Part shown: in pieces, positions 1-64,000 of the stretch
How the letters are laid out: every line of letters begins with the position of its first letter
Position numbering within the stretch: position 1 is the first letter of the stretch
Virus record (IMG/VR): IMGVR_UViG_3300006133_000325
DNA: 64,000 nt
Direction: 5' to 3' (one strand)
Source: a virus
Lineage: Duplodnaviria > Caudoviricetes
Program-made: the position numbers and the translations under genes
The notes under the pieces: model-generated
What the model saw: the letters and a program-made list of their open reading frames with translations, nothing else
Databases searched by the model: none
What the model was told of the DNA's origin: nothing

Positions 1-1
1 C

Positions 2-823
2 CACTATACAGCAAATAAGACGGACAAAGCAGTAAACAATGCCAAAGCTTTCAATACTCATGTCGTAAATGCTTCTGCCCATTACTTCTGTGATAAAACT
101 TCTATTTACCAATCTGTACCTGATTCTACTATTGCCTGGTCAGTTGGCGGAAATAAGTATAGCGACTGCGCTACTACTGGTGGCGGTAAAATGTATGGCG
201 TCATCACAAATAGCAACAGCATTTCCATTGAACTATGTTCAGATAATGGTATTATCGCAAAAGAAACCATCGAAAATGCTGTTGCTCTAACAAAGCAGCT
301 CATGTCCAAATATAATATCGCTTATGGAAATGTATATAGACATTTTGATGTAACTGGGAAATATTGTCCTGGTTGGACTGGATGGTGGGGGAAGAACTGC
401 AAGCTCTGGGACGATTTTAAATCTAAAATTAAAGATGGTAAGAAAAAAATCAAAGCTTCTTGCGCTTTTTACAAAAAAGACAATGTAGCAGATGGAAAAC
501 TTGGAACTTTTAAAGAAGGAAATCATATCTATTGGATAAAAGATATGGGAAACGGATGGTCTTATGTTTGTTCCAATGGAAAATTTGGCTATGTCAAAAA
601 TAGTTGCATTAATCGTTCTGGATTATCCACTTATAAAATTGGTCAGGCTATAGAAGATGTTATGCTTCGTTCTGGTATGGTAGTGAGTAAATCTACGAAC
701 ATTAAAACAATCAAGAAGGGAGTAACTTTTAAAGTTATCTGTAAAATTGGCAGTTGGTATCAGGTGAGAATTTCTGATGGGACTACCGGATATATGGTAA
801 GTAAAAAGGTTAAAGTAAAATAA
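2..823 (+). CDS. Phage endolysin, N-acetylmuramoyl-L-alanine amidase (Amidase_2) with C-terminal SH3b-like domains; 5' end lies outside the window
   Basis: Frame 2 is open from base 2: HYTAN...ASAHYF...IAWSVGG...SISIELC...RHFDVTGKYCPG (Amidase_2 Zn motifs), then two SH3-like repeats (GWSYV, SWYQVRISDGTTGYM). Extends the listed ORF 191..823. Confidence 0.9.
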   Translation, partial: HYTANKTDKAVNNAKAFNTHVVNASAHYFCDKTSIYQSVPDSTIAWSVGGNKYSDCATTGGGKMYGVITNSNSISIELCSDNGIIAKETIENAVALTKQLMSKYNIAYGNVYRHFDVTGKYCPGWTGWWGKNCKLWDDFKSKIKDGKKKIKASCAFYKKDNVADGKLGTFKEGNHIYWIKDMGNGWSYVCSNGKFGYVKNSCINRSGLSTYKIGQAIEDVMLRSGMVVSKSTNIKTIKKGVTFKVICKIGSWYQVRISDGTTGYMVSKKVKVK

Positions 824-838
824 TAGAACAAACAATTT

Positions 839-877
839 ATGGGGGTATTCACAATCATGTGAGTACCCCCATTTTTT
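839..877. terminator. Intrinsic terminator between convergent lysin and integrase
   Basis: ATGGGGGTATTCACA-atca-TGTGAGTACCCCCAT stem followed by a T tract. Confidence 0.8.
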
Positions 878-898
878 ACCATCAATAATATTCGTTTT

Positions 899-2119
899 TT
901 AAACCTCTATCACATCAATCTGCGAAGCTGCTTCTTTCATCTGTTCTTCTACAAAATGTATATATGTTTTTTCGCAAACTTCAACAGAATGCCCCAATAT
1001 TTTTGCAATTGTAACAATAGGAACATTTTTTCTGAAATATAAGCTTGCACAAGTATGTCTTAATATATGTGTACCATAGGATTGCACTTGTGTATCGGCG
1101 GCGATTTCAATTTGTCTAATCGTATCCGAAATATTTTTTATCGTACTGGTTCTTCGATTTCTTGTAGAAATTACAAAATCGTCCTCTTCTTTGTACTCTG
1201 AAACCTCTAAATGTTTTAATAGCAACTGTTTCGCTCTAGTATTCATTGGTACATATCTGTTTTTACTCATTTTTGTAGAATTTTGGATGCTATAGATAGT
1301 CTTTTTGATTCCATGCTCACGCATAGCATTTGGCTGGCTTTTATCATATTTAGGGTTTGCACATTCTATCAGTGTTTTACACACATAAATGGTATTCTTT
1401 TCAAAGTCAATATCTTTCCATCGAAGGGCGAGCAATTCACCAATTCTCATTCCTAAATAAATATTTGCCGCAATAGCATATCCATAGCGATACTTCATTG
1501 TGCCAGTATTGTGCCTTACCCCACACTCCATGATAAATTTTTCAATATCCTCTTGTTCAAAAAATTCTATTTGCTTTGCTTCTACTTTAACATTATTTTT
1601 AGTTGGAGCTGTTACCAATAGCATTGGGTTTGAAAATTTATCTTTTATAGAAGCATAACGATAAAAATCATTTAAAGCATCATAGGTCTTTTTGATGGTA
1701 GAATAGGAATACCTATTTCGGATTAAATCCTGTATAACTGATTGAATCTCTTCGCTATCCAATAGCTGGTATCTCATAGAACCAATTTTTGATGGCTCAA
1801 TTTGATTTCGTATTGTGCTTTCCAAACGTTGATAGGATTGTGGTTTTAACTTGTTCTGTTTCGTAGTATAGAGCCACTTATTCATCGCTTCTGTTAAAGT
1901 AAGTTTTGAACTACTGGGCATTTCAAGAAGCTCCTGTTCTAACTGACGCATTTTACTGATGCACTCTTTTGGGGAGGAACCATATACCACTCTAGTACGT
2001 TTAGGATTTCCAATGCTTTTACGGTACATAACCTTTCCATTCTCCCGGATCGACATACTGCCTTCTCCATATGGCAAAATAGGTAACTTAATTTTTTTCA
2101 AGCCAGTGTTCTCTTTCAT
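899..2119 (-). CDS. int: Tyrosine recombinase / phage integrase
   Basis: GMRIGELLALRWKDIDF, HILRHTCAS, LGHS...TYIH catalytic R-H-R-H-Y pattern; N-terminal arm-binding and SAM-like domains. Confidence 0.95.
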   Translation of the reverse strand: MKENTGLKKIKLPILPYGEGSMSIRENGKVMYRKSIGNPKRTRVVYGSSPKECISKMRQLEQELLEMPSSSKLTLTEAMNKWLYTTKQNKLKPQSYQRLESTIRNQIEPSKIGSMRYQLLDSEEIQSVIQDLIRNRYSYSTIKKTYDALNDFYRYASIKDKFSNPMLLVTAPTKNNVKVEAKQIEFFEQEDIEKFIMECGVRHNTGTMKYRYGYAIAANIYLGMRIGELLALRWKDIDFEKNTIYVCKTLIECANPKYDKSQPNAMREHGIKKTIYSIQNSTKMSKNRYVPMNTRAKQLLLKHLEVSEYKEEDDFVISTRNRRTSTIKNISDTIRQIEIAADTQVQSYGTHILRHTCASLYFRKNVPIVTIAKILGHSVEVCEKTYIHFVEEQMKEAASQIDVIEV

Positions 2120-2288
2120 TTAATCAACCTCCATTTTTCTTCATGTGAAGACCTGTGGCAAAATTTTTACAACATGATACATTTATCCTTTCTCCATTTC
2201 ATAATTTTTCTTACCCTACTTTTTTATTTCTCCATTACGTAAGGCAGTTTCATATCAAAAAGATCCGTGATCAAGTTTGCCACATGAA

Positions 2289-2312
2289 ATACACAAGTTC
2301 ATACACAACTTT
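2289..2312. repeat. Integrase arm-type binding repeats (left arm)
   Basis: ATACACAAG and ATACACAACTTT in tandem; the same motif recurs on the other side of the att core. Confidence 0.7.
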
Positions 2313-2383
2313 ACTCGTGAAAGAGGGTGATTTACAGTGAAAACAATACCAATTTCTCCCAAATCAACTGTTTTTTTCACAGC

Positions 2384-2431
2384 AAAAAAATACGCCGAAA
2401 CCCTTATTCTATCAGGTTTTCAGCGTATTTT
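2384..2431 (-). terminator. Terminator downstream of the tRNA-Trp 3' half
   Basis: Minus strand AAAATACGCTGAAAACC...GGTTTCGGCGTATTTTTTT stem plus T tract directly after the tRNA fragment. Confidence 0.65.
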
Positions 2432-2438
2432 CTTCTAA

Positions 2439-2482
2439 CAGGGGATGAGAGAATCGAACTCCCGCTAAAGGTTTTGGAGACC
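2439..2482 (-). other. attP core: 3' half of tRNA-Trp(CCA), not a complete tRNA
   Basis: Minus strand GGTCTCCAAAACCTTTAGCGGGAGTTCGATTCTCTCATCCCCTG gives anticodon loop CTCCAAA, T-arm GGGAG-TTCGATT-CTCTC and the acceptor 3' strand; no matching 5' acceptor or D-arm upstream. Confidence 0.85.
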
Positions 2483-2530
2483 CTTGAAATAAGCCGAAAA
2501 ACGTGATAAAATCAAGGTTTCTATAAAAGC

Positions 2531-2555
2531 ATACACAACTTTTTACACAACTTTT
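2531..2555. repeat. Integrase arm-type binding repeats (right arm)
   Basis: ATACACAACTTTT followed by TACACAACTTTT. Confidence 0.7.
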
Positions 2556-2700
2556 AGATTAAGAATTTTATTGCATAAAATTGTAGAAAGTTTTGGTATA
2601 ACCAACCTCTTCATCAAGCATCTACAATATATACTAAATAAGATTCTATGTCAATTCCCATTTCATAAATTTCCTATTCTACTATCAAAATTACTCTATT

Positions 2701-2901
2701 TTACAATTTATATTCTTTTCGTGTATAATCATGTAACCATTTTTCATATTCATCGTTAAGTATATAAAATCTTCTTCCTATTTTAATTTTAGGAAAATCT
2801 TTTTGATTTACTATTTCGTAGGCTCTGTTTATTCCACATCCAAGAGAATCTTTAATATCTTTGACTTTTAAAACTTTAATTTCACCCATTAAATAGCTCA
2901 C
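2701..2901 (-). CDS. Excisionase-like HTH_17 DNA-binding protein
   Basis: [22 protein letters not shown]...[12 protein letters not shown] winged-HTH signature; next to att and int. Confidence 0.8.
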
Positions 2902-3338
2902 CTCTTCCCTGTACTCCCAACTCCTCCTCTATCCTTTCTCTCTAACTTATAGACCTCTTCAAACACCAGTCGCGGCTGATGCTCCATAACCCGAAACTGG
3001 CAGATTCTATCATTCACATGTATTGTCGTGTCTCGTAACGCATATGCCGGAAAATACCATTGGTCGTTATCACCACAGTAACTCTCATCAATGACCCCCA
3101 TATGATTTGTTTGTATGATACCAAAATTTTTAAATGTACTGCTACGAGGAACAATATGTGCTTCATATCCTTTTGGTAATTCTATTGCAATACCTAATGG
3201 AATTAAATGATATTCTCCGGCTTTTATTGTTACATCTTCTGCAGCACGTAGATCAATCCAGTCGGATTTTCTTCCAATATATTGTAATTTTTCTATTTTA
3301 TCTGTAAAATATTTCACTTTAATATTCAATTTTATCAT
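2898..3338 (-). CDS. dut: dUTPase (trimeric)
   Basis: [33 protein letters not shown] motifs. Confidence 0.95.
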
Positions 3339-3599
3339 TTTGCTTCTTCCTGCGTCATTATTTTATCCTATTTTGGCAAGAAGACTCCGACCTCTAAGGT
3401 TGGGGATGAATTGCCTCTTGCTTTTTTTCTGTCTCTTTGCTATACTAAGCACAATGATTAGTACATTGCTACGAAAATAAAACTCGTAGCCAGGAACTGA
3501 ACCTTGACAACAAATGTTTTCAACAATCATGAAAGCATAGCTATAAAGCAGTCAAATAAGATAGGCTGCTTATGGTAACATATTGCAAATACAAATAGG

Positions 3600-4757
3600 T
3601 CAGCCCTGAGCTTCTACGTGATAGCCATGCTTCTCTAATTCACGTATGTATCGGGAAAGCTGTTTTTGTTCACTGTTTTTACGTCTGGCTTCAAAACAGG
3701 ATTCATCGAAAGGAGTGCCTTGCTTTAGCATGGTGTAGATAATTACAAGAAGTTTTCTGGCAAGGGCAACAATGGCTTTTTTAGCTCCCTTCTTCTGTTT
3801 GATTCTCCAATACCAGGCAGACAAATAGGTGTTCCGTTTCCCGGCGCTTTCATTATTGCCAGGACACAGACCTGCCCATGAGCAGATATGCTCCGCAGTT
3901 TTAAACGGCTTCCTATCAATGCCGATTTCAGCAATGACCGCACAGGAAGCCGTTGTGCTTATTCCATAAATGCTGCTCAGCTGCTCCACTTGCAAAGCAA
4001 ATGGAGCCATATCCGCCTCAAGATTCTTTTCAATTTCAGCAAGATGTTCTTTTAAAGAATCCTAATGATCCATAAGGATCTTTAGGAAGGCTTTTTGATG
4101 TTCCGACAGGCTTCCATTCACAGACATGAGGATTTCATCTATACGGTTTCTGGTCTTTGTTTTTAAGCAGGAGTCCAAAGAAGGCTTGTCAATCTGCCCA
4201 TGTTCAATCAGGTATCGTATGATGTTCCTGCCCGAAGCCCCAAAAATATCAGAAATAAAAGAGGAAAGGCGAAAGCCAGAGCTTTGCAGGAACTTCTCAA
4301 CTCTGTTTTTCTGGGATGTGATATCACGGATGACACTTTTACGGTAACGATTTAAGTCACGGAACTCCCGGATTCTTTTTTCGGGAATAAAGCTGCCATT
4401 CAAAAGCCCGGCACGTAACAGGGTGGAAATCCATTCAGAATCCCGCATGTCTGTTTTCTTGCCAGGGACATTCTTCATATGGCGTGCGTTTACAACCAGC
4501 AAGGTAATATCACCGCCAAATGCTTCTTCCAATATTTCGTAAATAGGCATCCAGTAAATACCTGTGCTTTCCATAGCAACATGATGGCAGTTTTGAGAAA
4601 CAATCCAGTCCCGTAAAGCAACCATATCGGGGATTAAGGTGGTAAACTCCCGGATTTCGGAATTTGTCGGTTTACCCAAAGGACCAGTCAGGATACAGGC
4701 AACAATTTTATCTTTGTGGACATCGAGCCCACAGGAAATTTCCAGAAGGTCTTTCAT
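3600..4757 (-). pseudogene. IS110 transposase/recombinase pseudogene
   Basis: CGLDVHK, AMESTGIYW, KKTDMRDS (DEDD RuvC domain) and AEIG...SWAGLCPGNNESAGK; in-frame TAG at 4062-4064 splits ORFs 4062..4835 and 3600..4010; apparent internal deletion after ESAGKR. Confidence 0.9.
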
Positions 4758-4769
4758 ACAGAGCATCTC

Positions 4770-5020
4770 CTTTGCAATAGAATGGGCAGGAGATTTGCCC
4801 GAGGTGATACGGACTTTGCTACTCGTGCTAACCATAAAAGGCGCGACAATATGCTGTACTCAAGGGCAAAACGTTTACGTTGACAAACGGGGTGCAAATC
4901 CTCCAAGGTGCAATCAAACTTAATCCTGCCTAAAACTATTATAAAACAAGACAGGAAACTAAAACAGTAGTGGAGCCAGTCCCCTATTTTCATTACAGGC
5001 TGTGATAACCTTTCATGATT
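4770..5020 (-). ncRNA. Candidate IS110 bridge/seek RNA (non-coding end upstream of the transposase)
   Basis: About 250 nt non-coding IS end with several stems; contains CGTTGACAA (4878-4886), identical to the IS right junction 5021-5029. Confidence 0.55.
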
Positions 5021-5126
5021 CGTTGACAACTGGATATAGCAGGTTGCACAGAGAAAACCAATATGCGAAAACCAAGCGTCCTTCTGTGCGTAAAATATCC
5101 AAGGTACGAATCGAACGTCATTCGGG

Positions 5127-5223
5127 AAACCGTCGGGCGGACGGGGTTAGCTCGTTGATACTTAGTCCATTAGGGCTATTGAGCGAGAAGCCCCCACTTC
5201 TTAAAGTGGTGGGAGTACGTCAC
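5127..5223 (+). ncRNA. TnpB-type omega RNA (reRNA) scaffold, orphan
   Basis: AACCGTCGGGCGGACGGGGTTAGCTCG...CGAGAAGCCCCCACTTC...GTGGTGGGAGTACGTCAC resembles clostridial IS605/IS1341 right-end RNAs. Confidence 0.6.
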
Positions 5224-5437
5224 TTTCTCCTATCCTTTTAACTATATCTATATCTGGAACCTCAATTACTATTTTATCTCCCATTCTTTTTACAAAATAC
5301 ATCTTCTGAAAATTTTCTATTAGTTCATCTCTCTTTCTAAGTGATTTTGTATCTGAAATTGGTAATCCTTGTAATATTTTTAAAGTACAATCATGCGATA
5401 ATATTAATTTCCTCTTCTCTCCCGTATTCTTTCCCAA
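5201..5437 (-). CDS. Small hypothetical protein whose 3' end was replaced by the IS insertion
   Basis: ORF track; last codons (SDVLPPL) derive from the IS right end. Confidence 0.5.
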   Translation of the reverse strand: MGKNTGEKRKLILSHDCTLKILQGLPISDTKSLRKRDELIENFQKMYFVKRMGDKIVIEVPDIDIVKRIGESDVLPPL

Positions 5438-5521
5438 AACAATTCCTTCTTTCTATATAGAAATACAATAAACCAGACACTGTAACTCCTATTTTTTGTC
5501 ATGAATTTGGTTTTTCTACTC

Positions 5522-5677
5522 TCAGGGCTTTTCTTTATAATTATCACAAAGAATCCTTTGACCAAAATAAAATGTTTTTAACTTTCTTTTGCAATATATT
5601 AAGACATGTTTTGGATCTTTGTCATCTACTACTGCATTCTTACATTTTGTACACGGTGATGTTTTGATATTTTTCAT
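5522..5677 (-). CDS. Small Cys-containing hypothetical protein (51 aa)
   Basis: MKNIKTSPCTKCKN...YCKRK...LCDNYKEKP; start overlaps the stop of 5674..6063 (ATGA). Confidence 0.55.
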   Translation of the reverse strand: MKNIKTSPCTKCKNAVVDDKDPKHVLIYCKRKLKTFYFGQRILCDNYKEKP

Positions 5678-6063
5678 ACCGTTGTAGCTCCAATCTCTTT
5701 TAATTCCATATAGATACTTTTGTTGATTCTTTTTACCACATTGTTATGACTTTCACCTTCTATTCTATAAAACGGTGGATATGGCAACCCCATTTGAGTG
5801 TTTATCACATCTATATCTACACTGCCATTCGATTCACTTACAATAATTTCGCAATCTATGTAATTTTTATAAACATGAAATCGTTTTATATATATTTTTA
5901 TATTTTCTTGTGTTAGGCGACTATAACCCTTTTTCGTTAGCTCTCGGATACGGTCATTGGATAATATAAATTTTTTACTTGCAATAGAAAAGTTTTTATG
6001 TCTCATAGTTATTCCTCCTGAAAAATGTATTTGGATTTTTGGGGTTAAACCACTTACTCCCAT
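5674..6063 (-). CDS. Hypothetical protein
   Basis: ORF in the operon; GGAGG upstream of an internal Met (MRHKN) suggests the later start. Confidence 0.6.
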   Translation of the reverse strand: MGVSGLTPKIQIHFSGGITMRHKNFSIASKKFILSNDRIRELTKKGYSRLTQENIKIYIKRFHVYKNYIDCEIIVSESNGSVDIDVINTQMGLPYPPFYRIEGESHNNVVKRINKSIYMELKEIGATTV

Positions 6064-6605
6064 AATGTCACTTCTCCATTTCTAATAGATTTTTGTATGT
6101 CAATTATCCTTTGGTTATGACTACCTTTAAATGCCAAATGAATATCACGATTTTCATCTTGATACAAACCATCTACCAAAATATCACACAATGATAAAAT
6201 CTGTTGTCGTTTCCATCTTCCAACAGAAAGCTTCTCTTGTGTTAGGGGATGATAATGCCATTTCGGATCAAAAATATGTTCCCAATTATATCCAGAATAA
6301 ATCCAAATCTTTTTTACTGGTGATAAAACACGTATTTCATAAACCAAATCTCTTATTCCCTTTAGGTTTTCTTCCGCAAGAGGTTCGCCACCTAATATGG
6401 AAATACGTTTTATATATGACCTATTAGCTAATTTTAAAAACTCTGCTTTTATTTCGTCTGTCCATTCTTTTCCTGAGTTAAAACTCCATGTTTCAGGATT
6501 AAAACAATTTTTGCAATGAAATGAACACCCTTGGACAAAAAGAGAGATTCCCACTCCCTCTCCATTACTTATATCCATACTTCTAATGCTTGCATATCTC
6601 ATCAA
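6054..6605 (-). CDS. nrdG: Anaerobic ribonucleotide reductase activating protein
   Basis: DISNGEGVGISLFVQGCSFHCKNCFN, LGGEP, FKGSHNQRII. Confidence 0.97.
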   Translation of the reverse strand: MMRYASIRSMDISNGEGVGISLFVQGCSFHCKNCFNPETWSFNSGKEWTDEIKAEFLKLANRSYIKRISILGGEPLAEENLKGIRDLVYEIRVLSPVKKIWIYSGYNWEHIFDPKWHYHPLTQEKLSVGRWKRQQILSLCDILVDGLYQDENRDIHLAFKGSHNQRIIDIQKSIRNGEVTLWE

Positions 6606-8863
6606 GAATCACATCCTTTATTCCTATGTTCAATATCGTCTAAATGAACAAACCGATCATGAATATCTCCTAACCTTCCTTGGTTCCACCCGTTAGTTGC
6701 TGTACCAAGGTAGCCGCAAGTACGTCTCACAACATTCATTTTATTTGTATCTCTATTATGACAATTCGGACATTCCCAAATAAGTCTATTATTTTTGTCA
6801 ATAAGCGTAATTTCCCCATCATAACCACATACTTGGCAATAATCACTTTTAGTATTAAGTTCTGCATACATAATATTATCATAGATGAATTTAATTACTT
6901 CCAATACTGCAGGTATATTATTTTGCATATTGGCTGTTTCAATATAAGAAATAGCGCCTCCTGGGCTTAATTTTTGAAATTTAGCCTCAATATGTAACTT
7001 TTCAAATGGATCAATCTTTTCAAATACTGGAATATGGTAAGAATTTGTCACATAATCACGATCTGTTATACCTTTTACTATTCCAAATCTTTCTCTTAAC
7101 TTTCTCGCAAACTTATAAGTAGTTGTTTCAAGTGGCGTTCCATATAGGCTATAATCAATATTCTCTTTCTCTTTCCATTGTCTACACTTGTCGTTTAAAG
7201 CTTGCATAACTTCTAATCCAAATTTTTCGCCAATTCCCTCATCACTATGACTATTGCCGGTCATATATTTTACACATTCATAAAGACCTGCATACCCTAA
7301 TGAAATAGTAGAATATCCATTATGTAATAATTTATCAATCGTTTCTCCTTTTTCTAATCTTGCTAATGCGCCATACCTCCACAAAATAGGAGCGACATCC
7401 GAATAGACACCTTCCAATCTCTCATGTCTCAAACGCAATGCTTTATGACATAGTTCTGTCCTTTCTTCAAACAGTTTCCAAAACTTATCCATATCACCTT
7501 CCGATGACAATGCAATATCTGGTAAATTTATTGTGACAACTCCTTGATTAAAACGACCATAATATTTATGTTTATCAGAAAGATAGTTTTTTGCATTTGC
7601 TACATTTCCGACTCCATTATCTGTAAATCTATCTGGTGTAAGAAAAGATCTGCAGCCCATACAAGTATATACATCTCCTTTTAGTTCAAACATTACTTTT
7701 TCGGAAATGTAATCAGGAACAAGTCTTTTTGCAGTACACTTTGCAGCAAGTTTTGTAAGATACCAATATGGACTACCCTCTACAATATTATCCTCTTCCA
7801 ATACATAAATCAGTTTAGGAAATGCTGGAGTAATCCAAACTCCTTGCTCGTTCTTAACTCCTTTATATCGCTGCTCTAACATTTCTTGTATTAACAGTGC
7901 TAAATCTTTTTTCTCTCTTTCGTCTTTAGCTTCATTTAAGTACATAAATACTGTAAGAAATGGAGCTTGTCCGTTTGTCGTCATAAGAGTAATAATTTGA
8001 TATTGTATAGTTTGTATCCCTTTTTTGATTTCGTTCTTAACACGCATTTCTGTGATTCTGTCTATTTCATGATTTATACAAGCTAAAGAATCATCTTTAT
8101 ATACATAAGAATTATTAACCCATTCGTTCTCAACTTCTTTTCTAATCTTTTGGCGACTTACTTCTACAAAAGGAGCTAAGTGCGCCAGGCTTACGCTCTG
8201 TCCTCCATATTGACTTGAAGCAACCTGAGCTATAATTTGGGTAGCAATATTACATGCCGTAGAAAAGCTGTGCGGCTTCTCAATTAAGGTTTCACTAATT
8301 ACAGTTCCATTTTGTAACATATCTTCTAAGTTGATAAGAGAACAATTGTGCATAAATTGTCCGAAATAATCTGCATCATGAAAATGCAATATCCCCTCGT
8401 CGTGCGCCTGGACAATCTCTGGAGGAAGTAAATATCTTCGTGTCATGTCAGTACTTACAATGCCTGCCATATAATCTCTTTGAGTCGTAGATAATCTTGG
8501 GTTTTTATTAGAATTTTCATTCTTCCAATAATCACTGTTACCTGTAAGAAGTTCTTCCATTTCTATATCTGTTGTATTAGAATTTTCTCTTTGAAACTCT
8601 CTGATACTTCTATAACCCTCATATGCTTTTGCTGTAAGTCTCTGCTTTTTACTAATCAGTTTATCATAAACCATAGTTTCTATATCGGAAATACTTATCT
8701 CTTCTTTTTCTTTGCATAATTCATAAATCTCATTTGCAATGTCTATAGCAATTTTTTCTTTTACAATCCCAGAACCATTTTTCATTGCTTTTAAAACAGC
8801 GCTAGAAATTTTATCTTTTTGAAAATCAACTAATGTGCAATCTCTTTTAATTACTTTTACCAT
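6602..8863 (-). CDS. nrdD: Anaerobic (class III) ribonucleoside-triphosphate reductase with ATP cone
   Basis: VIKRD ATP cone, HFHD, MGCRSFL, YVTNSYH, CQVCG...CPNC, RRTCGYLG glycyl-radical loop. Confidence 0.97.
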   Translation of the reverse strand: MVKVIKRDCTLVDFQKDKISSAVLKAMKNGSGIVKEKIAIDIANEIYELCKEKEEISISDIETMVYDKLISKKQRLTAKAYEGYRSIREFQRENSNTTDIEMEELLTGNSDYWKNENSNKNPRLSTTQRDYMAGIVSTDMTRRYLLPPEIVQAHDEGILHFHDADYFGQFMHNCSLINLEDMLQNGTVISETLIEKPHSFSTACNIATQIIAQVASSQYGGQSVSLAHLAPFVEVSRQKIRKEVENEWVNNSYVYKDDSLACINHEIDRITEMRVKNEIKKGIQTIQYQIITLMTTNGQAPFLTVFMYLNEAKDEREKKDLALLIQEMLEQRYKGVKNEQGVWITPAFPKLIYVLEEDNIVEGSPYWYLTKLAAKCTAKRLVPDYISEKVMFELKGDVYTCMGCRSFLTPDRFTDNGVGNVANAKNYLSDKHKYYGRFNQGVVTINLPDIALSSEGDMDKFWKLFEERTELCHKALRLRHERLEGVYSDVAPILWRYGALARLEKGETIDKLLHNGYSTISLGYAGLYECVKYMTGNSHSDEGIGEKFGLEVMQALNDKCRQWKEKENIDYSLYGTPLETTTYKFARKLRERFGIVKGITDRDYVTNSYHIPVFEKIDPFEKLHIEAKFQKLSPGGAISYIETANMQNNIPAVLEVIKFIYDNIMYAELNTKSDYCQVCGYDGEITLIDKNNRLIWECPNCHNRDTNKMNVVRRTCGYLGTATNGWNQGRLGDIHDRFVHLDDIEHRNKGCDS

Positions 8864-8888
8864 TTCTTCACCTTACCTTTATTGTTTG

Positions 8889-9434
8889 TTATATTTTATT
8901 CTCTTCTTGCTCTTCTTTCAAAATCGCCAAAATTTCTTCTATAATATCACAATAGCCTTTTTCGTCTCCATTCACCACTCTATAATCAATGGAATATCGT
9001 TCCATTATTCGTTCGATTTTATCTAATAGTGCATTGCTTTCTTCCTCACTTTCATGTCTCCCAACGGGGTTATATGGTTTTACACGTTTTACCAGATAAT
9101 TTAGATTCTCATAGCTACGAAATACATCCATCACAGAATATTCAAAATTATCTCCTAAATATGAACTAGTGTTATACACAATTGATAATGGAAGTGGGCT
9201 GTCTGTAACAATCACATCTACTTTATCCCTACATCTACTCAAACGATAACTTTGTTCTCCAAATAAATACGCTTGATTCTGAAAAGCGATTACGTTTTCT
9301 TCCCAAACCTTATCTTTTGCAAACTCTCCCACCAATTCTGCATTTACTCCATTCATTTTTAATTTTGCAAATATATAAGCAGCCCCTGTCGATTTTCCGG
9401 CTCCCGGGCAGCCAAATAAATTTATAACTATCAT
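8889..9434 (-). CDS. P-loop nucleotide kinase-like ATPase (AAA_28/NadR-like)
   Basis: INLFGCPGAGKST Walker A, VIVTDSPL, YNPVGR. Confidence 0.75.
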   Translation of the reverse strand: MIVINLFGCPGAGKSTGAAYIFAKLKMNGVNAELVGEFAKDKVWEENVIAFQNQAYLFGEQSYRLSRCRDKVDVIVTDSPLPLSIVYNTSSYLGDNFEYSVMDVFRSYENLNYLVKRVKPYNPVGRHESEEESNALLDKIERIMERYSIDYRVVNGDEKGYCDIIEEILAILKEEQEENKI

Positions 9435-9448
9435 ATCATGTACCTCTT

Positions 9449-9883
9449 TTAATATAAGTAGAAATTTTCTATATAATTTAAAGCAGTATTAATATTCTTG
9501 AAAATCTTATCACACATATCTCTCTGCCATGGATGAAGGACGTATCCTCCTTCATTAATTCCAATGATAGGAATCCTCTTCTCATAAGCAACTGCTACTT
9601 CCGCCATAGTTCCTAACGATTCTGGTTTATTAAAATTTACTATAAGTAGATCTGATTTTTTTACCATATGTAATTCAAACTCCATTACTTCTCTATCAGA
9701 ATCATACTCGTAGGGACGATTATAAGAATAATAATCTACTGGACTAATACATGTTACTTGATATTTACACTCGCAGTTTTCTAATCGCTTCTTTACTTTA
9801 TTTCTCCATTTTGTTTGGCTTTCCTCTTCCAATCCGACCATGCCGCCAGAAAGATAAATAGTATAGTTACTAATAATTCTCAT
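9449..9883 (-). CDS. Nucleoside 2-deoxyribosyltransferase-like protein
   Basis: IYLSGGM, SDLLIVN, SLGTMAEVAVA motifs of the NDT/Rcl fold. Confidence 0.8.
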   Translation of the reverse strand: MRIISNYTIYLSGGMVGLEEESQTKWRNKVKKRLENCECKYQVTCISPVDYYSYNRPYEYDSDREVMEFELHMVKKSDLLIVNFNKPESLGTMAEVAVAYEKRIPIIGINEGGYVLHPWQRDMCDKIFKNINTALNYIENFYLY

Positions 9884-9899
9884 CCTCCTTATTTTTGTT

Positions 9900-10481
9900 T
9901 TAGGGCTCCATGATATATAAGTTATATAAACTTAAAATCATTTCCGCTAACTTCTCTACTGATATAAAGTCTGAATCGCTATGTATGGAACAATCAATAA
10001 ACTCTTCAATATCAGCAAAATCCCTCTTATCGGCTTTCATACGTCTTTTTATTTCTTCATATTCATCACCTCTTTCTTTTAAACGGATACGTATAACATC
10101 ATTTGATGACTTTATCTGACAAATGAATATTTTTTTTGCTACTAATTCTTTCTCTTTTAAATACAATGCTTTGATTTGTTTTATTCCTTCTGGATTTGAG
10201 ACCAGGACACGATTTACTTGATTAAATAATTCATTTATAGGAGTACCATAATACCATATCATTCCATTTTTAATAGAATGGCATGTTGTTTCTGCAAAGA
10301 ACCCTTTTTTTTGCAGCGCAATGAATTTTTCCTGTGTTACAAAGTGATAATCTATTCCATTTATTTCTCCTTTTCTTGCAGGTCTTGTAGTATATGTAAT
10401 CACTCTTTCCAGTCCAAGTTTTTGGAGGGCTTTGGCAACAGTTGTCTTGCCTGTTGCCGTTTTTCCGCATAAAATTAACAT
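9900..10481 (-). CDS. gmk: Guanylate kinase
   Basis: GKTATGKTT, TYTTRPARKGEINGIDYHFV, WYYGT. Confidence 0.9.
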   Translation of the reverse strand: MLILCGKTATGKTTVAKALQKLGLERVITYTTRPARKGEINGIDYHFVTQEKFIALQKKGFFAETTCHSIKNGMIWYYGTPINELFNQVNRVLVSNPEGIKQIKALYLKEKELVAKKIFICQIKSSNDVIRIRLKERGDEYEEIKRRMKADKRDFADIEEFIDCSIHSDSDFISVEKLAEMILSLYNLYIMEP

Positions 10482-11158
10482 AATTGCTCCTTTTTAGGTT
10501 TTCTCCCACAGGATTTCTTTTCCGGGCAAAATCCAAACCATTCACACTTTGGCATAAAACAGTGTTCTACTAAATAAAGCCATTCAGGGGAATAATTTTT
10601 CAGAGCTTCACCTACATCATAAAATAATTTTCTATATTCCCAATACGCCCTTGAACACATACGTTGCTTAGACATATCTGCTAAATTTCTAAAATTATGC
10701 TTGCAAGCAATTCTTGTTGTCATGCCAAGAGGAAGTGCCAAAGCAAAGTCTTCTCTTGGAATATTTAATGCTTCCAGTTCTTTTAATGACTGGTTGATAC
10801 TTTGCATCAAGTTTTTATAGATCTGTGCTGCAGCCTCGTTCTGACGAACAGAGTGCGGAATAATATAATCAAATCCCTTTTGATAGTTGATATATCTTGT
10901 CGAAGCCTGTAATCTTGTAGGAGAGCCGCCAATATGGGTATACCATTCCCGAATCACGCGGGCAGAATACCCATCTAATATCATGTATACATCTGGAAAT
11001 TCCCATGTTCTGCCATGGTTTGTTTCAATACAATCTAGCCCTCTTTTATAATTTCTTTCTTCACTATTTGTATCTGCCCCATAACATTCTCCGGCTTCCC
11101 TACCGATCAATGTGATAGGCTTTTTTGTTGTTTCTTCTTGGATGATTACTTTTCCCAT
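10475..11158 (-). CDS. thyX: FAD-dependent thymidylate synthase
   Basis: HGRTWEF, RLQASTRY, REDFALALPLG, QRMCSRAYWEYR. Confidence 0.88.
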   Translation of the reverse strand: MGKVIIQEETTKKPITLIGREAGECYGADTNSEERNYKRGLDCIETNHGRTWEFPDVYMILDGYSARVIREWYTHIGGSPTRLQASTRYINYQKGFDYIIPHSVRQNEAAAQIYKNLMQSINQSLKELEALNIPREDFALALPLGMTTRIACKHNFRNLADMSKQRMCSRAYWEYRKLFYDVGEALKNYSPEWLYLVEHCFMPKCEWFGFCPEKKSCGRKPKKEQLC

Positions 11159-11169
11159 ATTATGTTCCT

Positions 11170-11904
11170 TTACTTATAAAAATTATGCCCGACACCATCT
11201 TTAAATAAAAATTTTGCTCCATTGAATGTCTTTGTGGTCTGATTACTATGAAAATACAAAGCGCCTTCTGTTGTATCTCCAAATATGGACACATATTCTA
11301 ATGCTAAAATGCTATCTTCTTCAATAGATTTTCTACCATATGCAAATTGATTTGGAGATGTAATGATATCCGTTATTGTTTCTCCAAATCTTCCATCTTC
11401 CAACCGGTTTAAAATAACAGAAGCGATATTACATTTGCTATCAAAGTCTGCCCCAAAACATTCCGTTTCGATACATCGTTGCATTAGATAGACTTCCCCT
11501 TCTGTAAACTTGTCGTAAACCGTTTCTGGTGGATCTAGATGTTCTTCATATTCTTGATATAGTTCTTTATACGCAAGAAAACGTTCTTTGTTATTTTCGA
11601 TAGATTTAATCTTTTCCAATCTAGCCTTTAATCGCTTTTTTATTAACTTTTTTGTATCTTTACTTTTTGCTTTATGCTCTGTTTCTGCTATCTTTGTCTG
11701 TTTTTCGGACTTAATATTTTTCACTTTACCGGACTGTTTTGACTCAATTTCATGAGCCAAAACAATTTCAGTATTTTTCTGTTTCATATCGTTTTTGGCT
11801 CTATTATGTTCTTTTCCTATCATTATGTAAAAAGAACCTATAAACAACAAAACCATTATTAAGATATTCCTCATTTTATAAACTCCCTTAATCACAAGAT
11901 TCAA
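11170..11904 (-). CDS. Cell wall hydrolase, SleB/Hydrolase_2 family, with N-terminal membrane anchor
   Basis: Hydrophobic N-terminus; CIETE, ASVILNR, IITSPNQF, GALYF, GHNFYK. Confidence 0.85.
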   Translation of the reverse strand: MNLVIKGVYKMRNILIMVLLFIGSFYIMIGKEHNRAKNDMKQKNTEIVLAHEIESKQSGKVKNIKSEKQTKIAETEHKAKSKDTKKLIKKRLKARLEKIKSIENNKERFLAYKELYQEYEEHLDPPETVYDKFTEGEVYLMQRCIETECFGADFDSKCNIASVILNRLEDGRFGETITDIITSPNQFAYGRKSIEEDSILALEYVSIFGDTTEGALYFHSNQTTKTFNGAKFLFKDGVGHNFYK

Positions 11905-12094
11905 ACCGTTCCCAAGTCACCATATATTCGCCATTAACTACCCTAAAATTTGGTTTATAAAAACCATATGCGTTTGGCGGAAATAAAGAATTATTCGCGA
12001 TGTTTCTTACATAATCATTAGTCTCTTCTTTTGTTGCGCGTAATAGCATCATATAATCCTCTTTTGAAATAATCCTACTTTCTTCTATATACAT
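11888..12094 (-). CDS. Hypothetical protein
   Basis: ORF with GGAG RBS in the operon. Confidence 0.6.
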   Translation of the reverse strand: MYIEESRIISKEDYMMLLRATKEETNDYVRNIANNSLFPPNAYGFYKPNFRVVNGEYMVTWERFESCD

Positions 12095-12105
12095 ACTTCT
12101 CTCCT

Positions 12106-12345
12106 TTATTGAAATTCAGCCATCAAATTGCCAAACCTTTTAATTTCCTCTACATCGTCAGAATGAAACTCTACAATCACTGGGATAGATAAATCTAAAC
12201 TAAAAAGACCCATAATAGATTTTGCATTTACAACATATTTACCTCTCACCAAATCTACATCGCCCTCCAGTTTCATCATTTCTGATACGAATTTCTGTGC
12301 CTTTCCTACCTCATTTAGATTGACTACTATACTTGTCTTCTTCAT
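12106..12345 (-). CDS. HPr-like protein (Ser46 motif kept, His15 absent)
   Basis: VNAKSIMGLFSL matches the HPr Ser46 signature; no His in the N-terminal region. Confidence 0.85.
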   Translation of the reverse strand: MKKTSIVVNLNEVGKAQKFVSEMMKLEGDVDLVRGKYVVNAKSIMGLFSLDLSIPVIVEFHSDDVEEIKRFGNLMAEFQ

Positions 12346-12684
12346 ATTTCTTACTCCTTTTCTATTTTTGTTTTTATTTTAACTATCAGACATACATCCA
12401 ATAGTGTTTCACATTGTTCTTATTGTTTTCTACATTTCAATACGCAATAGGTTTGTGTTCCATTTGGATATTTTTTACGCTTAATAGCTTCAATTATCAT
12501 TTCATTTCCATTTTCATCTTCCACCACGACAAATGTTTCATCCAAAAACAAACGTTTTATCTCGCGTATCAAATGATGTGTATTTACTATCACTTGCTAT
12601 TTCACTACCTCCAAATTATATTGTTGTTTTTTTCACTGGGATTTTTCAGATTTCTACATTTACTTAGAAGGATCAAGATATCAT

Positions 12685-13490
12685 ATTAGTAAAATCAACT
12701 ACACTTATGATCGGAATATTTAGTTCTCTTGCTTTCTTATTTTTTCTACTGTTGTTCCATCAATTTCTACAAGCTCAAAATTTGCTACTGGAGTAATCTC
12801 ACCTGTTTTTCCTATAGATCATTCACTATCTTTTAAAACAGTTGTTTCTTCTTCATAAAACTTAAATGCTATACTATGTTTCGGGTGGTGTTCTGTCACA
12901 CCTAATAATTTCCCATAACGAATATCATTATAAGTCATTACTAATCCATCAATTGGATATTGTTTTTTCTTTGCATATTCTTTCAGTGTTTCTATGCTTT
13001 CTTCTATATCAGAAGAATTATCTACTCTAAGAAACGGAACAATGTTAAACCCTATTGATAACGGAATATTCTCAAAAACTTTGGCGTTATGTGTTACAAC
13101 TTCTCCAATCTCTCCATTTCCTCTCATTTCTGCTAATACCAGTTTTCCTCCTTCATACACCATTAGAATTGCTAGTCCATCCATTTTACACATAAGTAAT
13201 CCCTCTTTGTTTTTTATGAATTCCTTTAATTTTGAAGAGGATTTCGTTTTATTTAAAGAAAGCATAGGATAACTATGTGTTACTTTCTCTAATTTTGACT
13301 TTACTTCGTACCCTACTGTATGTGTAGGAGAATCCGACATGATAATATTGGTTTCTTCCTCTAACTGTTTTAATTCATCAAATAAATTATCGTACTCATA
13401 ATCTGATACTTTCGATACTTACTTGTTATAATAAGAATCCCTATATTCATTTAATTTTTTGTTAATTCTATAATTTTTTTACATTTTCCA
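12685..13490 (-). pseudogene. ligA: NAD-dependent DNA ligase remnant
   Basis: YRDSYYN*...SDYEYDNLFDELK, SPTHTVG, PMLSLNK, KMDG, RGNGEIGE, IDGLV, IAFKF, E*SIGKTGEITPVA and a BRCT tail KARELNIPII; multiple stops and large deletions. Confidence 0.9.
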
Positions 13491-13503
13491 ATCGCATTCC
13501 CCC

Positions 13504-13776
13504 TTATAGTCTCATTACAAATTCTTTAAATTCCTCTAATTCGCTTGGCTCAATTAAAATATCAAAATAACAATATTCTTTATTTCTCAACACACTCCAA
13601 AGACGTTTCCATTTTTCCTTTATCATAGTATGTATATTCTTTTGATTAGTATAAAAATTATCACTTACTAGTTGTAAGGATACTCCCCAATCCTTGTCAT
13701 CATCAGCCTTTATAATTATTCCATTTCCACAACCGCATTTACAGAACATTGTTTTATATGATTTTTTTGTTTGCAT
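13504..13776 (-). CDS. Hypothetical protein (CxCGC motif)
   Basis: ORF with RBS. Confidence 0.6.
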   Translation of the reverse strand: MQTKKSYKTMFCKCGCGNGIIIKADDDKDWGVSLQLVSDNFYTNQKNIHTMIKEKWKRLWSVLRNKEYCYFDILIEPSELEEFKEFVMRL

Positions 13777-13777
13777 T

Positions 13778-13999
13778 TTATCCTCTCTTACTTCTTAAAA
13801 ATACTTTTTCTTGTTTTAATTTCCACTCACTTGGAATATCACTTACAATTCCACACTCATCACTATTTTTCCTTAATGGGCAACGTTCGCAAGTATCATA
13901 TTCAGAACATACTTCTTGCAAAGCTTTTATCGCTTTAATGATTTTTTCTACTTTCACAACCATTCCCTCCATTTTTATCTCAGTAGCTGCTAAGCTCAC
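13778..13999 (-). CDS. Hypothetical Cys-rich phage protein
   Basis: CSEYDTCERCPL...CG; likely start at the internal MVVK after GGAGG. Confidence 0.6.
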   Translation of the reverse strand: MSLAATEIKMEGMVVKVEKIIKAIKALQEVCSEYDTCERCPLRKNSDECGIVSDIPSEWKLKQEKVFLRSKRG

Positions 14000-14115
14000 T
14001 TATTCAAAGTTATATAAAATACATGCAAGACATACTTTTGTATATGTCCTTCCTTCTACTAGAATATCACTTTTGCCATAACTAACATCTTTTATAACAA
14101 CAAGAGACCTTATTT

Positions 14116-14327
14116 ATGATTAATTCAAATACATATAACTATATTGATGTTCTGAATAATTCTGCTAAGCCAAATCATATGATGTATAAGTCCTTTAAAA
14201 CAATATTGCTAATGTCGATACTCCAAGTTATAAGCAGAAGGACGTCCAGTTTAAAGAGTATCTGATGGACACAATGACGAGAGATGCTTTATTGGAATAT
14301 TATGTAAGCTTCATCTATTTTAACTAA
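14116..14327 (+). pseudogene. flgB: Fragment of host flagellar basal-body rod gene flgB
   Basis: MINSNTYNYIDVLNNSA... then, after a frameshift, NNIANVDTPSYKQKDVQFKEYL (FlgB N-terminal NIAN-DTP-YK signature). Confidence 0.75.
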
Positions 14328-14726
14328 AATAAATCATTACTATAAAATTGATTTTATTCATTTTATCTATATTTACAAGTGGACATGTTGCTATTTTGAC
14401 AGAATATTTATAATTTATTTTCTCATATTTTTTATTTTAAAAATATTCTTGCCCTTACACTCTCTTAAAAAAAATACAATATAGTTTCTTATATTTCCCT
14501 TTTATTATTTTATTTTTCCAAAAAAACAGCAAAGAATTATTATTTATTTTTTTCAAAAATGAGTTGCATTTTTCAGGAAATATATGATAATTATATTAAG
14601 GAAATAGTTATGCCATATCAAAATCTCTATATGCTATATAGCTAATATCTATTATTTAATTTTGCAAAATTATAAAAATATTTTGACAGTTACTTTATAA
14701 ATATAGCTCATAACAAGTATAAGGAG

Positions 14727-15554
14727 TTGATATCTATGAATAAAAAGCTACAAGTCTTTATTTCGTCCACATTTACAGATCTTATTGAAGAACGACAGGC
14801 TGCTGTTGAAACAGTTCTTGATGCAGGTCATATCCCTGCTGGTATGGAACTTTTTAAAGCTGGTAAGTCACAGATAAAAACTATTCACAAGTGGATAGAT
14901 GAATCTGATGTATATATACTTATTCTCGGTGGTCGCTATGGATCTATCGAAAAGGAATCTGGTTTAAGTTATACGGAGCTTGAATATAAATACGCGCTTT
15001 CAAAAAACATGCCTGTTTTTGCTATTATTCTAGAAGATAACTTCTTATTTACAAAAGCTGCTTCTAAAGTGGAAGATGTTATTTTTGAAAAAGACAATAT
15101 TGCTAAATATGAAAAATTTAAGGAATTTGTCAAAACAAATGTAGTTCGTTTTGTCGATAACAGTGATAAAATAGCTTCTGTTATACATTCCCATTTAAAT
15201 CATATATTAACAGATAGTGATTATCATCTTAATGGTTGGATAAGAAACACTACTAAACAAAATGAAAAAATAGATTTTAAAACATTGTCAACTGTTTTTA
15301 GTAAAATTACTATTTTGGAACAAAACGATATTAAGAAAAATGCAAATGTTTTCTTTTTAGATAATATCCCTTATTTTAATATCGGTGTTAGTGAATCATT
15401 TCAAGCATATACTTATTTTCACTATTCAAAAATATATTTATTATATGGGCTTTTAGAAAAAGTTAAAAATGAAAATAATAAAGATATGTTGCAACTTTCA
15501 AAATTAGGCTCAGAATATTGTGCTTATTTAGTTACTAATGTTCTTTTCACATAA
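14727..15554 (+). CDS. DUF4062-domain protein (TIR/NDT-like nucleotide-processing fold), moron-like
   Basis: KLQVFISSTFTDLIEERQA...PAGME...SDVYILILGGRYGS...SYTELEYKYA; opposite strand, very AT-rich upstream region. Confidence 0.88.
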   Translation: MISMNKKLQVFISSTFTDLIEERQAAVETVLDAGHIPAGMELFKAGKSQIKTIHKWIDESDVYILILGGRYGSIEKESGLSYTELEYKYALSKNMPVFAIILEDNFLFTKAASKVEDVIFEKDNIAKYEKFKEFVKTNVVRFVDNSDKIASVIHSHLNHILTDSDYHLNGWIRNTTKQNEKIDFKTLSTVFSKITILEQNDIKKNANVFFLDNIPYFNIGVSESFQAYTYFHYSKIYLLYGLLEKVKNENNKDMLQLSKLGSEYCAYLVTNVLFT

Positions 15555-15568
15555 GTCCTCTTTTACCG

Positions 15569-15613
15569 CCACTACATACAATACCCCATTAAACATAATA
15601 TTGTATGTAGTGG
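15569..15613. terminator. Hairpin between convergent genes
   Basis: CCACTACATACAATA...TATTGTATGTAGTGG perfect 15-bp stem. Confidence 0.75.
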
Positions 15614-15638
15614 TATTTTATCACCCTCCTAAATCTTG

Positions 15639-16091
15639 TTATCCTTCCTTTAACTTACATACCAAAATTTCAATATCCATATTATCAAATATAGACATAA
15701 TCTGCTTTCTTACATCCTCCCACTCTAGTTTGTCAAGTCCTGCCCCAATTGTTGGCATAGCAATTTTAGTAATGTGATTTTGAATACAAATTTTCTTCAT
15801 TTTTACTAACGCTGCTTCCATATTTGCCTTTGTTGGTTTTTGAAAATATCTCTCTTTCGTAATAAGGTTTAGTACACGTCCTTCTAAAATACAGTCTCCA
15901 TGATATCTTTTGCTATGCCATTCATTTACATAGTTTGGATATTTAGTTTGCATCTTATTTTTCATATCAAATCTTTTATTGAATTCTACTACTATCCCTC
16001 TACCCATACCAAAATCTGCACTAATACAATGAGCAAAATAATAACTATCTGAAACAGAAAATAAGTCTTTGACTTCTTCTTTATATATCAA
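15639..16091 (-). CDS. Macrodomain protein (TARG1/DarG-like ADP-ribosylhydrolase)
   Basis: AHCISADFGMGRGIVVEF, NLITKERY, IAMPTIGAGLDKLEW. Confidence 0.9.
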   Translation of the reverse strand: MIYKEEVKDLFSVSDSYYFAHCISADFGMGRGIVVEFNKRFDMKNKMQTKYPNYVNEWHSKRYHGDCILEGRVLNLITKERYFQKPTKANMEAALVKMKKICIQNHITKIAMPTIGAGLDKLEWEDVRKQIMSIFDNMDIEILVCKLKEG

Positions 16092-16163
16092 AAATCATCG
16101 CCACCAATCTCATATCTTATTTTAATTCCACCAAATATCGTATTGTACTCTGTTCCTTCTTTA

Positions 16164-16490
16164 TCAATCATATTCTACATTTAAACGATACGCCTGTGTA
16201 ACATCTACAACATCATCCATACTGCAGCCGCTCTTTGCCATAAAATAAATCAACTCTTCCCTAGTTGGTTCATGATCAAAAATCTCTTCCGCCACAAATT
16301 CAAGTCTATTCCCATCTCTCACACCTCGTCTCCTTAAATCCTTTTGGCATGTAGCAATCCAAATATCTTCCAGACACACTCCATCTGACATCATTGTTAC
16401 CCTATCAATGCAGGGAATATATGAATTCTCATAATCCAATTTACTATCATCCACACAAAGAGTTTCCCCTGATTTTAATATAATTTTCAT
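16164..16490 (-). CDS. Hypothetical protein
   Basis: ORF with AAGGAG RBS. Confidence 0.6.
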   Translation of the reverse strand: MKIILKSGETLCVDDSKLDYENSYIPCIDRVTMMSDGVCLEDIWIATCQKDLRRRGVRDGNRLEFVAEEIFDHEPTREELIYFMAKSGCSMDDVVDVTQAYRLNVEYD

Positions 16491-16521
16491 TATGGTAATC
16501 TCCTTTATATTTTTTCTTGAT

Positions 16522-17055
16522 TTATTTTATCAAATATCTTAAATAGTACTGGAACGTTGCCAATATAAATATCGGGCTTAATTCTTTTTGTGGCATAAAG
16601 ACCATCTCTAATCCATATTTAGCATTAAAGCTATGTAGCGATCCTAAAAAACTTTTAGAGTTATACTTTGTATTATAATTTCCCTCTATCAAGTCTTTGT
16701 AAGTAGCATTTTCTATCAAAAGATATTTTCTTTTCGCATAGCAACGGCTCCATTCATCATTAAAACGTTCTCTTGTTTGAGCAAGGCATCCTGATAGTTC
16801 TTCTAAAGAATTCTTTCTCTCTAGGATAATGTCATTATAGAAAAACTGTTTGAATGGTAAATCTAATTCTGGTATTGCTTCCAAGCAGAAGCTATAATCT
16901 CCCGCTGGAAGTCCCATTACTTCATACTGAATTTTGTGTTTATCCCAGTATTCTAGTAAATGCAAATTTGCTTTTTCGCGACTATCGACTAAGATAATCA
17001 TCTTTTTCAAAATCTTTTGAATCTCTGCGTCTGTATATTTTCTTCTATTTAACAT
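16522..17055 (-). CDS. ERCC4-domain nuclease
   Basis: ILVDSRE, GDYSF, ILERKNSLEEL. Confidence 0.9.
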   Translation of the reverse strand: MLNRRKYTDAEIQKILKKMIILVDSREKANLHLLEYWDKHKIQYEVMGLPAGDYSFCLEAIPELDLPFKQFFYNDIILERKNSLEELSGCLAQTRERFNDEWSRCYAKRKYLLIENATYKDLIEGNYNTKYNSKSFLGSLHSFNAKYGLEMVFMPQKELSPIFILATFQYYLRYLIK

Positions 17056-19061
17056 ATCTTATATTCACTCACCCACCACTCCTTTTCGTCCGTTTCTATA
17101 AATTTAGTTCCCACTTTCTTCATTTTCGGTTTTCTATATTGCTGCTCAACCTTAATGATATCTCCACGTTTAATAGGATTTTGTGCAAATATTTTCTTGC
17201 TTATCTTAATTGGTATCGTATTCCCATTTGCCAGAGCATATAAAGTTACACGCGGCGAATAGTCTACATTTAAATCTGTCGCCACACAATATCCAGCATA
17301 CTTCTTATCTATGATATCTATATACCCAAGTACATCCAATCTTCTTTGTACTATTTCTTTAAAAGAATCTTTTTTTGTTTCAATTTTTGAAACTATCTCT
17401 TTTAAAATAGCCTTGGAATCCATTTTCATAAACATTTTTACGGTTTCAGATTTGCAATGTTTTCTAATAATATCAAAGTCTATTTTATTTTGAAACATAG
17501 ATTCTTTCTTACACTGTTGGAGATACTTTTTATTTTTGTAAAATATCTTAAAATATTCTACGCTTTCTGTTAAAAATGACATGCTTCCAAAATCACTAAA
17601 GTAATTCATAGAAATAAGATCTCTTATTCTATTTTCTCCAATTCCATTATTTATCAGCTCTTCTAATAGTTCGATAAAATCTTCATAATGTTTTAATCCA
17701 ATCCTGTAAAGGGTGTCTGCCATATTTTGTGAAAATGACTTAATAGATGCCAAAGACGGGTTTATACATCTATGTTCCTTGTCGATTGAAAATTCTCTGT
17801 TATCTAAGCCAAATTTGTAATCTCCATTCTTTATCCCAAAAGCACGTTGCATTTCCTGTTTATAAGCAGTTACTTTATCTTTTTCCCCCTTTTCTGATAA
17901 ATGCTGCATCATTACAGCATAAAATTCATAAGGATAATTTGCTTTTAAATATGCACCATACACACTATCATAAGCATAGGAATAAGCATGAGAAGCATTA
18001 AACGCATATTTTGAAAAAGCTTCTACAATATCCCATGTTTTTTCAAATCCTTCTTCCTTCCCTGTGTGCGCTATCCATCCTGTCAACAGCTTTTCTTTAA
18101 GTTCTCTCAACTCTTTATCTTTAAATTTCTTTTTACTTATTTTTTTAATAATAGCATAGGTTTCTGTTTGCTCTATCCCAAGCCAGCCTAAATATGTCAT
18201 AACATTTTCTTGATACATAATATAATGAAAACTATCTTCTAATATATTATCCAATTCTTGGATGCCAGTAGAATATGGTTTTCGGTCTAAAAAATTCTGT
18301 AATTGTGTTTTAAATCCTGGTCTAAGAGCTGCTACCAATGCCGTCAATTCCTGCATATTTTGAGGCTTATATTTTATGCAGCATTGCCGTCCAAAATCAG
18401 ATTCACATTGATTTATTCCAAGCGTATAACCATTTTTATATACCTCCCATGTCTTATTATCTTTTTCTACTATTTTTGTTATTTGCGGAACTGTATAGGT
18501 CGAGATTCCAATACGTTCAAAGATTTTATTTATCGTAAGCCAAATATCAACTTTTAATAAATCATTTTTAACAAACTTATAGTTTTCAGCAACCATTCCG
18601 TCTATAACAGTTGTTATAACACTATTATTAACATCGCTTCCATCATCATTTCCAGACACGCAGCGAATAAGCCCTATTTCTCTTTTTATGTTTCCGCCAT
18701 AAATCAAGTAACCGCATGGTGCTTGTGATTTCGCGTTGATAATACCCTGATATTTTTTGCTTTCATCTAAATAGCCATGATACTTTTTATCAACGAAGCT
18801 ATAAATATCTATAGCTTCTTTTTCTTCTTTTGAATCTGCCTGTTTTAACGCTTTTTCATATAGGTTAATTTGAGAGGTTACTTCATTTGCAATATCAAAA
18901 TCTAGTCCTTGTGACTTTGCATATAACTTAAATGCAGATGATTTTTGCAATGGTTTATAGGAAATCATCGGATAGGCATGTCCACCATCCCCATATATCT
19001 CTGTCATTATCTCATCTTGTGCTTCTGCAAACACTTCTGGATTACCTAAGTTTAGATCCAA
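17049..19061 (-). CDS. dnaE: DNA polymerase III alpha subunit, exon 2
   Basis: LDLN completes the catalytic SLPD|LDLN; KNDLL, GINQCES, AALRPG, MYQE, FSKYAFNASHAYSY, YLKANYPYEFYA. Confidence 0.92.
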   Translation of the reverse strand: MDLNLGNPEVFAEAQDEIMTEIYGDGGHAYPMISYKPLQKSSAFKLYAKSQGLDFDIANEVTSQINLYEKALKQADSKEEKEAIDIYSFVDKKYHGYLDESKKYQGIINAKSQAPCGYLIYGGNIKREIGLIRCVSGNDDGSDVNNSVITTVIDGMVAENYKFVKNDLLKVDIWLTINKIFERIGISTYTVPQITKIVEKDNKTWEVYKNGYTLGINQCESDFGRQCCIKYKPQNMQELTALVAALRPGFKTQLQNFLDRKPYSTGIQELDNILEDSFHYIMYQENVMTYLGWLGIEQTETYAIIKKISKKKFKDKELRELKEKLLTGWIAHTGKEEGFEKTWDIVEAFSKYAFNASHAYSYAYDSVYGAYLKANYPYEFYAVMMQHLSEKGEKDKVTAYKQEMQRAFGIKNGDYKFGLDNREFSIDKEHRCINPSLASIKSFSQNMADTLYRIGLKHYEDFIELLEELINNGIGENRIRDLISMNYFSDFGSMSFLTESVEYFKIFYKNKKYLQQCKKESMFQNKIDFDIIRKHCKSETVKMFMKMDSKAILKEIVSKIETKKDSFKEIVQRRLDVLGYIDIIDKKYAGYCVATDLNVDYSPRVTLYALANGNTIPIKISKKIFAQNPIKRGDIIKVEQQYRKPKMKKVGTKFIETDEKEWWVSEYKIC

Positions 19062-20333
19062 CCTTTTGTACCGTTACTTTCGTAATACTTTAACACTTTT
19101 ATCATTTAAAAGTCGGAGTAGACTATACCATCATCGTTGATATTATCTCGGATGTCCATTGGTAGTCGTTGCGAGCTTCCCATGTCTATAAGATTTAGGG
19201 CTATCTCTCAGGATTATCCAATCCTTATTCTTGTTACCATACCATTATATTTAGTAATGCCACATTTCGATTTCTCTAATGCTTGGTAAATAAGGCTCTA
19301 AGAACTTTCCCTGATATTCTGGATTTTCTATACATATCACTATGTATAGCGACTTAAAAAATCTTTTACATACAAATATTCATTATTATCAATTACATAT
19401 TTTCCTATTTGCGAATAAATTTTTTTGAATTTTTTTATTCCAATTTCTTTTTTTGTTAAAAAATCTTTTCTATTATTAAATGTTTCTTTGGTTTGTGGAG
19501 AACAAATGGGGCATTTTTCTGACGTGTATAATGCTTTTAGTAATTCAAAAAATCGGACATCATCATCCAATAGCGATGAATCGAAATAGCGCCAATGCAT
19601 GTCTGCTGCTAATCGCTTTTTGTCTCTCAAAGCTATTGATAAACTGCTTTCGCTTTTAATTCCATATTTTATTTGCGCGTTTGAAATCATATCAAATACT
19701 TCTCCAGTCTCTAAGCATATTATAGCTGTAGCCCTTGGATTGTTTGTTCCAACAGCTAACTTGTTTGTTTTTCTCATTTGACTAAGATGAGCTTTTTGCT
19801 CCTGACTCCATTTGTGGTTGTAATTTGGATTTTTGCATCCGCTTACCAATTTGCTCATTTTATCTCTGAATTCCTTTGATTGATATACACTATCTGGAGC
19901 ATTTCTCAAATCAATCATCTTTTGTCTAAATTCATCATTCTTCCATAGCTTTTTTGAACTATTGGATATAATTTTTCTCTGAATATCATTCATTTTATAT
20001 CCTGATATTCCTTCTCCTCCATCAGTTCTATTCGTAAGCCTATAATTTGTATTGTTTCTATAATATGCAATCAATTCCTTTTCTTTATTAAAAGCTTCAC
20101 TTTCAAATAAACTATCTTCAACTATTCGGACATCACATTCATGAGTATTATACATATCCATAAAAAATTTATTTCTTTTTAATGTTTTGTACCGATTATC
20201 TTTCCCTTTCCCAACATAAAAAACTTCCCCAGTTAGTTTTATAAACCATTCGTAAACATAGTAAACATTTTCTATTTATTTAACATCCCCCTTCAATAAT
20301 ATGTTTAATATATATGTAAAGATTTTTTTGTTA
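19062..20333 (-). ncRNA. Group I intron in dnaE
   Basis: Exon 1 ends in U (GAU), intron ends in G; core elements P (AATATCAGGGAA), Q (AATCCTGAG), R (CTCGCAACGACTACCA) and S (ATGGTATAGTCTA); splicing restores the reading frame. Confidence 0.9.
19340..20275 (-). CDS. Intron-encoded GIY-YIG homing endonuclease with NUMOD3/NUMOD1-like repeats
   Basis: Frame is open upstream of the listed ORF to ATA 20275: YYVYEW...FYVGKG...R; EKELIAYY, LTNRTDGGEG, SGCKNPNYNHKWS, IICLETGEVF. Confidence 0.85.
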   Translation of the reverse strand: MENVYYVYEWFIKLTGEVFYVGKGKDNRYKTLKRNKFFMDMYNTHECDVRIVEDSLFESEAFNKEKELIAYYRNNTNYRLTNRTDGGEGISGYKMNDIQRKIISNSSKKLWKNDEFRQKMIDLRNAPDSVYQSKEFRDKMSKLVSGCKNPNYNHKWSQEQKAHLSQMRKTNKLAVGTNNPRATAIICLETGEVFDMISNAQIKYGIKSESSLSIALRDKKRLAADMHWRYFDSSLLDDDVRFFELLKALYTSEKCPICSPQTKETFNNRKDFLTKKEIGIKKFKKIYSQIGKYVIDNNEYLYVKDFLSRYT

Positions 20334-21668
20334 ATCGGGTAACGATCTTGTCTGTAAAATTCTGGTTTTTGACATAAATCTATCTGGATAAAGCTTAACA
20401 GGCGAGGCAAACCTATCTATATTGCTAAATCCCAAAAGCGAGTTGACATAATAAGAGACACCACTACCTCTACCAGTTTTTGTTACTATTCCCCCTTTCT
20501 CAATTCCTCTTTTGACTAATTTATAATCAATCAAAAAGTAATCTGCCATATGTGTTTCTATAATTGCATCTAACTCATATTTAATTCCTTCTTCGTAAAG
20601 CTTTCTTTTTTCTTCTGGAATAGTATTTTGGATATCATTCCATTTTTCATAAACCAAATTTGTCAACGCAGCATCTTTTTCAGATTGACTCATGGAAAGA
20701 TTACTGGATGGTAATTTTATTTCTTTGTCAAAAAATAATTCATCAAAAGTAAGAATGAGATCTGTATTTTTAATGCATCTATCTATTTCCCTTTCTGTAA
20801 GAACACCCTGCTTTTTTAATCGCTTCCTTACTGTTTCTTCATCAGGATAATCCATATACCATCCAGTCTCTTCATCCTCTTCTTTTGTATATCCCTTTCT
20901 TCTTGTAGAAACATAATTGTTCCGTTCTATATAATCACTTTCTAATATGAAATGGCTGTCATATCCAAAAATAATGTCGATTCCATATTTTTTACTTATA
21001 GAAATAATTCTTTTGTTTAATTTTTTTTGCTCTGGCGTATCATGATATTGTATCTCCAGAAAAAAATTCTCGCCAAAATGTTGATGTAATTTTTCGGTAA
21101 TTTCCTCAATATCATCATATTTCCAATAGGCAATGCAGGCGGTTGTCACGAATACATTTTCAGGTTTAATTCTAAGAAATAATTCTAGATCCAATCTTGG
21201 TTGACCATAATACCCATCAATATTAGCATCAGATAATGCCTCGTTGATGTCTCTTCGTCCCTCTTCATTTTTCGCAAGTAGTATAATATGACAATTGCTT
21301 CTATCTTTTTTTAAAAGAAGGTTTCCATCCTTATCTTTTTTATATTCTCCTGTTTCTTTATCTATAAATGGATATTCTTTCTTTCTATCTTTTACCCAAT
21401 ATGCCTCTGCTCCAAATACAAATTTTAAAAGTGATTTTTCATATTCTTCTTTTGTTATTTCTCCTTTTTCAAATCTTTCCTTTGCCTTATTATTATTTTC
21501 TTGTACTAATTCATATGGTTCATAATAATTCGACTGAAATCCATGCTCTACGCTTGAGATTACTTTCTGTCCTAGGTCTTTCGCCCTTTTTATGTAATCT
21601 TTATAGGAAACAGCACAGTCGGCTACTAGAACATTAGAGTACCAAGTATGCTTATGATAATTCTGGAT
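20334..21668 (-). CDS. dnaE: DNA polymerase III alpha subunit, exon 1 (PHP domain); apparent ATC start
   Basis: Frame is open from ATC 21668: QNYHKHT...EHG...FGAEAY...HIILLAKNEEG...YYGQPR, FLEIQYH, DSHF, GRGSGVS, SLPD. Confidence 0.9.
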
Positions 21669-21697
21669 ATCTTATCACCACCTCTCTGATTGGAATT

Positions 21698-22486
21698 TTA
21701 CGGCTTATACTCGCAAGCACAGTTTCTCATATCGCAAATATTCCAACAAAAATATTTTGAAGGATTTGGCAACCATGTTGTTTCATTTTCAATGGCTTTT
21801 ACTGTAGCTGCTGCCCATTTTTTTGCCTCTTCAAATTCATTGTCGTTAAATTCAACCGTAAGCCATTTTCCTTCCTTAAATAGATTCCATTTTAAGAATT
21901 TTGGTTTCTTTCCATATTCCTCTATCACAGCAATTGAATATAGGTAAAGCTGTCTTTTAAAAGACAAAACATGCCCTTCATCTGTTTTACTCACGTCACC
22001 ATTTTTCTTGAACTTGAGACTTGCACTTTTATGATCCAGTACAGCAATCTCACCTGTTTTCTTATCTTTTAATAATAGGTCGATATAACCAATTAGTTCG
22101 TATCCACCAATTTTAAATTTTACTTCCTTTTCTACTCCTAAAATCTCATATGTGTCCAGCGCCAAGTCAATATTGTCCAGGTACTCAAGCCCTTTCTCAT
22201 AGTAAGACTGTCTAACATCCACATATTTATTACTAGGCGCAGCACATGTTATCGCCTCGTTAAAATGTTCTTCGTAATACCCTGAAATTTCAAATAGCGA
22301 TAATTCTCCTTTTTCGTATTTTTCTAAAATACTATGTAAAAAGCTTCCATATTGTCCAAAAAAATTTGATTCACCTTCGTTACACTGAACGTATTTCAAC
22401 CAAAACCCATATGGACACTGATGGTAACTTTGCAGCCTCGAGAATGACCAAACCATAGTATCAATCACAAATCTGTCTTCGTTCAT
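21698..22486 (-). CDS. PD-(D/E)XK nuclease (Cas4/AddB-like)
   Basis: WSFSRL..YHQCP, GSFLHSILE, GYIDLL, VLDHKS, QLYLYS, C-terminal C..ICDMRNC.C. Confidence 0.88.
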   Translation of the reverse strand: MNEDRFVIDTMVWSFSRLQSYHQCPYGFWLKYVQCNEGESNFFGQYGSFLHSILEKYEKGELSLFEISGYYEEHFNEAITCAAPSNKYVDVRQSYYEKGLEYLDNIDLALDTYEILGVEKEVKFKIGGYELIGYIDLLLKDKKTGEIAVLDHKSASLKFKKNGDVSKTDEGHVLSFKRQLYLYSIAVIEEYGKKPKFLKWNLFKEGKWLTVEFNDNEFEEAKKWAAATVKAIENETTWLPNPSKYFCWNICDMRNCACEYKP

Positions 22487-22498
22487 ATTTCACCCCCA

Positions 22499-24424
22499 TT
22501 ATTTATCTGGAAAAATATCTTCAGGACTTGGATGCAAACGATCTGTATAGGGAAGCCTATCCGCATAAACCTTCTTATCCCAGGCAAATTTCTTATCATA
22601 TTCGGCATAATCCGTATAAAATCTTCTTGATGTTATGTCATACCATAATCCTAGCTGAAAATCGGTTTTCCCTAACAATCTGTCTTTGATTACAGTTAAA
22701 ACAACATCATATTTGCCCCATTTTGCTTTTGGATCTTCCTTTTCTTTTTTGGATGTTCTACGTAAACCGATTGACCGCATAGCAAGATTGATAATATTAG
22801 ATGAACCAGAAATATCATACATTTCGATATCAGAATTAGTATCCTGTGTCTTTCTTGGATGGGCAATCAATACTACCGCAACATTAAATTTCGCTGCAAA
22901 TTTTATCAGGCGGTTAATAAAATTCGTTTGTTCTGTATTTTTATCGCTTTCCGAACAATTCAGGTCGATCATCATAAGATTATCCAAAACAATCAATTTG
23001 CACCCGAACTTCCTAACACATTCTTCCGCAGATTTCATAACAGAATCTACGTCGTTCGGCTCATCATCCCTATAAATAAACAATTTTTTATTATAGAAAT
23101 CCTGTAATATCTTTTTTGTCTTATAAGGGACTATATAATATTTCTTGCCTTCTGAAGTAGAATGTTCCTCCATATTTCTTCGCCCAGCAATGATAGTGTT
23201 AAACCAGTTGGCAGACATCCTTTCTGGCATTTCTTTTGAAAAGAGAAATACAGCACTTCCGCTATCTATGGTTTCTGCTATTGTTTGATCTATAATACTT
23301 GTCTTTCCACTTCCTGGCCTGCCAGACAATATTGTTAATGTACCATAAAATATTTTCAGTAATTCGTTATCTAAAGGCTTAATTCCTGTTTTTACCCCTT
23401 CCATTTGGGATATATCCAACTCTTCAATTTCGGAATAATCAATCACGCTTTTTACCGGAACATCTTTTGCTTCTGATATTAAGCCCATTACATAACTAGC
23501 TCCTCCAGCCTGCAAACAATCATTGATATCATTAAGCAAAAACTTCTTGCCATCCTTATCTATGTAGTGAGTAGGAGTTTCGATATATTTCGTTCGCCAT
23601 GTCCCCAGCCTATAGATACATTCTTTTCTCATCTTAATTCCGGCCTCATCATTATCAGACCAAATTATGATGGAATCAAATAAATCTAGCCAGTCCCAAT
23701 TTTCTTCAATCCAATGAAGATTCCCAGCCCCAAGAGGTACGCTAACGGTATTCAAATATCCGGCTTCAATAGCACTGGCACAGTCTGTCTCCCCCTCTGT
23801 AATAAGCAAAGGCTTTGCTGGATTTACTCTGTTCATATTAAACAATATCGAGGAAGTGTCGGAATCTTTTTGACACCATGTTTTACTTTGTCCAGAATGT
23901 TTATCAATTGTTCTTGCAGGACGATATTTTACCATTGTCAAAACATCGTTCGTATCATAAAAATTAAAAACGCCATTCCCATGTTTGTCCTCTCGTATAT
24001 CTAAGTAGTCAATCACGTTTTTTGATATGCCGCGCCTTCCCCAGTACTCAAGTACTTTCCTTCTATCATTGATAGGTTCTTCATGTGGATATCTATAGTT
24101 ATATTTTGTTTTTACATTTTTCTCTCCAAAACTGTATTCGATTCCTACTCTTTCAAATAAGTATTTTGAAGCCTCTAAAAATGTATTACCCTTTTCCATT
24201 AACACATCAATAATATCCACAGTCTTGTTACAACCAAAGCAATGCCAATTATACTTTTTCTTGTTATAAATAAAGCTTGCAGTATCTTCATCATGATAAG
24301 GACAACATGCTTTTAAATTTTTTCTATCAAAATCATCAAGCTCCAGTAATTCTGCCATAATAAATGCGTTTTCGTCGCCTAATTTCTCTTTTGCCTTTTC
24401 TATTTCATTCCTTTCAATGATCAA
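22499..24424 (-). CDS. Primase-helicase (Zn finger + TOPRIM + DnaB/SF4, T7 gp4/Twinkle-like)
   Basis: CCPYH...HCFGC, ITEGETD, DNDEAG, GRPGSGKT, IVLDNL, LIAHPRK, ISGSSNI. Confidence 0.92.
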   Translation of the reverse strand: MIIERNEIEKAKEKLGDENAFIMAELLELDDFDRKNLKACCPYHDEDTASFIYNKKKYNWHCFGCNKTVDIIDVLMEKGNTFLEASKYLFERVGIEYSFGEKNVKTKYNYRYPHEEPINDRRKVLEYWGRRGISKNVIDYLDIREDKHGNGVFNFYDTNDVLTMVKYRPARTIDKHSGQSKTWCQKDSDTSSILFNMNRVNPAKPLLITEGETDCASAIEAGYLNTVSVPLGAGNLHWIEENWDWLDLFDSIIIWSDNDEAGIKMRKECIYRLGTWRTKYIETPTHYIDKDGKKFLLNDINDCLQAGGASYVMGLISEAKDVPVKSVIDYSEIEELDISQMEGVKTGIKPLDNELLKIFYGTLTILSGRPGSGKTSIIDQTIAETIDSGSAVFLFSKEMPERMSANWFNTIIAGRRNMEEHSTSEGKKYYIVPYKTKKILQDFYNKKLFIYRDDEPNDVDSVMKSAEECVRKFGCKLIVLDNLMMIDLNCSESDKNTEQTNFINRLIKFAAKFNVAVVLIAHPRKTQDTNSDIEMYDISGSSNIINLAMRSIGLRRTSKKEKEDPKAKWGKYDVVLTVIKDRLLGKTDFQLGLWYDITSRRFYTDYAEYDKKFAWDKKVYADRLPYTDRLHPSPEDIFPDK

Positions 24425-24780
24425 TTACGTTTCCACCCGCCTCTATTTTTCTCCCAGAAAAGTTTTCTAATGCCATATAAAATTTGCACAGGCTTATCGG
24501 AATAATATTTCTTTGATGTTTCAATATTTTTCTTAATAAATTCTAGTGGAACCTGATTTTTAAATACCAAAATATTGATAATTCGCATTGCTATTGGATA
24601 TTGTTCTTTATCTTCTATATATTCCATATACATAGCAACGCAATCCTTTATCTCCTGTTTTATTGCTGCACAATCCCAATGATAATGCTTTTTGTTCATT
24701 ACCACGGATTCAGAGGCTTTTACTCTGTTTCCGTGGTGTAAGCAGTATTTGTATGCACAGACATATTCTTTATCTGCCAT
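24421..24780 (-). CDS. Hypothetical replication-associated protein (Cys/His N-terminus)
   Basis: CAYKYC...HYHWDC; lies between ssb and primase. Confidence 0.65.
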   Translation of the reverse strand: MADKEYVCAYKYCLHHGNRVKASESVVMNKKHYHWDCAAIKQEIKDCVAMYMEYIEDKEQYPIAMRIINILVFKNQVPLEFIKKNIETSKKYYSDKPVQILYGIRKLFWEKNRGGWKRN

Positions 24781-24788
24781 ATTTTCTC

Positions 24789-25208
24789 CTAATTAAATGG
24801 TAATTCCTCATCAATACCATCTGGAATATTGAAAAAACCATCCGAAGGTTGAGTTGATGTATTACCTCCTGTTCCATTAGAAGCATTATTATTCTTGCTT
24901 TCAACAAACTCTGCTTCCTCTACAACAACATCTGTCGTATATACCTTGGTTCCGTCTTGCTTTGTATAATTGCCGGTTTGAATACGACCAGAAATACCTA
25001 TCATCATACCTTTTGTAAAGTATTTGTTGATAAATTCCGCAGTTTTATGAAAAGCCACACAACTAATAAAATCTGCGTCATAATTACCTTCTGAATTTTT
25101 AAAACGTCTGTTTACTGCAATGGAGAAGCGTGTTACCACGCTATCCCCTTGAGTGTTTCTGCTTTCCGGATCTCTTGTTAAACGTCCAACAATCATTACT
25201 TTATTCAT
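24789..25208 (-). CDS. ssb: Single-stranded DNA-binding protein
   Basis: MNKVMIVGRLTRDPE...ADFISCVAF...GRIQT...DEELPFN. Confidence 0.97.
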   Translation of the reverse strand: MNKVMIVGRLTRDPESRNTQGDSVVTRFSIAVNRRFKNSEGNYDADFISCVAFHKTAEFINKYFTKGMMIGISGRIQTGNYTKQDGTKVYTTDVVVEEAEFVESKNNNASNGTGGNTSTQPSDGFFNIPDGIDEELPFN

Positions 25209-25227
25209 AAATTAATTCCTCCTCTAA

Positions 25228-26190
25228 TTACGCAATCGGCTTTAATGTTTTTAGTTTTTCCAAACAATCTTTTGCCTTATCAAAGTCACGAAGTGCGTTT
25301 GGATTCCCACTAGCGGTAAATTTTTTCAATTCAGCCATAAGTTCTTCGTTCTTAGTACCTCCCAAGTCAGTACATAATGCAACAATTTCTTTTTTTACAG
25401 TAGCAAGATCATCTTGATATGTAGACTGTGTGCCTCCTTCAGATTCATCCCTTCCTCTTACTGGCGGGGTATATCCTTCACCGGAATTCGCCCATTTAAT
25501 AATTCTTTCTCCATAATCTTCACTTAAAAGAGTTGCAACCTCATTCTCAAAAATATGAGTATTATCTTTTTGAGCTTCCGCCATGCTTGTTTTTTGATCG
25601 ATTAGAAATGTGCAAGTAAACTCATATTCAAATCCATCACGCTGTTTCGCACCAACTCCAAGTTTCTGCACAGATGTTTTTCCGTTGTTATCCTTTGTCA
25701 TCTCATACTGGTCTTTTCCTCGCATGGTAGCAATAATATGTAGTGGAGAATCTGCGATTGCTTCGATAAATTTATTATGACGAGGAGTAATGTTTTTCCA
25801 GTTCTGGTATTGCCCGCCAGCTTGTTGATGAAGTTCAAGACATCCGCCTCTTCCTTCCCATTCGTGTGAGGATGAATCAATAATTAAAATATCGTATCCC
25901 TTTTCTACGGCAAAATTGATAAAGTCAACATACTTCTCTGGATTATGAGGAGCTTCAATGTCTACGATATCGTATTTAAACTCATTTGCATAATAATACC
26001 CACGTTTTTGCTCCGTATTCCCTAGTAAAATTTTTGCCTTCTTTCCGGTTTCTTGTTCAATTTCACGAGCCATCCCAGTTGCAAGCCTAAGTGCTGAATA
26101 AGTCTTTCCTCCACCGCTCGGAGCCATTAACGCAATTTTACAATAGATCTTTTCTCTTTTCGCTTCCTTAATTTCAAAACTATATCCCAT
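25228..26190 (-). CDS. AAA_24 ATPase, Sak4-like phage recombinase
   Basis: ALMAPSGGGKTYSAL, LIIDSSSHEW, HIIATMRGK, QRDGFEYEF; next to ssb. Confidence 0.8.
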   Translation of the reverse strand: MGYSFEIKEAKREKIYCKIALMAPSGGGKTYSALRLATGMAREIEQETGKKAKILLGNTEQKRGYYYANEFKYDIVDIEAPHNPEKYVDFINFAVEKGYDILIIDSSSHEWEGRGGCLELHQQAGGQYQNWKNITPRHNKFIEAIADSPLHIIATMRGKDQYEMTKDNNGKTSVQKLGVGAKQRDGFEYEFTCTFLIDQKTSMAEAQKDNTHIFENEVATLLSEDYGERIIKWANSGEGYTPPVRGRDESEGGTQSTYQDDLATVKKEIVALCTDLGGTKNEELMAELKKFTASGNPNALRDFDKAKDCLEKLKTLKPIA

Positions 26191-26236
26191 TCCATTTCCT
26201 CCTATAAAATAATTGTTTGCCTATTTTTTATATGAA

Positions 26237-26402
26237 CAGCCTTTTAAGCTGGAACATAAAGTAACTCTATATAAAAATCTATCTAAACAGTGATTTTTGG
26301 CATAACTTAACCAAGGGTATGCTGTTTTACCACCCAACGAATACAGCGATTCAGTTGTCACAATAGAGAGTTTTACGATATTAGATAGAAATTATGTTTT
26401 CC
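26237..26402 (-). ncRNA. Candidate structured RNA with two pseudoknots upstream of the AAA_24 gene
   Basis: Several complementary segment pairs, with two sets crossing (see findings). Confidence 0.6.
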
Positions 26403-26406
26403 TTAT

Positions 26407-26438
26407 CCGCTTTGTAGCTATAAAAATCTACAAAGCGG
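26407..26438. terminator. Hairpin downstream of the metallophosphoesterase
   Basis: CCGCTTTGTAG...CTACAAAGCGG perfect 11-bp stem. Confidence 0.6.
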
Positions 26439-26450
26439 TTTTGATAAGAT

Positions 26451-27212
26451 TCAAAGAATCCTTATAATCTGTTCGTAAATGCAGGTAGCTCTCTCCCAAT
26501 AGAAATTAACATTTTCGTGCATATGCCCAAATATCCATTGCTTATATTCAATCGTTTGTTTAATTTTCTGTAAATAGTCTGTAAATCTATCTCTCTCGTA
26601 CAAACCAGAACCGCCATCCATTTGACTTAGCAATGATGTGTAAGGGCTATGAGTAATAATGTAATCTACCTTGTAATTCTGCTTTTTGAGGTTATTTAGT
26701 CCCTCTTCCATTTCTTCTTCATTTGGCAACTCTCTTTCCCACCAGCTCACATGATTGATCCGATACAAAGCAAAAGGATCTTTATCTAATCTTTTCTTCT
26801 TTTCTTTAAAGCTTGGATCATCTGGTTCTAAGATACCTGCAGAAATATCATGGCTGCTTGCTCCACCAAAGGTAAAGAATGATTTTCCACTGATATTAAA
26901 AATCTGTCCTCTCATAAGGTGAATTACTGATGGACGAATAAAATTAACTTTTCCTCCATACCATTCTTCCACTGGTAAGCTATCTAAAATGTCATAATTC
27001 TCATGATTTCCTGATACGAACAATGTAGTAAATGACTTATTTTCCAACCAATCTAAATTGTACTTCTCTCTATTAGAATTATCCCAAATACCAAAGTCAC
27101 CTGCTATTATAACATAATCATCTTTTGACATTTCCTTTTGTTCCGGAAAAGAATCCATCTTCAATCTGTTCATCCAGTCACCATGTGTATCTCCTGTAAC
27201 CCAAACCGCCAT
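26451..27212 (-). CDS. Calcineurin-like metallophosphoesterase
   Basis: GDTHG, AGDFG, GNHEN, ITHS, FGHMH. Confidence 0.92.
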   Translation of the reverse strand: MAVWVTGDTHGDWMNRLKMDSFPEQKEMSKDDYVIIAGDFGIWDNSNREKYNLDWLENKSFTTLFVSGNHENYDILDSLPVEEWYGGKVNFIRPSVIHLMRGQIFNISGKSFFTFGGASSHDISAGILEPDDPSFKEKKKRLDKDPFALYRINHVSWWERELPNEEEMEEGLNNLKKQNYKVDYIITHSPYTSLLSQMDGGSGLYERDRFTDYLQKIKQTIEYKQWIFGHMHENVNFYWERATCIYEQIIRIL

Positions 27213-27282
27213 TTTATTTAACTCCTTTTACTCTATAATTCAAATTCCTATAATATTTTCATTATCTTTTTCTCTCTTCTTC

Positions 27283-27684
27283 TTAATCAATTCTTTCTAC
27301 ATTCACTGGAAGCCACATATTCGGATTGAAATTTAAAGTATATCTATATTTTGAAACAGCATTTGCTCCTAAATTTAGATCTTCAACAATATAAGTCACA
27401 TTATCACTTAACCCCACAAAGTGCTTTACATATGTACCACCATCTTCAACGAGGATTTCGAGCTGATTATCATCTACATCTGCCGTGATCGACATTTTTC
27501 CAGTCATTTGAAACAATACGTCTCCTTCTATACAGTTAATAACGGTCAACTGCCGCACCACATTAAAATTATCCGCCTGTTTGGTCAAGTTATAATTAAC
27601 TCTATCCGCCTCTGAATCACATCCTGCTAACAACCCTGTCATCATAAACACTAACAAAACTAAAAAACAAAGATTTCTTTTCAT
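27283..27684 (-). CDS. Phage lipoprotein
   Basis: Signal peptide with lipobox LAGC; ADRVNYNLTKQADNFNVVRQLTVIN typical of a common phage lipoprotein family. Confidence 0.8.
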   Translation of the reverse strand: MKRNLCFLVLLVFMMTGLLAGCDSEADRVNYNLTKQADNFNVVRQLTVINCIEGDVLFQMTGKMSITADVDDNQLEILVEDGGTYVKHFVGLSDNVTYIVEDLNLGANAVSKYRYTLNFNPNMWLPVNVERID

Positions 27685-27739
27685 GACATAATTTCTCCTT
27701 TTATCTTGTATTTTTACAAAAATGTTACTAATTCATTTT

Positions 27740-27895
27740 GATACGGATAAATGGATTCAGTGCTTGTATATGTTCATTTCTATTTCCGACACGCCTTGCT
27801 AGAGGTTATGCGCACTAACTCAAAGGAGTGTATCGTTCGTGTTTATATTTTTGCGTCTTATCCTGCTATTATCCGTATCCGTTTTGGCTGAATGA
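27740..27895 (+). other. Candidate type I toxin-like cassette (folded mRNA plus 18-aa hydrophobic ORF 27839..27895)
   Basis: GATACGGATAA/TTATCCGTATC closing stem; ACACGCCTT pairs with the RBS AAGGAGTGT; ORF MFIFLRLILLLSVSVLAE. Confidence 0.4.
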
Positions 27896-28005
27896 GTACA
27901 AGATAATTTTTCTATCTTTTAGAAAAACTAAATTGAGCCTTAAATTTCATCCATTTAATCATGAGGAACTTACTTCATGAACCAGTTAGATTTTGATACT
28001 TACTT

Positions 28006-28719
28006 CTAGTAAATAATACCAATACTACGCATATATCCCTCCTCTAAATCTAAAACAGTTTCAATAGCTGACTTGTCCACGTTACATCTTTCTGCAATGA
28101 AGTTAATTGCTTCACCAAAATCATATACAATTTCTTTATCTTCTACATTATCCATTTTATTATCCTCTTTTCCTTCTTTGTTTTTCTTCTTGTTACTATA
28201 CTTATCCCCATACAAATGAAATTTGAGTTCCATACGTTCATTATCTTCAATATCTTCTAAACTAAAGAAATCTTCTATTTTCTTTCCGTCTGCAATTATA
28301 AGATACAAATTCCCTGGTTTACTTAGATATGTTTTTTGTGCTTCATTTGAATTATCGTCGTCTCCTACCCAATTAGCCAAATAGTCATAAGACTCTATAC
28401 AGGCCATTTGCTCTTCTTTTGCATATGGTTTCTCAAATTCAAGCCGAATACTTGTTATGTCATTATATTCTTTAATCCTGTCAAATGTCATTTGCTTAAA
28501 GTTCTCAACTTCATTCCCGAATTCATACCTTTCCTTATTTGCATCTTTATGTATTTCAATAATTATCGTATGCGCTATATTGATTTTATCTATTGAATTA
28601 CAAGCAATTCTTCTAACAGAAGGCCTAATATCTTCTACGCAAAATTCACCTATATATTTGCCATCTATTTTTATGGTGTCGCAATTCTCAAATGTTAATT
28701 CTACATATTTTAACCTCAA
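28006..28719 (-). CDS. Hypothetical protein (possibly two fused genes)
   Basis: ORF; internal GAGG..ATG (MDNVEDK) suggests a second cistron. Confidence 0.65.
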   Translation of the reverse strand: MRLKYVELTFENCDTIKIDGKYIGEFCVEDIRPSVRRIACNSIDKINIAHTIIIEIHKDANKERYEFGNEVENFKQMTFDRIKEYNDITSIRLEFEKPYAKEEQMACIESYDYLANWVGDDDNSNEAQKTYLSKPGNLYLIIADGKKIEDFFSLEDIEDNERMELKFHLYGDKYSNKKKNKEGKEDNKMDNVEDKEIVYDFGEAINFIAERCNVDKSAIETVLDLEEGYMRSIGIIY

Positions 28720-28736
28720 TTTTTATCCTCCCTATA

Positions 28737-29051
28737 TTACCCAATTGTAAATCCACAAAAACTCTCTACAAAATCAGGCTCTTCAATTTGCTTATACTGT
28801 TCTTCTTCTTGCTTATATTCAAACCACCATCTTTTATGTGATGGATTATATATCCCTTCATCACATTCTTCGATAAGTGCATATTGATAACAAGTTTCAT
28901 TTATGTCGCAATTATTTTCTATTACAGATGAATAAGCATCTTCAAACTTAGAATACCATCCTACTAACCTGCTCGAGCCAAATTCCGGAAATTTTGACGT
29001 AGCATTGAAGCTTAAATCGGTCATTACCATAATAGTATATATTTTACTCAC
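28737..29051 (-). CDS. Hypothetical protein
   Basis: ORF with GAGGAG RBS. Confidence 0.65.
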   Translation of the reverse strand: MSKIYTIMVMTDLSFNATSKFPEFGSSRLVGWYSKFEDAYSSVIENNCDINETCYQYALIEECDEGIYNPSHKRWWFEYKQEEEQYKQIEEPDFVESFCGFTIG

Positions 29052-29063
29052 AATATTCTCCTC

Positions 29064-29306
29064 TTAATATCTAATATTCCTTTCAAGATTCACTGTTCCA
29101 CTCCATTTCTTACAGCAAACTTTAGTCTCTATAAACACATTCTCTCTTTCTGAAATTTTTGAGATATCGTTTAATGCTTGTTGTATTCCTTTCTTATATC
29201 TACACACATCTTCTTTGTTACAAGTATCACATACCTTATTGCTTTTTGTAGACGGAAAAACTCTGGGTGGTACTGGAATATTTATATTGCGAATATCAAA
29301 TGCCAC
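29064..29306 (-). CDS. Hypothetical protein (CxxC)
   Basis: ORF with GGAGG RBS. Confidence 0.6.
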   Translation of the reverse strand: MAFDIRNINIPVPPRVFPSTKSNKVCDTCNKEDVCRYKKGIQQALNDISKISERENVFIETKVCCKKWSGTVNLERNIRY

Positions 29307-29408
29307 TTAACATACCTCCTCATAGATATATTCTCTTTTTATTTCATGTTTATAATAGAAATTGAAATTGAAGTTATCATTTAAGTCGCCATGAAGAATA
29401 TTTAATAA

Positions 29409-29624
29409 CTATCTATTTCCATCTATTAAATCTTCAATAAAGTATCTTATATCCTGATATGAGGCAGCCTGAAGCATACATTGTATATTTTTATTACTTC
29501 CTAACTCATGCTCTCCATTTTCAATAGGTTTATAAAAGTAATTCTCTTTCGCGGTTACATATTCTAAAACCTTATTCAGTTTTTCTTTATCCGACATATC
29601 TCCTCCTAATTTTTTACTATCCAA
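29409..29624 (-). CDS. Hypothetical protein
   Basis: ORF; likely start MSDKEK after GGAGG. Confidence 0.55.
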   Translation of the reverse strand: MDSKKLGGDMSDKEKLNKVLEYVTAKENYFYKPIENGEHELGSNKNIQCMLQAASYQDIRYFIEDLIDGNR

Positions 29625-29692
29625 CTGTTGAATATTTTACATCATATAACAAAACCTACATTGGAATATTTAACATAATTTCTGGTTTTAAC

Positions 29693-29917
29693 CTACACTG
29701 ATAAATCATGATTTCCCTTAACTTTCTTTTTACCACACTTTTTCATATGTTTTCTATTTGGTTTACATTGATTACAGTTGTTCCTATTTTTACAAAACCA
29801 GCATCCGTCTTGTCCCCACCAATACCAATCTGGCATAGCAGGTCTTGGTTTTCTTTTTGCTTTTCCCATATAGTAGCCCCCTATTAAAAACTTTTCTTTC
29901 TTATAGCATTCTGGCAT
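29693..29917 (-). CDS. Small basic Cys-rich hypothetical protein
   Basis: CWFC...CNQC; likely start MGKAK. Confidence 0.55.
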   Translation of the reverse strand: MPECYKKEKFLIGGYYMGKAKRKPRPAMPDWYWWGQDGCWFCKNRNNCNQCKPNRKHMKKCGKKKVKGNHDLSV

Positions 29918-29919
29918 CC

Positions 29920-30333
29920 TTATGACAATTCATATATTATTCTTCTGCCACTGTAACTCTCCTCATCCCATCCTTTCTTCCATTCCTCATACACTTCCTT
30001 ATTCACTGGTACTCTAATTCCTATTCGTAGTTGTGCATAATAGGAATTGTCATCCAAAAAGCCATCTTTATTGCCTACATACCAACCATCCAATAGCAAC
30101 TCTTGAAAATGAGGTACATAGCATTTGCAGCATAACTCTTTTTGATTTCTTACCTTACATCCTTTTGTAGTATCTCTATCAGAACATTCAAGTATAAAAA
30201 TTTCAGATAAGTCATATGGAGTTATTCGAGCAATTTTCAAAATATCATATGCGAAGAATGTTCTCTCATGATGGCTCTGCTTTAGATGAAATTCTTGGTG
30301 TATATTCAATTCTTTGTCATCTCCTAATAACAT
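29920..30333 (-). CDS. Hypothetical protein
   Basis: ORF in the operon. Confidence 0.55.
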   Translation of the reverse strand: MLLGDDKELNIHQEFHLKQSHHERTFFAYDILKIARITPYDLSEIFILECSDRDTTKGCKVRNQKELCCKCYVPHFQELLLDGWYVGNKDGFLDDNSYYAQLRIGIRVPVNKEVYEEWKKGWDEESYSGRRIIYELS

Positions 30334-30359
30334 CCAAGAAAGTTTATTTTACAATAAAT

Positions 30360-30650
30360 CTACAAATCAAAAAGTTGAATATTCGGTACTTCAATAGAAT
30401 TATTTTCTTTTTCCTCCTCTACAATTTCTATCCCGTATTTTTCTACCACTCCCTCTGGATATTCTCTCATCCAAAGTTTAGCGCTTAATGTATTACCACA
30501 ATTTTTACAAGCGCAACTTTCACAATCTTCCCATTTACTAAAAATTCCATTTTGACTTCTATACTGTTCCACCAAATCTAAGTTCCATTCAATTTCTGAC
30601 ACGTTCCCACAATTTCCACATATCCATTTTGACTTGTCTGTTAAAATCAC
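30360..30650 (-). CDS. Zinc-ribbon hypothetical protein
   Basis: CGNCG...CKNCG. Confidence 0.6.
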   Translation of the reverse strand: MILTDKSKWICGNCGNVSEIEWNLDLVEQYRSQNGIFSKWEDCESCACKNCGNTLSAKLWMREYPEGVVEKYGIEIVEEEKENNSIEVPNIQLFDL

Positions 30651-31783
30651 TTTTTATCACCATCCGATCTATTTATTTTACTATAGTTCATAAATTTCAT
30701 ATCAAAATATCTATATGCCAGTTCTGGGATCTCTTTTTCAATCTGTTTCAGGTATCTCATTTCCGAACACTCTTTTTGATGTCTTGATTGCTGATACTCC
30801 ACAAATTCTCTATAAGATTTTTTCTTAAAAGCACTGGGCTGATTACACCACGCAGCAAGATTTATATATGTACCCCTATAAGGAGATTCCTCATATCGGT
30901 TAAATCTCATAATATATGGTAAACACTGATATTTCATAAGCAGTTCGATTCGTTTCCATAAATCCCATATATCTTGCCTCCAAAATTTATCATCCCATTT
31001 ATCTTCTCTATCAAAACCGCAAAAAGTATAAAATTTTAAGACTTTATCTGTATACCTTCTCAATAGCTGCAGCTTATTTTCGATCAGTTCGTAATCAGCT
31101 ACATTGTCAAATGCAAATATATAATCACCATCATATTTACTGTTAAAAATCACGTTACATTTTTCGTCTGTAAGAAGCCGTTCATCCATGCCTTGCTTAT
31201 ATTGAAATGGTTTTCTTGTATTTTGCAATTCTCTAAATATTTCTTTCCAATAAGGACTTCCGAGAATATTATCATCCAATAAACATATCTTCTTTCTTGA
31301 AGGATCGAGAAACTTACTTAATGGACTATGATAATCAACTTTTTTATAATTACGATTCACGCAAAATTCACATTGTCTAAAGCAACCTCTCGTCGTGTAG
31401 CCAATCGAATAATCAAGATAATACTTAAAATCATTTCTCTTTTTGCCACTCTCAATTTGTCGATTTACCCATGTATCATATAAATGGTAATCTGGCATAT
31501 AGTGTTCTACTTCGTCAGGAAGCTTTGGAGCTTTGTCATAGAAGAATCCTGTTCCGCCATATTTTACATTAGGAAGTTTCAAAACTTCTTCATCTATTGG
31601 TGTATCAGTAAATACTTTAGAAATGAATACTTTGTCATATGTTTCCAAATCTTCATAATCCATTTTTAATTCAACATCAGTACCAAGTCCTTTGTAGTAA
31701 CCGGATAGTTTCATACAAACCAGATTGGGGAACCTGTGCTTGTCTCTGCCTATTAGATCTGCATCTATAATTGCTATTCTCAA
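30647..31783 (-). CDS. Radical SAM protein (phage family with FPNL..MKLS N-terminus)
   Basis: TTRGCFRQCEFC (CX3CX2C), LLDDN, QGMDER. Confidence 0.8.
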   Translation of the reverse strand: MRIAIIDADLIGRDKHRFPNLVCMKLSGYYKGLGTDVELKMDYEDLETYDKVFISKVFTDTPIDEEVLKLPNVKYGGTGFFYDKAPKLPDEVEHYMPDYHLYDTWVNRQIESGKKRNDFKYYLDYSIGYTTRGCFRQCEFCVNRNYKKVDYHSPLSKFLDPSRKKICLLDDNILGSPYWKEIFRELQNTRKPFQYKQGMDERLLTDEKCNVIFNSKYDGDYIFAFDNVADYELIENKLQLLRRYTDKVLKFYTFCGFDREDKWDDKFWRQDIWDLWKRIELLMKYQCLPYIMRFNRYEESPYRGTYINLAAWCNQPSAFKKKSYREFVEYQQSRHQKECSEMRYLKQIEKEIPELAYRYFDMKFMNYSKINRSDGDKK

Positions 31784-31894
31784 TAATCAGCACCAAAGTG
31801 GTTGCAACCTTTAAAGCTAGCTACTAATTATCCTTTCTTAATCATCTTATTGTTTTAAAAGTTCTTGACATATCATCGGAATGCTATGATATTA

Positions 31895-32446
31895 TTAAAT
31901 AACTGTATACCAATAATCAAATATTTTTCTATAGCTATTTCCGCTCTTAATATCCCCCTTATATTGCCTTACTCGACCATTAGCATACTTTTTATAATAC
32001 TTATATCTATTTGGTTTACGCCTTCCTCTATGTATTCTTTTATAATAAACAGTTCCTACAGGATCATCGAAATTATACTTACCATTTTCACCAACAGGTA
32101 TAGCAAGTGGTGGATAACCACTATATGTTTGCGCCAAAAATTTAACATGTGCTTTATATTTGAAATCTCTTTCTCTTTTACTTCTTCTCTTTTGTTTAGA
32201 ATAATTTTGTGAAATTTCAGATTGTATATATGCATCTTCACATCTGCCAACTCTGAAGGTCTTACCGCCTACTTTATCACACCATAAGAATTTTTCAAAT
32301 TCATCTGCAGCATCTTCTGGCTTTAAATCATGATATATGTCATTTGGCATTCCCTTTTCTGTAGCAGTTATTTCATACCAGCTCATCATCTTCTCAAAAT
32401 CTTCTTTTCCGTAAGGACATTCCCTACAATACATGATATCCACCAC
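31895..32446 (-). CDS. Hypothetical protein with basic C-terminus
   Basis: ORF track. Confidence 0.6.
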   Translation of the reverse strand: MVDIMYCRECPYGKEDFEKMMSWYEITATEKGMPNDIYHDLKPEDAADEFEKFLWCDKVGGKTFRVGRCEDAYIQSEISQNYSKQKRRSKRERDFKYKAHVKFLAQTYSGYPPLAIPVGENGKYNFDDPVGTVYYKRIHRGRRKPNRYKYYKKYANGRVRQYKGDIKSGNSYRKIFDYWYTVI

Positions 32447-32456
32447 CTATCCATTT

Positions 32457-33215
32457 TTATAAAATAATACTATTCCATTTCTTATTCTTCTCGTATTTCC
32501 ATTGAATGCTTCCATAATAAAATCTTGTTTCTATATCTTCTACACGTTCCATAGACAATATCCATTCACGATATTTTACCGCCTCTTCTTTTGTGGCATC
32601 ATAGTATGCCTTCCACATACTGATCGTTTTCTCTATTTGCTCTACAGACCACTCATAATCAGATAAGGAAGCTTGTCTCTTAAATTCTGCTATATACTTA
32701 TCCCTCTCCTCTTTCGCCTCTTTATATGTAAAATAGACTTTATCTGGTCTAATGCTTACCCTATCTACATGATGCTGCCATATCGGATATTTTTTTACGA
32801 TACAAAATCCATCTTTTGTAATATCTTCTTCTATATTCCCATGAAAAATTTGATTCGATTTTACTAATAATCCTGACTCATATGCCTTTTTAATAGAATC
32901 TGGATTATCTATGGAAACATGTAAACTATCGAACAACTTTACATCTTCAGAATTTGGCTTCTGTTCTAAATGGAATAATTTAGTGTTATATGTCCATCCT
33001 TTTGGAAGTTTTCTTCGCTTTTCTTCGTTTTTGAATACATCTATTGGTATTCCATCAACATATCTTGTTTCTTTTGGTTCCAATAGATCAATACAAACCG
33101 CATCGGAAAATTGCTCGTCTACTCGTCCGTATTTTACAAAATATTCACAACCGATTTTCTGACACCAGTAAACGATATCACCATGATTAAATCGCTTTTC
33201 AAAACCTTTTTGAAT
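32457..33215 (-). CDS. Hypothetical protein; apparent ATT start
   Basis: Listed ORF 32457..33083 is open upstream to ATT ATT (33218/33215) right after GGAGGTG. Confidence 0.6.
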   Translation of the reverse strand: MQKGFEKRFNHGDIVYWCQKIGCEYFVKYGRVDEQFSDAVCIDLLEPKETRYVDGIPIDVFKNEEKRRKLPKGWTYNTKLFHLEQKPNSEDVKLFDSLHVSIDNPDSIKKAYESGLLVKSNQIFHGNIEEDITKDGFCIVKKYPIWQHHVDRVSIRPDKVYFTYKEAKEERDKYIAEFKRQASLSDYEWSVEQIEKTISMWKAYYDATKEEAVKYREWILSMERVEDIETRFYYGSIQWKYEKNKKWNSIIL

Positions 33216-33251
33216 AATTTCACCTCCTCTAATGAAAACGATATTTCATAA

Positions 33252-34133
33252 CTAATAGTTTGTAATCAATACTTCTATATCCTGGCTCTTATCCTTCTTT
33301 TGGTAATTGCAATTGTTATAATTACCATTTAAATAATGTACGTGATATCTATCCTTCCATTCTTTCAGCATTGGATTGTCATATTTTAAATTGTTACTTA
33401 GTGCAAACCTCCCGCCCCTAAGATTGATGCCATCCAGTAAATTTAATAAATCTCTCTCATCATTCTTCGTCCAGCCACCGTTTTCATTATAAGAAGCAAC
33501 AGAATTATAATACGGCGGATCACAATACACAAAGTCCCTGTTTTGAAAGACGCAATCTCTAAAATCTTTATTATGAAACTCAATATCCTTCTTATGTAAT
33601 TCTTCTACAAACTCTTTCAGTTTCTTCTGTAATGCTATATTGTAATCTCGTTTTCCGTATGGTATATTGAATTCTCCTTTTGAATTAAAGCGTATCTGAT
33701 TATTAAAAGCACATGCAATCAACGTATAAAACTTTATCCAATTTGGATACTTATTATAGTCTTCCCGTAATTTTAAGTATTTAGTTTTATTATAATTCCC
33801 TAGACCATTACTTGAATTACAACCATAACTTTTATATCCATTTATATCAGATCTGCTTAGCCCATAGCTCGTAATTGTTTCAAGGATTTTCTCATGAATA
33901 TCTTTGTAATCAATTTCATAAAAATGTTTTAATAAATCTACTACTTGGGTACATATATCATTATATATAATATGTTCTGCTTTTACATTTACGCCTACAT
34001 TAAATCCACCGCCAAACAAATCAATAAATGTATTCATATCATCTGGGAAGAGATGTAAAATCTCCCCCAGCAATTTATATTTCCCACCGACATAATTCAA
34101 GCAAGATTTTATGTATTTTTCACTCATTATCAA
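33252..34133 (-). CDS. DNA adenine methyltransferase (Dam/D12 class)
   Basis: LNYVGGKYKL, FIDLFGGG, FNNQIRFNSKGEFN, VYCDPPY, EVLITNY. Confidence 0.93.
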   Translation of the reverse strand: MIMSEKYIKSCLNYVGGKYKLLGEILHLFPDDMNTFIDLFGGGFNVGVNVKAEHIIYNDICTQVVDLLKHFYEIDYKDIHEKILETITSYGLSRSDINGYKSYGCNSSNGLGNYNKTKYLKLREDYNKYPNWIKFYTLIACAFNNQIRFNSKGEFNIPYGKRDYNIALQKKLKEFVEELHKKDIEFHNKDFRDCVFQNRDFVYCDPPYYNSVASYNENGGWTKNDERDLLNLLDGINLRGGRFALSNNLKYDNPMLKEWKDRYHVHYLNGNYNNCNYQKKDKSQDIEVLITNY

Positions 34134-34214
34134 CTAGGAGTAAACGCGCATTTAAATGGTATACCAAACCTCATTTTCCTCCTTGTTTATTTTATAAATC
34201 GTTTTATTATTCCA

Positions 34215-35084
34215 TCAATAATTAGTTAGGCAATCTCTCAACATTTCATCTTTTGCTCTTTGATAAAACGTGAGGTCAATCTCAAATCCGTATGCACTTC
34301 TTCCCAATTCAACCGCTGCCCTCAAAGTCGTTCCAGACCCACAGCAGGGATCTATGACAACATCTCCCTCATCTGTAAATATCTCAATCAACTTTTTAAG
34401 GACTGATACGGGTTTTTGTGCAGGATGAATTTTAGGTATTTCTTTTCCATCTCGCTCCCAATTAAACCAATTAAAAACCATATGACCTGTACCTGGAATA
34501 TTTTTACCATTTTCATCAATTTGCAATCCATTTCTAAACTTAGGCAATCTGTCTCGATATAAAAGCAGTGCATATTCCGTTGCTCCTACAACACGCATAT
34601 TTGCCTTTAGGACTTGAGGGCTGTAATTTTTGATGAATACTAAAGGTATGTAGTGGATAAAGCCATGTTTTGTCGCCGCGCTAATGAGCGTCTGTATCTG
34701 CTCAAAGCTGCAAAACACAATCATACAGGGAGAATTGCTACTCCTGCCTCGTGGAACTGGTTTTGTATCGTCTTTCTTTAACATTTTGTGACAGAAATTA
34801 AACATTTCATAAAGATTAAAATTGAAATCCGAATTAAAAGCCGCTTTTTTTGCATATTTACTTTCACCATTTTTGTTATTTCCCTTTTCGTACCACATAG
34901 GATTACTACCATAAAAATTTGTTCCAATGTTATAAGGACAATCGCAAATTACCAACTGCGCTCTCGGTATGTTATAGCCTTTAAAATTCTGAAAACTATC
35001 TCTGTAAATCTCGAATTTAATTTTCTTTTTATATTCCATTTTTATTAGGAGTAAATCATGATTTATCCCGCGCGGAAACCTCAT
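34215..35084 (-). CDS. DNA methyltransferase (N6/N4 beta class)
   Basis: DCPY (variant motif IV), HPAQKP, VIDPCCGSGTT. Confidence 0.9.
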   Translation of the reverse strand: MRFPRGINHDLLLIKMEYKKKIKFEIYRDSFQNFKGYNIPRAQLVICDCPYNIGTNFYGSNPMWYEKGNNKNGESKYAKKAAFNSDFNFNLYEMFNFCHKMLKKDDTKPVPRGRSSNSPCMIVFCSFEQIQTLISAATKHGFIHYIPLVFIKNYSPQVLKANMRVVGATEYALLLYRDRLPKFRNGLQIDENGKNIPGTGHMVFNWFNWERDGKEIPKIHPAQKPVSVLKKLIEIFTDEGDVVIDPCCGSGTTLRAAVELGRSAYGFEIDLTFYQRAKDEMLRDCLTNY

Positions 35085-35131
35085 TTCCTCCTTGATTTTC
35101 TATTATTTCTATCTCATTTATTCCCTTGTAA

Positions 35132-35390
35132 TTACTCAATTTTTACATTGATAAACCCAAGAACTTCCTTCATTCCAAGACCACCATCTTCCCATGGTTT
35201 CATACAATATTCCCATAATTTCGGATGTGTTTGCTTTAGCCGTTGAAATCTGTTTGGTTCTTTCTCTAAATGACACCCATATCCGCAAAAGGAGTATCCT
35301 GTCCTACTACAAGCAGTTGTATAATACTTTCCAGACTTCAAGCCTGCATTGTTTTTAGATCTTCATTTGTATATGCTCTTTGCTCTGAAT
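35132..35390 (-). pseudogene. PAPS-reductase-like gene remnant (N- and C-termini joined by deletion)
   Basis: EDLKTMQA*SLE followed by YYTTACSRTGYSFCGYGCHLEKEPNRFQRLKQTHPKLWEYCM. Confidence 0.7.
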
Positions 35391-35585
35391 TATAATCAGA
35401 AGGAGATAAAATGTCAGAATCATTATACCCCCTCTGGTTATTTTGCGTTTATTATCCATTACCTTATTGACATACGGCGTGTAAACACTTAATAACCGAT
35501 TACTTTATGTACTTCTCCTTTTTCTTTTTTTGTATTTTCAGATTGTACTTTTCTGATTTATGGTACGTCTGCCGTCTTGCTCAAA

Positions 35586-36354
35586 CTACTTCTTTATTTC
35601 TTTTTCTTTACTACAATACTCATCACTTTTTAAGTGCTGTATAACTCGATTTTTACCAGCTTCAAAATATTTTTCATCTTTTTCAATACAAATCACCTTT
35701 CTGTTTAAGTTACTTCCTGCAATTGCACATGTCATACTTCCTGCAACAGAATCTAATACAACATCTCCTTCATCTGTATATGTTTTTATAAAATACTCAT
35801 AAATTTCTACTGGCTTTTGAGTTGGATGAATCTTTTTTGATTGATCTGCATTACTAAAAATCTGCACATCCAATGGGTATCTATCTGTACTGTCATATAA
35901 GGTATTTCGTATTTCTCTGCCATAACAGCTATTCCCATCTGCCTCTTTGACATATTTTGTTTTTGCAAATTTTCTTTTATGTCCATGTGTCATCTGTGGA
36001 TGATAAATTGGTGGTCTTTTATAAAACACTTCTATATTTTCATGCGCCCGCATTGGCATTTTTTTAGCGTTTAGATGTCCTTTGGGGTGTGTTTTCTGCC
36101 ATATCCATTCATACTTAAACATCTTAGGATTACTCATTACCAAAGCAGACGTAAATGGTTGACTACTAAATAGTAAAATCGCCCCATTGTCCTTAATAAT
36201 TCTATTGTATTGTTTCCACAAAGGTTCAAACGGAATAATAATATCCCATCTACATTGAGTGGTACTAACCATACGGAAGATCGGAAATAATGCAATCTAT
36301 GGATTTATCTGGAATATAACTCATAACATTCAGACAATCTCCGCGAATCAGCAT
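35586..36354 (-). pseudogene. DNA methyltransferase (beta class), frameshifted
   Basis: GDCL...SDLPYG, then a 4-nt excess (TAGT, 36264-36267) before TTQCRWD; HPTQKP, LDSVAGS. Confidence 0.85.
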
Positions 36355-36469
36355 ATTATCACGAAAATCCGTATTGCTCGGCACCTCCTCTTCATTAAAT
36401 ATTTTATATATATCTGTCAAAGCAAAATCCTTTCTTTATTTACAGGTTAAGTTTTTCTTATGTTGTAAT

Positions 36470-36593
36470 ATTCTATCATATCCCTTTTTAAATATTTTTT
36501 CTCTTTCTTAATACAAATACCTTTTTTCCTGATTTCTTAATGGCTATTGATGAGATCTAAACAATCACCACAAAATAATTCAATACCTTTCAT
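36470..36593 (-). pseudogene. Collapsed methyltransferase remnant
   Basis: MKGIELFCGDCLDLI joined to a C-terminal-like IAIKKSGKR...DRILQH. Confidence 0.5.
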
Positions 36594-36606
36594 TTAATAT
36601 CTTCTC

Positions 36607-37335
36607 CTATACAAGCCCTAATCTTCTTTCTGCTACATCAAAATATTTTTTATCAATTTCATATCCTAAGAAGTTTCTTCCTAGCTCTGAAGCTGCTACC
36701 AATGCAGAACCCGTACCGCAGAATGGATCGAAAACTACTTCTCCTTCTTTGCTGGAATTTAATATATAGAATTTTAATAGATCTACTGGTTTTTCACATG
36801 GATGTGTCTTGTTTCCTATAATATTAGAAAATTGATGAACAGTTTTACTTTTTCCTATGTTATTGATATATTTTGCTTTTCCTTTTCTTAAAAACAAAAT
36901 ATATTCACAATTCTTCATATAATATTGGGAACAGACACAATTATTCTTCTCCCATACCAATAGATTATGTAGTTTAAAACCTACTTTTTGCGATTCGTTT
37001 AACATATCTGTCAAATTCAAGACATTCGTAAAAATATAGGCATGGCTCCCATTCTTTAGAACTCTATATACATCCGACATCCAATCTGATATTTTTACAT
37101 TTTGGTAGGAAAATAACCTTCTGTTGCCACTCAACATCCCCTTCGGACGTTCCGAATTCCTACCATTATGATTTCCTCCTGTAATAATTCTATATGGAGG
37201 ATCTGTAATCAGTAGGTCTACACTTTCTGATTCCATGTTTCTCATTGCTACAATAGAATCATCATTTATGATTTTATTACATTCCATTCTTTCTTTAGGG
37301 GTAAAATATACTTTATTGGAATTCCAAATCCCCAC
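36607..37335 (-). CDS. DNA methyltransferase (N6/N4 beta class)
   Basis: LITDPPY, HPCEKP, VFDPFCGTGS. Confidence 0.93.
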   Translation of the reverse strand: MGIWNSNKVYFTPKERMECNKIINDDSIVAMRNMESESVDLLITDPPYRIITGGNHNGRNSERPKGMLSGNRRLFSYQNVKISDWMSDVYRVLKNGSHAYIFTNVLNLTDMLNESQKVGFKLHNLLVWEKNNCVCSQYYMKNCEYILFLRKGKAKYINNIGKSKTVHQFSNIIGNKTHPCEKPVDLLKFYILNSSKEGEVVFDPFCGTGSALVAASELGRNFLGYEIDKKYFDVAERRLGLV

Positions 37336-37344
37336 TCCCTCTAT

Positions 37345-37770
37345 TTATTTATCGCTACTACTAAACTCATCTAAATCGGTATTGATTTTTGTTTGATCAA
37401 TATCCCTTAAAAGTATTTCATAATCAGTATCACATAATCCCAAATAATCTTGTAAACACCAAGGAGTATTTTTTGGAGTTAGCTCTATCCATTTGTTAAT
37501 CTTTTCAATCCATTCTTCCTCTTTGTAATCTTCTAATACATGCGTCTCATATTTCGCTTGTAGCCAAGCCAATTCTGCAGCAATCGCCTTCTCATATGTT
37601 ATATAGTGTCTTGGTAAGTCAGGAGAGGTATAATAATACCCTAATCCAGAAGAGCGATATACCCGTTCTTTTGCAATCCTACTAATATTTCTTTGATTTA
37701 ACTTTTCTATATTTGTAATAATATCCCAGCTTTCTATATTTGGAATCACCTTGCATAGTAGGAAAACCAT
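37345..37770 (-). CDS. Hypothetical protein
   Basis: ORF track; start uncertain. Confidence 0.5.
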   Translation of the reverse strand: MVFLLCKVIPNIESWDIITNIEKLNQRNISRIAKERVYRSSGLGYYYTSPDLPRHYITYEKAIAAELAWLQAKYETHVLEDYKEEEWIEKINKWIELTPKNTPWCLQDYLGLCDTDYEILLRDIDQTKINTDLDEFSSSDK

Positions 37771-37785
37771 GCAAGGCTATGTTTA

Positions 37786-37893
37786 TTATTCCTTGTTTTT
37801 ACGATGCCTCCCAGCTATATAACCTCCAATAAAGGATGCAATCAAACAAACACTAAGATACAATAAAAAACTCCCAATTTGTAACATAATCAT
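37786..37893 (-). CDS. Small single-pass membrane protein (35 aa)
   Basis: MIMLQIGSFLLYLSVCLIASFIGGYIAGRHRKNKE; ATGA overlap with the PspA-like gene. Confidence 0.6.
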   Translation of the reverse strand: MIMLQIGSFLLYLSVCLIASFIGGYIAGRHRKNKE

Positions 37894-38636
37894 ATCTTTC
37901 CACTCTTTCTCTTTGCCTTCATCTTTGATAGTTTCCGCTCAATCTCTTCTTCCTTCATACGTTTGTCTAATCTTTGTTGCTGAACATCCGAAGAATTCTC
38001 ATAAGCCACTTTATGACCATCTGCCTCCTCTTTTGTCTTGCGAACACCATCACGAACTTTTTCTAGCATTTTATCTTCTTCCTTGTTAGAAATCCCAGGT
38101 GTGGCTTGTAATGATTTCGTAACCTGTGCTGTTTCTAATGTAAGTACCGCACTTTCTTTCTCAGATTTTAAATCAGCCAATTCATTAAAAAGCTGATCTA
38201 CTGTTTCTTTTTGTAAAGAGGAATTTTCTCTTAATTCTTTTAATGCACTTTTGATAATATCGATTTTTTCCTCTATTTCCTGTTGGCGTTTTAAATATAC
38301 CTTGGCTCCCTCATCATCTTCTTTTTCCATACAAGAATCAAGATTGATGCCTAATTGCATATTGCCTTTCTGTAAACTTCTTAACTGTTCTTCGTAGTTT
38401 TGAATCTTGCCAAGCATTTGTGTATAAACCGAATATGCCTGCCTATAATCTTCTTCCTTTTTAGTAATTGCAGTATTGTAATAAGCCTTTGCCCCTTCTG
38501 GAGTAGATGCATCTTTTGTTATTATCTCATCAGCAGTTCCAACCATCCTAAGGCGTAATCTTTTCCCGATTCTTGTGACGAATAAAAAGACAATTACCAT
38601 AATCAATAATAGTATCATTGCTACAATTTTAGCCAT
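37890..38636 (-). CDS. PspA/IM30-like coiled-coil protein with N-terminal TM helix
   Basis: TM segment followed by long heptad repeats, DDEGAKVYL and C-terminal IERKLSKMKAK typical of the PspA family. Confidence 0.7.
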   Translation of the reverse strand: MAKIVAMILLLIMVIVFLFVTRIGKRLRLRMVGTADEIITKDASTPEGAKAYYNTAITKKEEDYRQAYSVYTQMLGKIQNYEEQLRSLQKGNMQLGINLDSCMEKEDDEGAKVYLKRQQEIEEKIDIIKSALKELRENSSLQKETVDQLFNELADLKSEKESAVLTLETAQVTKSLQATPGISNKEEDKMLEKVRDGVRKTKEEADGHKVAYENSSDVQQQRLDKRMKEEEIERKLSKMKAKRKSGKI

Positions 38637-38638
38637 AC

Positions 38639-39277
38639 TTAATCTCTCCCCTCATCAATCGACAAACCAAAATTCTGAAATAATTCTGTCATTCCATTTC
38701 TGTACCCAGAGCCAAGTGCCTGGAATTTAAACCCATTGTTATAGCGATATAATCTACCCATTTCTACAGCATTTAGATTTTCAAAATTTTCATTTTCTGA
38801 TAAATCATATTTATAACACTCTCCGGATGGATTATCATAATCACAGATTGTCATAGTTGCATTGCTTACCATGCCAAAATTTTGCAAACGCTGTACTGCC
38901 CTAAAAATAGTTAAACATACTGTAAAATCAGTTCTGTTTGTCGGAAACTTATCGGCATGAATGATAAAATACTCATCAAAGTGTTCCCTGTTAAAAGTAA
39001 TCCCTTGTGAATCATCTCCTGTTCGATTATCTCCCGAATACTCGATCCACGGATATGAGCTGCCATCACCATATGTATTGTAATTTACAATATCATTTGG
39101 ATATGCTACTTTTCTATCAGAGTTTGTCAAGAAGCCATGAATATCAAAATCTATATCTGCTTCTCCTGCATATCTGTTGGCATCCCAATTCACCCCAATA
39201 AATACATTTGCAATAGCGCTTCCATCTTCTTTTGTCATATTGATTTTTTGGTTCTTACTCATGTTAATTACTTCCAT
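38639..39277 (-). CDS. terD: TerD-family stress protein
   Basis: INMSKNQKINMTK, GVNWD, DFDIHGF, YSGDNRTGD, NFGMV, GRLYRYNNGFKFQALGSG. Confidence 0.88.
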   Translation of the reverse strand: MEVINMSKNQKINMTKEDGSAIANVFIGVNWDANRYAGEADIDFDIHGFLTNSDRKVAYPNDIVNYNTYGDGSSYPWIEYSGDNRTGDDSQGITFNREHFDEYFIIHADKFPTNRTDFTVCLTIFRAVQRLQNFGMVSNATMTICDYDNPSGECYKYDLSENENFENLNAVEMGRLYRYNNGFKFQALGSGYRNGMTELFQNFGLSIDEGRD

Positions 39278-39294
39278 AATTCCATTCCTCCATT

Positions 39295-40083
39295 TTATTT
39301 ATTGTTGAGCCAATCCTTATATTGGCGCAAAATTTCAGTATATAACTCCTCATCACTCATACCATCCATATCGCAAACGGCAGTAAATCCTGTATTGTCA
39401 TTTTTTCTTCCTTTCATATCATCCAAAGAACGTAAATAAGAAAAATTGTCATTTCCGATACCAATAAACTGCACAAACATATTGTAATTGGAAAGTTCCT
39501 TAATGATTTCATTTGTTTCCGTCTTATCCCAATTATCTCCATCTGTAATAAAAATGATAAATGCCGGAATGCAACTTGGTTCTACGTCTTTATAGTACTT
39601 CACGATGTCTTTTAAAACTGGCGCATAATTTGTCCCGCCCATATTCATACGGGATTTCATCATAACCTCCCTTACATAATTCTTATAGTTTTGAATTGTC
39701 ACAGCTTCCACTCGTTTTTGACTATCTGAAAACAGCCAAGATTCTAATTCGCCGTTATCATCAAATCGTAAAGAGATTGGAAGCAGCCTGGTAATAGTAT
39801 TCTGCACAGATCCATCTGCAAACAGCCCGGACATACTACCGGAATAGTCCATTGCTAATGCCACTCTTGCAACATGTTTTGACATATCAATTTTTCCTGT
39901 TTTAGACATATCAATCAATACTTTATCTAAGTTTTTTGCCGACTTAGACATATCAATCGTCCCTACCATTTTTTCAGTTGATTCCTTTTGCGGTATTTCT
40001 CTACTTTGTGCTGGAGTACCGGAAATATCCGGATACTCCTCTTTGTTCTTGCTAAAAAGATTCTTAAATAGTCCCATACTCAA
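39295..40083 (-). CDS. vWA domain protein (TerF-associated vWA type)
   Basis: MIDAS DYSGSM, GGTNYAPVL, FITDG, FVQFIGIG, DNTGF. Confidence 0.88.
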   Translation of the reverse strand: MSMGLFKNLFSKNKEEYPDISGTPAQSREIPQKESTEKMVGTIDMSKSAKNLDKVLIDMSKTGKIDMSKHVARVALAMDYSGSMSGLFADGSVQNTITRLLPISLRFDDNGELESWLFSDSQKRVEAVTIQNYKNYVREVMMKSRMNMGGTNYAPVLKDIVKYYKDVEPSCIPAFIIFITDGDNWDKTETNEIIKELSNYNMFVQFIGIGNDNFSYLRSLDDMKGRKNDNTGFTAVCDMDGMSDEELYTEILRQYKDWLNNK

Positions 40084-42712
40084 ACTCCTTTTCTTTTATA
40101 TTATTTCTTTTTACAATCGCTTTTCTAATCAAATCTACTGGAATTACCAAAAGAGAAAGACCTATAACGATAAGCCATTGAATCAGGTTCAATGAAGTAA
40201 GTTTCAATAATTCTCCTAAAAACGTACAAGCAATCATAACTCCAACAAAGATTCCAATTGCTATCTCAACAAATAATTTATTTTTTTTCAAACCATGAAA
40301 TAGATTAAAATGTTCTGTCCGAATATTAAATCCATTAAATACAGCCATGAAGCAAAGTATCGTAAATCTAGCAGTCAAAAATTCCAAATCACTCGTAAAA
40401 TATCCGTGTAGAGATGTAAACATCATAAGGAAATACACCCCGATAAAAGTACATGCGGCAATTGCGATTCTTCCCTTTGCTCCTCTGATAAATAAGCCAG
40501 AGCCTTTTTTAATAGGAACCTCACATATATATTCTTTTTTAGAAGGTTCTCCGCCAAAGGAAAGAGAGTTTAAAGAATCCATAATAATATTTACGATCAA
40601 TATTTGAACAGATGCTAAAACAGACATACCAGAAGCAAAAATTGGATACAAAATACCTAAAATCAATAATGAAATATTGATAGGAAGTTGGAACTCTAAA
40701 AACATCATAATGTTGTGCATAAATGTCCTGCCAAGTTCTACTGCCTTTACAGTGGAAGCAAAATTATCATCTGTTAAAACAATATCACTTGCTTCTTTTG
40801 CAACATCGCTTCCGCTTTGCATACCAAAACCAACATCTGCTCTCTTTAAGGCAGGTGAATCATTTACTCCATCCCCTGTCATCGCAACCGATTTATCAAT
40901 TTCCTGTGCCAATGTCACCAAACGCAATTTTGTATTTGGAGAACATCTTGAGATAACGCGAAGAGAAGGAAGAACCTCTTTTACTTCTTCATCCGTCATT
41001 GCTTCAAATTCGTCATTTGTCAATGCAACCTCTCCATCTTTATAAATACCACATTCCTTTGCCACAGCTACGGCAGTTTCAATACAATCTCCTGTAATTT
41101 CGATTACTTGTATCCCTGCTTTTTGTGCTGTCTTTACTGCTTTTGGCACCTCTTCTCTTATCGGATCTACCACTCCTATAACCCCTAAAAGCGTCATTTC
41201 ATGTGGCAGATGATTTTCTATCAATGCTTCATTTTTAACTGCCAGGGCAATACACCTCATAGATTTCGAGGTCATTGTTTTAATTGTATCACTTAGATTG
41301 CTTTTCATTTCTTTTGTGAATTCAAATACCGTTCCATTCTCCTGCATGTGTTGCGAACAAAAATCAATAATTCTCTCTGGTGCGCCTTTATAATATGTAA
41401 TGCCATTTTCTGCGGTAAAGGCAGAGTATTTATTTAAGCTACTAAATACTTGCTTGTCCTTCATTTTGTTGTTTTTTACAATTTCTGAGTAATTCGACGG
41501 ATTTACAAGGCTTAATACTGCTCGGTCAATAGAATTACCTCCTATTATGCTTCCTTCTCTGTCAAAGGTTGCACTATTATTTAGTACTATATTTTTCTGA
41601 ACAGTATCCCAAAGAGTAGAATTTTTTAACAACTCTTTTCCACTTCCATCTATCACTGTTTTAGGAGACATCATTCCTGTTGTTAAAGTTCCAGTTTTAT
41701 CTGTACAAATGATATCAACATAGGCTAATTCTGGAATCTTATTTGGATTTTTGGCAAGAATATTGAATCTTTCCATAGTTTTTACATTTTGCTTTGTAAC
41801 CAATTTCACAATCAAAGGAAGCCCTTCCGGAACTGCTGCTACGATAATGGTTAATGCCACAGAAAAGTTTTGTGCAAATTTTTGTGCCAAGCTAAATACA
41901 TTATCTGAAAAATAATTCTCAAATCCTACCTTTAAAATTCCCGAAGTCACCAATACGATAAATGTTAAAATAGCAGCCGCGGTTCCCCATTTTGATATAA
42001 AATCGCCTAAATTATCAAGTGCAATATTTAATGCTGTTTTAGGTGATTCCAGCGTTTGCATTTTTACCATTGTATCACCATTAATCGTATTCACTCCAAC
42101 ATCTGTTACTACCATCTTCCCTTCGCCTGACATTACTGTTGTACCAGCAAAGAGACAATTTTCATTTGTATAAGCATCGGTTGATGTCGTTTTCTTATGA
42201 ATATATTCATCTACTGGCTTTTTCTTACACTCTTTTGTTTCTCCATTGATAGCAGCATTATTAACCGAAATTTTTCCTTCTACTATATACCCATCTGCAA
42301 AAATTTCATTTCCTAATCCAAGGCATACAATATCTCCTACTACAATATCATCTTTATTGATGGTTTCTAATTTCCCATCTCTAATCACATCGCAATACCT
42401 TACAGATGTTTTTTCTCTTAACTCAACTGCAGATTTTTGTACTCCAATCCCTGTTTTTACGGCAATTCCTGTCACGATTCCAAGCACAACCATAATCATA
42501 GCTGGCTCTGAAAATTCCATTACTCCAACAAAAGTTAGTCCAAATTGTAAAACAGCGATAGAAATAAGGATCATTGTAATTTTTTCACTTAATGCTTCCT
42601 TTGCAAACTCATACCATTTTTTTAATTTTGGCTCTGGTAGTTTATTGCTGCCGTATTTCTTTCTGCTTTTTATAACCTCATTTTGAGTTAAACCTTTCAT
42701 TTTTTCCTCCAT
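40064..42712 (-). CDS. P-type cation (Ca2+-like, P2) transporting ATPase
   Basis: PEGL, DKTGTLT, KGAPE, DPIR, ITGD, MTGDGVNDSPALK; about 10 TM segments. Confidence 0.95.
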   Translation of the reverse strand: MEEKMKGLTQNEVIKSRKKYGSNKLPEPKLKKWYEFAKEALSEKITMILISIAVLQFGLTFVGVMEFSEPAMIMVVLGIVTGIAVKTGIGVQKSAVELREKTSVRYCDVIRDGKLETINKDDIVVGDIVCLGLGNEIFADGYIVEGKISVNNAAINGETKECKKKPVDEYIHKKTTSTDAYTNENCLFAGTTVMSGEGKMVVTDVGVNTINGDTMVKMQTLESPKTALNIALDNLGDFISKWGTAAAILTFIVLVTSGILKVGFENYFSDNVFSLAQKFAQNFSVALTIIVAAVPEGLPLIVKLVTKQNVKTMERFNILAKNPNKIPELAYVDIICTDKTGTLTTGMMSPKTVIDGSGKELLKNSTLWDTVQKNIVLNNSATFDREGSIIGGNSIDRAVLSLVNPSNYSEIVKNNKMKDKQVFSSLNKYSAFTAENGITYYKGAPERIIDFCSQHMQENGTVFEFTKEMKSNLSDTIKTMTSKSMRCIALAVKNEALIENHLPHEMTLLGVIGVVDPIREEVPKAVKTAQKAGIQVIEITGDCIETAVAVAKECGIYKDGEVALTNDEFEAMTDEEVKEVLPSLRVISRCSPNTKLRLVTLAQEIDKSVAMTGDGVNDSPALKRADVGFGMQSGSDVAKEASDIVLTDDNFASTVKAVELGRTFMHNIMMFLEFQLPINISLLILGILYPIFASGMSVLASVQILIVNIIMDSLNSLSFGGEPSKKEYICEVPIKKGSGLFIRGAKGRIAIAACTFIGVYFLMMFTSLHGYFTSDLEFLTARFTILCFMAVFNGFNIRTEHFNLFHGLKKNKLFVEIAIGIFVGVMIACTFLGELLKLTSLNLIQWLIVIGLSLLVIPVDLIRKAIVKRNNIKEKEFEYGTI

Positions 42713-42870
42713 TTCTTTTTATTTTTTGCTTTCTATATAATCTATCACACAATCCCTGATAGTAGAAAACAAAACAATTAAACCAATTCCAATAACAATC
42801 CAAGCAGTTTCTTACATTTTATTACTCCTTCCTAGCATCCAAACATATTGTTCATCATCTTGTAAATTCA

Positions 42871-43767
42871 TCACTTCCTTAACCTAATTTTCTCAAACAT
42901 ATCATCAACTGATTCAAGTAAATCAAATCTCTCATCTAAAGGAGATGTTGAACTTTTAGAAAACTCCTTTTCTACCATATCAATAAAATAGGTAAATTCC
43001 GAATCCTCTCCCATATAAAACTCATCCCATTCTTCACTACTCATCAGCCGTCGGACTTCAAGCTGTTCTAAGGCTAAATTATCAAAGCTTACTACTTTGA
43101 AATGTTCGATGATGGCACCAATGTTTTCTTTCAGCCACATTTGTTTAGCAATAATATTTTCACACTCCGCCCTATACCATTCATTTCCACGTCTTAACTG
43201 TTTATATCCAAGGATAAGTATTTTTAAACCTTTATCAGACAATATCTTTACGTCAGATGGTTTAAATATACCGTTTATTACATGAATAACTGCATTTGGA
43301 TACTGTTTGACCAATGATATAAATTCATCTGTTGGATCTACAAGTGATACCCCAAGACCATATATCAATTTTTCTTCAGCTAATTTTTTAATCAGTTCCT
43401 GCTTCTGTTCAAAATGTTTTTGATTGACTGTAACATTTGCAATAACCCTTTTATCTTTTAGCTTATGTAAGAACGGAATCAGATCGGGATGGCTTGTTAC
43501 GTCACCCCCTCCAAGTGCAACCTCCTGATACGGATGTAAAGTTTCAATAAAATTTTGGTTTAGGATATCTCCATGTTTACCATTTTTTGTACTTCCCTCA
43601 TGACAAAAAGCACAAGACATGTCGCAATAATTGCTTATTTTAATATCATTATTCTCTGCAAAATCAGGAATGAATTCATCCTCTTGCGTTTCTCTAATTT
43701 TAGTTCCGTCTAAAATATTAAATTTAACTGTGTAATTCCCATTTTTATAAATCTTCCAACTGTTCAC
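42871..43767 (-). CDS. Radical SAM protein
   Basis: NYCDMSCAFCHE (CX3CX2C), EVALGGG, NVTVNQ, ILILGYK, VVSFDNLA. Confidence 0.85.
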   Translation of the reverse strand: MNSWKIYKNGNYTVKFNILDGTKIRETQEDEFIPDFAENNDIKISNYCDMSCAFCHEGSTKNGKHGDILNQNFIETLHPYQEVALGGGDVTSHPDLIPFLHKLKDKRVIANVTVNQKHFEQKQELIKKLAEEKLIYGLGVSLVDPTDEFISLVKQYPNAVIHVINGIFKPSDVKILSDKGLKILILGYKQLRRGNEWYRAECENIIAKQMWLKENIGAIIEHFKVVSFDNLALEQLEVRRLMSSEEWDEFYMGEDSEFTYFIDMVEKEFSKSSTSPLDERFDLLESVDDMFEKIRLRK

Positions 43768-43782
43768 CTGTAAACCTCCATA

Positions 43783-44088
43783 CTATATACTCCCACTCAA
43801 ACCCCATTCTTGATTAACTATCATATCCATAACATTCTCATCATCGTTCCAGCCAAAATCCCCATCTGGAGGATATTTACTAGACTTTTCAAATGCTATT
43901 GCTTCTTCTTTCGTATAAAAATGTTTGATTAGTGGTTTATTATTTTCTGGATAATGCCATCCTGAACCAGAAAGCAATAATGCTTCCCCTTTATCTCACT
44001 TATCATAATCAGACTCTATACACATAACTAAGAAATGTAAGCTACTACTATTAATCTCAAAAATTTCACGTCTTACTTGCTTTTTCAT
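43783..44088 (-). pseudogene. Third NSSS-motif paralogue, interrupted by an in-frame TGA
   Basis: MKKQVRREIFEINSSSLHFL...YDK*DKGE continues in frame into listed ORF 43783..43977. Confidence 0.7.
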
Positions 44089-44101
44089 AAAATTTTCTCT
44101 C

Positions 44102-44552
44102 CTAATCACAATCTGTCTTTAATGACACATATTTATTGAATACAAAGTTAATAATTGCATCCTCATCATAAATATCTATGATGTTGATTTCACTATAAGG
44201 CTGCGACTGATGATCAATATCCGGATCTTGTTCTCCTAAAATTTTGATTCCCGTTGCCCCAGAATATTTACATACCGTCTCCTGAATTCTTTTAAACTCC
44301 CACATATCATAAATATTAGAAATATCATCATATTCAGATAAATAATACAGACAAGTAATTAAATAAGAAAGCTTGTCATACTGGGAAGTATAAAAGCATA
44401 AGTCTTTACCGAACTGTCCAAAATCAATTTCTATTTCTCCATCTTTATTCAGTTTAAACTTGCTCGCTTCCCTTCCGTCATTAGAAATAACCAAGCTGTG
44501 GGCGGAAGACGAGTTTGTTTCAAATACATCTTCTCTAATTTTTCTTCTCATT
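44102..44552 (-). CDS. Conserved phage protein with FETNSSS motif
   Basis: MRRKIREDVFETNSSSAHSL...IDHQS; start taken at MRRK. Confidence 0.75.
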
Positions 44553-45269
44553 CTATTCCCAATCCTCTTCTGGATATTCATGGTCAATTGTCTCCATATT
44601 TACTAATCCTGTTCGCTTCATATCTTTCCAATAACAGTACTCATCACCATCCTGAATTACTATATATTTCTTATTGATAAGATATTCTTCAAGAGAGATA
44701 TTCTCCTTTTTTAAAAAATTACTCAAAATATCTTCATCTACACATCCTGTATATGGCTCTTCATAATGCCACCATCCACTTGCTTCCCAATATCCGACTG
44801 CAATCTCCCAATCATTTCCTTTTTGTAATAAATATTCTTTTAATTCTTCTTCAGTCTTTCCATGTATTTGATAATAATCGTTATTTTCATGTATTTTAGA
44901 ATCTTTATTCGCAATTATACGATTACCCATCGGAAGTTTAATCTTCTTAAGACCTGGTATGTATTTCAGCGCGAGTGAAACAAGTTCTTTATAAACCTCA
45001 TCATTGTATTCATGAACCAAAGATGCACAAGCATACAGCCATTTATCTGCAAATGTTCCTATAGCCCTAAATGGGCTTCTCCCAAACTCCATATCATGAA
45101 TCCATGGTTTCCAAACACAAGACACCTCTCCTGTATCTGCATCCCTTTCTAGGTATATTCCATTTAGAATTTCTTCTTTAGTATATTTATCTTCTCGTTT
45201 CATAACCGTAAAAGAGTGCATACTACTTGAGTTTGTTTCAAATACACCTCTTCTAATTTGTGTTTTCAT
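44553..45269 (-). CDS. Conserved phage protein with FETNSSS motif
   Basis: MKTQIRRGVFETNSSSMHSF. Confidence 0.75.
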   Translation of the reverse strand: MKTQIRRGVFETNSSSMHSFTVMKREDKYTKEEILNGIYLERDADTGEVSCVWKPWIHDMEFGRSPFRAIGTFADKWLYACASLVHEYNDEVYKELVSLALKYIPGLKKIKLPMGNRIIANKDSKIHENNDYYQIHGKTEEELKEYLLQKGNDWEIAVGYWEASGWWHYEEPYTGCVDEDILSNFLKKENISLEEYLINKKYIVIQDGDEYCYWKDMKRTGLVNMETIDHEYPEEDWE

Positions 45270-47463
45270 ATTTTCCCCTTTCCTTATAAAAAAGCCTTCT
45301 TAACGTACAAATATCTCTTGGCATGCTACTCAAATCTTCTATATCATGTAAATTTCTAACCCAAGCATAAAATTCATTTGCTATTGGTGTGGTTAATCCA
45401 GAAGTTTTATAAATGTATCCGTTTTTAATTGTCTCATGAGCTACGCTTCTCATAAATTTCCAGAAATGATAATATGTCAGCTTTAGCTTGACCATATATC
45501 CAGAACTGTCTTCAATTACAAAACCTTCAATCTTGTTATTGTTGTATTCGTAGTCTTCCTGTAAAACATCATAATACCAATCAAAAAAATCTTGCCAATT
45601 TGCAATCTCAAACGCTTTTTCTTTGTGTTCTAATCCAAACTGCTCTGCAATATGGCACATCTCACCATATTCATATTTAGCAAACTTCATTTGATTGTAA
45701 ACAATATCTAATAATACCAACTTGTTTTCAGAATATTCGATAATATGCGGATCGTTCTTCCTATCAACACATTCAAACACGAATGATACATTATGTTCTT
45801 TTATATAATTCTTCATTTTCAGTATATTTTCTTCTGATACTTTCTCATACAACATATCTTTAAGCCAGCCAGCAAATTCACTGTCAATTGTAGACTTACT
45901 TGCAATAAATAAATCATCTTCATATTCGTTATAGCTGATAATTCCCAGAAAACCATTCTCTTTCACATATGCTGTTACAGGAAATTGTAGTTTATGCTGC
46001 AACATATCAAATTTCGTTTCAGAACGTTCATTGACATTAAAAAATTTTGTATATGCTCTTGCTACTACTTTTCCTTTCATTGTGTCAAGATATAGTCCTC
46101 TTGCTTTCGTAGTCTGTTCGTCCCATATTTTATTGTAAAATACTTTAGGGGTAAAATTAAAAGATGAAATATTACCGAACTTCTTTTCTTGAATATACTT
46201 ATTAGAACGCAATGCAATAATGACATCTGCTATCGTACTGCCTGTTACAGTTTGCTCTTTTTTGATTTCTGGTGTTTTAAATACCTCATTCTTTACTTCT
46301 ATTGTATGAATCCCATTTTTATCAATCTGAACACACCTGAGATAACCTCCAAATTCTACTTGTCCTTCTAAATTGAATACCTTGTCATTTACTTGAATTG
46401 GCAATTGTTTCGTATTTCTATGTCCATGAACCTGGTAATAATTTTCTGGCGTAGTATTCAAATACGTCTCTGCCATTTTCTCAAAATCATTGTAATTGCC
46501 TACTCCATGAATCATTTGATCGGTTGCTACAAATGATAAATTGTTAGGAACTGTACTGAGTCCAGCATGAGTAACCAAGAAAACTTTATCTTCATATTTA
46601 TAATAAGCACACTGTCCAAATCTTCTATATAACTGTCTGATATCTTTTTTATCAATTCCAGCCTCAATAAGTGCTGGTTTTGTTACTAACTCAAATTCTT
46701 TTGATTGGCTGAGACAATCATTAGCGTATAACCATAACCATTTTTCATGGTTCCCTTCTAACATCAATACATTTCTCTTATCTTTAATCGAAATAAGAAA
46801 CTTTACAACTTCGGCATTTTCAATTCCTCGATCAATATAATCACCTGTAAAAATGAAAAACTCATTATCTTTCATTCCACCATTATCTGATAGATATTTC
46901 TGCAACACAGTATTGCAGCCATGGATATCTCCAATATGATGAATTTTTTCATACTCTGACAAATCAATCATTTTCATCCAAATAGTATCTAATTCATCTG
47001 GTTTGATAATCTTTACTCCAGATGGAATCTTTTGCGTAGCAAATCTGGAATACATTTTATCTATCACTTCTTCAGGTACTCTCTTTAATGGTACTCTGTT
47101 TGCATTTCTCCTTTTTACTTCTTCAATTGGAATATCTGTAAAATCAACACAATAAATCCGATATCTATAGGTATCACACATTTGTTTATATCTGTTGATT
47201 TCTGATGTCTTGGAATTAGTTGCATCTACTACTGTAAATTCTCCTTTTTTCATCCTTGTTTCTAACAAGTTGAATAAAACCTTCCATGCAATGCCATCAT
47301 TACTTTGACTGATTTCTTCCCTACCATCCAGCCGCATAATAGGACTCTGGCATAATAATCTGATATCATCTACTGATAATGTATAGGATTTTAACCCATT
47401 CTTTTCAATCCATGTGGATTTACCACATCCGGCAGAACCTCTTAATAAAAGTAAAATTCTCAT
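45253..47463 (-). CDS. RNA repair fusion: polynucleotide kinase + metallophosphatase + Rnl1-type RNA ligase
   Basis: GSAGCGKST/VVDATN; GDIHG, GDYIDRG, GNHE, HAG, HGH; ARGL, KFFN, KENGFLG (motif I), FE, EGFV, KLK. Confidence 0.9.
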   Translation of the reverse strand: MRILLLLRGSAGCGKSTWIEKNGLKSYTLSVDDIRLLCQSPIMRLDGREEISQSNDGIAWKVLFNLLETRMKKGEFTVVDATNSKTSEINRYKQMCDTYRYRIYCVDFTDIPIEEVKRRNANRVPLKRVPEEVIDKMYSRFATQKIPSGVKIIKPDELDTIWMKMIDLSEYEKIHHIGDIHGCNTVLQKYLSDNGGMKDNEFFIFTGDYIDRGIENAEVVKFLISIKDKRNVLMLEGNHEKWLWLYANDCLSQSKEFELVTKPALIEAGIDKKDIRQLYRRFGQCAYYKYEDKVFLVTHAGLSTVPNNLSFVATDQMIHGVGNYNDFEKMAETYLNTTPENYYQVHGHRNTKQLPIQVNDKVFNLEGQVEFGGYLRCVQIDKNGIHTIEVKNEVFKTPEIKKEQTVTGSTIADVIIALRSNKYIQEKKFGNISSFNFTPKVFYNKIWDEQTTKARGLYLDTMKGKVVARAYTKFFNVNERSETKFDMLQHKLQFPVTAYVKENGFLGIISYNEYEDDLFIASKSTIDSEFAGWLKDMLYEKVSEENILKMKNYIKEHNVSFVFECVDRKNDPHIIEYSENKLVLLDIVYNQMKFAKYEYGEMCHIAEQFGLEHKEKAFEIANWQDFFDWYYDVLQEDYEYNNNKIEGFVIEDSSGYMVKLKLTYYHFWKFMRSVAHETIKNGYIYKTSGLTTPIANEFYAWVRNLHDIEDLSSMPRDICTLRRLFYKERGKYENTN

Positions 47464-47879
47464 TCTTCACTTACCGTCGTAAGTTGCACGTGCTTTTCAC
47501 CTATAGGAACTTTTCATTTTATCCTTTCTTTATTTCTATTTTTAATATGCTTTCATTTCAAACCATTGCTCACCACAATAATTCTCTTTTTTAATAGCAT
47601 CTATAATCTAGACCGTAATATATGTACATAATCGCTATTTTGTTCTCTTTAATTACTATCTATTTCATGTCTATTTTTAATTATTGTTCTCATTTTATTT
47701 CTCCATATATAATTTCCATAAAACTGTAAGATTGACTAATAAAATTATTGACTTACTGTAGAATTCGTTATATTCTATATGTGTCCCAGGTGCAGAATAC
47801 CAGACTTAGATCCTCATAACGAGTAGTGAGAAAAACCTATGGGACATTATGCTCACTATTTCAAACGGAGGTGTTGCCT

Positions 47880-47978
47880 ATGGTATCAGATATCGCAACG
47901 ATTATTTCATTCATATCCCTATTACTCATGAAACTTAGTTGTTTACATTATCTAAGTCTGGTTGCCGACCTTATATAA
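47880..47978 (+). CDS. Candidate type I toxin / holin-like hydrophobic peptide (32 aa)
   Basis: GGAGGTGTTGCCTATG; MVSDIATIISFISLLLMKLSCLHYLSLVADLI; own TTGACT promoter; 13-bp long-range stem ACCAGACTTAGAT/ATCTAAGTCTGGT. Confidence 0.55.
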   Translation: MVSDIATIISFISLLLMKLSCLHYLSLVADLI

Positions 47979-48078
47979 ATAACAGAGCTATTTGTTATTT
48001 ACCCAAAATTATTTCTGTATGTTCTATTTCGTGTTTCTTAATTTAAGCCCAACTTTACTGTTTCAGGTATTTCTATGT

Positions 48079-49050
48079 CTAATATTCAGTAATATCTTCC
48101 TCTATTTCCGGAATTTCGATAAACTGTGCTAATAATCCTTCATGATAAAATACTTTATCATTTTCCGTAATATCTTCTTTTAAAAACCTTCTGATTACAA
48201 ACGGCAACATATAATTATCTAAACATTTAAACTCAATATCTTTTTCTCCATTTTCTTTTATAATCTCTTTATAAAATCCTTCTGTTCCATGAATTACATA
48301 AAGGCGAAACAGTTCTACTCTAAATGGAACTGGAATAAGACAATCATTTCCATAAATCATATTATTTATATTTTTCTTGATCCAGCTTACAAGTAAATAA
48401 TTTAACCCATCCTCCCTATCAGAAACATCTATTACAATTTCATCGTTAGAGAAAAATACTACTCTATCAATTGAAATTACTTCTTTTAAGTGTATTAAAA
48501 GTTGATCCATTATATATTTCTCATAGGTAATATGCCTTTTTGGATTACAGTTTCCCAAAATCACCTGGCGAATATATTTGCTGTTTATAATATGCTGATT
48601 TAGAGTATATCTCCCAATAAATTCTTCCCATGTATCCGCGTTACCAAAAATTTCAGAACTATAATTCTGCAAAGCTGAAAAATTCGCTTTTCTCATATCA
48701 ATGCTAATAAAACACTTTCCATTATTAGAAGGCTTAAATATGTCCTTACTCGGAAGATCTATATGTGTAATCCGGTACTTATTCATGTCTTCCTCATTAA
48801 AACGTTTATAGGAGCTTGATTCTTTAATGGATAAAATAGCAGAATCTTTTATACGATTATATTCTTCAAAGTAATCTTGCTCACAATGATACTTCTCTAA
48901 CTCACTTACAAACAGATTCCATTTTTCATTTGTTCCATAAAATTTATCATATAACTTTATCCTGTCACTAAAATATGGCTCCTGGAAAATACGTAACGGA
49001 ATATTACAATCTTTGCAAAAGCGTTGTTTTGCTACTACAGATACTTCCAT
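48079..49050 (-). CDS. Hypothetical protein with polymerase-palm-like acidic motifs
   Basis: FISIDMRKANFSAL and FFSNDEIVID. Confidence 0.7.
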   Translation of the reverse strand: MEVSVVAKQRFCKDCNIPLRIFQEPYFSDRIKLYDKFYGTNEKWNLFVSELEKYHCEQDYFEEYNRIKDSAILSIKESSSYKRFNEEDMNKYRITHIDLPSKDIFKPSNNGKCFISIDMRKANFSALQNYSSEIFGNADTWEEFIGRYTLNQHIINSKYIRQVILGNCNPKRHITYEKYIMDQLLIHLKEVISIDRVVFFSNDEIVIDVSDREDGLNYLLVSWIKKNINNMIYGNDCLIPVPFRVELFRLYVIHGTEGFYKEIIKENGEKDIEFKCLDNYMLPFVIRRFLKEDITENDKVFYHEGLLAQFIEIPEIEEDITEY

Positions 49051-49104
49051 TTTAAATATCCCCCTTTATAATTCTTTCATTTACATATATTTTAGACTCA
49101 TATA

Positions 49105-49626
49105 CTAATTCTTCATTTCTAAAATTTCATTTAACGTTTTTGGAAAGAATCCAATAATATCTACCCCTACATTATAAGCATTTTTAACCTTAGACATATA
49201 TTGATTCGTTTCATTGTTAAAGTTATTATGAATATGCCCGTAAAAATGTAGAACATTTCTATAATAACCATTCCATTCCACCATTGGATAATGACAACAA
49301 ACAATTTGCCTTCCGTTATCTTGAACCATCTTTATATCAACAATTTCAACAAAATACTTTTCACAATCAGGGCTTTTCAACAATTTACCATCATGATTCC
49401 CTACTATTAAATGTTTTCGCCCTTTTAACTGTTTAAGGTAAGAAATCGGATCTTTGCCTTTATAGGAAAAGTCGCCTAATATATAAATATCATCATTATC
49501 TGCAACCCTACTATTCCAATTATTGATAATAACCTCATCCATTTCTTCTACTGTATTAAATGGTCTGTTAGATAACTTACGAATATTGTCATGTCCCAAA
49601 TGTGTATCTGCTATATAGTAATTCAT
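49105..49626 (-). CDS. Calcineurin-like phosphoesterase (phage type)
   Basis: ADTHLGH, LGDF, GNHD, CHYP, GHIH, NVGVD. Confidence 0.92.
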   Translation of the reverse strand: MNYYIADTHLGHDNIRKLSNRPFNTVEEMDEVIINNWNSRVADNDDIYILGDFSYKGKDPISYLKQLKGRKHLIVGNHDGKLLKSPDCEKYFVEIVDIKMVQDNGRQIVCCHYPMVEWNGYYRNVLHFYGHIHNNFNNETNQYMSKVKNAYNVGVDIIGFFPKTLNEILEMKN

Positions 49627-50204
49627 TTAACTACCTCCTCATAAAATGTAAGTTTCATTTCTACTTATTTCGTTTTCTTCTTCCTAATCTAAACTAGTAT
49701 AAATATCATATATATGTAGCTGAAACCCCACATTGTTTTTACAGGATAAACAATTCTTAATTTCTCCTTTATTTTCTTATCTCTTTTCTCTAGTAACCCA
49801 ACAATATCTTTTATTGGTGTATTCATATCTTTCTAATTCATACTTCACCAACCTACCCTCCACATTCACAATCCAGAACTGCTATATCTATCTCATAAGC
49901 ATTCCATCCATACTTTGTATTTTTTTATATGCCAATAAATGCACATATGTCATACATTTTTCTCCATGTCATAATAATTTTTATAAATATCTTGTGTTAT
50001 ATCTGTATTTATTATATACTTCTGTGAAAAATTTTTCACCACTAGTATATTTCCGTAGAACCATTACTACGATTTTACTCATAGGTTCTTTCATTTCTGG
50101 TAAATTCATAAAAATTAATTCTTCCTTATTTTTTATTTTATATTTGCATTCTCCTTCTATTGTGTTATAATAGTAATAATCATTTTATAAGGGAGGCTTG
50201 ATTT

Positions 50205-50342
50205 ATGCCAAATATAATTATGGCAATATGTCCAAAGTGTAAAAAGGAAGCTCGCGGGAAAGATGAAATAGACAAGTTGTTTGGATGGCGAACAATAAAT
50301 GGAAAAACAGTCCCCCAATCACAATGCAAAAAATGCAGATAA
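50205..50342 (+). CDS. Small Zn-finger protein (45 aa), autonomous moron
   Basis: MPNIIMAICPKCKK...FGWR...QSQCKKCR; GGGAGG RBS; TTGCAT-16-TATAAT promoter with extended -10; downstream hairpin AATCAAGAGGCTGTT...AATAGTCTCTTGATT. Confidence 0.7.
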   Translation: MPNIIMAICPKCKKEARGKDEIDKLFGWRTINGKTVPQSQCKKCR

Positions 50343-50498
50343 CTATAGCATGTTGCTACCAGATTTTTACAAATCAAGAGGCTGTTTATATAATAGTCTC
50401 TTGATTATATAATTTTTTTAATAAATATTACTGAAGGCATTATTCCGAACATCTATTAAAATCAGATACTCCTTTTTATTAGATCCTTCTTATAATCT

Positions 50499-51195
50499 TT
50501 ATATTCTGTTATCCTTCATTCTCTCCTTTGCTATATCAAACCATTTCTTTTCTTTTTCTATTCCAATAAAATTTCTTCCTAGCTTCAACGCTGCCACACC
50601 TGTTGTTCCTGTTCCCATTGTAAAATCTAAAATTGTATCACCTTCATTTGTCCAGATGGTTACACATCTTTCCATAAGTTGCAATGGTTTTTGCGTCGGA
50701 TGCCCCATTCCTTTCTGGACTCCATGGAACAATAGGCGAAATATCATACCAAACATTTGTAAGCGCTCTACATTCTTGTCCGTTCTTCCTTCCCATTCCT
50801 CCTGTTTTCTTTGGAATATTAGAATAGATTTTTTGATATGTAGGAGTTTTTCCTTTGCAATACCACAAGATATCTTCTCTTGTAGAAACAAAATTCTTTT
50901 TCGAGCCACGTCCTTTAATTCTGTCCCATACAATCCAATTTTGCATAATAAATTTCTCATCCAACAAACATTTTGTATCGGCTACATTAGACCAACCCTG
51001 GAACAAAACTAAGTTTCCATTATCCTTTAATAAATTATAACATAGCTGTATAGCTATTGGCATATTAAAACTATTATCCCATTCTGTGTAATTGATATTA
51101 TAGGGTGGATCACAAATAATTGCTTCTACTTTCACTCCTTTTGCTATTAGTGATTTCATCACTTCAAAGCAATCTCCATTAAATAATTCCTGTAT
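50499..51195 (-). pseudogene. DNA methyltransferase (beta class), +1 frameshift in a G4 run; apparent ATA start
   Basis: ELFNGDCFE...ICDPPY in one frame; HPTQKP, LDFTMGTGTT in the next; shift at 50703-50706. Confidence 0.85.
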
Positions 51196-51588
51196 TTTAT
51201 CTCCCTCCTAAAACTTTACACCTACACAATATCTTTCATTAGTACAGGTATACTCATTATTATATTGGGCTTTATATAGATGCTCTGCCAGCAATGCACA
51301 ACAATTTGTGATAATTCTATTGCCTTCTTTTTTATTCACATACTGCTCTATAATAGCTCCTTTCTAATAATTTGCCTCATGCAACATCCCAATAGCCTTA
51401 TCCATTTTCTTTTCTGAAATCATCAATCTCAATGTTTGAAGAAGATAAATCAAATTCGACATCAACATCTGTTTCCTCTCCCTCTTTTACATCTTCCTCA
51501 ACCTTCTATTTCTTCATCTGTTGTACCATCATCAAATTCCATAATTTCTTCATGACTGCACGTAGGATACCCAGTTCCTAAATAAAAT

Positions 51589-52011
51589 TTAACCTTTCTC
51601 ATTTTCCTTATTTCCTCCCTCCAAAATCCCATGTATCGCCCTCAATTGTTCTAAGGAAATATCCCTTTGCAAACCGAATCTGAACCGCTGTTCAACCTCC
51701 ATAAACAGTCTGCTTTTCTCGTGCTTTTCCTCAATCTCATGCCTTTCCAGATAGAGAATGTAATCTACGCAGCAATCAGTTTTCTCAACAAATCTTTTAT
51801 AGTTTTTTCTATATTCAAACGTGGTTTCAAATCGAAATATTCCGTTTTGTTTCTTGTAAGCCTTTATGTATTTTCTCCCAACGGAAGTTATCTCCCATTC
51901 CTCAATGCACTGTTCAGGTGTCTTTCCTCTGCTTGCATTACCTGTCAGCTCAACATAAACCGTCTGACCGACTTTGAAATCTTTTATGTTCATGTCATAC
52001 CCCCACTTCAT
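51589..52011 (-). CDS. Hypothetical phage protein
   Basis: FKVGQTVYV...ITSVGRKY. Confidence 0.65.
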   Translation of the reverse strand: MKWGYDMNIKDFKVGQTVYVELTGNASRGKTPEQCIEEWEITSVGRKYIKAYKKQNGIFRFETTFEYRKNYKRFVEKTDCCVDYILYLERHEIEEKHEKSRLFMEVEQRFRFGLQRDISLEQLRAIHGILEGGNKENEKG

Positions 52012-52327
52012 CGTCAGCCGGAAACTGAAAATAGAAATTATCCAAAACTTCTACTCTTGGTTCGCTCATGCTCCAAACCCAATCATCGCTTCTCATTTTT
52101 GGCATTTCCTTTTGAATGGGTTCTTTTATTTTAATGTTTGGAGAGTAGGCATTTCTCAACATCTCCATAGCCTTATCCATTCTTTCAGTAGAAGAATAAA
52201 CCGCCATTTTGAACGGCTGTCCTGTGCCTGTATAGGCGTAAATCGTGTTGCAATCCATCATTTTCTCTAAAACTATATTTTCATACGGCAAATCGTACTT
52301 ACCCTTGTCCTGTGACAAAATCCTCAT
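51995..52327 (-). CDS. Hypothetical phage protein
   Basis: MRILSQD...DLPYE...FQFP; GGAGG RBS. Confidence 0.7.
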   Translation of the reverse strand: MRILSQDKGKYDLPYENIVLEKMMDCNTIYAYTGTGQPFKMAVYSSTERMDKAMEMLRNAYSPNIKIKEPIQKEMPKMRSDDWVWSMSEPRVEVLDNFYFQFPADDEVGV

Positions 52328-52347
52328 ATCGGTTAAGCCTCCTTAAT

Positions 52348-52635
52348 CTATTTCCAACCATACCTGCGTTTCATCTTCCGATATTTCTTCATGGCAAGTT
52401 TCATTTCTTTGTATGTAAGACCGACAGAATTATTTAACTTATCAGAATTAACACCCTCTTGATACGAAATAATCAAGTGTCTGCCGTTTGCCTTGTGGTA
52501 TATATCAAGCCTTTGATAATATCCAAACTGCTCAACTTTTCTTCTGTAATAAACTCCATATTTACTTTCTTCATCTTCTCCATGAAGTTTCACAAATCCA
52601 ATCTTTTCTAATTTCATATCAATGCTTTCAAACAT
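52348..52635 (-). CDS. Hypothetical phage protein
   Basis: ORF with RBS. Confidence 0.65.
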   Translation of the reverse strand: MFESIDMKLEKIGFVKLHGEDEESKYGVYYRRKVEQFGYYQRLDIYHKANGRHLIISYQEGVNSDKLNNSVGLTYKEMKLAMKKYRKMKRRYGWK

Positions 52636-52648
52636 TCTTAAATCCCTC

Positions 52649-53053
52649 CTATTTCAAATCATCAATTCTGAACACAATCCCTCTGCAATAAGGCTCTCCG
52701 CCCTCATAAATCATAAAGGTTTCGTGCGGTATCTCGGTTTCGTAAGTCCAGCAGATAGGCTTTCTGTTTTCCTCGTTTTCGCGCCACAACGCCTTTATAC
52801 AGTTGCTATAATTGTCAAATGCAGAACGGTCTGTTTCGTCCTGGCATACTTCCGTTTTATTGAAATAAACATTTCCTCCGTCAAAACAGCCGCCCTCGTC
52901 TTGTATCGCTCCCTCAAATTCCATAAGGTCATCAGAGCAACCATATACAATGACAAATCCGTTTTCTTTCGCTGTTTCGATTTCTTCTTTGGTAAACTGC
53001 GGATGGTCGTATTCTTTTCCGCTGATTGACTTTGCAAATTCTTTTATGTCCAT
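52649..53053 (-). CDS. Conserved hypothetical phage protein
   Basis: VIVYGCSDDLMEFEGAI...IPHETFMIYE...YCRGIVF. Confidence 0.75.
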   Translation of the reverse strand: MDIKEFAKSISGKEYDHPQFTKEEIETAKENGFVIVYGCSDDLMEFEGAIQDEGGCFDGGNVYFNKTEVCQDETDRSAFDNYSNCIKALWRENEENRKPICWTYETEIPHETFMIYEGGEPYCRGIVFRIDDLK

Positions 53054-53066
53054 GCGTTAAACCTCC

Positions 53067-53258
53067 TTAATCTGGAATTTCAAATGTAAATCCCATTTCT
53101 TCGCTGATTAAAACTGCATTTCCCATTTCAACAACAACCTTTTCGTGTGGGTCGCAATTCGCATTTACCCAATCAATGAGCGGCTGTACTGCTTTCTTAA
53201 ATTCTTCCATGTTTGGCATTTCTTTTCTATGTTCAATACACACTCTATCCATTCCCAA
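53067..53258 (-). CDS. Hypothetical phage protein
   Basis: PLIDWVNANCDPH. Confidence 0.6.
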   Translation of the reverse strand: MGMDRVCIEHRKEMPNMEEFKKAVQPLIDWVNANCDPHEKVVVEMGNAVLISEEMGFTFEIPD

Positions 53259-53322
53259 ATCCTCCTAACTCTCCAAGCAATAAACATTCTCCAAATTCAC
53301 AATCACAAAGCGGTTTTTCTCT

Positions 53323-53508
53323 TTAATCCTTTAGCAATCTTTTAGTAAGTTCCTCATTCAATTTCCTGCTCTCCGATATTTCCTTTTCAAGCTTTTTAAT
53401 CCGTTCCTCATACTGTTCTCTTTCTTTTTTATCCATGTGTACATATTCTGTTTTTGTTGAACAATTACAGTTACAAGCTCCACAATTACTCCCATCACAA
53501 CTAGGCAT
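53323..53508 (-). CDS. Cys-rich peptide with C-terminal coiled coil; candidate radical-SAM substrate
   Basis: MPSCDGSNCGACNCNCS...; overlaps the stop of the SPASM gene; GGAGG RBS. Confidence 0.7.
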   Translation of the reverse strand: MPSCDGSNCGACNCNCSTKTEYVHMDKKEREQYEERIKKLEKEISESRKLNEELTKRLLKD

Positions 53509-54508
53509 TTTTATTCCTCCATTTCTTCAACATATAAAGAATTACCGCTTTCAAAATATCGCAAGTATAATTCTTATTGATTTCCTTGTTATTCTCTTTG
53601 CAGCCGCCACCGCAAATATCGCTTATAGGACAACCCTTACATTTTTCTGGCAATGAATAGTTATATCCAAGCCGATATTTCTTCTGTTTCTTAAATTCCT
53701 CTACAATGCTTTTATCATCAAAAATATTGCAGATTTTTTCTCCATAAACTGTTGTTTGACAAGGGAAAATATCTCCGTTCACATATATTGCAATCAATTT
53801 CTCTCCTGCTGTGCAACCCTCGTAACTTGAATTTATGCTGATATTGGAAAATTTCATTTTGTTGTAAATGTCATATCCTTTATTGCAAAGAATATCTATA
53901 ACCGAAATCATCTTCTCGACAATCAAATCCAATGGCATTTCCCCGCAAAAGAAATGGTCTAAATAAATCCCCCAGTTCAAATCCCTGTCAGCTATCCATT
54001 CCGCCAATTTTTCAATATCCGAAAAGCTGTTCTTATCAATGACGGTAGAAATATCAATGTTTCTATTCTTGTTTCCAATCAGTCTCTCTATGTTTTCTTT
54101 CACGATTTCAGCAGATGATTTTCCGTTATGGAATGGTTTGGAATAAGAAAATCCGTCAAGTGAAACGCCAAAACTGTATCTCGTATCTTTGAAGTATTTC
54201 AGCATTTCGTCTGTCAGAATAGTTAAATTTGTAATAACGCTTACATGACCGTTTCCGTTCGCCTTATCAATAAATTCTTCTGCGTGTGAAATCCATTTAT
54301 CAAATACAGTTAGCGGCTCTCCACCTGCAAGCCTATAAATAACAGTTTTCTTTTCTCCGCTCTCAAGCATTTTCAAGAAAACATCATTTATCCTTTGATA
54401 TGTACCGCTTTTCATATCCTCATTTCCTTGTTTCACATAACAATAAGGACATTTCAGATTGCACCTTGTTGTAGTGAAAATCCAAGGGGAAATATAACTC
54501 ATTTCCAA
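53501..54508 (-). CDS. Radical SAM/SPASM-domain peptide/protein maturase
   Basis: RCNLKCPYC, GGEPL, TNLT, GVSLDG; SPASM GCTAG...GDIFPC...CKGCPISDICGGGC...C. Confidence 0.9.
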   Translation of the reverse strand: MEMSYISPWIFTTTRCNLKCPYCYVKQGNEDMKSGTYQRINDVFLKMLESGEKKTVIYRLAGGEPLTVFDKWISHAEEFIDKANGNGHVSVITNLTILTDEMLKYFKDTRYSFGVSLDGFSYSKPFHNGKSSAEIVKENIERLIGNKNRNIDISTVIDKNSFSDIEKLAEWIADRDLNWGIYLDHFFCGEMPLDLIVEKMISVIDILCNKGYDIYNKMKFSNISINSSYEGCTAGEKLIAIYVNGDIFPCQTTVYGEKICNIFDDKSIVEEFKKQKKYRLGYNYSLPEKCKGCPISDICGGGCKENNKEINKNYTCDILKAVILYMLKKWRNKNA

Positions 54509-54565
54509 ATTCCTCCAATCTCATATTATTTGCGGACTTCCCATGAAAGAAAGTCCGCTGTGTGG

Positions 54566-54742
54566 CTACCTCCAATGCGTAGGCGTGTAATAAACATACA
54601 TACTTCCATCTGGAAAGAACCATAACCTCCCTCTGCGTTTTAGTTTCTGCACATTCCTACGTCCTTTGCCATCATCAATCTTTGTTTCAACAACGGTTTC
54701 TTCCGGCGGTAACTGTTCTGATACTTTTATCCAATCACTCAT
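54566..54742 (-). CDS. DUF551-like small phage protein (58 aa)
   Basis: MSDWIKVSEQLP...PTHWR. Confidence 0.65.
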   Translation of the reverse strand: MSDWIKVSEQLPPEETVVETKIDDGKGRRNVQKLKRRGRLWFFPDGSMYVYYTPTHWR

Positions 54743-54745
54743 AAT

Positions 54746-55132
54746 TTACCCCAACTCATCCAACATCTTTTCAAGTTCCTCAATAGACTTGCCCTGCAAC
54801 GCTTCGTCTTGCTTGCTCGCTAGAATGGACATGATTTTTTGTTTCTGTTCCTTGCGCTCCTTTGCCATTTCGACGGCTTTCTTTTCTTCCAGCTTCACGG
54901 ACACAATATACTTGATAATCTCAATCTGCACCGCCAGTTCTTCGTCCTCGCTGGTCTTAACCTCCAGAAGGCTTTCTTCCTGTGCCTGTTTTGCTTTTGC
55001 GTTCAGTGACTTGTAGATTTTGTCAAGTTCCGTTACAGACAAATCCCATAAGTCCTCAACCGTTGCCAATCCTTTGAACGGAAACCGCATTTTCTCCCTG
55101 CTTGCCTTGATAAACATTTCTTCTCTGCTCAT
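54746..55132 (-). CDS. Conserved hypothetical phage protein
   Basis: KMRFPFKGLATVEDLWDL; coiled coil. Confidence 0.75.
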   Translation of the reverse strand: MSREEMFIKASREKMRFPFKGLATVEDLWDLSVTELDKIYKSLNAKAKQAQEESLLEVKTSEDEELAVQIEIIKYIVSVKLEEKKAVEMAKERKEQKQKIMSILASKQDEALQGKSIEELEKMLDELG

Positions 55133-55157
55133 AATTTTTATTCCTCGCTTTCTTTAT

Positions 55158-55424
55158 TTATTGTGTTTCCACGACGTTCAAAATCTTTTCAACTGCCTTT
55201 TCCCAGAATATGCGAACAAAATCGTCAAGCGTTGCAAACTCTTTATCATCAGTAAGACCTATTTCGTCAGCACTTCTCATGATGGTTTTCATTCCTGACT
55301 TGTCCATTTCTTCTAATGTGTCATGCACAAGTTCGGAAACAATTTCTTCTGTACCGCTGTATTCACATCCAAGAGAACAGGTTTCTCTAAGTTCTTCCAT
55401 GTCTTTCTTGCTTAATTTTCCCAT
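55158..55424 (-). CDS. Hypothetical protein
   Basis: ORF with AAGGA RBS. Confidence 0.6.
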   Translation of the reverse strand: MGKLSKKDMEELRETCSLGCEYSGTEEIVSELVHDTLEEMDKSGMKTIMRSADEIGLTDDKEFATLDDFVRIFWEKAVEKILNVVETQ

Positions 55425-55438
55425 TTTTATTTCCTTTC

Positions 55439-57490
55439 TTAAAACTTCACTTTGACAACCCTCTCGCTTGCTCCCCTGACCTTTACAACTAGGTCATTCC
55501 GCTTTGTTGCCGAAAATCCAACGCCGGATAATTGGTCTGCCACATCTTCAACGTGCATTTTGCTTCCAAGTGCTTCAAACACACGCTTATGCTCCGTCAG
55601 TTCGTTTTTCAGAAATTCGTTATAAAAGCCATTGGGCATTTCCTCATTGATACAGCCTTTCAACATGAATAAGTAATGCCTATGCCCGATTCCGTCCTGC
55701 TCATCCCAATAATTCGGGGAATACATGATAACCGATACCGGAACAAACTGATTTGTCTTTACGCCCCACACTTCCCTTACGGACATATTAGACGGCAACA
55801 GTTCCTTGATTGAGAAATTCTGTCCGTCAAAAGTTACTTCTGCAACTGGCACATTCTCATTCTGCCGCAACTCTTTCTGATAATCGAAACGGTAAATGTT
55901 TCCGTCACACTCAATCTCCGCCCGAAAACCGTTCTTGCCGCCACGGTTAGCGAACTGATGAACAAAGAATAGATACTTGCCTTTCTGCATGGTGTTCTTG
56001 CTCGCCCATGTGATATTTTCAACAGCAGGAGTATTCTTGTTGGGGTTAGTTATGTCAATATCAAGTTCTCCCTTTGTCCAGCTTCTCTTATGGCTATACA
56101 TAATTTCCTCGCCGCTCGGTTCTTTACAATGTGCGTCAAGGTCGTTTCTATCCCAATCGCCCATATCGTTCCACTGGATCGAGAAACGCAAAACTCCGTC
56201 TACTGCGCCGCCTGCTGACTTCACATTTTCCCGAATATCGCTGTCTGTGATGTTTCCGGCATACGCCCAAGAAAAGCCATTATTCCATTTGAACATTGTA
56301 GGCGCATCCGCATTTTTCGGTGCAATCAGCGACACCATGTTTGATGAATGTCTGTTTTCAAGGAATACTTCAATTTCTTTTGCTGTAGGCAGCACATTTT
56401 TCACAAAATCTTCTGCCGATACTTCCTCAGCCTTAGAAAACTTCTTCGGGTTGACTGCAATATCCTTTTCCATACTTGCAAACACATCATCTGCGCCCGA
56501 TATGCGCCGCTGCGCATCCTTATTTGAGAAAAGAATGTTGTTGATAGAAATATCATCAAGCGCGGCGAATCTGCGCTCTAAGGACGGCATATATCCTAAT
56601 TCCTCAATCTTTTTCTTTGCCTCCTCCAACATCTTCTTTGTAAAGATTGCCTTTGGACGCTTGTAATTTGCCGGAGCGACAATCTGCTCATATTTCTTAA
56701 CTGCCGTGTCTAACTCCATTCCCTCGCTGATATTAACAAGCAGTGTTCCGATACTGTGATTCCTTATCCTGCCAATAGCGGCTCCTGCGGCAATAGATTT
56801 CTCCCATGCGAAGCTTTCCTTTTCCTCTGCCGCTGTCAGTTTGTCGTAGGCTTTCTTGTACCTCAAAAACTCTGTTAAAACGGCTTTCCATTCCTCACCC
56901 TTGTAAAGAGAGTTCTGTGAAATCAACTCCAATACAGTCATAATACTTTCTTCTGAAATTTCATCCAGTGACCGTTTGAACACATTCCTTGTGTCTCTAA
57001 ATGTCCCTTTAATGTCGCCTGCGGAACGCCGCTTGCCAAAAACAAACTTGTCCGGCAATTCCAGATAAAAATGCTCGTAGGTGTTAATCTTTCCGTTTTC
57101 AAGCTGCTCATGGTTCTTGTCTGTACCGATTTTCTTCTCTTGGCTGACATACACATCCGTAACCGCATGGGATTCTATGTAGTTTGCCATAGCGTTTGCA
57201 ACAGTCTGAAATGCCGGGTCATCTATTGCCATATCCCATATAGAGTAGACTGTGTTGTTTTTGATAACTACCGCATTTCCGATAGCCTTAATGAAGTGCC
57301 TGCAACAGCTACAATCGTATTCCCTGCGTTCTCTATAAATCTCGTTCGTTCCTGCCGGAAAGCTGTCCAGATACAGATTCCACAGCTCGTCCTTGTCTAC
57401 CGCAACCTCAAACAAATGTGTTGCGTCCTTTGTTATCTCTGCAAAACGCTTTTGCAGTGCTTTCTTAAATTCATTAAATTCCATTGACAA
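55439..57490 (-). CDS. Large conserved hypothetical phage protein with YfaP/DUF2135-like C-terminal region
   Basis: [11 protein letters not shown]; RFSIQWN...DLDAHC...LDID...VENITW. Confidence 0.75.
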
Positions 57491-57527
57491 AATCCTCCTT
57501 GAATTTGATATATGTTGATTTTTATTG

Positions 57528-57743
57528 CTACCTAAAGAACAAAAGGTATATTGCGCTTGCGAAAATTCCGATTATATCAATCACTACAAGAAAAGAAAGA
57601 AATATGGCTGATTTGGGAAAATACCCTTTATCAAATGTGATTTTGAACGCTTCTCTTGGGTTTTGAGAAAGCCAGCTTTTGTACAGAAAAACATAAATCG
57701 CAGTTACCATAACTGCCAAAACTGTCAATTTTACAATAATCAT
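57528..57743 (-). CDS. Small two-TM membrane protein
   Basis: Two hydrophobic segments; GGAGG RBS. Confidence 0.65.
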
Positions 57744-57744
57744 G

Positions 57745-58060
57745 TTATCCCTCCACTTTCATAAAATCTGGAAGCTCCTGTTCGCCCTCAACTTTAAAAG
57801 GCTCTTTCTCTTTTGCCTGTGCCTTTGGCATGGTCGGCGGTGCTGGCTTTTCTTCGATTTCCTGGAACGGTACGGAATTGGCGCTTTGTTCAATCTCATA
57901 CGCCACATCTTCTGCGACAATATCCACGTTCTCAAATTCCTCGTCACGCTCATATTCATTCGCAACGTCTGGATCCCCGTGCGTGCGGATAATGTGCTTA
58001 ATCAGACGGTTTTTAACGGTCTTTTCGCACATCTGGTCTGTAAATTTCTGGTGTGTTCTG
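57745..58060 (-). pseudogene. RecT-like C-terminal remnant
   Basis: THQKFTDQMCEKTVKNRLIKHII followed by an acidic tail ending LPDFM; no N-terminal part. Confidence 0.6.
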
Positions 58061-58119
58061 TGCTGCTACCTCATTCTTTGTTGTCATAGTTTTATTCTCT
58101 TTTTCTTTTATTTGATTTT

Positions 58120-58485
58120 CTAAATACAACCGCCACAACTTCCATGTCGCCAATCAGAAGCGTTGATTGCATAGAAAATATCAGATTGTGTGTTGCGGTC
58201 TGTTGAAATGGTGTCAAGCCAGTATTTATTCTCTTTTATCCATTCCTCGCATTCTAAACCGTCATGATAACTTTCCCATTCAACTTCCCAATCGGCTCCC
58301 AAACGCCACTTTTGATAACCTCCATAGGTGTTCATTTCTGATTTTCTCAATTCCTCTGGAATTTTGTCAGAAACATCTTTTCCGTCAACTATCAAAATCC
58401 ATTCTCCCGAACACAAATTTGGATAAGAACCACTCCATTTTGCCTCAACCATTTTTTGCACTCCTTCCTTTAAGCTATTCCACAA
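58120..58485 (-). CDS. Hypothetical phage protein (C-terminal CGGCI)
   Basis: YPNLCSG...SCGGCI. Confidence 0.7.
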   Translation of the reverse strand: MWNSLKEGVQKMVEAKWSGSYPNLCSGEWILIVDGKDVSDKIPEELRKSEMNTYGGYQKWRLGADWEVEWESYHDGLECEEWIKENKYWLDTISTDRNTQSDIFYAINASDWRHGSCGGCI

Positions 58486-58503
58486 GGGAACTAATTTTTG
58501 CTT

Positions 58504-59382
58504 TTAATCTCCTTCTCCTATATACACTAATTGTTCAATATATTTCCTTCCTTCTCCTTTGAAAATTGGTATTTCCTTATCAATAATCCACTGGCTTCTC
58601 AATACGCCAGATTCTACCTCATTATTTTCATAAGATGTAGTGCATCCTTCAGGAGATTCAGTAAAGTTTCTATTATCATTTCTCGCAAAATATTTTTCTC
58701 TGACTACTCCACTACCATGTTTTTGATACGTAGGAAAACCATTCCAGTTAATTTCTTTTTGTTTCATAAGCATATCTTTAATATCATTACATGATTTTTC
58801 CTGTAGTTCTTTATGGCTAAAATTAGCTTGTCCAACCACCTGAATACTATTTCTGGTAGCATCAAGTTGTCTCCAATAAAAGTAGTTTGCCACTTCTTCT
58901 TTTGGAATGTTGAACACTCTGGCATCAAACATAGCTTTTCCAAGAACATTGAGATAAACTTCGTAAAACTTTGTATGTTCTTTTAATACTTCATTCTGAA
59001 TATTTTTAAAAAAGAAACGATTAAAAGCCATTGTCGCCATACTTGCGGAAACAGAACACATCTTCTGTACTTCATAGTCAAACCATGCCGAACTTTCTAA
59101 TCTTTTATAATCTATCAATAACAACGATATCTCATCCGATTGTGTATATGCAAACATACATCCCATAATATTTTCACAAAGATATTTTGATGTCTCTTGC
59201 ATCGTCTTAATCAAAAGTTCGTCGAATGGTCGATCAAATCCTCTTGTATAAGTATGAAATGCCTTCCCATCAATCCTAATGACTACAGGACAACGCCTCA
59301 TCAGTCTTGTTTTAGGAATCGTCTCATAGAACTCCTTCATCCGATTCGATAAATCATCCCTTAAAATCTTTTTTTTACTCAT
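58504..59382 (-). CDS. tRNA(His) guanylyltransferase Thg1-like protein
   Basis: VIRIDGKAFHTYT, YTQSDEISLL, AMFDARVF, YFYWRQLDATRNSI. Confidence 0.95.
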   Translation of the reverse strand: MSKKKILRDDLSNRMKEFYETIPKTRLMRRCPVVIRIDGKAFHTYTRGFDRPFDELLIKTMQETSKYLCENIMGCMFAYTQSDEISLLLIDYKRLESSAWFDYEVQKMCSVSASMATMAFNRFFFKNIQNEVLKEHTKFYEVYLNVLGKAMFDARVFNIPKEEVANYFYWRQLDATRNSIQVVGQANFSHKELQEKSCNDIKDMLMKQKEINWNGFPTYQKHGSGVVREKYFARNDNRNFTESPEGCTTSYENNEVESGVLRSQWIIDKEIPIFKGEGRKYIEQLVYIGEGD

Positions 59383-59557
59383 ACTTTTCTCCTTTTATTT
59401 TTCGCAATCAACTCATCAATCTTTATTTTAGCATAATGAATATTAGTATCTTCTATCCTTTTCACTAGGAATCTATTATTGTCATAAATATACAGATTAT
59501 CTTTTGTTCTTTGAATGAAATATCCTCTATATTCTTCTTCATATCGCTTCATGTTAC

Positions 59558-60985
59558 TTATGCACTTTCTCTTGTTTCATTATTCATAAACTTATCCAAA
59601 TCTGCTTTCATATGTAAAAAATTCTGCTTTTGATCGAACGAGTACATATTGGTTCTTTTAAAGTAATCTACAATCCAATCATCCAAATCGATCTCCTTAT
59701 CAAAGGAATATGCAACCATGGCAATTAAAGAAGGATGATTTCTCTTATGTAGCAGCTTTGAAGTATTATCAACATTTAAAGTCAGTACTTCAAAAACCTC
59801 TTCGTATTGCTCTAAATCATCTTTAGTTACGCCTTTGTCTACAACTTCCTGAATAAACTCTAATTCGTTGATATCTTCTGTATCTTCCTTTTTGATATGA
59901 AAAAACTCATGCAAAAGCTCCTCTAATAAAGCCAGCTTCTGAGAAACAACAGATTTATCTTTGGTCGAACGGCTTCCGTTTATTTCCAAAAACTTCTTTC
60001 CGTTTTCTGTGCCAAATAATTTACCATTTTTAAAGGCATATAAAAATTCTAAGAATCTCTCCTCCGCCAATTCAAGTGCGGTAAATTTATCATAGACAGT
60101 AAACCAAATAAAAGAATCTTTGCTTGTAAAAAGTTTCTGCAATTCTTCATCTTCGCCTACAATTTTTTCAAGTTTAACCAAATTTTGTTCTAATTTATCA
60201 AATTCTTTTTTAGAGGAATTTTTATTTAAAAAAGCCCCCATTTTTTTGCTTTGTTTATTCCACTTATCAAAGTGAAACATACACATTACAGATTCTATGA
60301 TGATTCTCTCTATTGTTCCATTATTCCGTTCCTTTGCACTATATGTTCCGCAATCCTTAAAAAAGCGATTATGGAGAGAAATTCTTTTCACTTCCTTTGC
60401 CATATTATCCATATATGTCACGGCACTTTGAGACATGTTCATAGATTTTTGCTTATTATATCTTCTGATATGGTATCCAATTTCTTCATCGGTACAATCT
60501 AAGTGTTTGACAATATCAATTTTGAAATTATCAAATTTCTCTTTCAATTCAGGTGGCAAATCTGAATATCCCTTTCCACGCAAATCATACTCTACATTTT
60601 CATATTTGTATTCCCCATATTTATCCTTAGTAATATTTCCGTCCGAATCTCTTATAGTTTTTTGATATACAATAATTGGAAATTCGATATTACTTCCAAC
60701 TTTAAAAACTCCATTCTTATATTCGTTTAATGTAGATACTCTTTGCACTCCATCAATTAGCCACAATACAACGCCGCCATCCCGAAGCTGCTCACATAAT
60801 TTAATCGAATCAATATCTTCACCTTTAATTACACTGGCAATCAAACCATCCTTATCTGTTTTTGTCCACTGATCTGGTTTTCTTTGTAAAGGATGATCTT
60901 TTCTCAGTTCACCTCTGTCAAACATTTTCTGAATTGTATCATTCATATAAGCATCTTTTATCCGCTTATCCCTTACTAAACACAT
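59558..60985 (-). CDS. DUF262 (ParB/Srx-like) domain protein
   Basis: HPLQR...QW...LIASV...WLIDGVQRVSTL...RRYN. Confidence 0.75.
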   Translation of the reverse strand: MCLVRDKRIKDAYMNDTIQKMFDRGELRKDHPLQRKPDQWTKTDKDGLIASVIKGEDIDSIKLCEQLRDGGVVLWLIDGVQRVSTLNEYKNGVFKVGSNIEFPIIVYQKTIRDSDGNITKDKYGEYKYENVEYDLRGKGYSDLPPELKEKFDNFKIDIVKHLDCTDEEIGYHIRRYNKQKSMNMSQSAVTYMDNMAKEVKRISLHNRFFKDCGTYSAKERNNGTIERIIIESVMCMFHFDKWNKQSKKMGAFLNKNSSKKEFDKLEQNLVKLEKIVGEDEELQKLFTSKDSFIWFTVYDKFTALELAEERFLEFLYAFKNGKLFGTENGKKFLEINGSRSTKDKSVVSQKLALLEELLHEFFHIKKEDTEDINELEFIQEVVDKGVTKDDLEQYEEVFEVLTLNVDNTSKLLHKRNHPSLIAMVAYSFDKEIDLDDWIVDYFKRTNMYSFDQKQNFLHMKADLDKFMNNETRESA

Positions 60986-61004
60986 ATTTTATTACCATCC
61001 TTTC

Positions 61005-61556
61005 CTAAAATAATAATGAGATATTTTCATATGCGTGAATTCCTATCATAATATCTTGATATTCCCTCTCGCTTATGTGTAGCATTTCCTGAATTTCCCC
61101 TGCTCGAAAAGAAGCTGCCAAAAGTTCTACAACTTTTCTCTCTTTCTTTGATAATGAATCAAGATAATATTCTATTTTACTACTTCTTTCATCCTCCCAT
61201 CCTAACACCTCTCTTTCCACATTAAAGTCACTTGCTATAATGTCTGCCAATGTGACACTTCCATCTCCAATAGGAGAATCAATAGGAACTGATATTCGAT
61301 CTATTTTTCTTTTTTCTCGATTCCTTCTTGTTACTTCACTCTTAATTTTATTAGACAAGCAACTATACAAAAATGGATCAAACGGTTTTTTATCATCATA
61401 TCTTTGCATAACATCAACAAATACTTCATTAGCTAAAGAATAAAAATCATCTACATCTTTATTTGCCAGCCCCCCAAAATGCAAAAGAATTTTATCTACT
61501 ACCAAGTGCAATCTTTTTGCATTATTTTCATAATATGAATTTAAAATCTGTTCCAT
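61005..61556 (-). CDS. Sigma-70-like phage transcription factor
   Basis: DDFYSLANEVF...RYD...FDPFLYSCLSNKI (region 2), SVPIDSPI, LSKKERKVVELL...HTH (region 4). Confidence 0.75.
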   Translation of the reverse strand: MEQILNSYYENNAKRLHLVVDKILLHFGGLANKDVDDFYSLANEVFVDVMQRYDDKKPFDPFLYSCLSNKIKSEVTRRNREKRKIDRISVPIDSPIGDGSVTLADIIASDFNVEREVLGWEDERSSKIEYYLDSLSKKERKVVELLAASFRAGEIQEMLHISEREYQDIMIGIHAYENISLLF

Positions 61557-61596
61557 TTTCTCTTCCTCCCATTGGAATATTTACTTAATATTTTTT

Positions 61597-61764
61597 CTAT
61601 TTCTTAGTAAAATCCTCATCAAATATTCTTTTGAAATCAAGCCTATTTATATACTTTCTTTCATGGCACCTAGGACACTCATTATACTTGTTACTCTTTA
61701 TACCTCCTCTTTTTTCATACCTTGTACCACTTTTCATTTTTATGCCACATCTTTTACATAACAT
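61597..61764 (-). CDS. Small zinc-ribbon protein (55 aa)
   Basis: MLCKRCG...ECPRCH. Confidence 0.6.
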   Translation of the reverse strand: MLCKRCGIKMKSGTRYEKRGGIKSNKYNECPRCHERKYINRLDFKRIFDEDFTKK

Positions 61765-62377
61765 CCTCGCTTTCCTCCTCTACAATCCTATACGTATATT
61801 TTCTCTTAAAGAGTCCATCTATGGCTCTCTTAATCATTTCTCTATCCAAATATGATACATCTACATTTCCCAATACATTTCTTATAATCATTATTTCATC
61901 CTTTGCTTCCCTTCTTTTTTTCCTATTTTCTCTAATTCTATTATATATTTTCCAAGCATCATACAGCCCTTTTGCAGATTCTAGCTCTATCTTATGTAGT
62001 ATATCAACCAGTTCTGTATCTGTATCTTCTAAAACTTTTATTAGATACTCTGAACGCTGTTTTGCCTCTTTAAAGATATCTGAGCATGTGCCAAACTTAT
62101 CAATCCATATTGAAATATCCTTAGATAATTCATATTCTTCCGCTTTTATTATTTTCTTTTGAATATTTTCTTTTTTTGTCTGAACCATTTGCACATTTTC
62201 CGGAAGTGGATATATTTTAAAATTAAGCCTCTTTAATGTTTTGGGTAGGCTATTTAAAATATGCTTTGCCTTTTCTTCTGAAAATATCCCTTTTTTCTTC
62301 TCCGAACATGTCTCCACTCTACCATTTTTAGTAAGCATAATATATAACTTTTTATGATTCTTAATAACATATTCCAT
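61754..62377 (-). CDS. Hypothetical coiled-coil phage protein
   Basis: DILHKIEL...RKKRREAKDE...YTYR. Confidence 0.7.
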   Translation of the reverse strand: MEYVIKNHKKLYIMLTKNGRVETCSEKKKGIFSEEKAKHILNSLPKTLKRLNFKIYPLPENVQMVQTKKENIQKKIIKAEEYELSKDISIWIDKFGTCSDIFKEAKQRSEYLIKVLEDTDTELVDILHKIELESAKGLYDAWKIYNRIRENRKKRREAKDEIMIIRNVLGNVDVSYLDREMIKRAIDGLFKRKYTYRIVEEESEDVM

Positions 62378-62669
62378 ATGATTTCATATCCTTTCTTTAA
62401 AAGATGAGTATAAGAAATACACATTCATATCACATAAAAAATGAATACTCTAAAATAGCTTTAAAAATGTATTTTATAAAGCCACTGTCTTTATATTTTA
62501 TTTTATAAGTGAAAAATTTGACGAAACGTCTGAAAAACTGTTTGACAATGATATGTAAATATGTTTTAATATCAATAGACGGTTCGCCGTTGTTCTGCTA
62601 AAGCCTGTCCAACCAGAGGTGTTCCAGCACCGTTTGTATGGTTCGGATAGGTTTTTTCTTGTAAGGTAC

Positions 62670-62720
62670 ATTATAAAACATACGTTTGTTTTTGTCAATA
62701 CTTTTTCAAAACATCCGTTT
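62670..62720 (-). promoter_or_regulatory. Consensus sigma-A promoter overlapped by LexA/SOS-like boxes
   Basis: Minus strand TTGACA(62698-62693)-17-TATAAT(62675-62670); AAAC-N4-GTTT at 62676-62687 and 62709-62720. Confidence 0.7.
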
Positions 62721-62746
62721 GATTATTTTTTGTCCTTTTTTATCTA

Positions 62747-62935
62747 TTAAAAAAATTCCCTCATAAAATCATCATTTAACGCTGTTACTGTCTTGATATC
62801 TTGAAATATATTGTAATCTTCTTCCCGGTATTTAGGCGCGAACATAATATCGCTATCTTCGTTTTCTTTTTCCAAATATTGTACGAAAATCAATACATTA
62901 GTACGTCTACTACAATATTCCTTTTCCTCTTCCAA
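62747..62935 (-). CDS. Hypothetical protein
   Basis: ORF track; start uncertain. Confidence 0.4.
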   Translation of the reverse strand: MEEEKEYCSRRTNVLIFVQYLEKENEDSDIMFAPKYREEDYNIFQDIKTVTALNDDFMREFF

Positions 62936-62971
62936 TGTCGTTTTTACATATCACATAATATTCTCATCTCC

Positions 62972-63209
62972 TTAATCTTCAAAATTTGCTTCATAAACGC
63001 GACAAATAGCGTCTCTTTGTCTTGTTAGAGTATGTGTCGGCTGATTTAAGTTTTTTAATTTCGTAGAAAATGGCATTACAATAGTTGTGGAACTGTGCAG
63101 ATTTCCAACATTATTTTGTATTACTAAAACAGGACGTACTCCTCCTTGTTCTGATCCTATCGCTCCATTTAAATTTGCTTCTACTACATCATATTTTTTT
63201 TATATCCAT
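62972..63209 (-). pseudogene. MazF/PemK-family toxin remnant
   Basis: YDVVEANLNGAIGSEQGGVRPVLVIQNNVGN...TTIVMPFST...PTH; +1 frameshift in an A8 run after MDI; internal deletion. Confidence 0.85.
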
Positions 63210-63260
63210 ATATACATCCTTCTCTCTCGTAACCTCTTTCTGTTTCGTATTATATCACGC

Positions 63261-63320
63261 ACAATAAATATTGTTAACAATATTTATTGTACAAAATATT
63301 TATTGCAAAAAATATTTATT
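63261..63320. promoter_or_regulatory. Operator array between divergent genes
   Basis: Perfect 30-bp palindrome 63261-63290 and AATATTTATT repeated at 16-bp spacing. Confidence 0.65.
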
Positions 63321-63344
63321 TCTGATAATATGTAATCATCACAC

Positions 63345-63611
63345 GTGAAAGGAAGGAATCTTATGCAAGTAATGTTACGTGAACTTCTTGATAAGAACGA
63401 AAAATCCATATATTGGCTCAGTAAGGAAACTGGTATAACTCAAGCTGCTTTGTCTAATCTTTGCAATAATAAAACTAACCGGATTGATTTTTCTGTATTA
63501 GACAAGATTTGTATTGCACTTGATTGCAAACCTAATGATATTCTAATTCCTAAACATCAAATGGCTTTACTAACGTCAGAGCCTAATAATCAAGACGATA
63601 CTTCCAAATAA
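63345..63611 (+). CDS. Cro/CI-type HTH repressor (HTH_26)
   Basis: SIYWLSKETGITQAALSNLCNNKT...LDKICIALDCKPNDIL; likely start MQVML at 63363. Confidence 0.9.
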   Translation: MKGRNLMQVMLRELLDKNEKSIYWLSKETGITQAALSNLCNNKTNRIDFSVLDKICIALDCKPNDILIPKHQMALLTSEPNNQDDTSK

Positions 63612-63624
63612 AGTATCGTCTTGA
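63590..63624. terminator. Hairpin between convergent repressor and antirepressor genes
   Basis: TCAAGACGATACTT...AAGTATCGTCTTGA perfect stem. Confidence 0.7.
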
Positions 63625-63662
63625 AACAGTCCTTTTATCAAAATACAATTACATTATGTAAG

Positions 63663-63998
63663 TCATCTTACATCTGGAGAGATATCATAATATCCATTTT
63701 TCCTAAGCAATTTACGAATATAATCTAATCCAATCTTAGTTCCGTAGGTAAGGCTTCTAATTTTGCCATCATGACATGTTGTTTCTTTAACCGCAAACTT
63801 TCCCTCTTTCCGGAAGCGTTCATACGGAACATTTACCATATCTTTATCATAAAATAATACCCTCTTGTCTCTAAGAAAAGCAAATAATTTATATTCACCA
63901 ATACCAAGCTCCTTGGTCATTGTATTAATACTCATCAGCCCTTCCGTGTTCATTAGATCGTCGTAAAATTGCTTTAACTCTCTATTCTGCCGGTTCAA
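63663..63998 (-). CDS. Phage antirepressor, KilAC/ANT C-terminal domain (5' end outside the window)
   Basis: FYDDLMNTEGLMSI...KELGIGEYKLFAFLR...NVPY...KFAVKE...TYGTKIGLDYI. Confidence 0.85.
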   Translation of the reverse strand: MNRQNRELKQFYDDLMNTEGLMSINTMTKELGIGEYKLFAFLRDKRVLFYDKDMVNVPYERFRKEGKFAVKETTCHDGKIRSLTYGTKIGLDYIRKLLRKNGYYDISPDVR

Positions 63999-64000
63999 AT

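Follow-up and report, generated by a model that had tools for sequence, protein, structure and literature searches.

Does the 260 nt gap (26191-26450) at the head of a phage replication/recombination operon hold a functional element, and of what kind? The locus lies in a 64-kb window, by which we mean the whole stretch of phage DNA that was analysed, and all genes around it are on the minus strand. The gap is preceded by a metallophosphoesterase gene (26451-27212; Pfam Metallophos 6.8e-13, phrog_1649) and followed by gene 1 of the operon, which encodes an AAA_24/Sak4-like ATPase (25228-26190; Pfam AAA_24 6.3e-13, phrog_1366 1.5e-71). After the ATPase gene come, on the minus strand, an SSB gene (24789-25208), a gene for a 119-aa protein, a fused primase-helicase gene (22499-24424) and a PD-(D/E)XK nuclease gene; farther downstream on the same strand, past the nuclease, a DnaE-type polymerase is encoded. 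A sequence-only reading had placed a compact double-pseudoknot RNA at 26237-26402, with its helices given on the plus strand, and had proposed a riboswitch, a ribozyme or a replication-control RNA for the operon.

Other genes of the window are described here as its setting. The DnaE-type polymerase consists of two minus-strand ORFs (20331-21194 and 17049-19061; region 17049-21194) separated by a NUMOD3 homing-endonuclease-like ORF (19340-20161), an arrangement suggestive of a split gene or an intron; at Rfam thresholds, introns of groups I and II were detected nowhere in the 64-kb window. On the other side of the gap, the metallophosphoesterase adjoins a Phage_VG64 protein, annotated in PHROGs as a recombination directionality factor (26451-27684, minus). 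Because gp47, the directionality factor of Bxb1, is itself phosphoesterase-like, this pair may by analogy serve excision and/or replication. The minus strand also encodes a 736-aa protein in which AAA_33 kinase, phosphoesterase and T4-type RNA ligase 1 domains are fused (45253-47463), and which is predicted from them to be a complete Pnkp-Rnl-type enzyme for RNA repair; a P-type cation-transporting ATPase of full length (882 aa; 40064-42712), an unusual phage cargo lying within the phage gene array; and an anaerobic ribonucleotide reductase, NrdD, with an ATP-cone (6602-8863), as would suit a phage whose hosts are strict anaerobes. Strong hairpin-plus-T-run terminators bound a tyrosine integrase gene (899-2119, minus) on either side, near 872 (plus strand, -24 kcal/mol) and, as a bidirectional pair, near 2390/2428; the long array of minus-strand genes probably ends in this region (860-2430).

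A distant DNA search with the locus matched one record, MT835469, of an uncultured phage from human gut; the matching DNA lies a short way ahead of the AAA_24 homologue there. Comparison of the two phages revealed a sharply conserved core amid otherwise unalignable intergenic DNA. IMG/VR was scanned with exact patterns from two parts of the core, one in P1 (the first hairpin described below) and one in the downstream boxes, independent of the stems. As the patterns were exact and 14-20 nt long, the set of relatives is biased toward conserved cores; the second pattern constrained none of P1, P2 and P3, and P1 was still invariant in the copies that it found. The scans combined yielded at least about 120 distinct copies after context filtering, and most of the IMG/VR matches listed lie in contigs of 90-185 kb. 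For a scan of bacterial genomes the first pattern was loose, and most of its 120 rows were chance matches, which were removed by context; the element was present in the genome of a Roseburia isolate and in MAGs of uncultured Lachnospiraceae, several of them from mouse gut. These occurrences indicate that the hosts are Lachnospiraceae and that the phages are temperate. We take the order of their replication genes to recall that of SPbeta.

Since the surrounding genes are all on the minus strand, a cis-acting RNA must be read on that strand, and the parts of the element are given accordingly. The conserved core comprises 112 nt (26341-26230) with P1, P2, the invariant boxes and P3, and aligns with 99 relatives; its fold is most likely a series of three consecutive hairpins with invariant single-stranded boxes. 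In P1 (26315-26335), GGGUG (26335-26331) pairs with UACCC (26319-26315), as is also seen in the MFE fold, and the 11 nt loop has an invariant CAGCA at its end. A single unpaired U separates P1 from P2 (26298-26313; UGGU.../...GCCA): in the alignment, the 3' arm of P1 ends at column 27, the invariant U occupies column 28, and P2 begins at column 29. Directly after P2 is the invariant single-stranded box AAAAUCACUG (26288-26297), whose columns 85-93 show 96-100% identity in 97 distinct copies, the sole variation being U/C at column 88. Two AUAGA boxes (26282-26278 and 26270-26266, together 26266-26282), 12 nt apart in an A/U-rich linker, are conserved in the alignments, and the AUAGA-AUAGA and AUAGA-CACUG spacings drift by up to 4 nt among relatives. 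An invariant UGUUCC (26256-26251) runs into P3 (within 26237-26256), in which CAGCU (26251-26247) pairs with GGCUG (26241-26237). An A/U-rich spacer (26191-26236) ends in the Shine-Dalgarno sequence AGGAGG (26203-26198) ahead of the ATG at 26190, and its portion 26236-26204 is A/U-rich and outside the consensus structure, likewise in relatives.

The 5' flank of the core (26342-26406) is variable. It contains a semi-conserved AACUGAA (26356-26350) and inverted copies of the AUAGA box, and it is unalignable between subfamilies except for AACUGAA and an AAWWUUCC box. The stop codon of the metallophosphoesterase gene is directly followed by a perfect 11-bp hairpin (26407-26438), whose T-run, TTTTGAT (tail to 26444), is present on the plus strand only. 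By its sequence the hairpin resembles a terminator of transcription opposed to the genes, and an antisense RNA could cross the element in the phage of the window; no equivalent hairpin is conserved in the relatives.

The structure was evaluated on 97 distinct copies (among the matches listed) aligned to the model. The three-hairpin structure was paired in 98.8% of cells. Seven pairs changed on both sides, giving 122 cells compared with 37.8 in shuffles, and none of 500 shuffles reached 122; these counts lean toward the model, since the alignment was fitted to it, and the same compensatory changes are visible in raw MAFFT alignments. When the partners were slid, pairing dropped to 22-55%. Covariation in homologues, which the sequence-only reading had named as a check, was thus found, and it resides in P2 and P3. 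In P2, three of the five pairs have changes on both sides; the stem and loop span 18-40 nt with pairing kept, for example as GGUUAAAUU/AAUUUAGCC or GGCUUA/UAAGCC, and insertions of 10 and 22 nt are tolerated with the stem extended and the flanking boxes unchanged. Three pairs change on both sides in P3 (GC/AU 60:36, UG/GC 53:33 and CG/UA 63:18). P1 is near-invariant, with 99.6% of cells paired, one compensatory U-A and two breaks; because it hardly varies, P1 is predicted rather than demonstrated by covariation. Its GGUGG may alternatively pair with an invariant YCACU box, with which all 97 copies are compatible through bases that do not vary. Pseudoknots GAACA:UGUUC and AGCA:UGUU are likewise compatible with the alignment through bases without variation, and variants of the P1 loop carry no compensating change.

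The pairing is specific to one strand. A G-U pair becomes an A-C mismatch on the opposite strand. One P2 pair was G-U in 65 copies, one P3 pair in 53 and the last P1 pair in 97, and no A-C or C-A cell was observed at the two covarying G-U pairs. RNAalifold on 71 diverse full-length intergenic regions gave -12.4 kcal/mol for the sense strand vs -3.8 kcal/mol for the antisense strand. Together, the G-U pairs and these energies indicate that the folded strand is the gene-sense strand. Single-sequence folding of 26237-26402 was unremarkable (z = -1.26 on the minus strand and -1.17 on the plus strand), and folding of the whole 260-nt gap gave z = -2.35. As for coding potential, a 46-aa ORF (26221-26361, minus; M/L-G-G-R/K-T-A-Y-P-W...) was rejected: relatives have an in-frame TAG and frame-shifting indels of 1-3 nt. 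With this, the only ORF, broken in relatives, the region is non-coding.

These data also settle how much of the sequence-only reading can be kept. Its strings are all present in the plus strand: the outer pair GGAACATAA (26251) and TTATGTTTTCC (26392); AACTCTAT (26263) and ATAGAGAGTT (26363), which it drew as crossing TCTATCTAA (26278) and TTAGATAGA (26381); and GGGT (26315) and ACCC (26332), drawn as crossing GCTGT (26321) and ACAGC (26343). A repeat finder recovered the main inverted pairs as I6, I7 and I15, and the 26407-26438 hairpin as I2. Two of the proposed stems survive when read on the minus strand, where they are conserved in relatives, GGGT/ACCC as P1 and TTGG/CCAA as P2. The outer pair, the two crossing pairs of 9-10 nt, GCTGT/ACAGC and GTGA/TCAC are missing from relatives; the failed helices join the non-conserved 5' flank (26342-26402), where the inverted AUAGA-box copies are their long-range partners, to conserved boxes, and the flanks of relatives lack the complements. 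Nor was the density of helices unusual as claimed, since perfect inverted repeats in 26237-26402 did not exceed dinucleotide shuffles: with arms of at least 7 nt, 3 were observed vs 1.08 expected (fraction 0.096), and the fractions for arms of at least 8 and at least 9 nt were 0.24 and 0.08. The crossing helices are therefore confined to the window and no commoner than in shuffled sequence, which leaves the double pseudoknot unsupported, and the plus-strand reading was rejected with it. What holds from that observation, besides the strings and the two stems, is the non-coding status and the presence of a structured element, conserved in relatives, directly upstream of the recombinase-SSB-primase operon; its long-range and crossing helices do not hold.

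A covariance model, R1, was built from the relatives, and genome-wide searches with it scored the top candidates per genome. In the 64-kb window R1 gave one strong match, the core at 26230-26341 on the minus strand (96.5 bits, E 1.6e-20). Weaker matches at 18892-18996, 8476-8568 and 60261-60313 all fall inside long ORFs with E of at least 0.15, so that a multi-copy promoter or repeat was rejected, and the element has no motif in common with other intergenic regions of the window beyond A/T-rich words. One copy was found in each of five out of five phage genomes (154-177 kb, CheckV 90-100% complete) and in each of five out of five Lachnospiraceae/Roseburia host genomes. The element was absent from 150 other sampled genomes of the same bacterial family (24 candidates scored per genome), and a host chromosomal motif was rejected on this ground. 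As a general feature of AAA_24 genes the element was rejected, being missing upstream of the AAA_24 homologues in five other phage lineages (L002-L006). An attP site was also rejected because the element is intact in bacterial contigs of 190 kb and 254 kb, which are judged from their size alone to hold integrated prophages. These results firmly support a highly conserved, single-copy, non-coding and structured element in large temperate phages of gut Lachnospiraceae, and its conservation, copy number, position and strand-specific pairing are matters of direct observation.

The position of the element is constant while its neighbours are not. The distance from GGUGG of P1 to the downstream start codon was 136-185 nt (median 164) in the 127 loci, among the matches listed, whose sequence extended far enough. 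The element is always co-directional with the first gene of the replication/recombination module, and this gene has a Shine-Dalgarno site. Among these 127 loci, the first gene was SSB-like phrog_2367 in 90, Sak4-like AAA_24 in 19 (the window included), Sak in 3, and a member of one of two unnamed families in 15; one phrog_2367 member has a Pfam SSB match and a weak match to the two-OB-fold Deinococcus SSB. Subtypes of the P1 loop do not track the type of first gene. In locus L049, a Sak4-like ATPase, a DnaB-like helicase and a separate primase lie downstream, compared with the fused primase-helicase of the window, and the element there scores 133 bits despite the different helicase/primase type. 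The genes upstream of the element also vary (metallophosphoesterase, DUF1653 or YopX), and the neighbouring protein is 44-74% identical among relatives. In L049 the stop codon of the upstream gene falls within the first upstream hairpin with no terminator in between, so that read-through transcription would include the element. As an observation in its own right, non-orthologous replacement across loci L007-L206 has a hot spot in the gene that opens the module, with no fewer than ten variants of SSB-like, Sak4 and Sak type behind the one conserved element. Diversifying pressure would be consistent with such a pattern; host defences that recognise the ssDNA-binding proteins of phages are one conceivable source.

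Searches for known families and signals were largely negative. The statement that no family could be assigned was borne out, Rfam 15 giving no match at gathering thresholds in the whole window. At E <= 10, three queries (25000-28000, 26150-26480 and the homologous region of L049) returned weak matches, different in each, of 13-23 bits against thresholds of 39-120, and no riboswitch or ribozyme model matched even at E up to 10. For a T-box leader there was neither an Rfam T-box match nor a U-tract terminator, and we take the hexamer GGGUGG to be the only resemblance of the element to T-box sequence. P3 is followed by only 2-4 U (GUUUAGAU, GUUCAAAU, GUUCAUAU or GUUGAUGU) and is therefore not a canonical terminator, in agreement with the earlier description of the element as not terminator-like; a terminator scan found no intrinsic terminator (G+C-rich hairpin and U run) at the element. 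The ribosome-binding site is unpaired in the RNAalifold consensus structure. The site shows no visible sequestration and P3 no U-tract, so that the element lacks both of the most frequent cis-regulatory read-outs. No sigma-A promoter with -35/-10 boxes 16-18 bp apart occurred at a position common to most of 121 copies (best 8/12), none was found on the minus strand of the window, and by eye no sigma-54, ECF, sigma-H or TcdR-type promoter fitted all subfamilies. A LexA/SOS box, which is GAAC-N4-GTTC (PMC8270828), was rejected, because the spacing of the upstream hairpin, GAAC-N5/6-GTTC, is wrong and the hairpin changes by covariation into other sequences, and UGUUCC is a half-site only. Downstream on the minus strand, from 26 kb to 2.4 kb, only weak terminator-like sites were detected, few of them canonical. 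No description of the element was found in literature searches.

Judging from sequence comparison, we lean tentatively, and with somewhat less than even confidence, toward the element being a new leader RNA that acts in cis and that a conserved factor recognises. Here we infer transcription of the element, its partner and the step that it controls. A single-copy leader at the head of the replication/recombination operon would be transcribed in the direction of the genes and would fold, in order, into P1, P2, the AAAAUCACUG box, the A/U-rich linker with its two AUAGA boxes, UGUUCC, P3, and the A/U-rich spacer with a strong ribosome-binding site. Its near-invariant nucleotides would be read by a conserved partner and not by the product of the first gene, the candidates being host RNA polymerase, a ribonuclease, the ribosome or a core phage factor. 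Expression of the operon would then be set after the start of transcription, by polymerase modification or antitermination, by mRNA processing or stabilisation, or by translational control. As the flanking genes, helicase and primase included, are exchanged while the element remains constant, the partner should be common to all these phages, that is, a host machine or a core phage factor. Several points speak against such a leader: no promoter was found upstream of P1, the downstream region offers an antiterminator few canonical terminators to act on, and the two usual read-outs are lacking, as noted above. The roughly 45 near-invariant nucleotides would also suit recognition in DNA.

Two known phage systems resemble the putative leader in part. 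The operator of T4 gene 32 is a 5' pseudoknot followed by an unstructured A/U-rich tract, and it is bound by the ssDNA-binding protein itself. Like it, the element presents a structure and then an A/U-rich, apparently unstructured tract reaching to the ribosome-binding site, ahead of a gene for ssDNA binding or annealing in a phage replication/recombination module. Unlike it, the element has no similarity in sequence or fold, and a pseudoknot is unsupported; moreover, autogenous recognition by the product of the first gene is unlikely, since this gene is swapped while the element stays constant. The put RNAs of HK022 are two stem-loops with one unpaired base between them, which act in cis on RNA polymerase and suppress termination. 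P1 and P2 are similarly one unpaired U apart, their nucleotides are strongly conserved, and the element is orientation-specific and heads a long co-directional array; a host-encoded target, as for put, would by analogy explain the invariance. In contrast to put, the stems of the element are much shorter, no promoter was identified just upstream, few canonical terminators lie downstream, and the element occurs once, as against two copies in HK022.

The chief alternative, a replication origin or an element associated with one, is possible but less likely. A transcript through the element might prime or open the adjacent A/T-rich DNA, or the displaced sense strand might fold into a primosome or helicase-loading site, with the AUAGA boxes as iteron-like sites. 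Transcript-dependent origins include T4 oriF(uvsY)/oriG, the RNA II primer of ColE1 and the ori transcript of lactococcal phage c2, and the element resembles them as a single-copy non-coding region beside recombination/replication genes with a structured sense strand, the putative transcript, and an adjacent A/T-rich tract. The single copy per genome, the replication genes adjoining it in every case, the A/T-rich tract downstream and the ATAGA boxes, of which there are two to four, partly inverted in the window, all suit an origin; a displaced single DNA strand is also compatible with strand-specific folding. Yet these known origins differ from the element, in which neither a promoter nor a skew signal was found and which is indifferent to helicase/primase type; an initiator-specific origin should co-vary with its initiator. 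There are also no DnaA boxes, the G-U wobble pairs suit RNA better than DNA, and no GC-skew switch occurs at 26.3 kb, which is weak evidence for phages. According to a review, replication of SPbeta-type phages is uninvestigated (PMC8270828), so that no known origin competes. Conjugative elements offer a further comparison. Frpo/ssi promoters and the STAXI motif (Rfam RF01728) are single-stranded-DNA motifs before ssb and anti-restriction genes of these elements, and the phage element is likewise a strand-specific folded non-coding element of mobile DNA before genes for ssDNA-binding proteins. However, no STAXI match was obtained at E up to 10, no long hairpin rebuilds -35/-10 boxes, and a dsDNA phage has no obvious single-stranded entry stage.

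The invariant boxes might instead act in DNA, as a promoter or operator to which an alternative sigma factor or a conserved regulator of the phage would bind, with P3 as a 5'-terminal mRNA stabiliser; we regard this as improbable. It is true that the invariant A-T-A-n-A-n-T-T retains the T, A, A and T positions of a -10 hexamer, that UGUUCC and P3 would fall at about +1 to +25, that sequence conservation far exceeds structure conservation in P1 and the boxes, and that the P2 insertions of +10 and +22 nt are near whole helical turns. Against this stand the lack of a sigma-A -35/-10 pair at a conserved position in 121 copies or in the window, a variable spacing of 17-21 nt from CACTG to the -10-like box, and the single copy, as a promoter class would be expected more than once per ~155 kb; P2, which would lie upstream of the putative start, nevertheless covaries as a sense-strand hairpin. 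The P2 insertions that spare the boxes and the drifting box spacing fit an RNA better than a promoter. The ligand-sensing riboswitch or self-cleaving ribozyme of the sequence-only reading is more doubtful still. Invariant loop and junction nucleotides beside a length-variable P2, followed by a P3 conserved in structure only, form the usual layout of aptamer and expression platform, and pairing of GGUGG with either UACCC or YCACU in 97 of 97 copies is a possible switch; but P3 has no alternative pairing with the core, P3 lacks a U-tract, the ribosome-binding site is free, no downstream box changes together with the variants of the P1 loop, and Rfam gives no riboswitch or ribozyme match even at E up to 10. 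Finally, the element could be a functionless linker, kept by recombination that swaps gene cassettes between phages, as its being common to phages with mosaic genes on both sides might suggest. This is very improbable, because a neutral linker would have no compensatory changes, strand-specific G-U pairs or invariant boxes, and the 97 copies show all of these next to a neighbouring protein that is 44-74% identical.

It is firmly supported that the element matches no catalogued RNA family and is conserved far beyond its neighbours. The temperate phages of 150-180 kb that carry it are common in human and mouse gut metagenomes. The alignment and covariance model are a ready seed for a new RNA family, and the 112-nt core with its testable hairpins is a concrete experimental handle. 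A bolder proposal, for which we hold out only a limited chance, is that the element belongs to an undescribed RNA class of large Lachnospiraceae phages, which would either reprogram host RNA polymerase in a put-like, factor-independent manner or serve as a primer or R-loop RNA that fires the phage origin, the roughly 45 invariant nucleotides being the contact surface for a host machine. The persistence of a near-invariant element while the genes on both sides are swapped would mark a control point common to these phages.

Follow-up and report, generated by a model that had tools for sequence, protein, structure and literature searches.

Phage gene leaders with two freely replaced palindromes: a candidate SD-hiding mRNA element that pairs between transcript copies

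In the com-mom system of phage Mu, a translation inhibition structure locks the RBS of a DNA-modification gene whose mis-expression does harm, and the protein Com opens this hairpin. Controller (C) proteins of restriction-modification (R-M) systems, e.g. that of Esp1396I, act through C-boxes, which follow a conserved DNA consensus at the promoter and are read by one HTH protein. We know of no bacterial or phage mRNA whose translation is under the control of an RNA homodimer. In nature, RNA homodimers with a function are rare (PMC7357161). Palindromic kissing-loop dimerisation sites include the HIV-1 DIS (GUGCAC/GCGCGC), the attenuation stem-loop of the umbravirus PEMV2, where dimerisation switches gene expression, and a site in the oskar 3'UTR (PMC7357161; PMC10484742). 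In the guanidine-II (mini-ykkC) riboswitch, two loops kiss via the CG of ACGR, and homodimers occur in crystals (PMC5558903; PMC7544219).

We analysed a window of 64,000 nucleotides of Caudoviricetes virus DNA, in which an initial annotation had proposed that the leaders of four minus-strand genes each carry a pair of palindromes serving as an mRNA self-dimerisation switch. All four pairs lie where they had been placed. The radical SAM gene leader (31781..31840) contains an SD-like AAAGGA (31836-31831), the palindromes AGCTAGCT (31822-31815) and GGTTGCAACC (31809-31800) separated by the spacer TTAAA, the conserved ACTTTGGT and a TTG start (31783-31781); the gene (30647..31783, 378 aa) matches phrog_9298 'radical SAM domain protein' (E = 1.9e-45), and a Pfam search with its product returned no match. 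The type B leader of the D12-class (Dam-like) N6-adenine DNA methyltransferase gene (34125..34184) has the SD AAGGAGG (34184-34178), GAGGTTT, the palindromes GGTATACC (34165-34158) and AAATGCGCGTTT (34153-34142), the latter imperfect with one T.G (U.G in RNA) per half, the anti-SD ACTCCT (34141-34136) and an ATG (34127-34125), followed by a gene of 291 aa (33252..34127; PF02086, E = 1.7e-32). The N4/N6 DNA methyltransferase (MTase) leader, also of type B (35037..35093), has the SD AGGAGG (35092-35087), GAGGTTT, CCGCGCGG (35075-35068), TAAATCATGATTTA (35065-35052), the anti-SD ACTCCT (35052-35047) and an ATG (35039-35037); from this ATG the gene encodes 274 aa (34215..35039; PF01555, E = 2.2e-25), and more than 530 IMG/VR relatives begin at the equivalent ATG. 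The fourth leader (47461..47530) combines an SD-like AAAGGA (47527-47522), a closing stem AAGTT/AACTT, the palindromes CCTATAGG (47507-47500) and GCACGTGC (47493-47486) with the spacer TGAAAA, a hairpin CTTACGACGGTAAG (47483-47470) and an ATG (47463-47461), and precedes a gene of 736 aa (45253..47463) for a kinase (AAA_33; PF13671), metallophosphatase (PF00149) and Rnl1-type RNA ligase (PF09511), likely an RNA repair enzyme.

Each leader element occupies a short gap 5' of its gene. The only good SD is located 45-55 nt 5' of the start codon, which itself lacks an adjacent SD. The frame AAGGAGGAAA(A)TGAGGTTT...TTTACTCCTA, described as common to the two MTase leaders, is present in both, and fold prediction pairs its two ends. 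The uORFs reported for two leaders did not hold up: the AUG of the window is UAA, UGA or GUG in most relatives, the AUG of the ligase-leader uORF is lacking in L097, L098 and L488-L490, and the in-frame ATG of the N4/N6 MTase leader (35084-35082) lacks conservation among relatives. On this comparison, the uORFs are best regarded as incidental.

Relatives' leaders were gathered by their flanks alone, with the palindrome interiors left unused, and these scans of IMG/VR, metagenomes and 48 bacterial genomes yielded 92 distinct leaders, all of which contain two palindromes. The two MTase leaders of the window are members of this family, which is large, seems not to have been described before and occurs in phages and prophages of Lachnospiraceae/Clostridia. 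Its layout is SD, GAGGUU, palindrome 1, an A-rich spacer conserved in kind, AAA-N6-UUU (palindrome 2), ACUCC (anti-SD), 6-12 nt and AUG. Within the enclosed 25-30 nt lie two distinct self-complementary segments, each 8-14 nt long, with ~19 different first and ~21 different second palindromes across the family. Watson-Crick mirror pairs number 10.6 per leader; the figure is 4.3 ± 2.3 when interiors are shuffled, and 3.8 in chance pattern matches without an SD, which have no two-palindrome structure.

Palindromicity was expected to be kept among homologues while the sequence varies, and this is what we observed, through compensatory double changes. Relatives of the N4/N6 MTase leader carry CTGCGCAG, GTGCGCAC, GTCCGGAC, CCCGGG or GCTGGCCAGC, combined with AAATCATGATTT, AAAGACGTCTTT or AAAGATATCTTT. 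Relatives of the Dam-like leader carry GGTCGACC and AAACGTGCGTTT (L083) or GGTATACC and TAAATGCGCATTTA, the latter perfect (G001). The radical SAM and ligase leaders have few relatives and no clear SD/anti-SD stem; relatives of the former keep the frame AAGGAAAGGATAA...CACTTNGGT with CCATGG, CTCATGAG or TTCATGAG, plus GCTGCGCAGC, and the same five ligase-leader relatives keep CCTATAGG and replace GCACGTGC by GTGCGCAC, which amounts to two compensatory double changes. The palindromes had been said to differ throughout and to provide two orthogonal addresses per leader; they do all differ inside the window, and each leader has two distinct palindromes, whereas in each of the relatives G001 and G008 one first palindrome is common to two leaders, so that the addresses are not orthogonal in the strict sense.

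Mirror-pair covariation in the second palindrome was 0.580; shuffles gave 0.117 ± 0.023 (0/500), and slid partners did not exceed 0.095. Its innermost pair, formed by adjacent bases, was AU in 10 cases, GC in 9, CG in 7, UA in 3 and UG in 3, and was never unpaired. The corresponding covariation in the first palindrome was 0.696 (0.171 ± 0.033 in shuffles; slid partners ≤0.24), and in otherwise near-identical type A leaders the core was GCGC (38), CGCG (21), CCGG (5) or CACG (1). All mirror pairs covary, including the two central neighbours that cannot pair in cis. A simple hairpin (terminator, stabiliser or processing stem) is therefore rejected, given that central adjacent bases covary as pairs and the loop bases are not free. 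Because central adjacent bases cannot pair within one strand, we infer that each segment finds its partner in the identical segment of another mRNA copy. As in DIS-like sites, self-complementarity in the leader family is maintained by compensatory changes.

The imperfect copies bear on the nature of the paired molecule. On the sense strand, 14 distinct changes were T.G (G.U in RNA) and 3 were A.C (one-sided binomial p ~0.006, calculated by hand from 17 changes that are not strictly phylogenetically independent). CCGG changed to CTGG four times and never to CCAG, and T.G variants were recurrent (22 copies), whereas A.C variants were singletons. This asymmetry favours the proposal that tolerance of G.U points to RNA rather than DNA. 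The comparison of leaders shows palindromes that were freely replaced in evolution, with self-complementarity kept and G.U tolerated.

In the predicted folds of 69 leaders, GGAG:CUCC was paired in 98.6%. The SD of types A, B and C pairs with a matching anti-SD, which changes together with the SD between types (GGAGUA:UACUCC, GGAGCA:UGCUCC, GGAGCC:GGCUUC and AAAGGAAA:UUUCCUUU). The suggestion that the ends of the frame form a closing stem that hides the SD was confirmed by these predicted folds and matching changes. The first palindrome of type A is predicted to lie in a 12-nt apical loop, followed by the purines AUAA, and in type B parts of it are weakly paired by the fold program. The predicted gain from homodimer formation was -17.6 ± 2.8 kcal/mol, compared to -6.9 kcal/mol for shuffled interiors (Wilcoxon p = 5e-13), and ranged from -9.8 to -15.1 kcal/mol for the four leaders of the window; isolated palindrome duplexes were predicted at -10 to -21 kcal/mol. 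The nested dimer proposed by the folding program leaves the SD paired between strands, so that energy alone does not predict activation triggered by dimerisation. Simultaneous pairing of both palindromes needs a pseudoknotted or chain-like complex. A search of the whole window against Rfam gave no match at gathering score, and around the MTase leaders only noise at E up to 10.

These observations partly support the initial annotation. Pairing between two RNA copies is, on this comparison, the simplest RNA-level reading, because covariation of the central neighbours is unexplainable by a hairpin. We give an even chance to the reading that the leader is an RNA element in which the SD is hidden and two self-complementary segments pair between mRNA copies. 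On this reading, Lachnospiraceae/Clostridia phages possess a modular cis-regulatory mRNA element ahead of DNA-modification and other dose-sensitive genes, and the window contains four copies of it. Under this mechanism, each segment would pair with its counterpart on a second mRNA copy and give a dimer or a chain. More speculatively, the monomer hairpin would hold translation off, and copies would begin to pair with each other when lytic growth makes the transcript abundant. Palindrome 2 has invariant AAA/UUU(A) arms that overlap a UUU/AAA inner stem and the upper end of the SD stem; if these arms paired in trans, the hairpin might be remodelled and the accessibility of the SD altered, or a target for RNase III might arise. 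Leaky transcripts in a lysogen would then remain silent. We infer the link to transcript concentration. The palindromes may turn over rapidly because this lets the phage evade the restriction enzymes of its host: the genome is otherwise poor in palindromes, and each one is a potential target for cleavage. The fullest version, in which two evolvable palindromic 'addresses' pair sister transcripts, dimers or chains gate harmful DNA-modification genes by abundance, and host restriction drives diversification of the addresses, is offered tentatively, as somewhat less probable than its negation.

The main rival places the symmetry at the DNA level: the palindromes would be double-stranded targets of dimeric enzymes or proteins, such as R-M enzymes of host or phage or a methylation-sensitive binder, such that leader methylation feeds back on the modification genes, or the phage would display sites matched to host systems. 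The cores are indeed all classical 4-6 bp type II palindromes (e.g., GGCC, CCGG, GCGC, GAGCTC, GACGTC, GAATTC and GATATC), and their switching between near-identical phages resembles an arms race with strain-specific R-M systems. Most genes behind the leaders encode DNA methyltransferases, with every class represented, or are PAPS-reductase-like; DNA-modification enzymes make up at least 30 of the 43 downstream gene clusters, a tight link that a methylation-related role at the DNA level would explain more directly. However, the palindromes are independent of the downstream enzyme: MTase protein identity is 96.2% within and 95.6% between type A core groups, no protein column tracks the core, and one leader (GGTCGACC with GAATTC) precedes four unrelated MTase families (C5, N6_Mtase, N4/N6 and Methyltransf_11/25). 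The palindromes are accordingly rejected as an autoregulatory target of the downstream methyltransferase, as is a C-protein operator (C-box), given that they have no consensus beyond the arms. Moreover, a duplex-DNA site should lack the sense-strand G.T excess, and the palindromes, at 8-14 nt, exceed the length of enzyme sites, lie inside a covarying RNA hairpin, always in sense orientation between SD and start codon, and are, at ~40 different sequences, unreadable by any single protein family except R-M enzymes. The same hexamers are also not avoided elsewhere in the window (TCATGA 31, TTGCAA 48, TTTAAA 84). The DNA operator or methylation-sensing alternative is thus weakened, and we regard the DNA-level explanation as unlikely, at roughly one chance in a handful.

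Less probable still is a translational-coupling hairpin at a cassette junction, in which ribosomes ending the upstream gene open the SD hairpin, the flanks provide short homology for swaps of modification cassettes, and the palindromes are by-products (e.g., of template-switch repair) or serve stability or RNase processing in cis. An upstream stop codon lies within 30 nt before the leader in 62/99 leaders, and coupling could open the hairpin without a dimer; unrelated genes are preceded by identical leaders, and one frame heads both tandem MTase genes of the window. Such a hairpin, however, needs no self-complementary central four bases, yet these covary without exception; loop bases cannot be copied by template switching within a hairpin; and each leader maintains two independent palindromes over dozens of sequence replacements.

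In the window, perfect palindromes of at least 8 nt are rarer than expected (249, where Markov shuffles give 339 ± 18), palindrome pairs whose gap is at most 8 are not enriched (11 vs. 15.3 ± 4.9 expected), and three further pairs fall within genes; judged on its letters, the window by itself is insufficient to prove the pairs non-random, and it is the relatives that do so. That short adjoining palindromes are simply expected in an AT-rich 64-kb window, with the four upstream of genes picked out, is refuted and scarcely conceivable, as homologous leaders in hundreds of other phages retain two palindromes at equivalent places with changed sequences.

Taken together, the SD-hiding hairpin and the palindromes that differ between viruses and stay self-complementary suggest self-pairing of mRNA as a control of its own translation in viruses of gut Clostridia, which is undescribed for bacterial viruses. 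If true, it would be, among bacteria and their viruses, the first switch in nature that responds to mRNA concentration through homodimerisation, and a simple new regulatory principle in which expression depends on the transcript level squared; it would supply ready-made orthogonal parts for synthetic biology and explain the silence of promiscuous DNA-modifying enzymes in lysogens of temperate gut phages. Should the DNA-level rival be right, a leader that accumulates ~40 interchangeable restriction-type palindromes before methyltransferase genes is still undescribed, and it would be relevant to the arms race that gut phages wage with restriction systems. In metagenomes, the element can also serve as a practical marker of anti-restriction gene cassettes.

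Comparison to the known systems shows both likenesses and differences. Like Mu com-mom, the phage leaders are predicted to lock the RBS of a modification gene in a hairpin, but Mu com-mom is opened by a protein (Com) and has no covarying palindromes, and homology is not expected. C-boxes share the arrangement of two adjoining palindromic boxes 5' of R-M genes, whereas the leaders carry ~40 unrelated palindromes 3' of the SD, tolerate G.U on the sense strand and follow no fixed consensus. The guanidine-II riboswitch is a small leader that governs SD access, as proposed for the phage leaders, and has self-complementary bases, but its conserved, ligand-binding loops pair together in cis, while the two palindromes of the phage leaders differ from each other and vary freely. 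DIS-like sites present a short GC-rich palindrome in a loop followed by purines, an arrangement that fold prediction gives for the first palindrome of type A; in both groups, the palindrome sequence varies by lineage and self-complementarity is kept. DIS-like sites, however, lie in genomes of eukaryotic viruses or in 3'UTRs/mRNAs, have one palindrome and form dimers proven by experiment, whereas the phage elements are 5' leaders of DNA-phage mRNAs with two separate palindromes in an SD/anti-SD hairpin.

All four palindrome pairs proposed in the initial annotation were found on the minus strand of the window, ahead of genes identified by Pfam and PHROGs: AGCTAGCT-TTAAA-GGTTGCAACC (31822-31800) in the leader of a radical SAM gene, GGTATACC-ATTT-AAATGCGCGTTT (34165-34142) in that of a D12-class methyltransferase gene, CCGCGCGG-GA-TAAATCATGATTTA (35075-35052) in that of an N4/N6 methyltransferase gene, and CCTATAGG-TGAAAA-GCACGTGC (47507-47486) in that of a kinase-phosphatase-RNA ligase gene. 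In all four, the start codon is without its own Shine-Dalgarno sequence (SD), and a strong SD lies 45-60 nt 5' of it; nearly all remaining genes in the window carry an AGGAGG-like sequence 6-10 nt ahead of the start. Both methyltransferase leaders indeed share the frame AAGGAGGAAA(A)TGAGGTTT...TTTACTCCTA claimed for them, and their predicted folds (-13.1 and -14.1 kcal/mol) pair AGGAG with CUCCU; in the ligase leader, palindrome 1 overlaps a UCCU capable of pairing with the SD. Promoter and terminator scans around the leaders gave nothing exceeding chance. Among the differences listed for contigs of four mouse-gut runs, a minority of all differences, none falls inside the palindromes.

Judged from the window sequence alone, the four pairs are not above chance: 11 close palindrome pairs were observed vs. 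15.3 ± 4.9 expected. The decisive evidence is comparative. Perfect palindromes are depleted in the window (249 observed vs. 339 ± 18 expected), and TTCGAA, GGTACC, GAGCTC, GTGCAC and GGCGCC are among the 6-bp palindromes missing from it. Palindrome depletion is the usual mark of restriction avoidance, and in a palindrome-poor window the leader palindromes that remain stand out more. Three further pairs, at 28971-28990, at 62198-62223 and at 29703 (AAATCATGATTT), were dropped, as they lie in coding sequence and lack the leader frame. The longest palindrome in the window, a perfect one of 30 bp at 63261-63290 (ACAATAAATATTGTT|AACAATATTTATTGT), is followed by two AAATATTT repeats.

Two other gene regions on the minus strand deserve mention. 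A third DNA methyltransferase gene (36420-35586; motif ...CIISDLPYG) has an ordinary leader (AAAGGA, 7 nt, TTG) and is interrupted by a TAG directly after DLPYG (about 36272), the protein resuming in another frame (STTQCRWDIIIPFEPLW...); a frameshift, a sequencing error or decay into a pseudogene may explain this. At 21194-17049, two ORFs with similar N-terminal peptides (LDLELFL... and LDLNLGN...) flank another ORF, whose upstream frame reads GEVFYVGKGKDNRYK, a GIY-YIG-like motif; the arrangement suggests that an intron or the insertion of a homing endonuclease has split one gene, and Rfam identified no group I intron.

The prediction that palindromicity would be kept while the sequence varies was borne out in homologous leaders of all four genes. 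In Ruminococcus phage phiRM10, CCGGCCGG and GGTATACC lie between the SD and the start codon of the N4/N6 methyltransferase homologue, and homologous leaders were identified at 80 IMG/VR loci encoding the same methyltransferase (77-86% identity). At these loci, leaders of type B, the type of the window's two methyltransferase leaders, have CTGCGCAG, GTGCGCAC, GTCCGGAC, CCCGGG or GCTGGCCAGC as the first palindrome and AAATCATGATTT, AAAGACGTCTTT or AAAGATATCTTT as the second. The type B leader that is common in general carries GCUGGCCAGC / AAAGAGCUCUUU. The commoner type A has the form AAAGGAAUAGGUUGU-NNNN-ACAUAAAACC-NN-GGUUUCCUUUU, with an NNNN core that in 65 copies is GCGC (38), CGCG (21), CCGG (5) or CACG (1). 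The Dam leader of a relative (L083) carries GGTCGACC + AAACGTGCGTTT; radical SAM leaders of relatives carry GTCATGAC with AAGTGCACTT, AAGTGCGCTT or AAGTATACTT or, where the frame type is that of the window, CCATGG, CTCATGAG or TTCATGAG with GCTGCGCAGC. In three related contigs the ligase leader retains CCTATAGG, with GTGCGCAC substituted for GCACGTGC; a scan for ligase-type leaders gave no matches beyond these three. The closest INPHARED phage records have genes alone in common with the window (63-72% DNA identity). Two parts of the initial annotation gained no support from this comparison, nor did its suggestion of co-translational dimer assembly. The uORFs seen in two leaders are incidental, their AUG being replaced by UAA, UGA or GUG in most relatives, absent at locus L097 and out of frame with the gene at locus L004; an in-frame N-terminal extension of the methyltransferase was likewise rejected as not conserved in relatives. 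The pairing addresses are not strictly orthogonal, given that CTGCGCAG occurs in two leaders of the related genome G001 and GTGCGCAC in two leaders of G008; second palindromes differ inside each genome seen, these two included.

To sample leaders with palindromes left out of the query, public collections were queried by flank sequence alone, first GAGGTTT...TTTACTCC and afterwards GGAGTNAGAGGTTT...TTTACTCC. Two palindromes were present in every SD-preceded flank match and in none of the chance matches. Among the 92 distinct leaders pooled from viral, genome and metagenome scans, the first palindrome takes about 19 forms and the second about 21. The two best palindromes comprise 10.6 Watson-Crick mirror pairs, vs. 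4.3 ± 2.3 with shuffled interiors and 3.8 in SD-less chance matches. In alignments anchored by the flanks only, the covariation score of mirror pairs was 0.580 in the second palindrome (vs. 0.117 ± 0.023, 0 of 500 shuffles; at most 0.095 with partners slid) and 0.696 in the first (vs. 0.171 ± 0.033; at most 0.24 with partners slid). At the centre of the second palindrome, the innermost pair is formed by adjacent bases that are AU, GC, CG, UA or UG and never unpaired. The initial annotation's argument on the poor cis folding of loop-less palindromes is right. Touching bases are unable to pair within one strand; covariation of adjacent bases therefore indicates either intermolecular pairing or the two-fold symmetry of duplex DNA. 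Sequence and comparison together show that two self-complementary segments are under selection and that the SD is sequestered.

The leaders occur in phages and prophages of Lachnospiraceae and other Clostridia, with prophage copies in Roseburia, Anaerotignum, Robinsoniella, Anaerosporobacter, Eubacterium segne, Velocimicrobium and many MAGs; the window's own phage is present in mouse-gut metagenomes from some ten studies, and no RNA run is listed among the public runs that contain it. Of the 245 leaders, 216 are followed by a gene from one of 43 clusters. The largest clusters, behind about 140 leaders, encode PAPS-reductase-like proteins (phrog_424), which are probably DNA-modification enzymes; this commonest gene (locus L378 and about 140 other loci) encodes about 400 aa and in its commonest form has no Pfam match. 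Most remaining clusters are C5, D12, N4/N6, N6, MT-A70 and SNF2-fused DNA methyltransferases, and a few are sigma-70 factors, HTH or Xis-like proteins and a double zinc ribbon protein. One leader, GGTCGACC + AAAGAATTCTTT, precedes a Methyltransf_11/25, an N6_Mtase, an N4/N6-like and a C5 gene at four loci (L124, L165, L170 and L178); an identical leader ahead of four unrelated methyltransferase genes marks a site of modification-gene cassette exchange. In contigs of three mouse-gut runs, 1079 other bases stand in place of 89 bases (34321-34411) of the window's N4/N6 methyltransferase gene, close to its 3' end, a cassette-like difference among close relatives. As most leaders (62 of 99) begin at most 30 nt past an upstream gene's stop codon, they are intercistronic elements rather than 5' ends. 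Coupling to translation of that upstream gene may play a part.

We infer that the self-complementary segments pair between mRNA copies. In support of such pairing, the predicted dimer energy is -17.6 ± 2.8 kcal/mol vs. -6.9 with shuffled interiors (-9.8 to -15.1 kcal/mol for the window's four leaders), all values from RNAcofold and for nested pairs only; single palindrome duplexes are predicted at -10 to -21 kcal/mol. Speculatively, the invariant arms of palindrome 2 (AAA, UUUA) would in the monomer pair with the UUU before palindrome 1 and with the UAA topping the SD stem, so that their engagement in trans should loosen that stem; this would tie translation steeply to transcript abundance, a dependence that might suit enzymes needing silence in the lysogen. 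The energy model lends no clear support to activation upon dimerisation: in the best nested dimer, an extended duplex, the SD is still paired, now between strands, and such a duplex could equally serve as an RNase III substrate.

The two-fold symmetry of duplex DNA would also explain the covariation of adjacent bases, but three results favour RNA. First, as the initial annotation had argued from one G.U-imperfect palindrome, AAAUGCGCGUUU (perfect in G001, AAAUGCGCAUUU), imperfect copies are mainly G.U on the sense strand, with 14 distinct changes vs. 3 A.C (one-sided binomial p of about 0.006, calculated by hand). Further examples are AAACGUGCGUUU, AAGUGCGCUU, AAAUCAUGGUUU, AAAGCUGGCUUU, AAAACUGGUUUU, UCUGGA, GCUGGCCGGC, type A variants, GGUAUACU and UUCAUGAG; CCGG changed to CUGG four times and never to CCAG, and the G.U variants recur across several contigs, whereas the A.C variants are singletons. 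Second, the palindromes lie inside a predicted RNA hairpin, in which GGAG:CUCC is paired in 98.6% of leader folds, and SD and anti-SD change in concert between leader types. Third, at 8-14 nt the palindromes exceed the length of enzyme sites, and the leader hexamers are not avoided elsewhere in the window. Two results count directly against methylation feedback: the type A core showed no association with the methyltransferase protein encoded behind it (96.2% identity within core groups, 95.6% between; no protein column diagnostic of the core), and the identical GGTCGACC/GAATTC leader precedes four unrelated methyltransferase families. On these results the palindrome as the enzyme's own target was rejected. 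Fast core replacement between phages with identical flanks would fit restriction escape, with palindromicity constrained.

No Rfam family reached its gathering score in the window, and around the methyltransferase leaders a permissive E-value gave noise only; the full-text literature contained no description of the leader that we could find. The features combined here, and the scale on which they occur, seem to be new. Among the nearest known counterparts are phage modification genes whose ribosome site is occluded by a hairpin, such as Mu mom. Equally near are the palindromes through which RNA viruses and oskar mRNA dimerise by kissing loops (PMC7357161; PMC10484742).

What the first reader, a model, noticed from the sequence alone, without database searches (positions are those of the whole stretch)
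53323..54508. Phage-borne two-gene RiPP-like cassette: SPASM maturase plus Cys-rich peptide with a C-terminal follower
Seen: an intact radical SAM/SPASM gene overlapping a 61-aa ORF with five Cys in residues 4-16 (CDGSNCGACNCNC) followed by a charged coiled coil. The enzyme starts directly at the SAM domain, leaving no room for an N-terminal RRE. No protease or exporter is nearby. Known: SPASM enzymes make Cys-to-carbon thioethers in sacti- and ranthipeptides, often onto Asp, Asn or Thr, usually with an N-terminal leader. Inference: an inverted architecture (core first, follower last) producing an intracellular cross-linked miniprotein, possibly a host or defence inhibitor.
Basis: partly seen in the sequence, partly recalled or inferred. 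Interest (0 to 1): 0.75.

Follow-up and report, generated by a model that had tools for sequence, protein, structure and literature searches.

The report
Phage enzyme modifies cysteine-tipped coiled-coil protein
A phage of gut Clostridia carries an iron-sulfur "radical SAM" enzyme locked to a small helical protein that always begins with the same cysteine-rich 12 residues. The pair recurs in dozens of phage genomes, probably makes a chemically cross-linked protein tip, and appears in no paper I could find.

Summary
A complete radical SAM/SPASM gene (53501-54502, minus strand; true start ATG, 333 aa) overlaps by 8 nt a 61-aa gene (53323-53508). That gene's product starts MPSCDGSNCGACNCNC and continues as a charged four-heptad zipper.

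- **Linkage:** of 21 related enzyme loci I could evaluate, 19 have a protein starting MPSC(D) or MPSDC just downstream; one of these is an in-frame fusion. Searching the other way, all 12 real ORFs carrying the head motif have the enzyme immediately upstream.
- **Enzyme:** it has no RRE. It keeps the seven SPASM cysteines of CteB/PapB, which leave auxiliary cluster I with three Cys ligands. It lacks the extra ligand seen in anSME. Its best curated match is the PapB core, far below that family's cut-off.
- **Best reading (about 0.5):** the enzyme recognises the invariant N-terminal head directly and installs Cys thioether cross-links of the ranthionine type (Cys to Asp/Asn).
not supported. The tails fall into at least four unrelated classes, so the head is the only shared element.

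The chemistry and the biological role are untested. This scan had already noted the same pair on other DNA (e1-3747389, e1-5747165, e1-5747175). I class it as a new variant of a known kind.

The parts
53501..54502 (-). Radical SAM/SPASM enzyme, 333 aa counted from ATG 54502 (the ORF list gives TTG 54508, 335 aa). It has no RRE. CX3CX2C is at C16/C20/C23, and the seven SPASM Cys are C232, C250, C290, C293, C299, C303 and C316 (335-aa numbering).
   Evidence: Pfam Radical_SAM 1.8e-19. TIGR04085 SPASM scores 47.6 bits against a cut-off of 27. These Cys are invariant in 30 homologues. AF2 model has pLDDT 91.9. Foldseek top hits are ChlB, CteB, anSME and SuiB at TM about 0.73.
54512..54516 (-). Shine-Dalgarno GGAGG of the enzyme gene, 9 nt before ATG 54502
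   Evidence: Read directly. The spacing to TTG 54508 would be only 3 nt.
53323..53508 (-). 61-aa head-plus-zipper protein, the presumed substrate
53461..53508 (-). Codons 1-16: the Cys-rich head MPSCDGSNCGACNCNC. The first 12 residues are invariant in the main clade.
   Evidence: Synonymous codon differences between loci leave the peptide unchanged.
53326..53460 (-). Codons 17-61: charged tail with a leucine-zipper-like heptad pattern of about four heptads (Asn51 at an 'a' position)
   Evidence: Tails are related only within the close clade.
53516..53520 (-). Shine-Dalgarno GGAGG of the head-protein gene, lying inside the 3' end of the enzyme gene
   Evidence: A strong SD sits 6-10 nt upstream of the MPS start in all 18 loci inspected.

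Best explanation
The two genes are an enzyme-substrate pair. The RRE-less radical SAM/SPASM enzyme binds the invariant N-terminal head of the small protein directly, as anSME binds its short motif, rather than through a leader or follower. A head cysteine thiol, with Cys4 as the minimal conserved one, ligates the open iron of auxiliary cluster I. The 5'-deoxyadenosyl radical abstracts a hydrogen from a nearby acceptor: Asp5 or Asn8, and further along Asn13 and Asn15. A C-S thioether of the ranthionine type then forms, possibly several times along the Cys/Asn run. The product is not cleaved or exported. It stays in the infected cell as a short, probably parallel dimeric coiled coil carrying a rigid cross-linked cap. 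Shown here: the obligate gene linkage, the enzyme class, the cluster-ligand pattern, and the head as the only shared element. Inferred: substrate status, thioether chemistry, which residues are linked, dimerisation, and any role in host takeover.
For: Linkage, anchored on the enzyme: 19 of 21 evaluable loci with enzyme identity of 30-94% have a protein beginning MPSC(D) or MPSDC within two genes downstream. Linkage, anchored on the head: a DNA pattern for the head finds 5 viral contigs, all carrying the enzyme. It also finds 7 real ORFs in genomes, all with the enzyme immediately upstream.

Head class follows enzyme clade on a tree. One lineage fuses the head in frame to the enzyme's N-terminus.

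All closest curated and solved relatives modify peptides or proteins. The best is the PapB ranthipeptide core at 96 bits, followed by nif11 rSAM, anSME, QhpD and SCIFF. Among structures they are CteB, anSME, ChlB and SuiB.

The seven SPASM Cys align one for one with CteB C344/C362/C413 (cluster I, three ligands) and C400/C403/C409/C432 (cluster II). The equivalent of anSME Cys261 is absent (PMC10177961, PMC6231123). In PapB and Tte1186 the substrate Cys binds that cluster (PMC10177961).

PapB accepts Cys-Xn-Asp with n = 0-6 and needs the acceptor C-terminal to the Cys (PMC9413430, PMC12373016). NxxcB links Cys to Asn (PMC9389541).

A sister lineage keeps only one Cys (MPSCDWTEYED...), which fits a single Cys-to-acid cross-link but not a metal site. 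Two divergent members instead sit beside a protein with a C-terminal DC/NC-rich tail, so the substrate flavour is the same.
Against: No chemistry was observed and nothing here shows a mass change. The head could bind zinc or an iron-sulfur cluster. The enzyme scores far below every curated family cut-off (96 against 340 bits for PapB). Seven-Cys SPASM domains also occur in enzymes that do not form thioethers. The natural fusion could equally mean that the head is a subunit or domain of the enzyme. AF2 left the fused head disordered (pLDDT below 50), so there is no docking evidence. The spacing between Cys and acceptor is not conserved in the MPSDC clade.
Confidence: 0.5

Rival explanations
1. 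Same enzyme-substrate pair but different chemistry on the head. Candidates are oxidation of Cys4 to formylglycine as in anSME, another Cys-derived modification, a carbon-carbon or carbon-oxygen cross-link, or epimerisation.
For: anSME is among the best sequence and structure matches. Like this enzyme it lacks an RRE and acts directly on a short motif in a full-length protein. SPASM enzymes catalyse many reactions, and sequence similarity predicts function poorly in this family (PMC6231123).
Against: The fourth cluster-I ligand of anSME is missing family-wide. The C/S-x-P/A-x-R sulfatase motif is absent from the head. The best HMM is the thioether-forming PapB core. The substrates are rich in Cys next to Asp or Asn.
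Confidence: 0.2
2. The head protein is not a substrate. It is a metal- or iron-sulfur-binding accessory subunit of the enzyme (electron donor, cluster carrier or targeting subunit), and the enzyme acts on something else.
For: The first three Cys are invariant in the main clade. One lineage fuses the head to the enzyme. There is no protease or exporter nearby.
Against: The Cys count in the head varies from 1 to 7, and one lineage has a single Cys. The tails are unrelated and variable. Two family members pair with a surface protein carrying a C-terminal Cys/Asp tail, which looks like a substrate rather than a subunit. Every nearest relative is a peptide or protein maturase.
Confidence: 0.15
3. 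A classical secreted RiPP or bacteriocin: the head is the core peptide, and the tail is a follower removed by a host protease before export.
For: General RiPP logic. Follower peptides are known (established knowledge: bottromycin).
Against: No protease, transporter or immunity gene lies within about 4 kb here. Tails reach 173 aa, are coiled coils, and are unrelated between clades. The head starts at residue 1 in every locus. The gene sits among the phage's nucleic-acid-metabolism and small unknown genes, not near lysis or export genes.
Confidence: 0.07
4. The enzyme is a viperin-like or other small-molecule radical SAM enzyme, and its adjacency to the small ORF has no functional meaning.
For: pVip models hit residues 11-165 at 6e-16.
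Against: That hit covers only the generic radical SAM core. The enzyme has a full seven-Cys SPASM domain, which viperins lack. The two-way linkage of 19/21 and 12/12 excludes chance adjacency.
Confidence: 0.03

Closest known systems
PapB/PapA (freyrasin ranthipeptide, Paenibacillus polymyxa)
   Same: A radical SAM/SPASM enzyme with a seven-Cys pattern and an open site on cluster I. It forms Cys-S to Asp/Glu C-beta thioethers, tolerates Cys-Xn-Asp with n = 0-6, and needs the acceptor C-terminal to the Cys. It is the best curated HMM for the phage enzyme core (PMC9413430, PMC10177961).
   Different: PapB has an N-terminal RRE and needs a leader (PMC12373016), and its core is C-terminal. The phage enzyme scores 96 bits against a cut-off of 340. 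The phage substrate carries its motif at residue 1 of a coiled-coil protein.
CteB/CteA and other SCIFF maturases of Clostridia
   Same: The closest solved structure by profile (5wgg/5why) and close to the top by fold. All seven auxiliary-cluster Cys align. The hosts are from the same phylum.
   Different: CteB has an RRE and acts on an N-terminal leader with a C-terminal core in a roughly 45-aa peptide. The phage enzyme scores 59.6 bits on TIGR03974 against a cut-off of 425.
Anaerobic sulfatase-maturating enzyme (anSME/AtsB)
   Same: It has no RRE, is of similar length (about 370 aa), and recognises a short motif directly within a full-length protein that then remains a functional protein. The full-length alignment covers 12-323.
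   Different: Both of its auxiliary clusters are fully ligated, with eight Cys. It oxidises Cys or Ser to formylglycine, and its substrate motif is C/S-x-P/A-x-R.
CrpC/CrpA of Methanococcus voltae (PMC13692751)
   Same: A SPASM enzyme that installs ranthionine cross-links on a Cys-rich protein rather than a short peptide, encoded next to it.
   Different: CrpC has a predicted RRE. CrpA has a 47-residue leader-like N-terminus and C-terminal repeats. The system is archaeal and cellular, not phage-borne. The TIGR04463 model does not appear among the best 25 hits for the phage enzyme.
QhpD/QhpC (quinohemoprotein amine dehydrogenase maturation)
   Same: Forms Cys-to-Asp/Glu thioethers in a polypeptide that stays as part of a working protein (established knowledge). 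TIGR03906 hits at 71 bits.
   Different: The score is far below the cut-off of 453. The enzyme has an N-terminal extension, and its substrate is a periplasmic enzyme subunit.
NxxcB/NxxcA (streptococcal RaS-RiPP)
   Same: Forms a beta-thioether from Cys to Asn (PMC9389541). The phage head is rich in Asn-Cys and Cys-Asn pairs.
   Different: Its precursor depends on a leader and is linked to quorum sensing. No specific sequence relationship to the phage enzyme was shown here.

Membership tests
Radical SAM superfamily (PF04055) | CX3CX2C cluster motif, GGE SAM-binding motif, partial TIM barrel | tested here: met
   PF04055 scores 71 bits against a cut-off of 29.5. C16/C20/C23 and G62-G63-E64 are invariant. 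The model has pLDDT 91.9.
SPASM subfamily (TIGR04085 / PF13186) | Seven-Cys motif CX9-15GX4C...CX2CX5CX3C...C binding two auxiliary clusters | tested here: met
   TIGR04085 scores 47.6 bits against a cut-off of 27. C232, C250, C290, C293, C299, C303 and C316 are invariant and align with the CteB ligands. Pfam SPASM itself scores 19.8 against 21.5, just below its cut-off.
PapB family ranthipeptide maturase (NF047865) | Score at or above the curated cut-off | tested here: not met
   96.4 bits against a cut-off of 340, although the match covers model positions 8-326 of 330.
PapB / CteB type RiPP maturases | N-terminal RiPP recognition element (RRE) that docks a leader peptide | tested here: not met
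   The cluster motif starts at residue 14-16. The best roughly 25 family clusters are 300-340 aa and match from residue 1-10. The next relatives, at about 440 aa, carry a 90-100 aa N-terminal extension that this family lacks.
Thioether-forming SPASM enzymes (sacti/ranthi synthases) | Formation of a Cys S-C bond (-2 Da, loss of a free thiol) | not testable with these tools
   Needs mass spectrometry of the co-expressed pair.
Thioether-forming SPASM enzymes (sacti/ranthi synthases) | Auxiliary cluster I with only three protein Cys ligands (an open site for the substrate thiolate) | tested here: met
   By alignment only: the equivalents of CteB C344/C362/C413 are present, and the fourth ligand of anSME (C261) is absent (PMC6231123, PMC10177961).
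Anaerobic sulfatase maturase (TIGR03942) | Curated score; eight-Cys fully ligated clusters; substrate motif C/S-x-P/A-x-R | tested here: not met
   78 bits against a cut-off of 349. There are seven Cys, not eight. The head has no such motif.
SCIFF system (TIGR03974 maturase plus six-Cys-in-45 peptide) | Curated score; precursor of about 45 aa with a C-terminal Cys cluster | tested here: not met
   59.6 bits against a cut-off of 425. The Cys cluster here is N-terminal.
RiPP in the strict sense | Leader or follower removed by proteolysis to release a small mature peptide | tested here: inconclusive
   No protease or exporter lies within about 4 kb, and the tails are long and unrelated. Processing by a host protease cannot be excluded.

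The most novel reading that the evidence does not exclude
The 12-16-residue MPSC head is a portable tag that works only at the very N-terminus of a protein. It is sufficient on its own, without leader, follower or RRE, for a dedicated phage radical SAM enzyme to build a thioether-cross-linked cap. Phages attach this cap to unrelated coiled-coil or basic tails to make intracellular effectors. This would be the first protein-level ranthionine system of viruses and a leaderless way of recognising a substrate.
Probability: 0.35. Interest if true: 0.75.

Novelty: new variant of a known kind. Interest (0 to 1): 0.6.

Why it matters
Radical SAM/SPASM cross-linking is known almost entirely from leader-dependent bacterial peptides that are cleaved and exported. 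Here a family with no RRE is carried by phages and prophages of anaerobes. It is strictly tied to a 12-residue motif at residue 1 of proteins that are otherwise unrelated.

If the head is modified as proposed, three things follow:
- Viruses would be shown to use RiPP-type chemistry on their own intracellular proteins.
- The head would be a minimal, leaderless recognition tag, useful for enzymatic peptide stapling.
- A previously uncharacterised class of phage proteins from the non-structural gene region would gain a testable handle.

The system is small (two genes, 1.2 kb) and can be tested directly by co-expression and mass spectrometry.

Tried and rejected
- **DNA search:** blastn of the cassette against 50,697 phage records found no match. 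tblastn found only distant radical SAM genes at 22-33% identity in gut phage contigs.
- **Fold of the natural fusion:** AF2 on P0096 was meant to show the head docking into the enzyme. The head came out disordered (pLDDT 38-42), so the result is uninformative.
- **Family scans of head proteins:** Pfam, PHROGs and NCBIfam gave only coiled-coil noise or nothing. The ESM Atlas gave scores of 0.81 or less, which is chance level.
- **PADLOC:** only a generic viperin-core hit for the enzyme.
- **An apparent 'MPSC' start in L018:** this proved to be an internal Met of a 371-aa protein, so it was dropped from the counts.
- **Own genome:** no whole genome is held for this window.
- **Literature:** searches for phage-borne SPASM or RiPP systems found nothing describing this pair.
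- **Bias caveat:** the invariance of the head is partly built in, because that search picks candidates by shared words. The enzyme-anchored loci are the unbiased sample.

Full report
**What is there.** The window is part of a large temperate phage of an anaerobe. It encodes an integrase, DNA polymerase, primase-helicase, anaerobic ribonucleotide reductase, an RNA ligase/kinase fusion and a Thg1-like enzyme, nearly all on the minus strand.

At 53501-54508(-) lies an ORF with a Radical_SAM domain (1.8e-19) and a SPASM domain (TIGR04085, 47.6 bits against a cut-off of 27). The ORF list starts it at TTG 54508. However, GGAGG sits 9 nt before ATG 54502, and homologues are 333 aa and begin MSYISPW, so the real product is probably 333 aa. 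The cluster motif begins at residue 14-16, which leaves no room for an RRE.

The enzyme's stop overlaps by 8 nt the start of a 61-aa ORF (53323-53508), which has its own GGAGG 7 nt upstream. That ORF's product begins MPSCDGSNCGACNCNC, with Cys at positions 4, 9, 12, 14 and 16. It continues as a 56%-charged tail whose hydrophobic residues follow a heptad pattern over about four heptads, with Asn51 at an 'a' position; 80 of 5000 shuffles score as well. No protease or transporter family is detected within about 4 kb on either side.

**Is the pairing real?** I tested it in both directions.

- **Starting from the enzyme.** Protein and profile searches gave loci from viral contigs, Clostridia MAGs, metagenomes and public assemblies at 30-94% identity. 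Of 21 distinct loci with readable flanks, 19 encode a protein starting MPSC(D) or MPSDC. It is usually the next gene. In two rabbit-gut MAGs it is the second gene downstream. In one assembly it is fused in frame to the enzyme's N-terminus with no stop or ordinary start codon between them.
- **The two exceptions.** L155 and L157 are divergent members in a bacterial setting. There the gene upstream encodes an Ig-like/SH3 surface protein ending in a DC/NC-rich tail of about 17 Cys.
- **Starting from the head.** A degenerate DNA pattern for MPSCDGxNCxxC found five viral contigs, all of which also carry the enzyme. It found eight places in 185,579 species genomes. Seven are real ORFs of 90-114 aa with the enzyme ending 20-30 nt upstream. 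The eighth is a 15-codon chance match.
- **Start codon and selection.** In all 18 loci inspected, a strong Shine-Dalgarno sequence sits 6-10 nt before the Met of MPS, so the motif truly is the N-terminus. Pro and Ser codons differ synonymously between loci, so selection acts on the peptide rather than the DNA.
- **Tree.** On an enzyme tree the RRE-less family is monophyletic against three RRE-bearing relatives (100/99). Head classes follow clades: MPSCDG (95/92), MPSCDW (100/99), and MPSDC plus the MPSCH fusion (89/83). The two bacterial "C-terminal tail" loci nest inside the MPSCDG clade, but on a very long branch, so that placement is uncertain.

**What the partner proteins share.** Only the head is shared. 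The first 12 residues are invariant in the main clade. After that the number of Cys varies: 3-7 in the main clade, 2-4 in the MPSDC clade, and just 1 or 2 in the MPSCDW proteins.

The tails are almost free of Cys. They fall into at least four groups with no detectable similarity to one another, plus several singletons:
- a zipper of about 45 aa, as in this window;
- a coiled coil of 90-160 aa;
- the MPSCDW type;
- the MPSDC type;
- singletons, including a basic tail, a coil followed by a small globular part, and the enzyme itself in the fusion.

None of them matches Pfam or PHROGs. This argues against the tail acting as a recognition "follower". It points to the head as both the recognition site and the reaction site.

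**What the enzyme is.**
- **Curated families.** The best match is the core of the PapB ranthipeptide maturase (96 bits, model positions 8-326 of 330, cut-off 340). Next come the nif11-type maturase, anSME, QhpD, DynA and SCIFF maturases, all far below their cut-offs.
- **Structure.** The model is confident (pLDDT 91.9). Its nearest solved folds are ChlB, CteB, anSME, SuiB, TigE and SkfB, at TM about 0.73 for the best of them. All act on peptides or proteins.
- **Auxiliary clusters.** Profile alignment puts C232/C250/C303 on the three cluster-I ligands of CteB, and C290/C293/C299/C316 on its four cluster-II ligands. The fourth cluster-I ligand of anSME (Cys261) has no counterpart in any family member. 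The ligand assignments come from PMC10177961 and PMC6231123. In PapB and Tte1186 the substrate cysteine binds that open site (PMC10177961).
- **Family size and shape.** A profile search of 1.84 billion representatives finds 596 proteins at E < 1e-30. The top roughly 25 clusters are 300-340 aa and match from residue 1-10. The next tier is about 440 aa with a 90-100 residue N-terminal extension, and its best curated hit is again the PapB core. The phage family is therefore a truncated, RRE-less offshoot of ordinary RRE-bearing maturases.

**Most likely mechanism.** The enzyme recognises the free N-terminal head directly. A head thiol, minimally Cys4, binds auxiliary cluster I. A hydrogen is abstracted from a neighbouring residue, and a thioether forms.

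The chemistry of known relatives fits the head. PapB links Cys to Asp or Glu at spacings of 0-6 with the acceptor on the C-terminal side (PMC9413430, PMC12373016), and NxxcB links Cys to Asn (PMC9389541). In the head, Cys4 is followed by Asp5 and, three residues further on, Asn8. In the single-Cys lineage the matching position is Glu8. Cys12 and Cys14 are each followed by Asn.

I put about 0.75 on the enzyme-substrate relationship and about 0.5 on the whole statement including thioether chemistry. The steps from "binds cluster I" onward are inference.

The product has no signal sequence and no processing or export genes nearby, so it probably works inside the infected cell. What it does there is unknown. 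Its neighbours are small unknown genes, a DUF551 protein and a ProQ-like protein, which gives no functional lead.

**Rivals.**
- **Different chemistry on the same substrate (0.2).** anSME is a close, RRE-less relative that acts on proteins, which favours this. The missing eighth Cys and the absent sulfatase motif count against formylglycine formation specifically.
- **Head as a metal-binding subunit (0.15).** The invariant first three Cys and the natural fusion favour it. The single-Cys lineage, the variable Cys count and the C-terminal-tail relatives count against it.
- **Secreted RiPP with a cleaved follower (0.07).** There are no export or protease genes, and the tails are long and unrelated.
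- **Chance adjacency or a viperin-like small-molecule enzyme (0.03).** The linkage counts exclude it.

**Comparison with what is known, and novelty.** The pair works like PapB/PapA, CteB/CteA, QhpD/QhpC and the recently described CrpC/CrpA protein cross-linker (PMC13692751). It fails the membership tests for each of these on curated score, RRE and precursor architecture. It shares with anSME the direct, leaderless recognition of a short motif in a whole protein.

Three features appear to be new together: carriage by phage, the lack of an RRE, and a reaction site fixed at residue 1 of variable proteins. Full-text searches found no paper describing this, though the library does not cover subscription-only papers.

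Earlier notes of this scan had already flagged the same "MPSC" pair on other DNA (e1-3747389 with a follow-up; e1-5747165 and e1-5747175). They had also flagged related phage systems in which radical SAM enzymes accompany Cys-ladder fibres. My linkage counts were made independently and agree with those notes. I class this as a new variant of a known kind, with interest 0.6.

Noticed in passing
L018:5137-6252, L019:5134-6240, L028:268-3936, L033:2466-3935, L038:5049-5942: Other phage contigs carry distant radical SAM/SPASM genes (21-29% identity to this one) lying directly beside large proteins with long Cys repeats. Examples are CQxxCQ-type runs, (CECPEECG)n repeats, and a 489-aa protein with 111 Cys. 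Some sit in structural-gene modules. This suggests a wider habit among phages of pairing such enzymes with Cys-repeat proteins.
   Followed up: partly
L157:1849-2919 (also L155:1-300): Two human-gut metagenome loci have a member of this same enzyme family (33-35% identity). It sits next to an Ig-like/SH3 surface protein ending in a DC/NC-rich tail with about 17 Cys, downstream of a MacB/FtsX-like permease. This is the opposite architecture (C-terminal tail, bacterial context). On the tree these enzymes nest inside the phage clade, on a long branch.
   Followed up: partly
L142:4001-5050: A natural in-frame fusion of a Cys-rich head (MPSCHACNPYECGGPCG) and a charged linker to the N-terminus of the enzyme. 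No stop or ordinary start codon lies between the two parts. Only one contig carries it, so an assembly error cannot be excluded.
   Followed up: partly
window 50499-51162 (-): An N6/N4 DNA methylase is split over two overlapping frames (Pfam positions 1-147 in one ORF, 118-221 in the other). It is either a frameshifted pseudogene or a programmed frameshift.
   Followed up: no
window 30647-31783 (-) and 42871-43767 (-): The same phage carries two more radical SAM genes (phrog_9298 and phrog_16999), making three in 64 kb, plus an anaerobic ribonucleotide reductase at 6602-8863.
   Followed up: no
window 54529-54558 (-): An 11-bp hairpin (-18.7 kcal/mol for the 76-nt stretch, z = -1.96) lies in the 63-nt spacer between the DUF551 gene and the enzyme gene, just upstream of the enzyme's ribosome-binding site. 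No U-run follows it, so it is not a typical terminator.
   Followed up: partly
window 55439-57490 (-): A 683-aa protein matches phrog_1735 end to end (E = 1.9e-280) but has no Pfam or PADLOC hit. It is a large, conserved phage protein of unknown function three genes upstream of the cassette.
   Followed up: no
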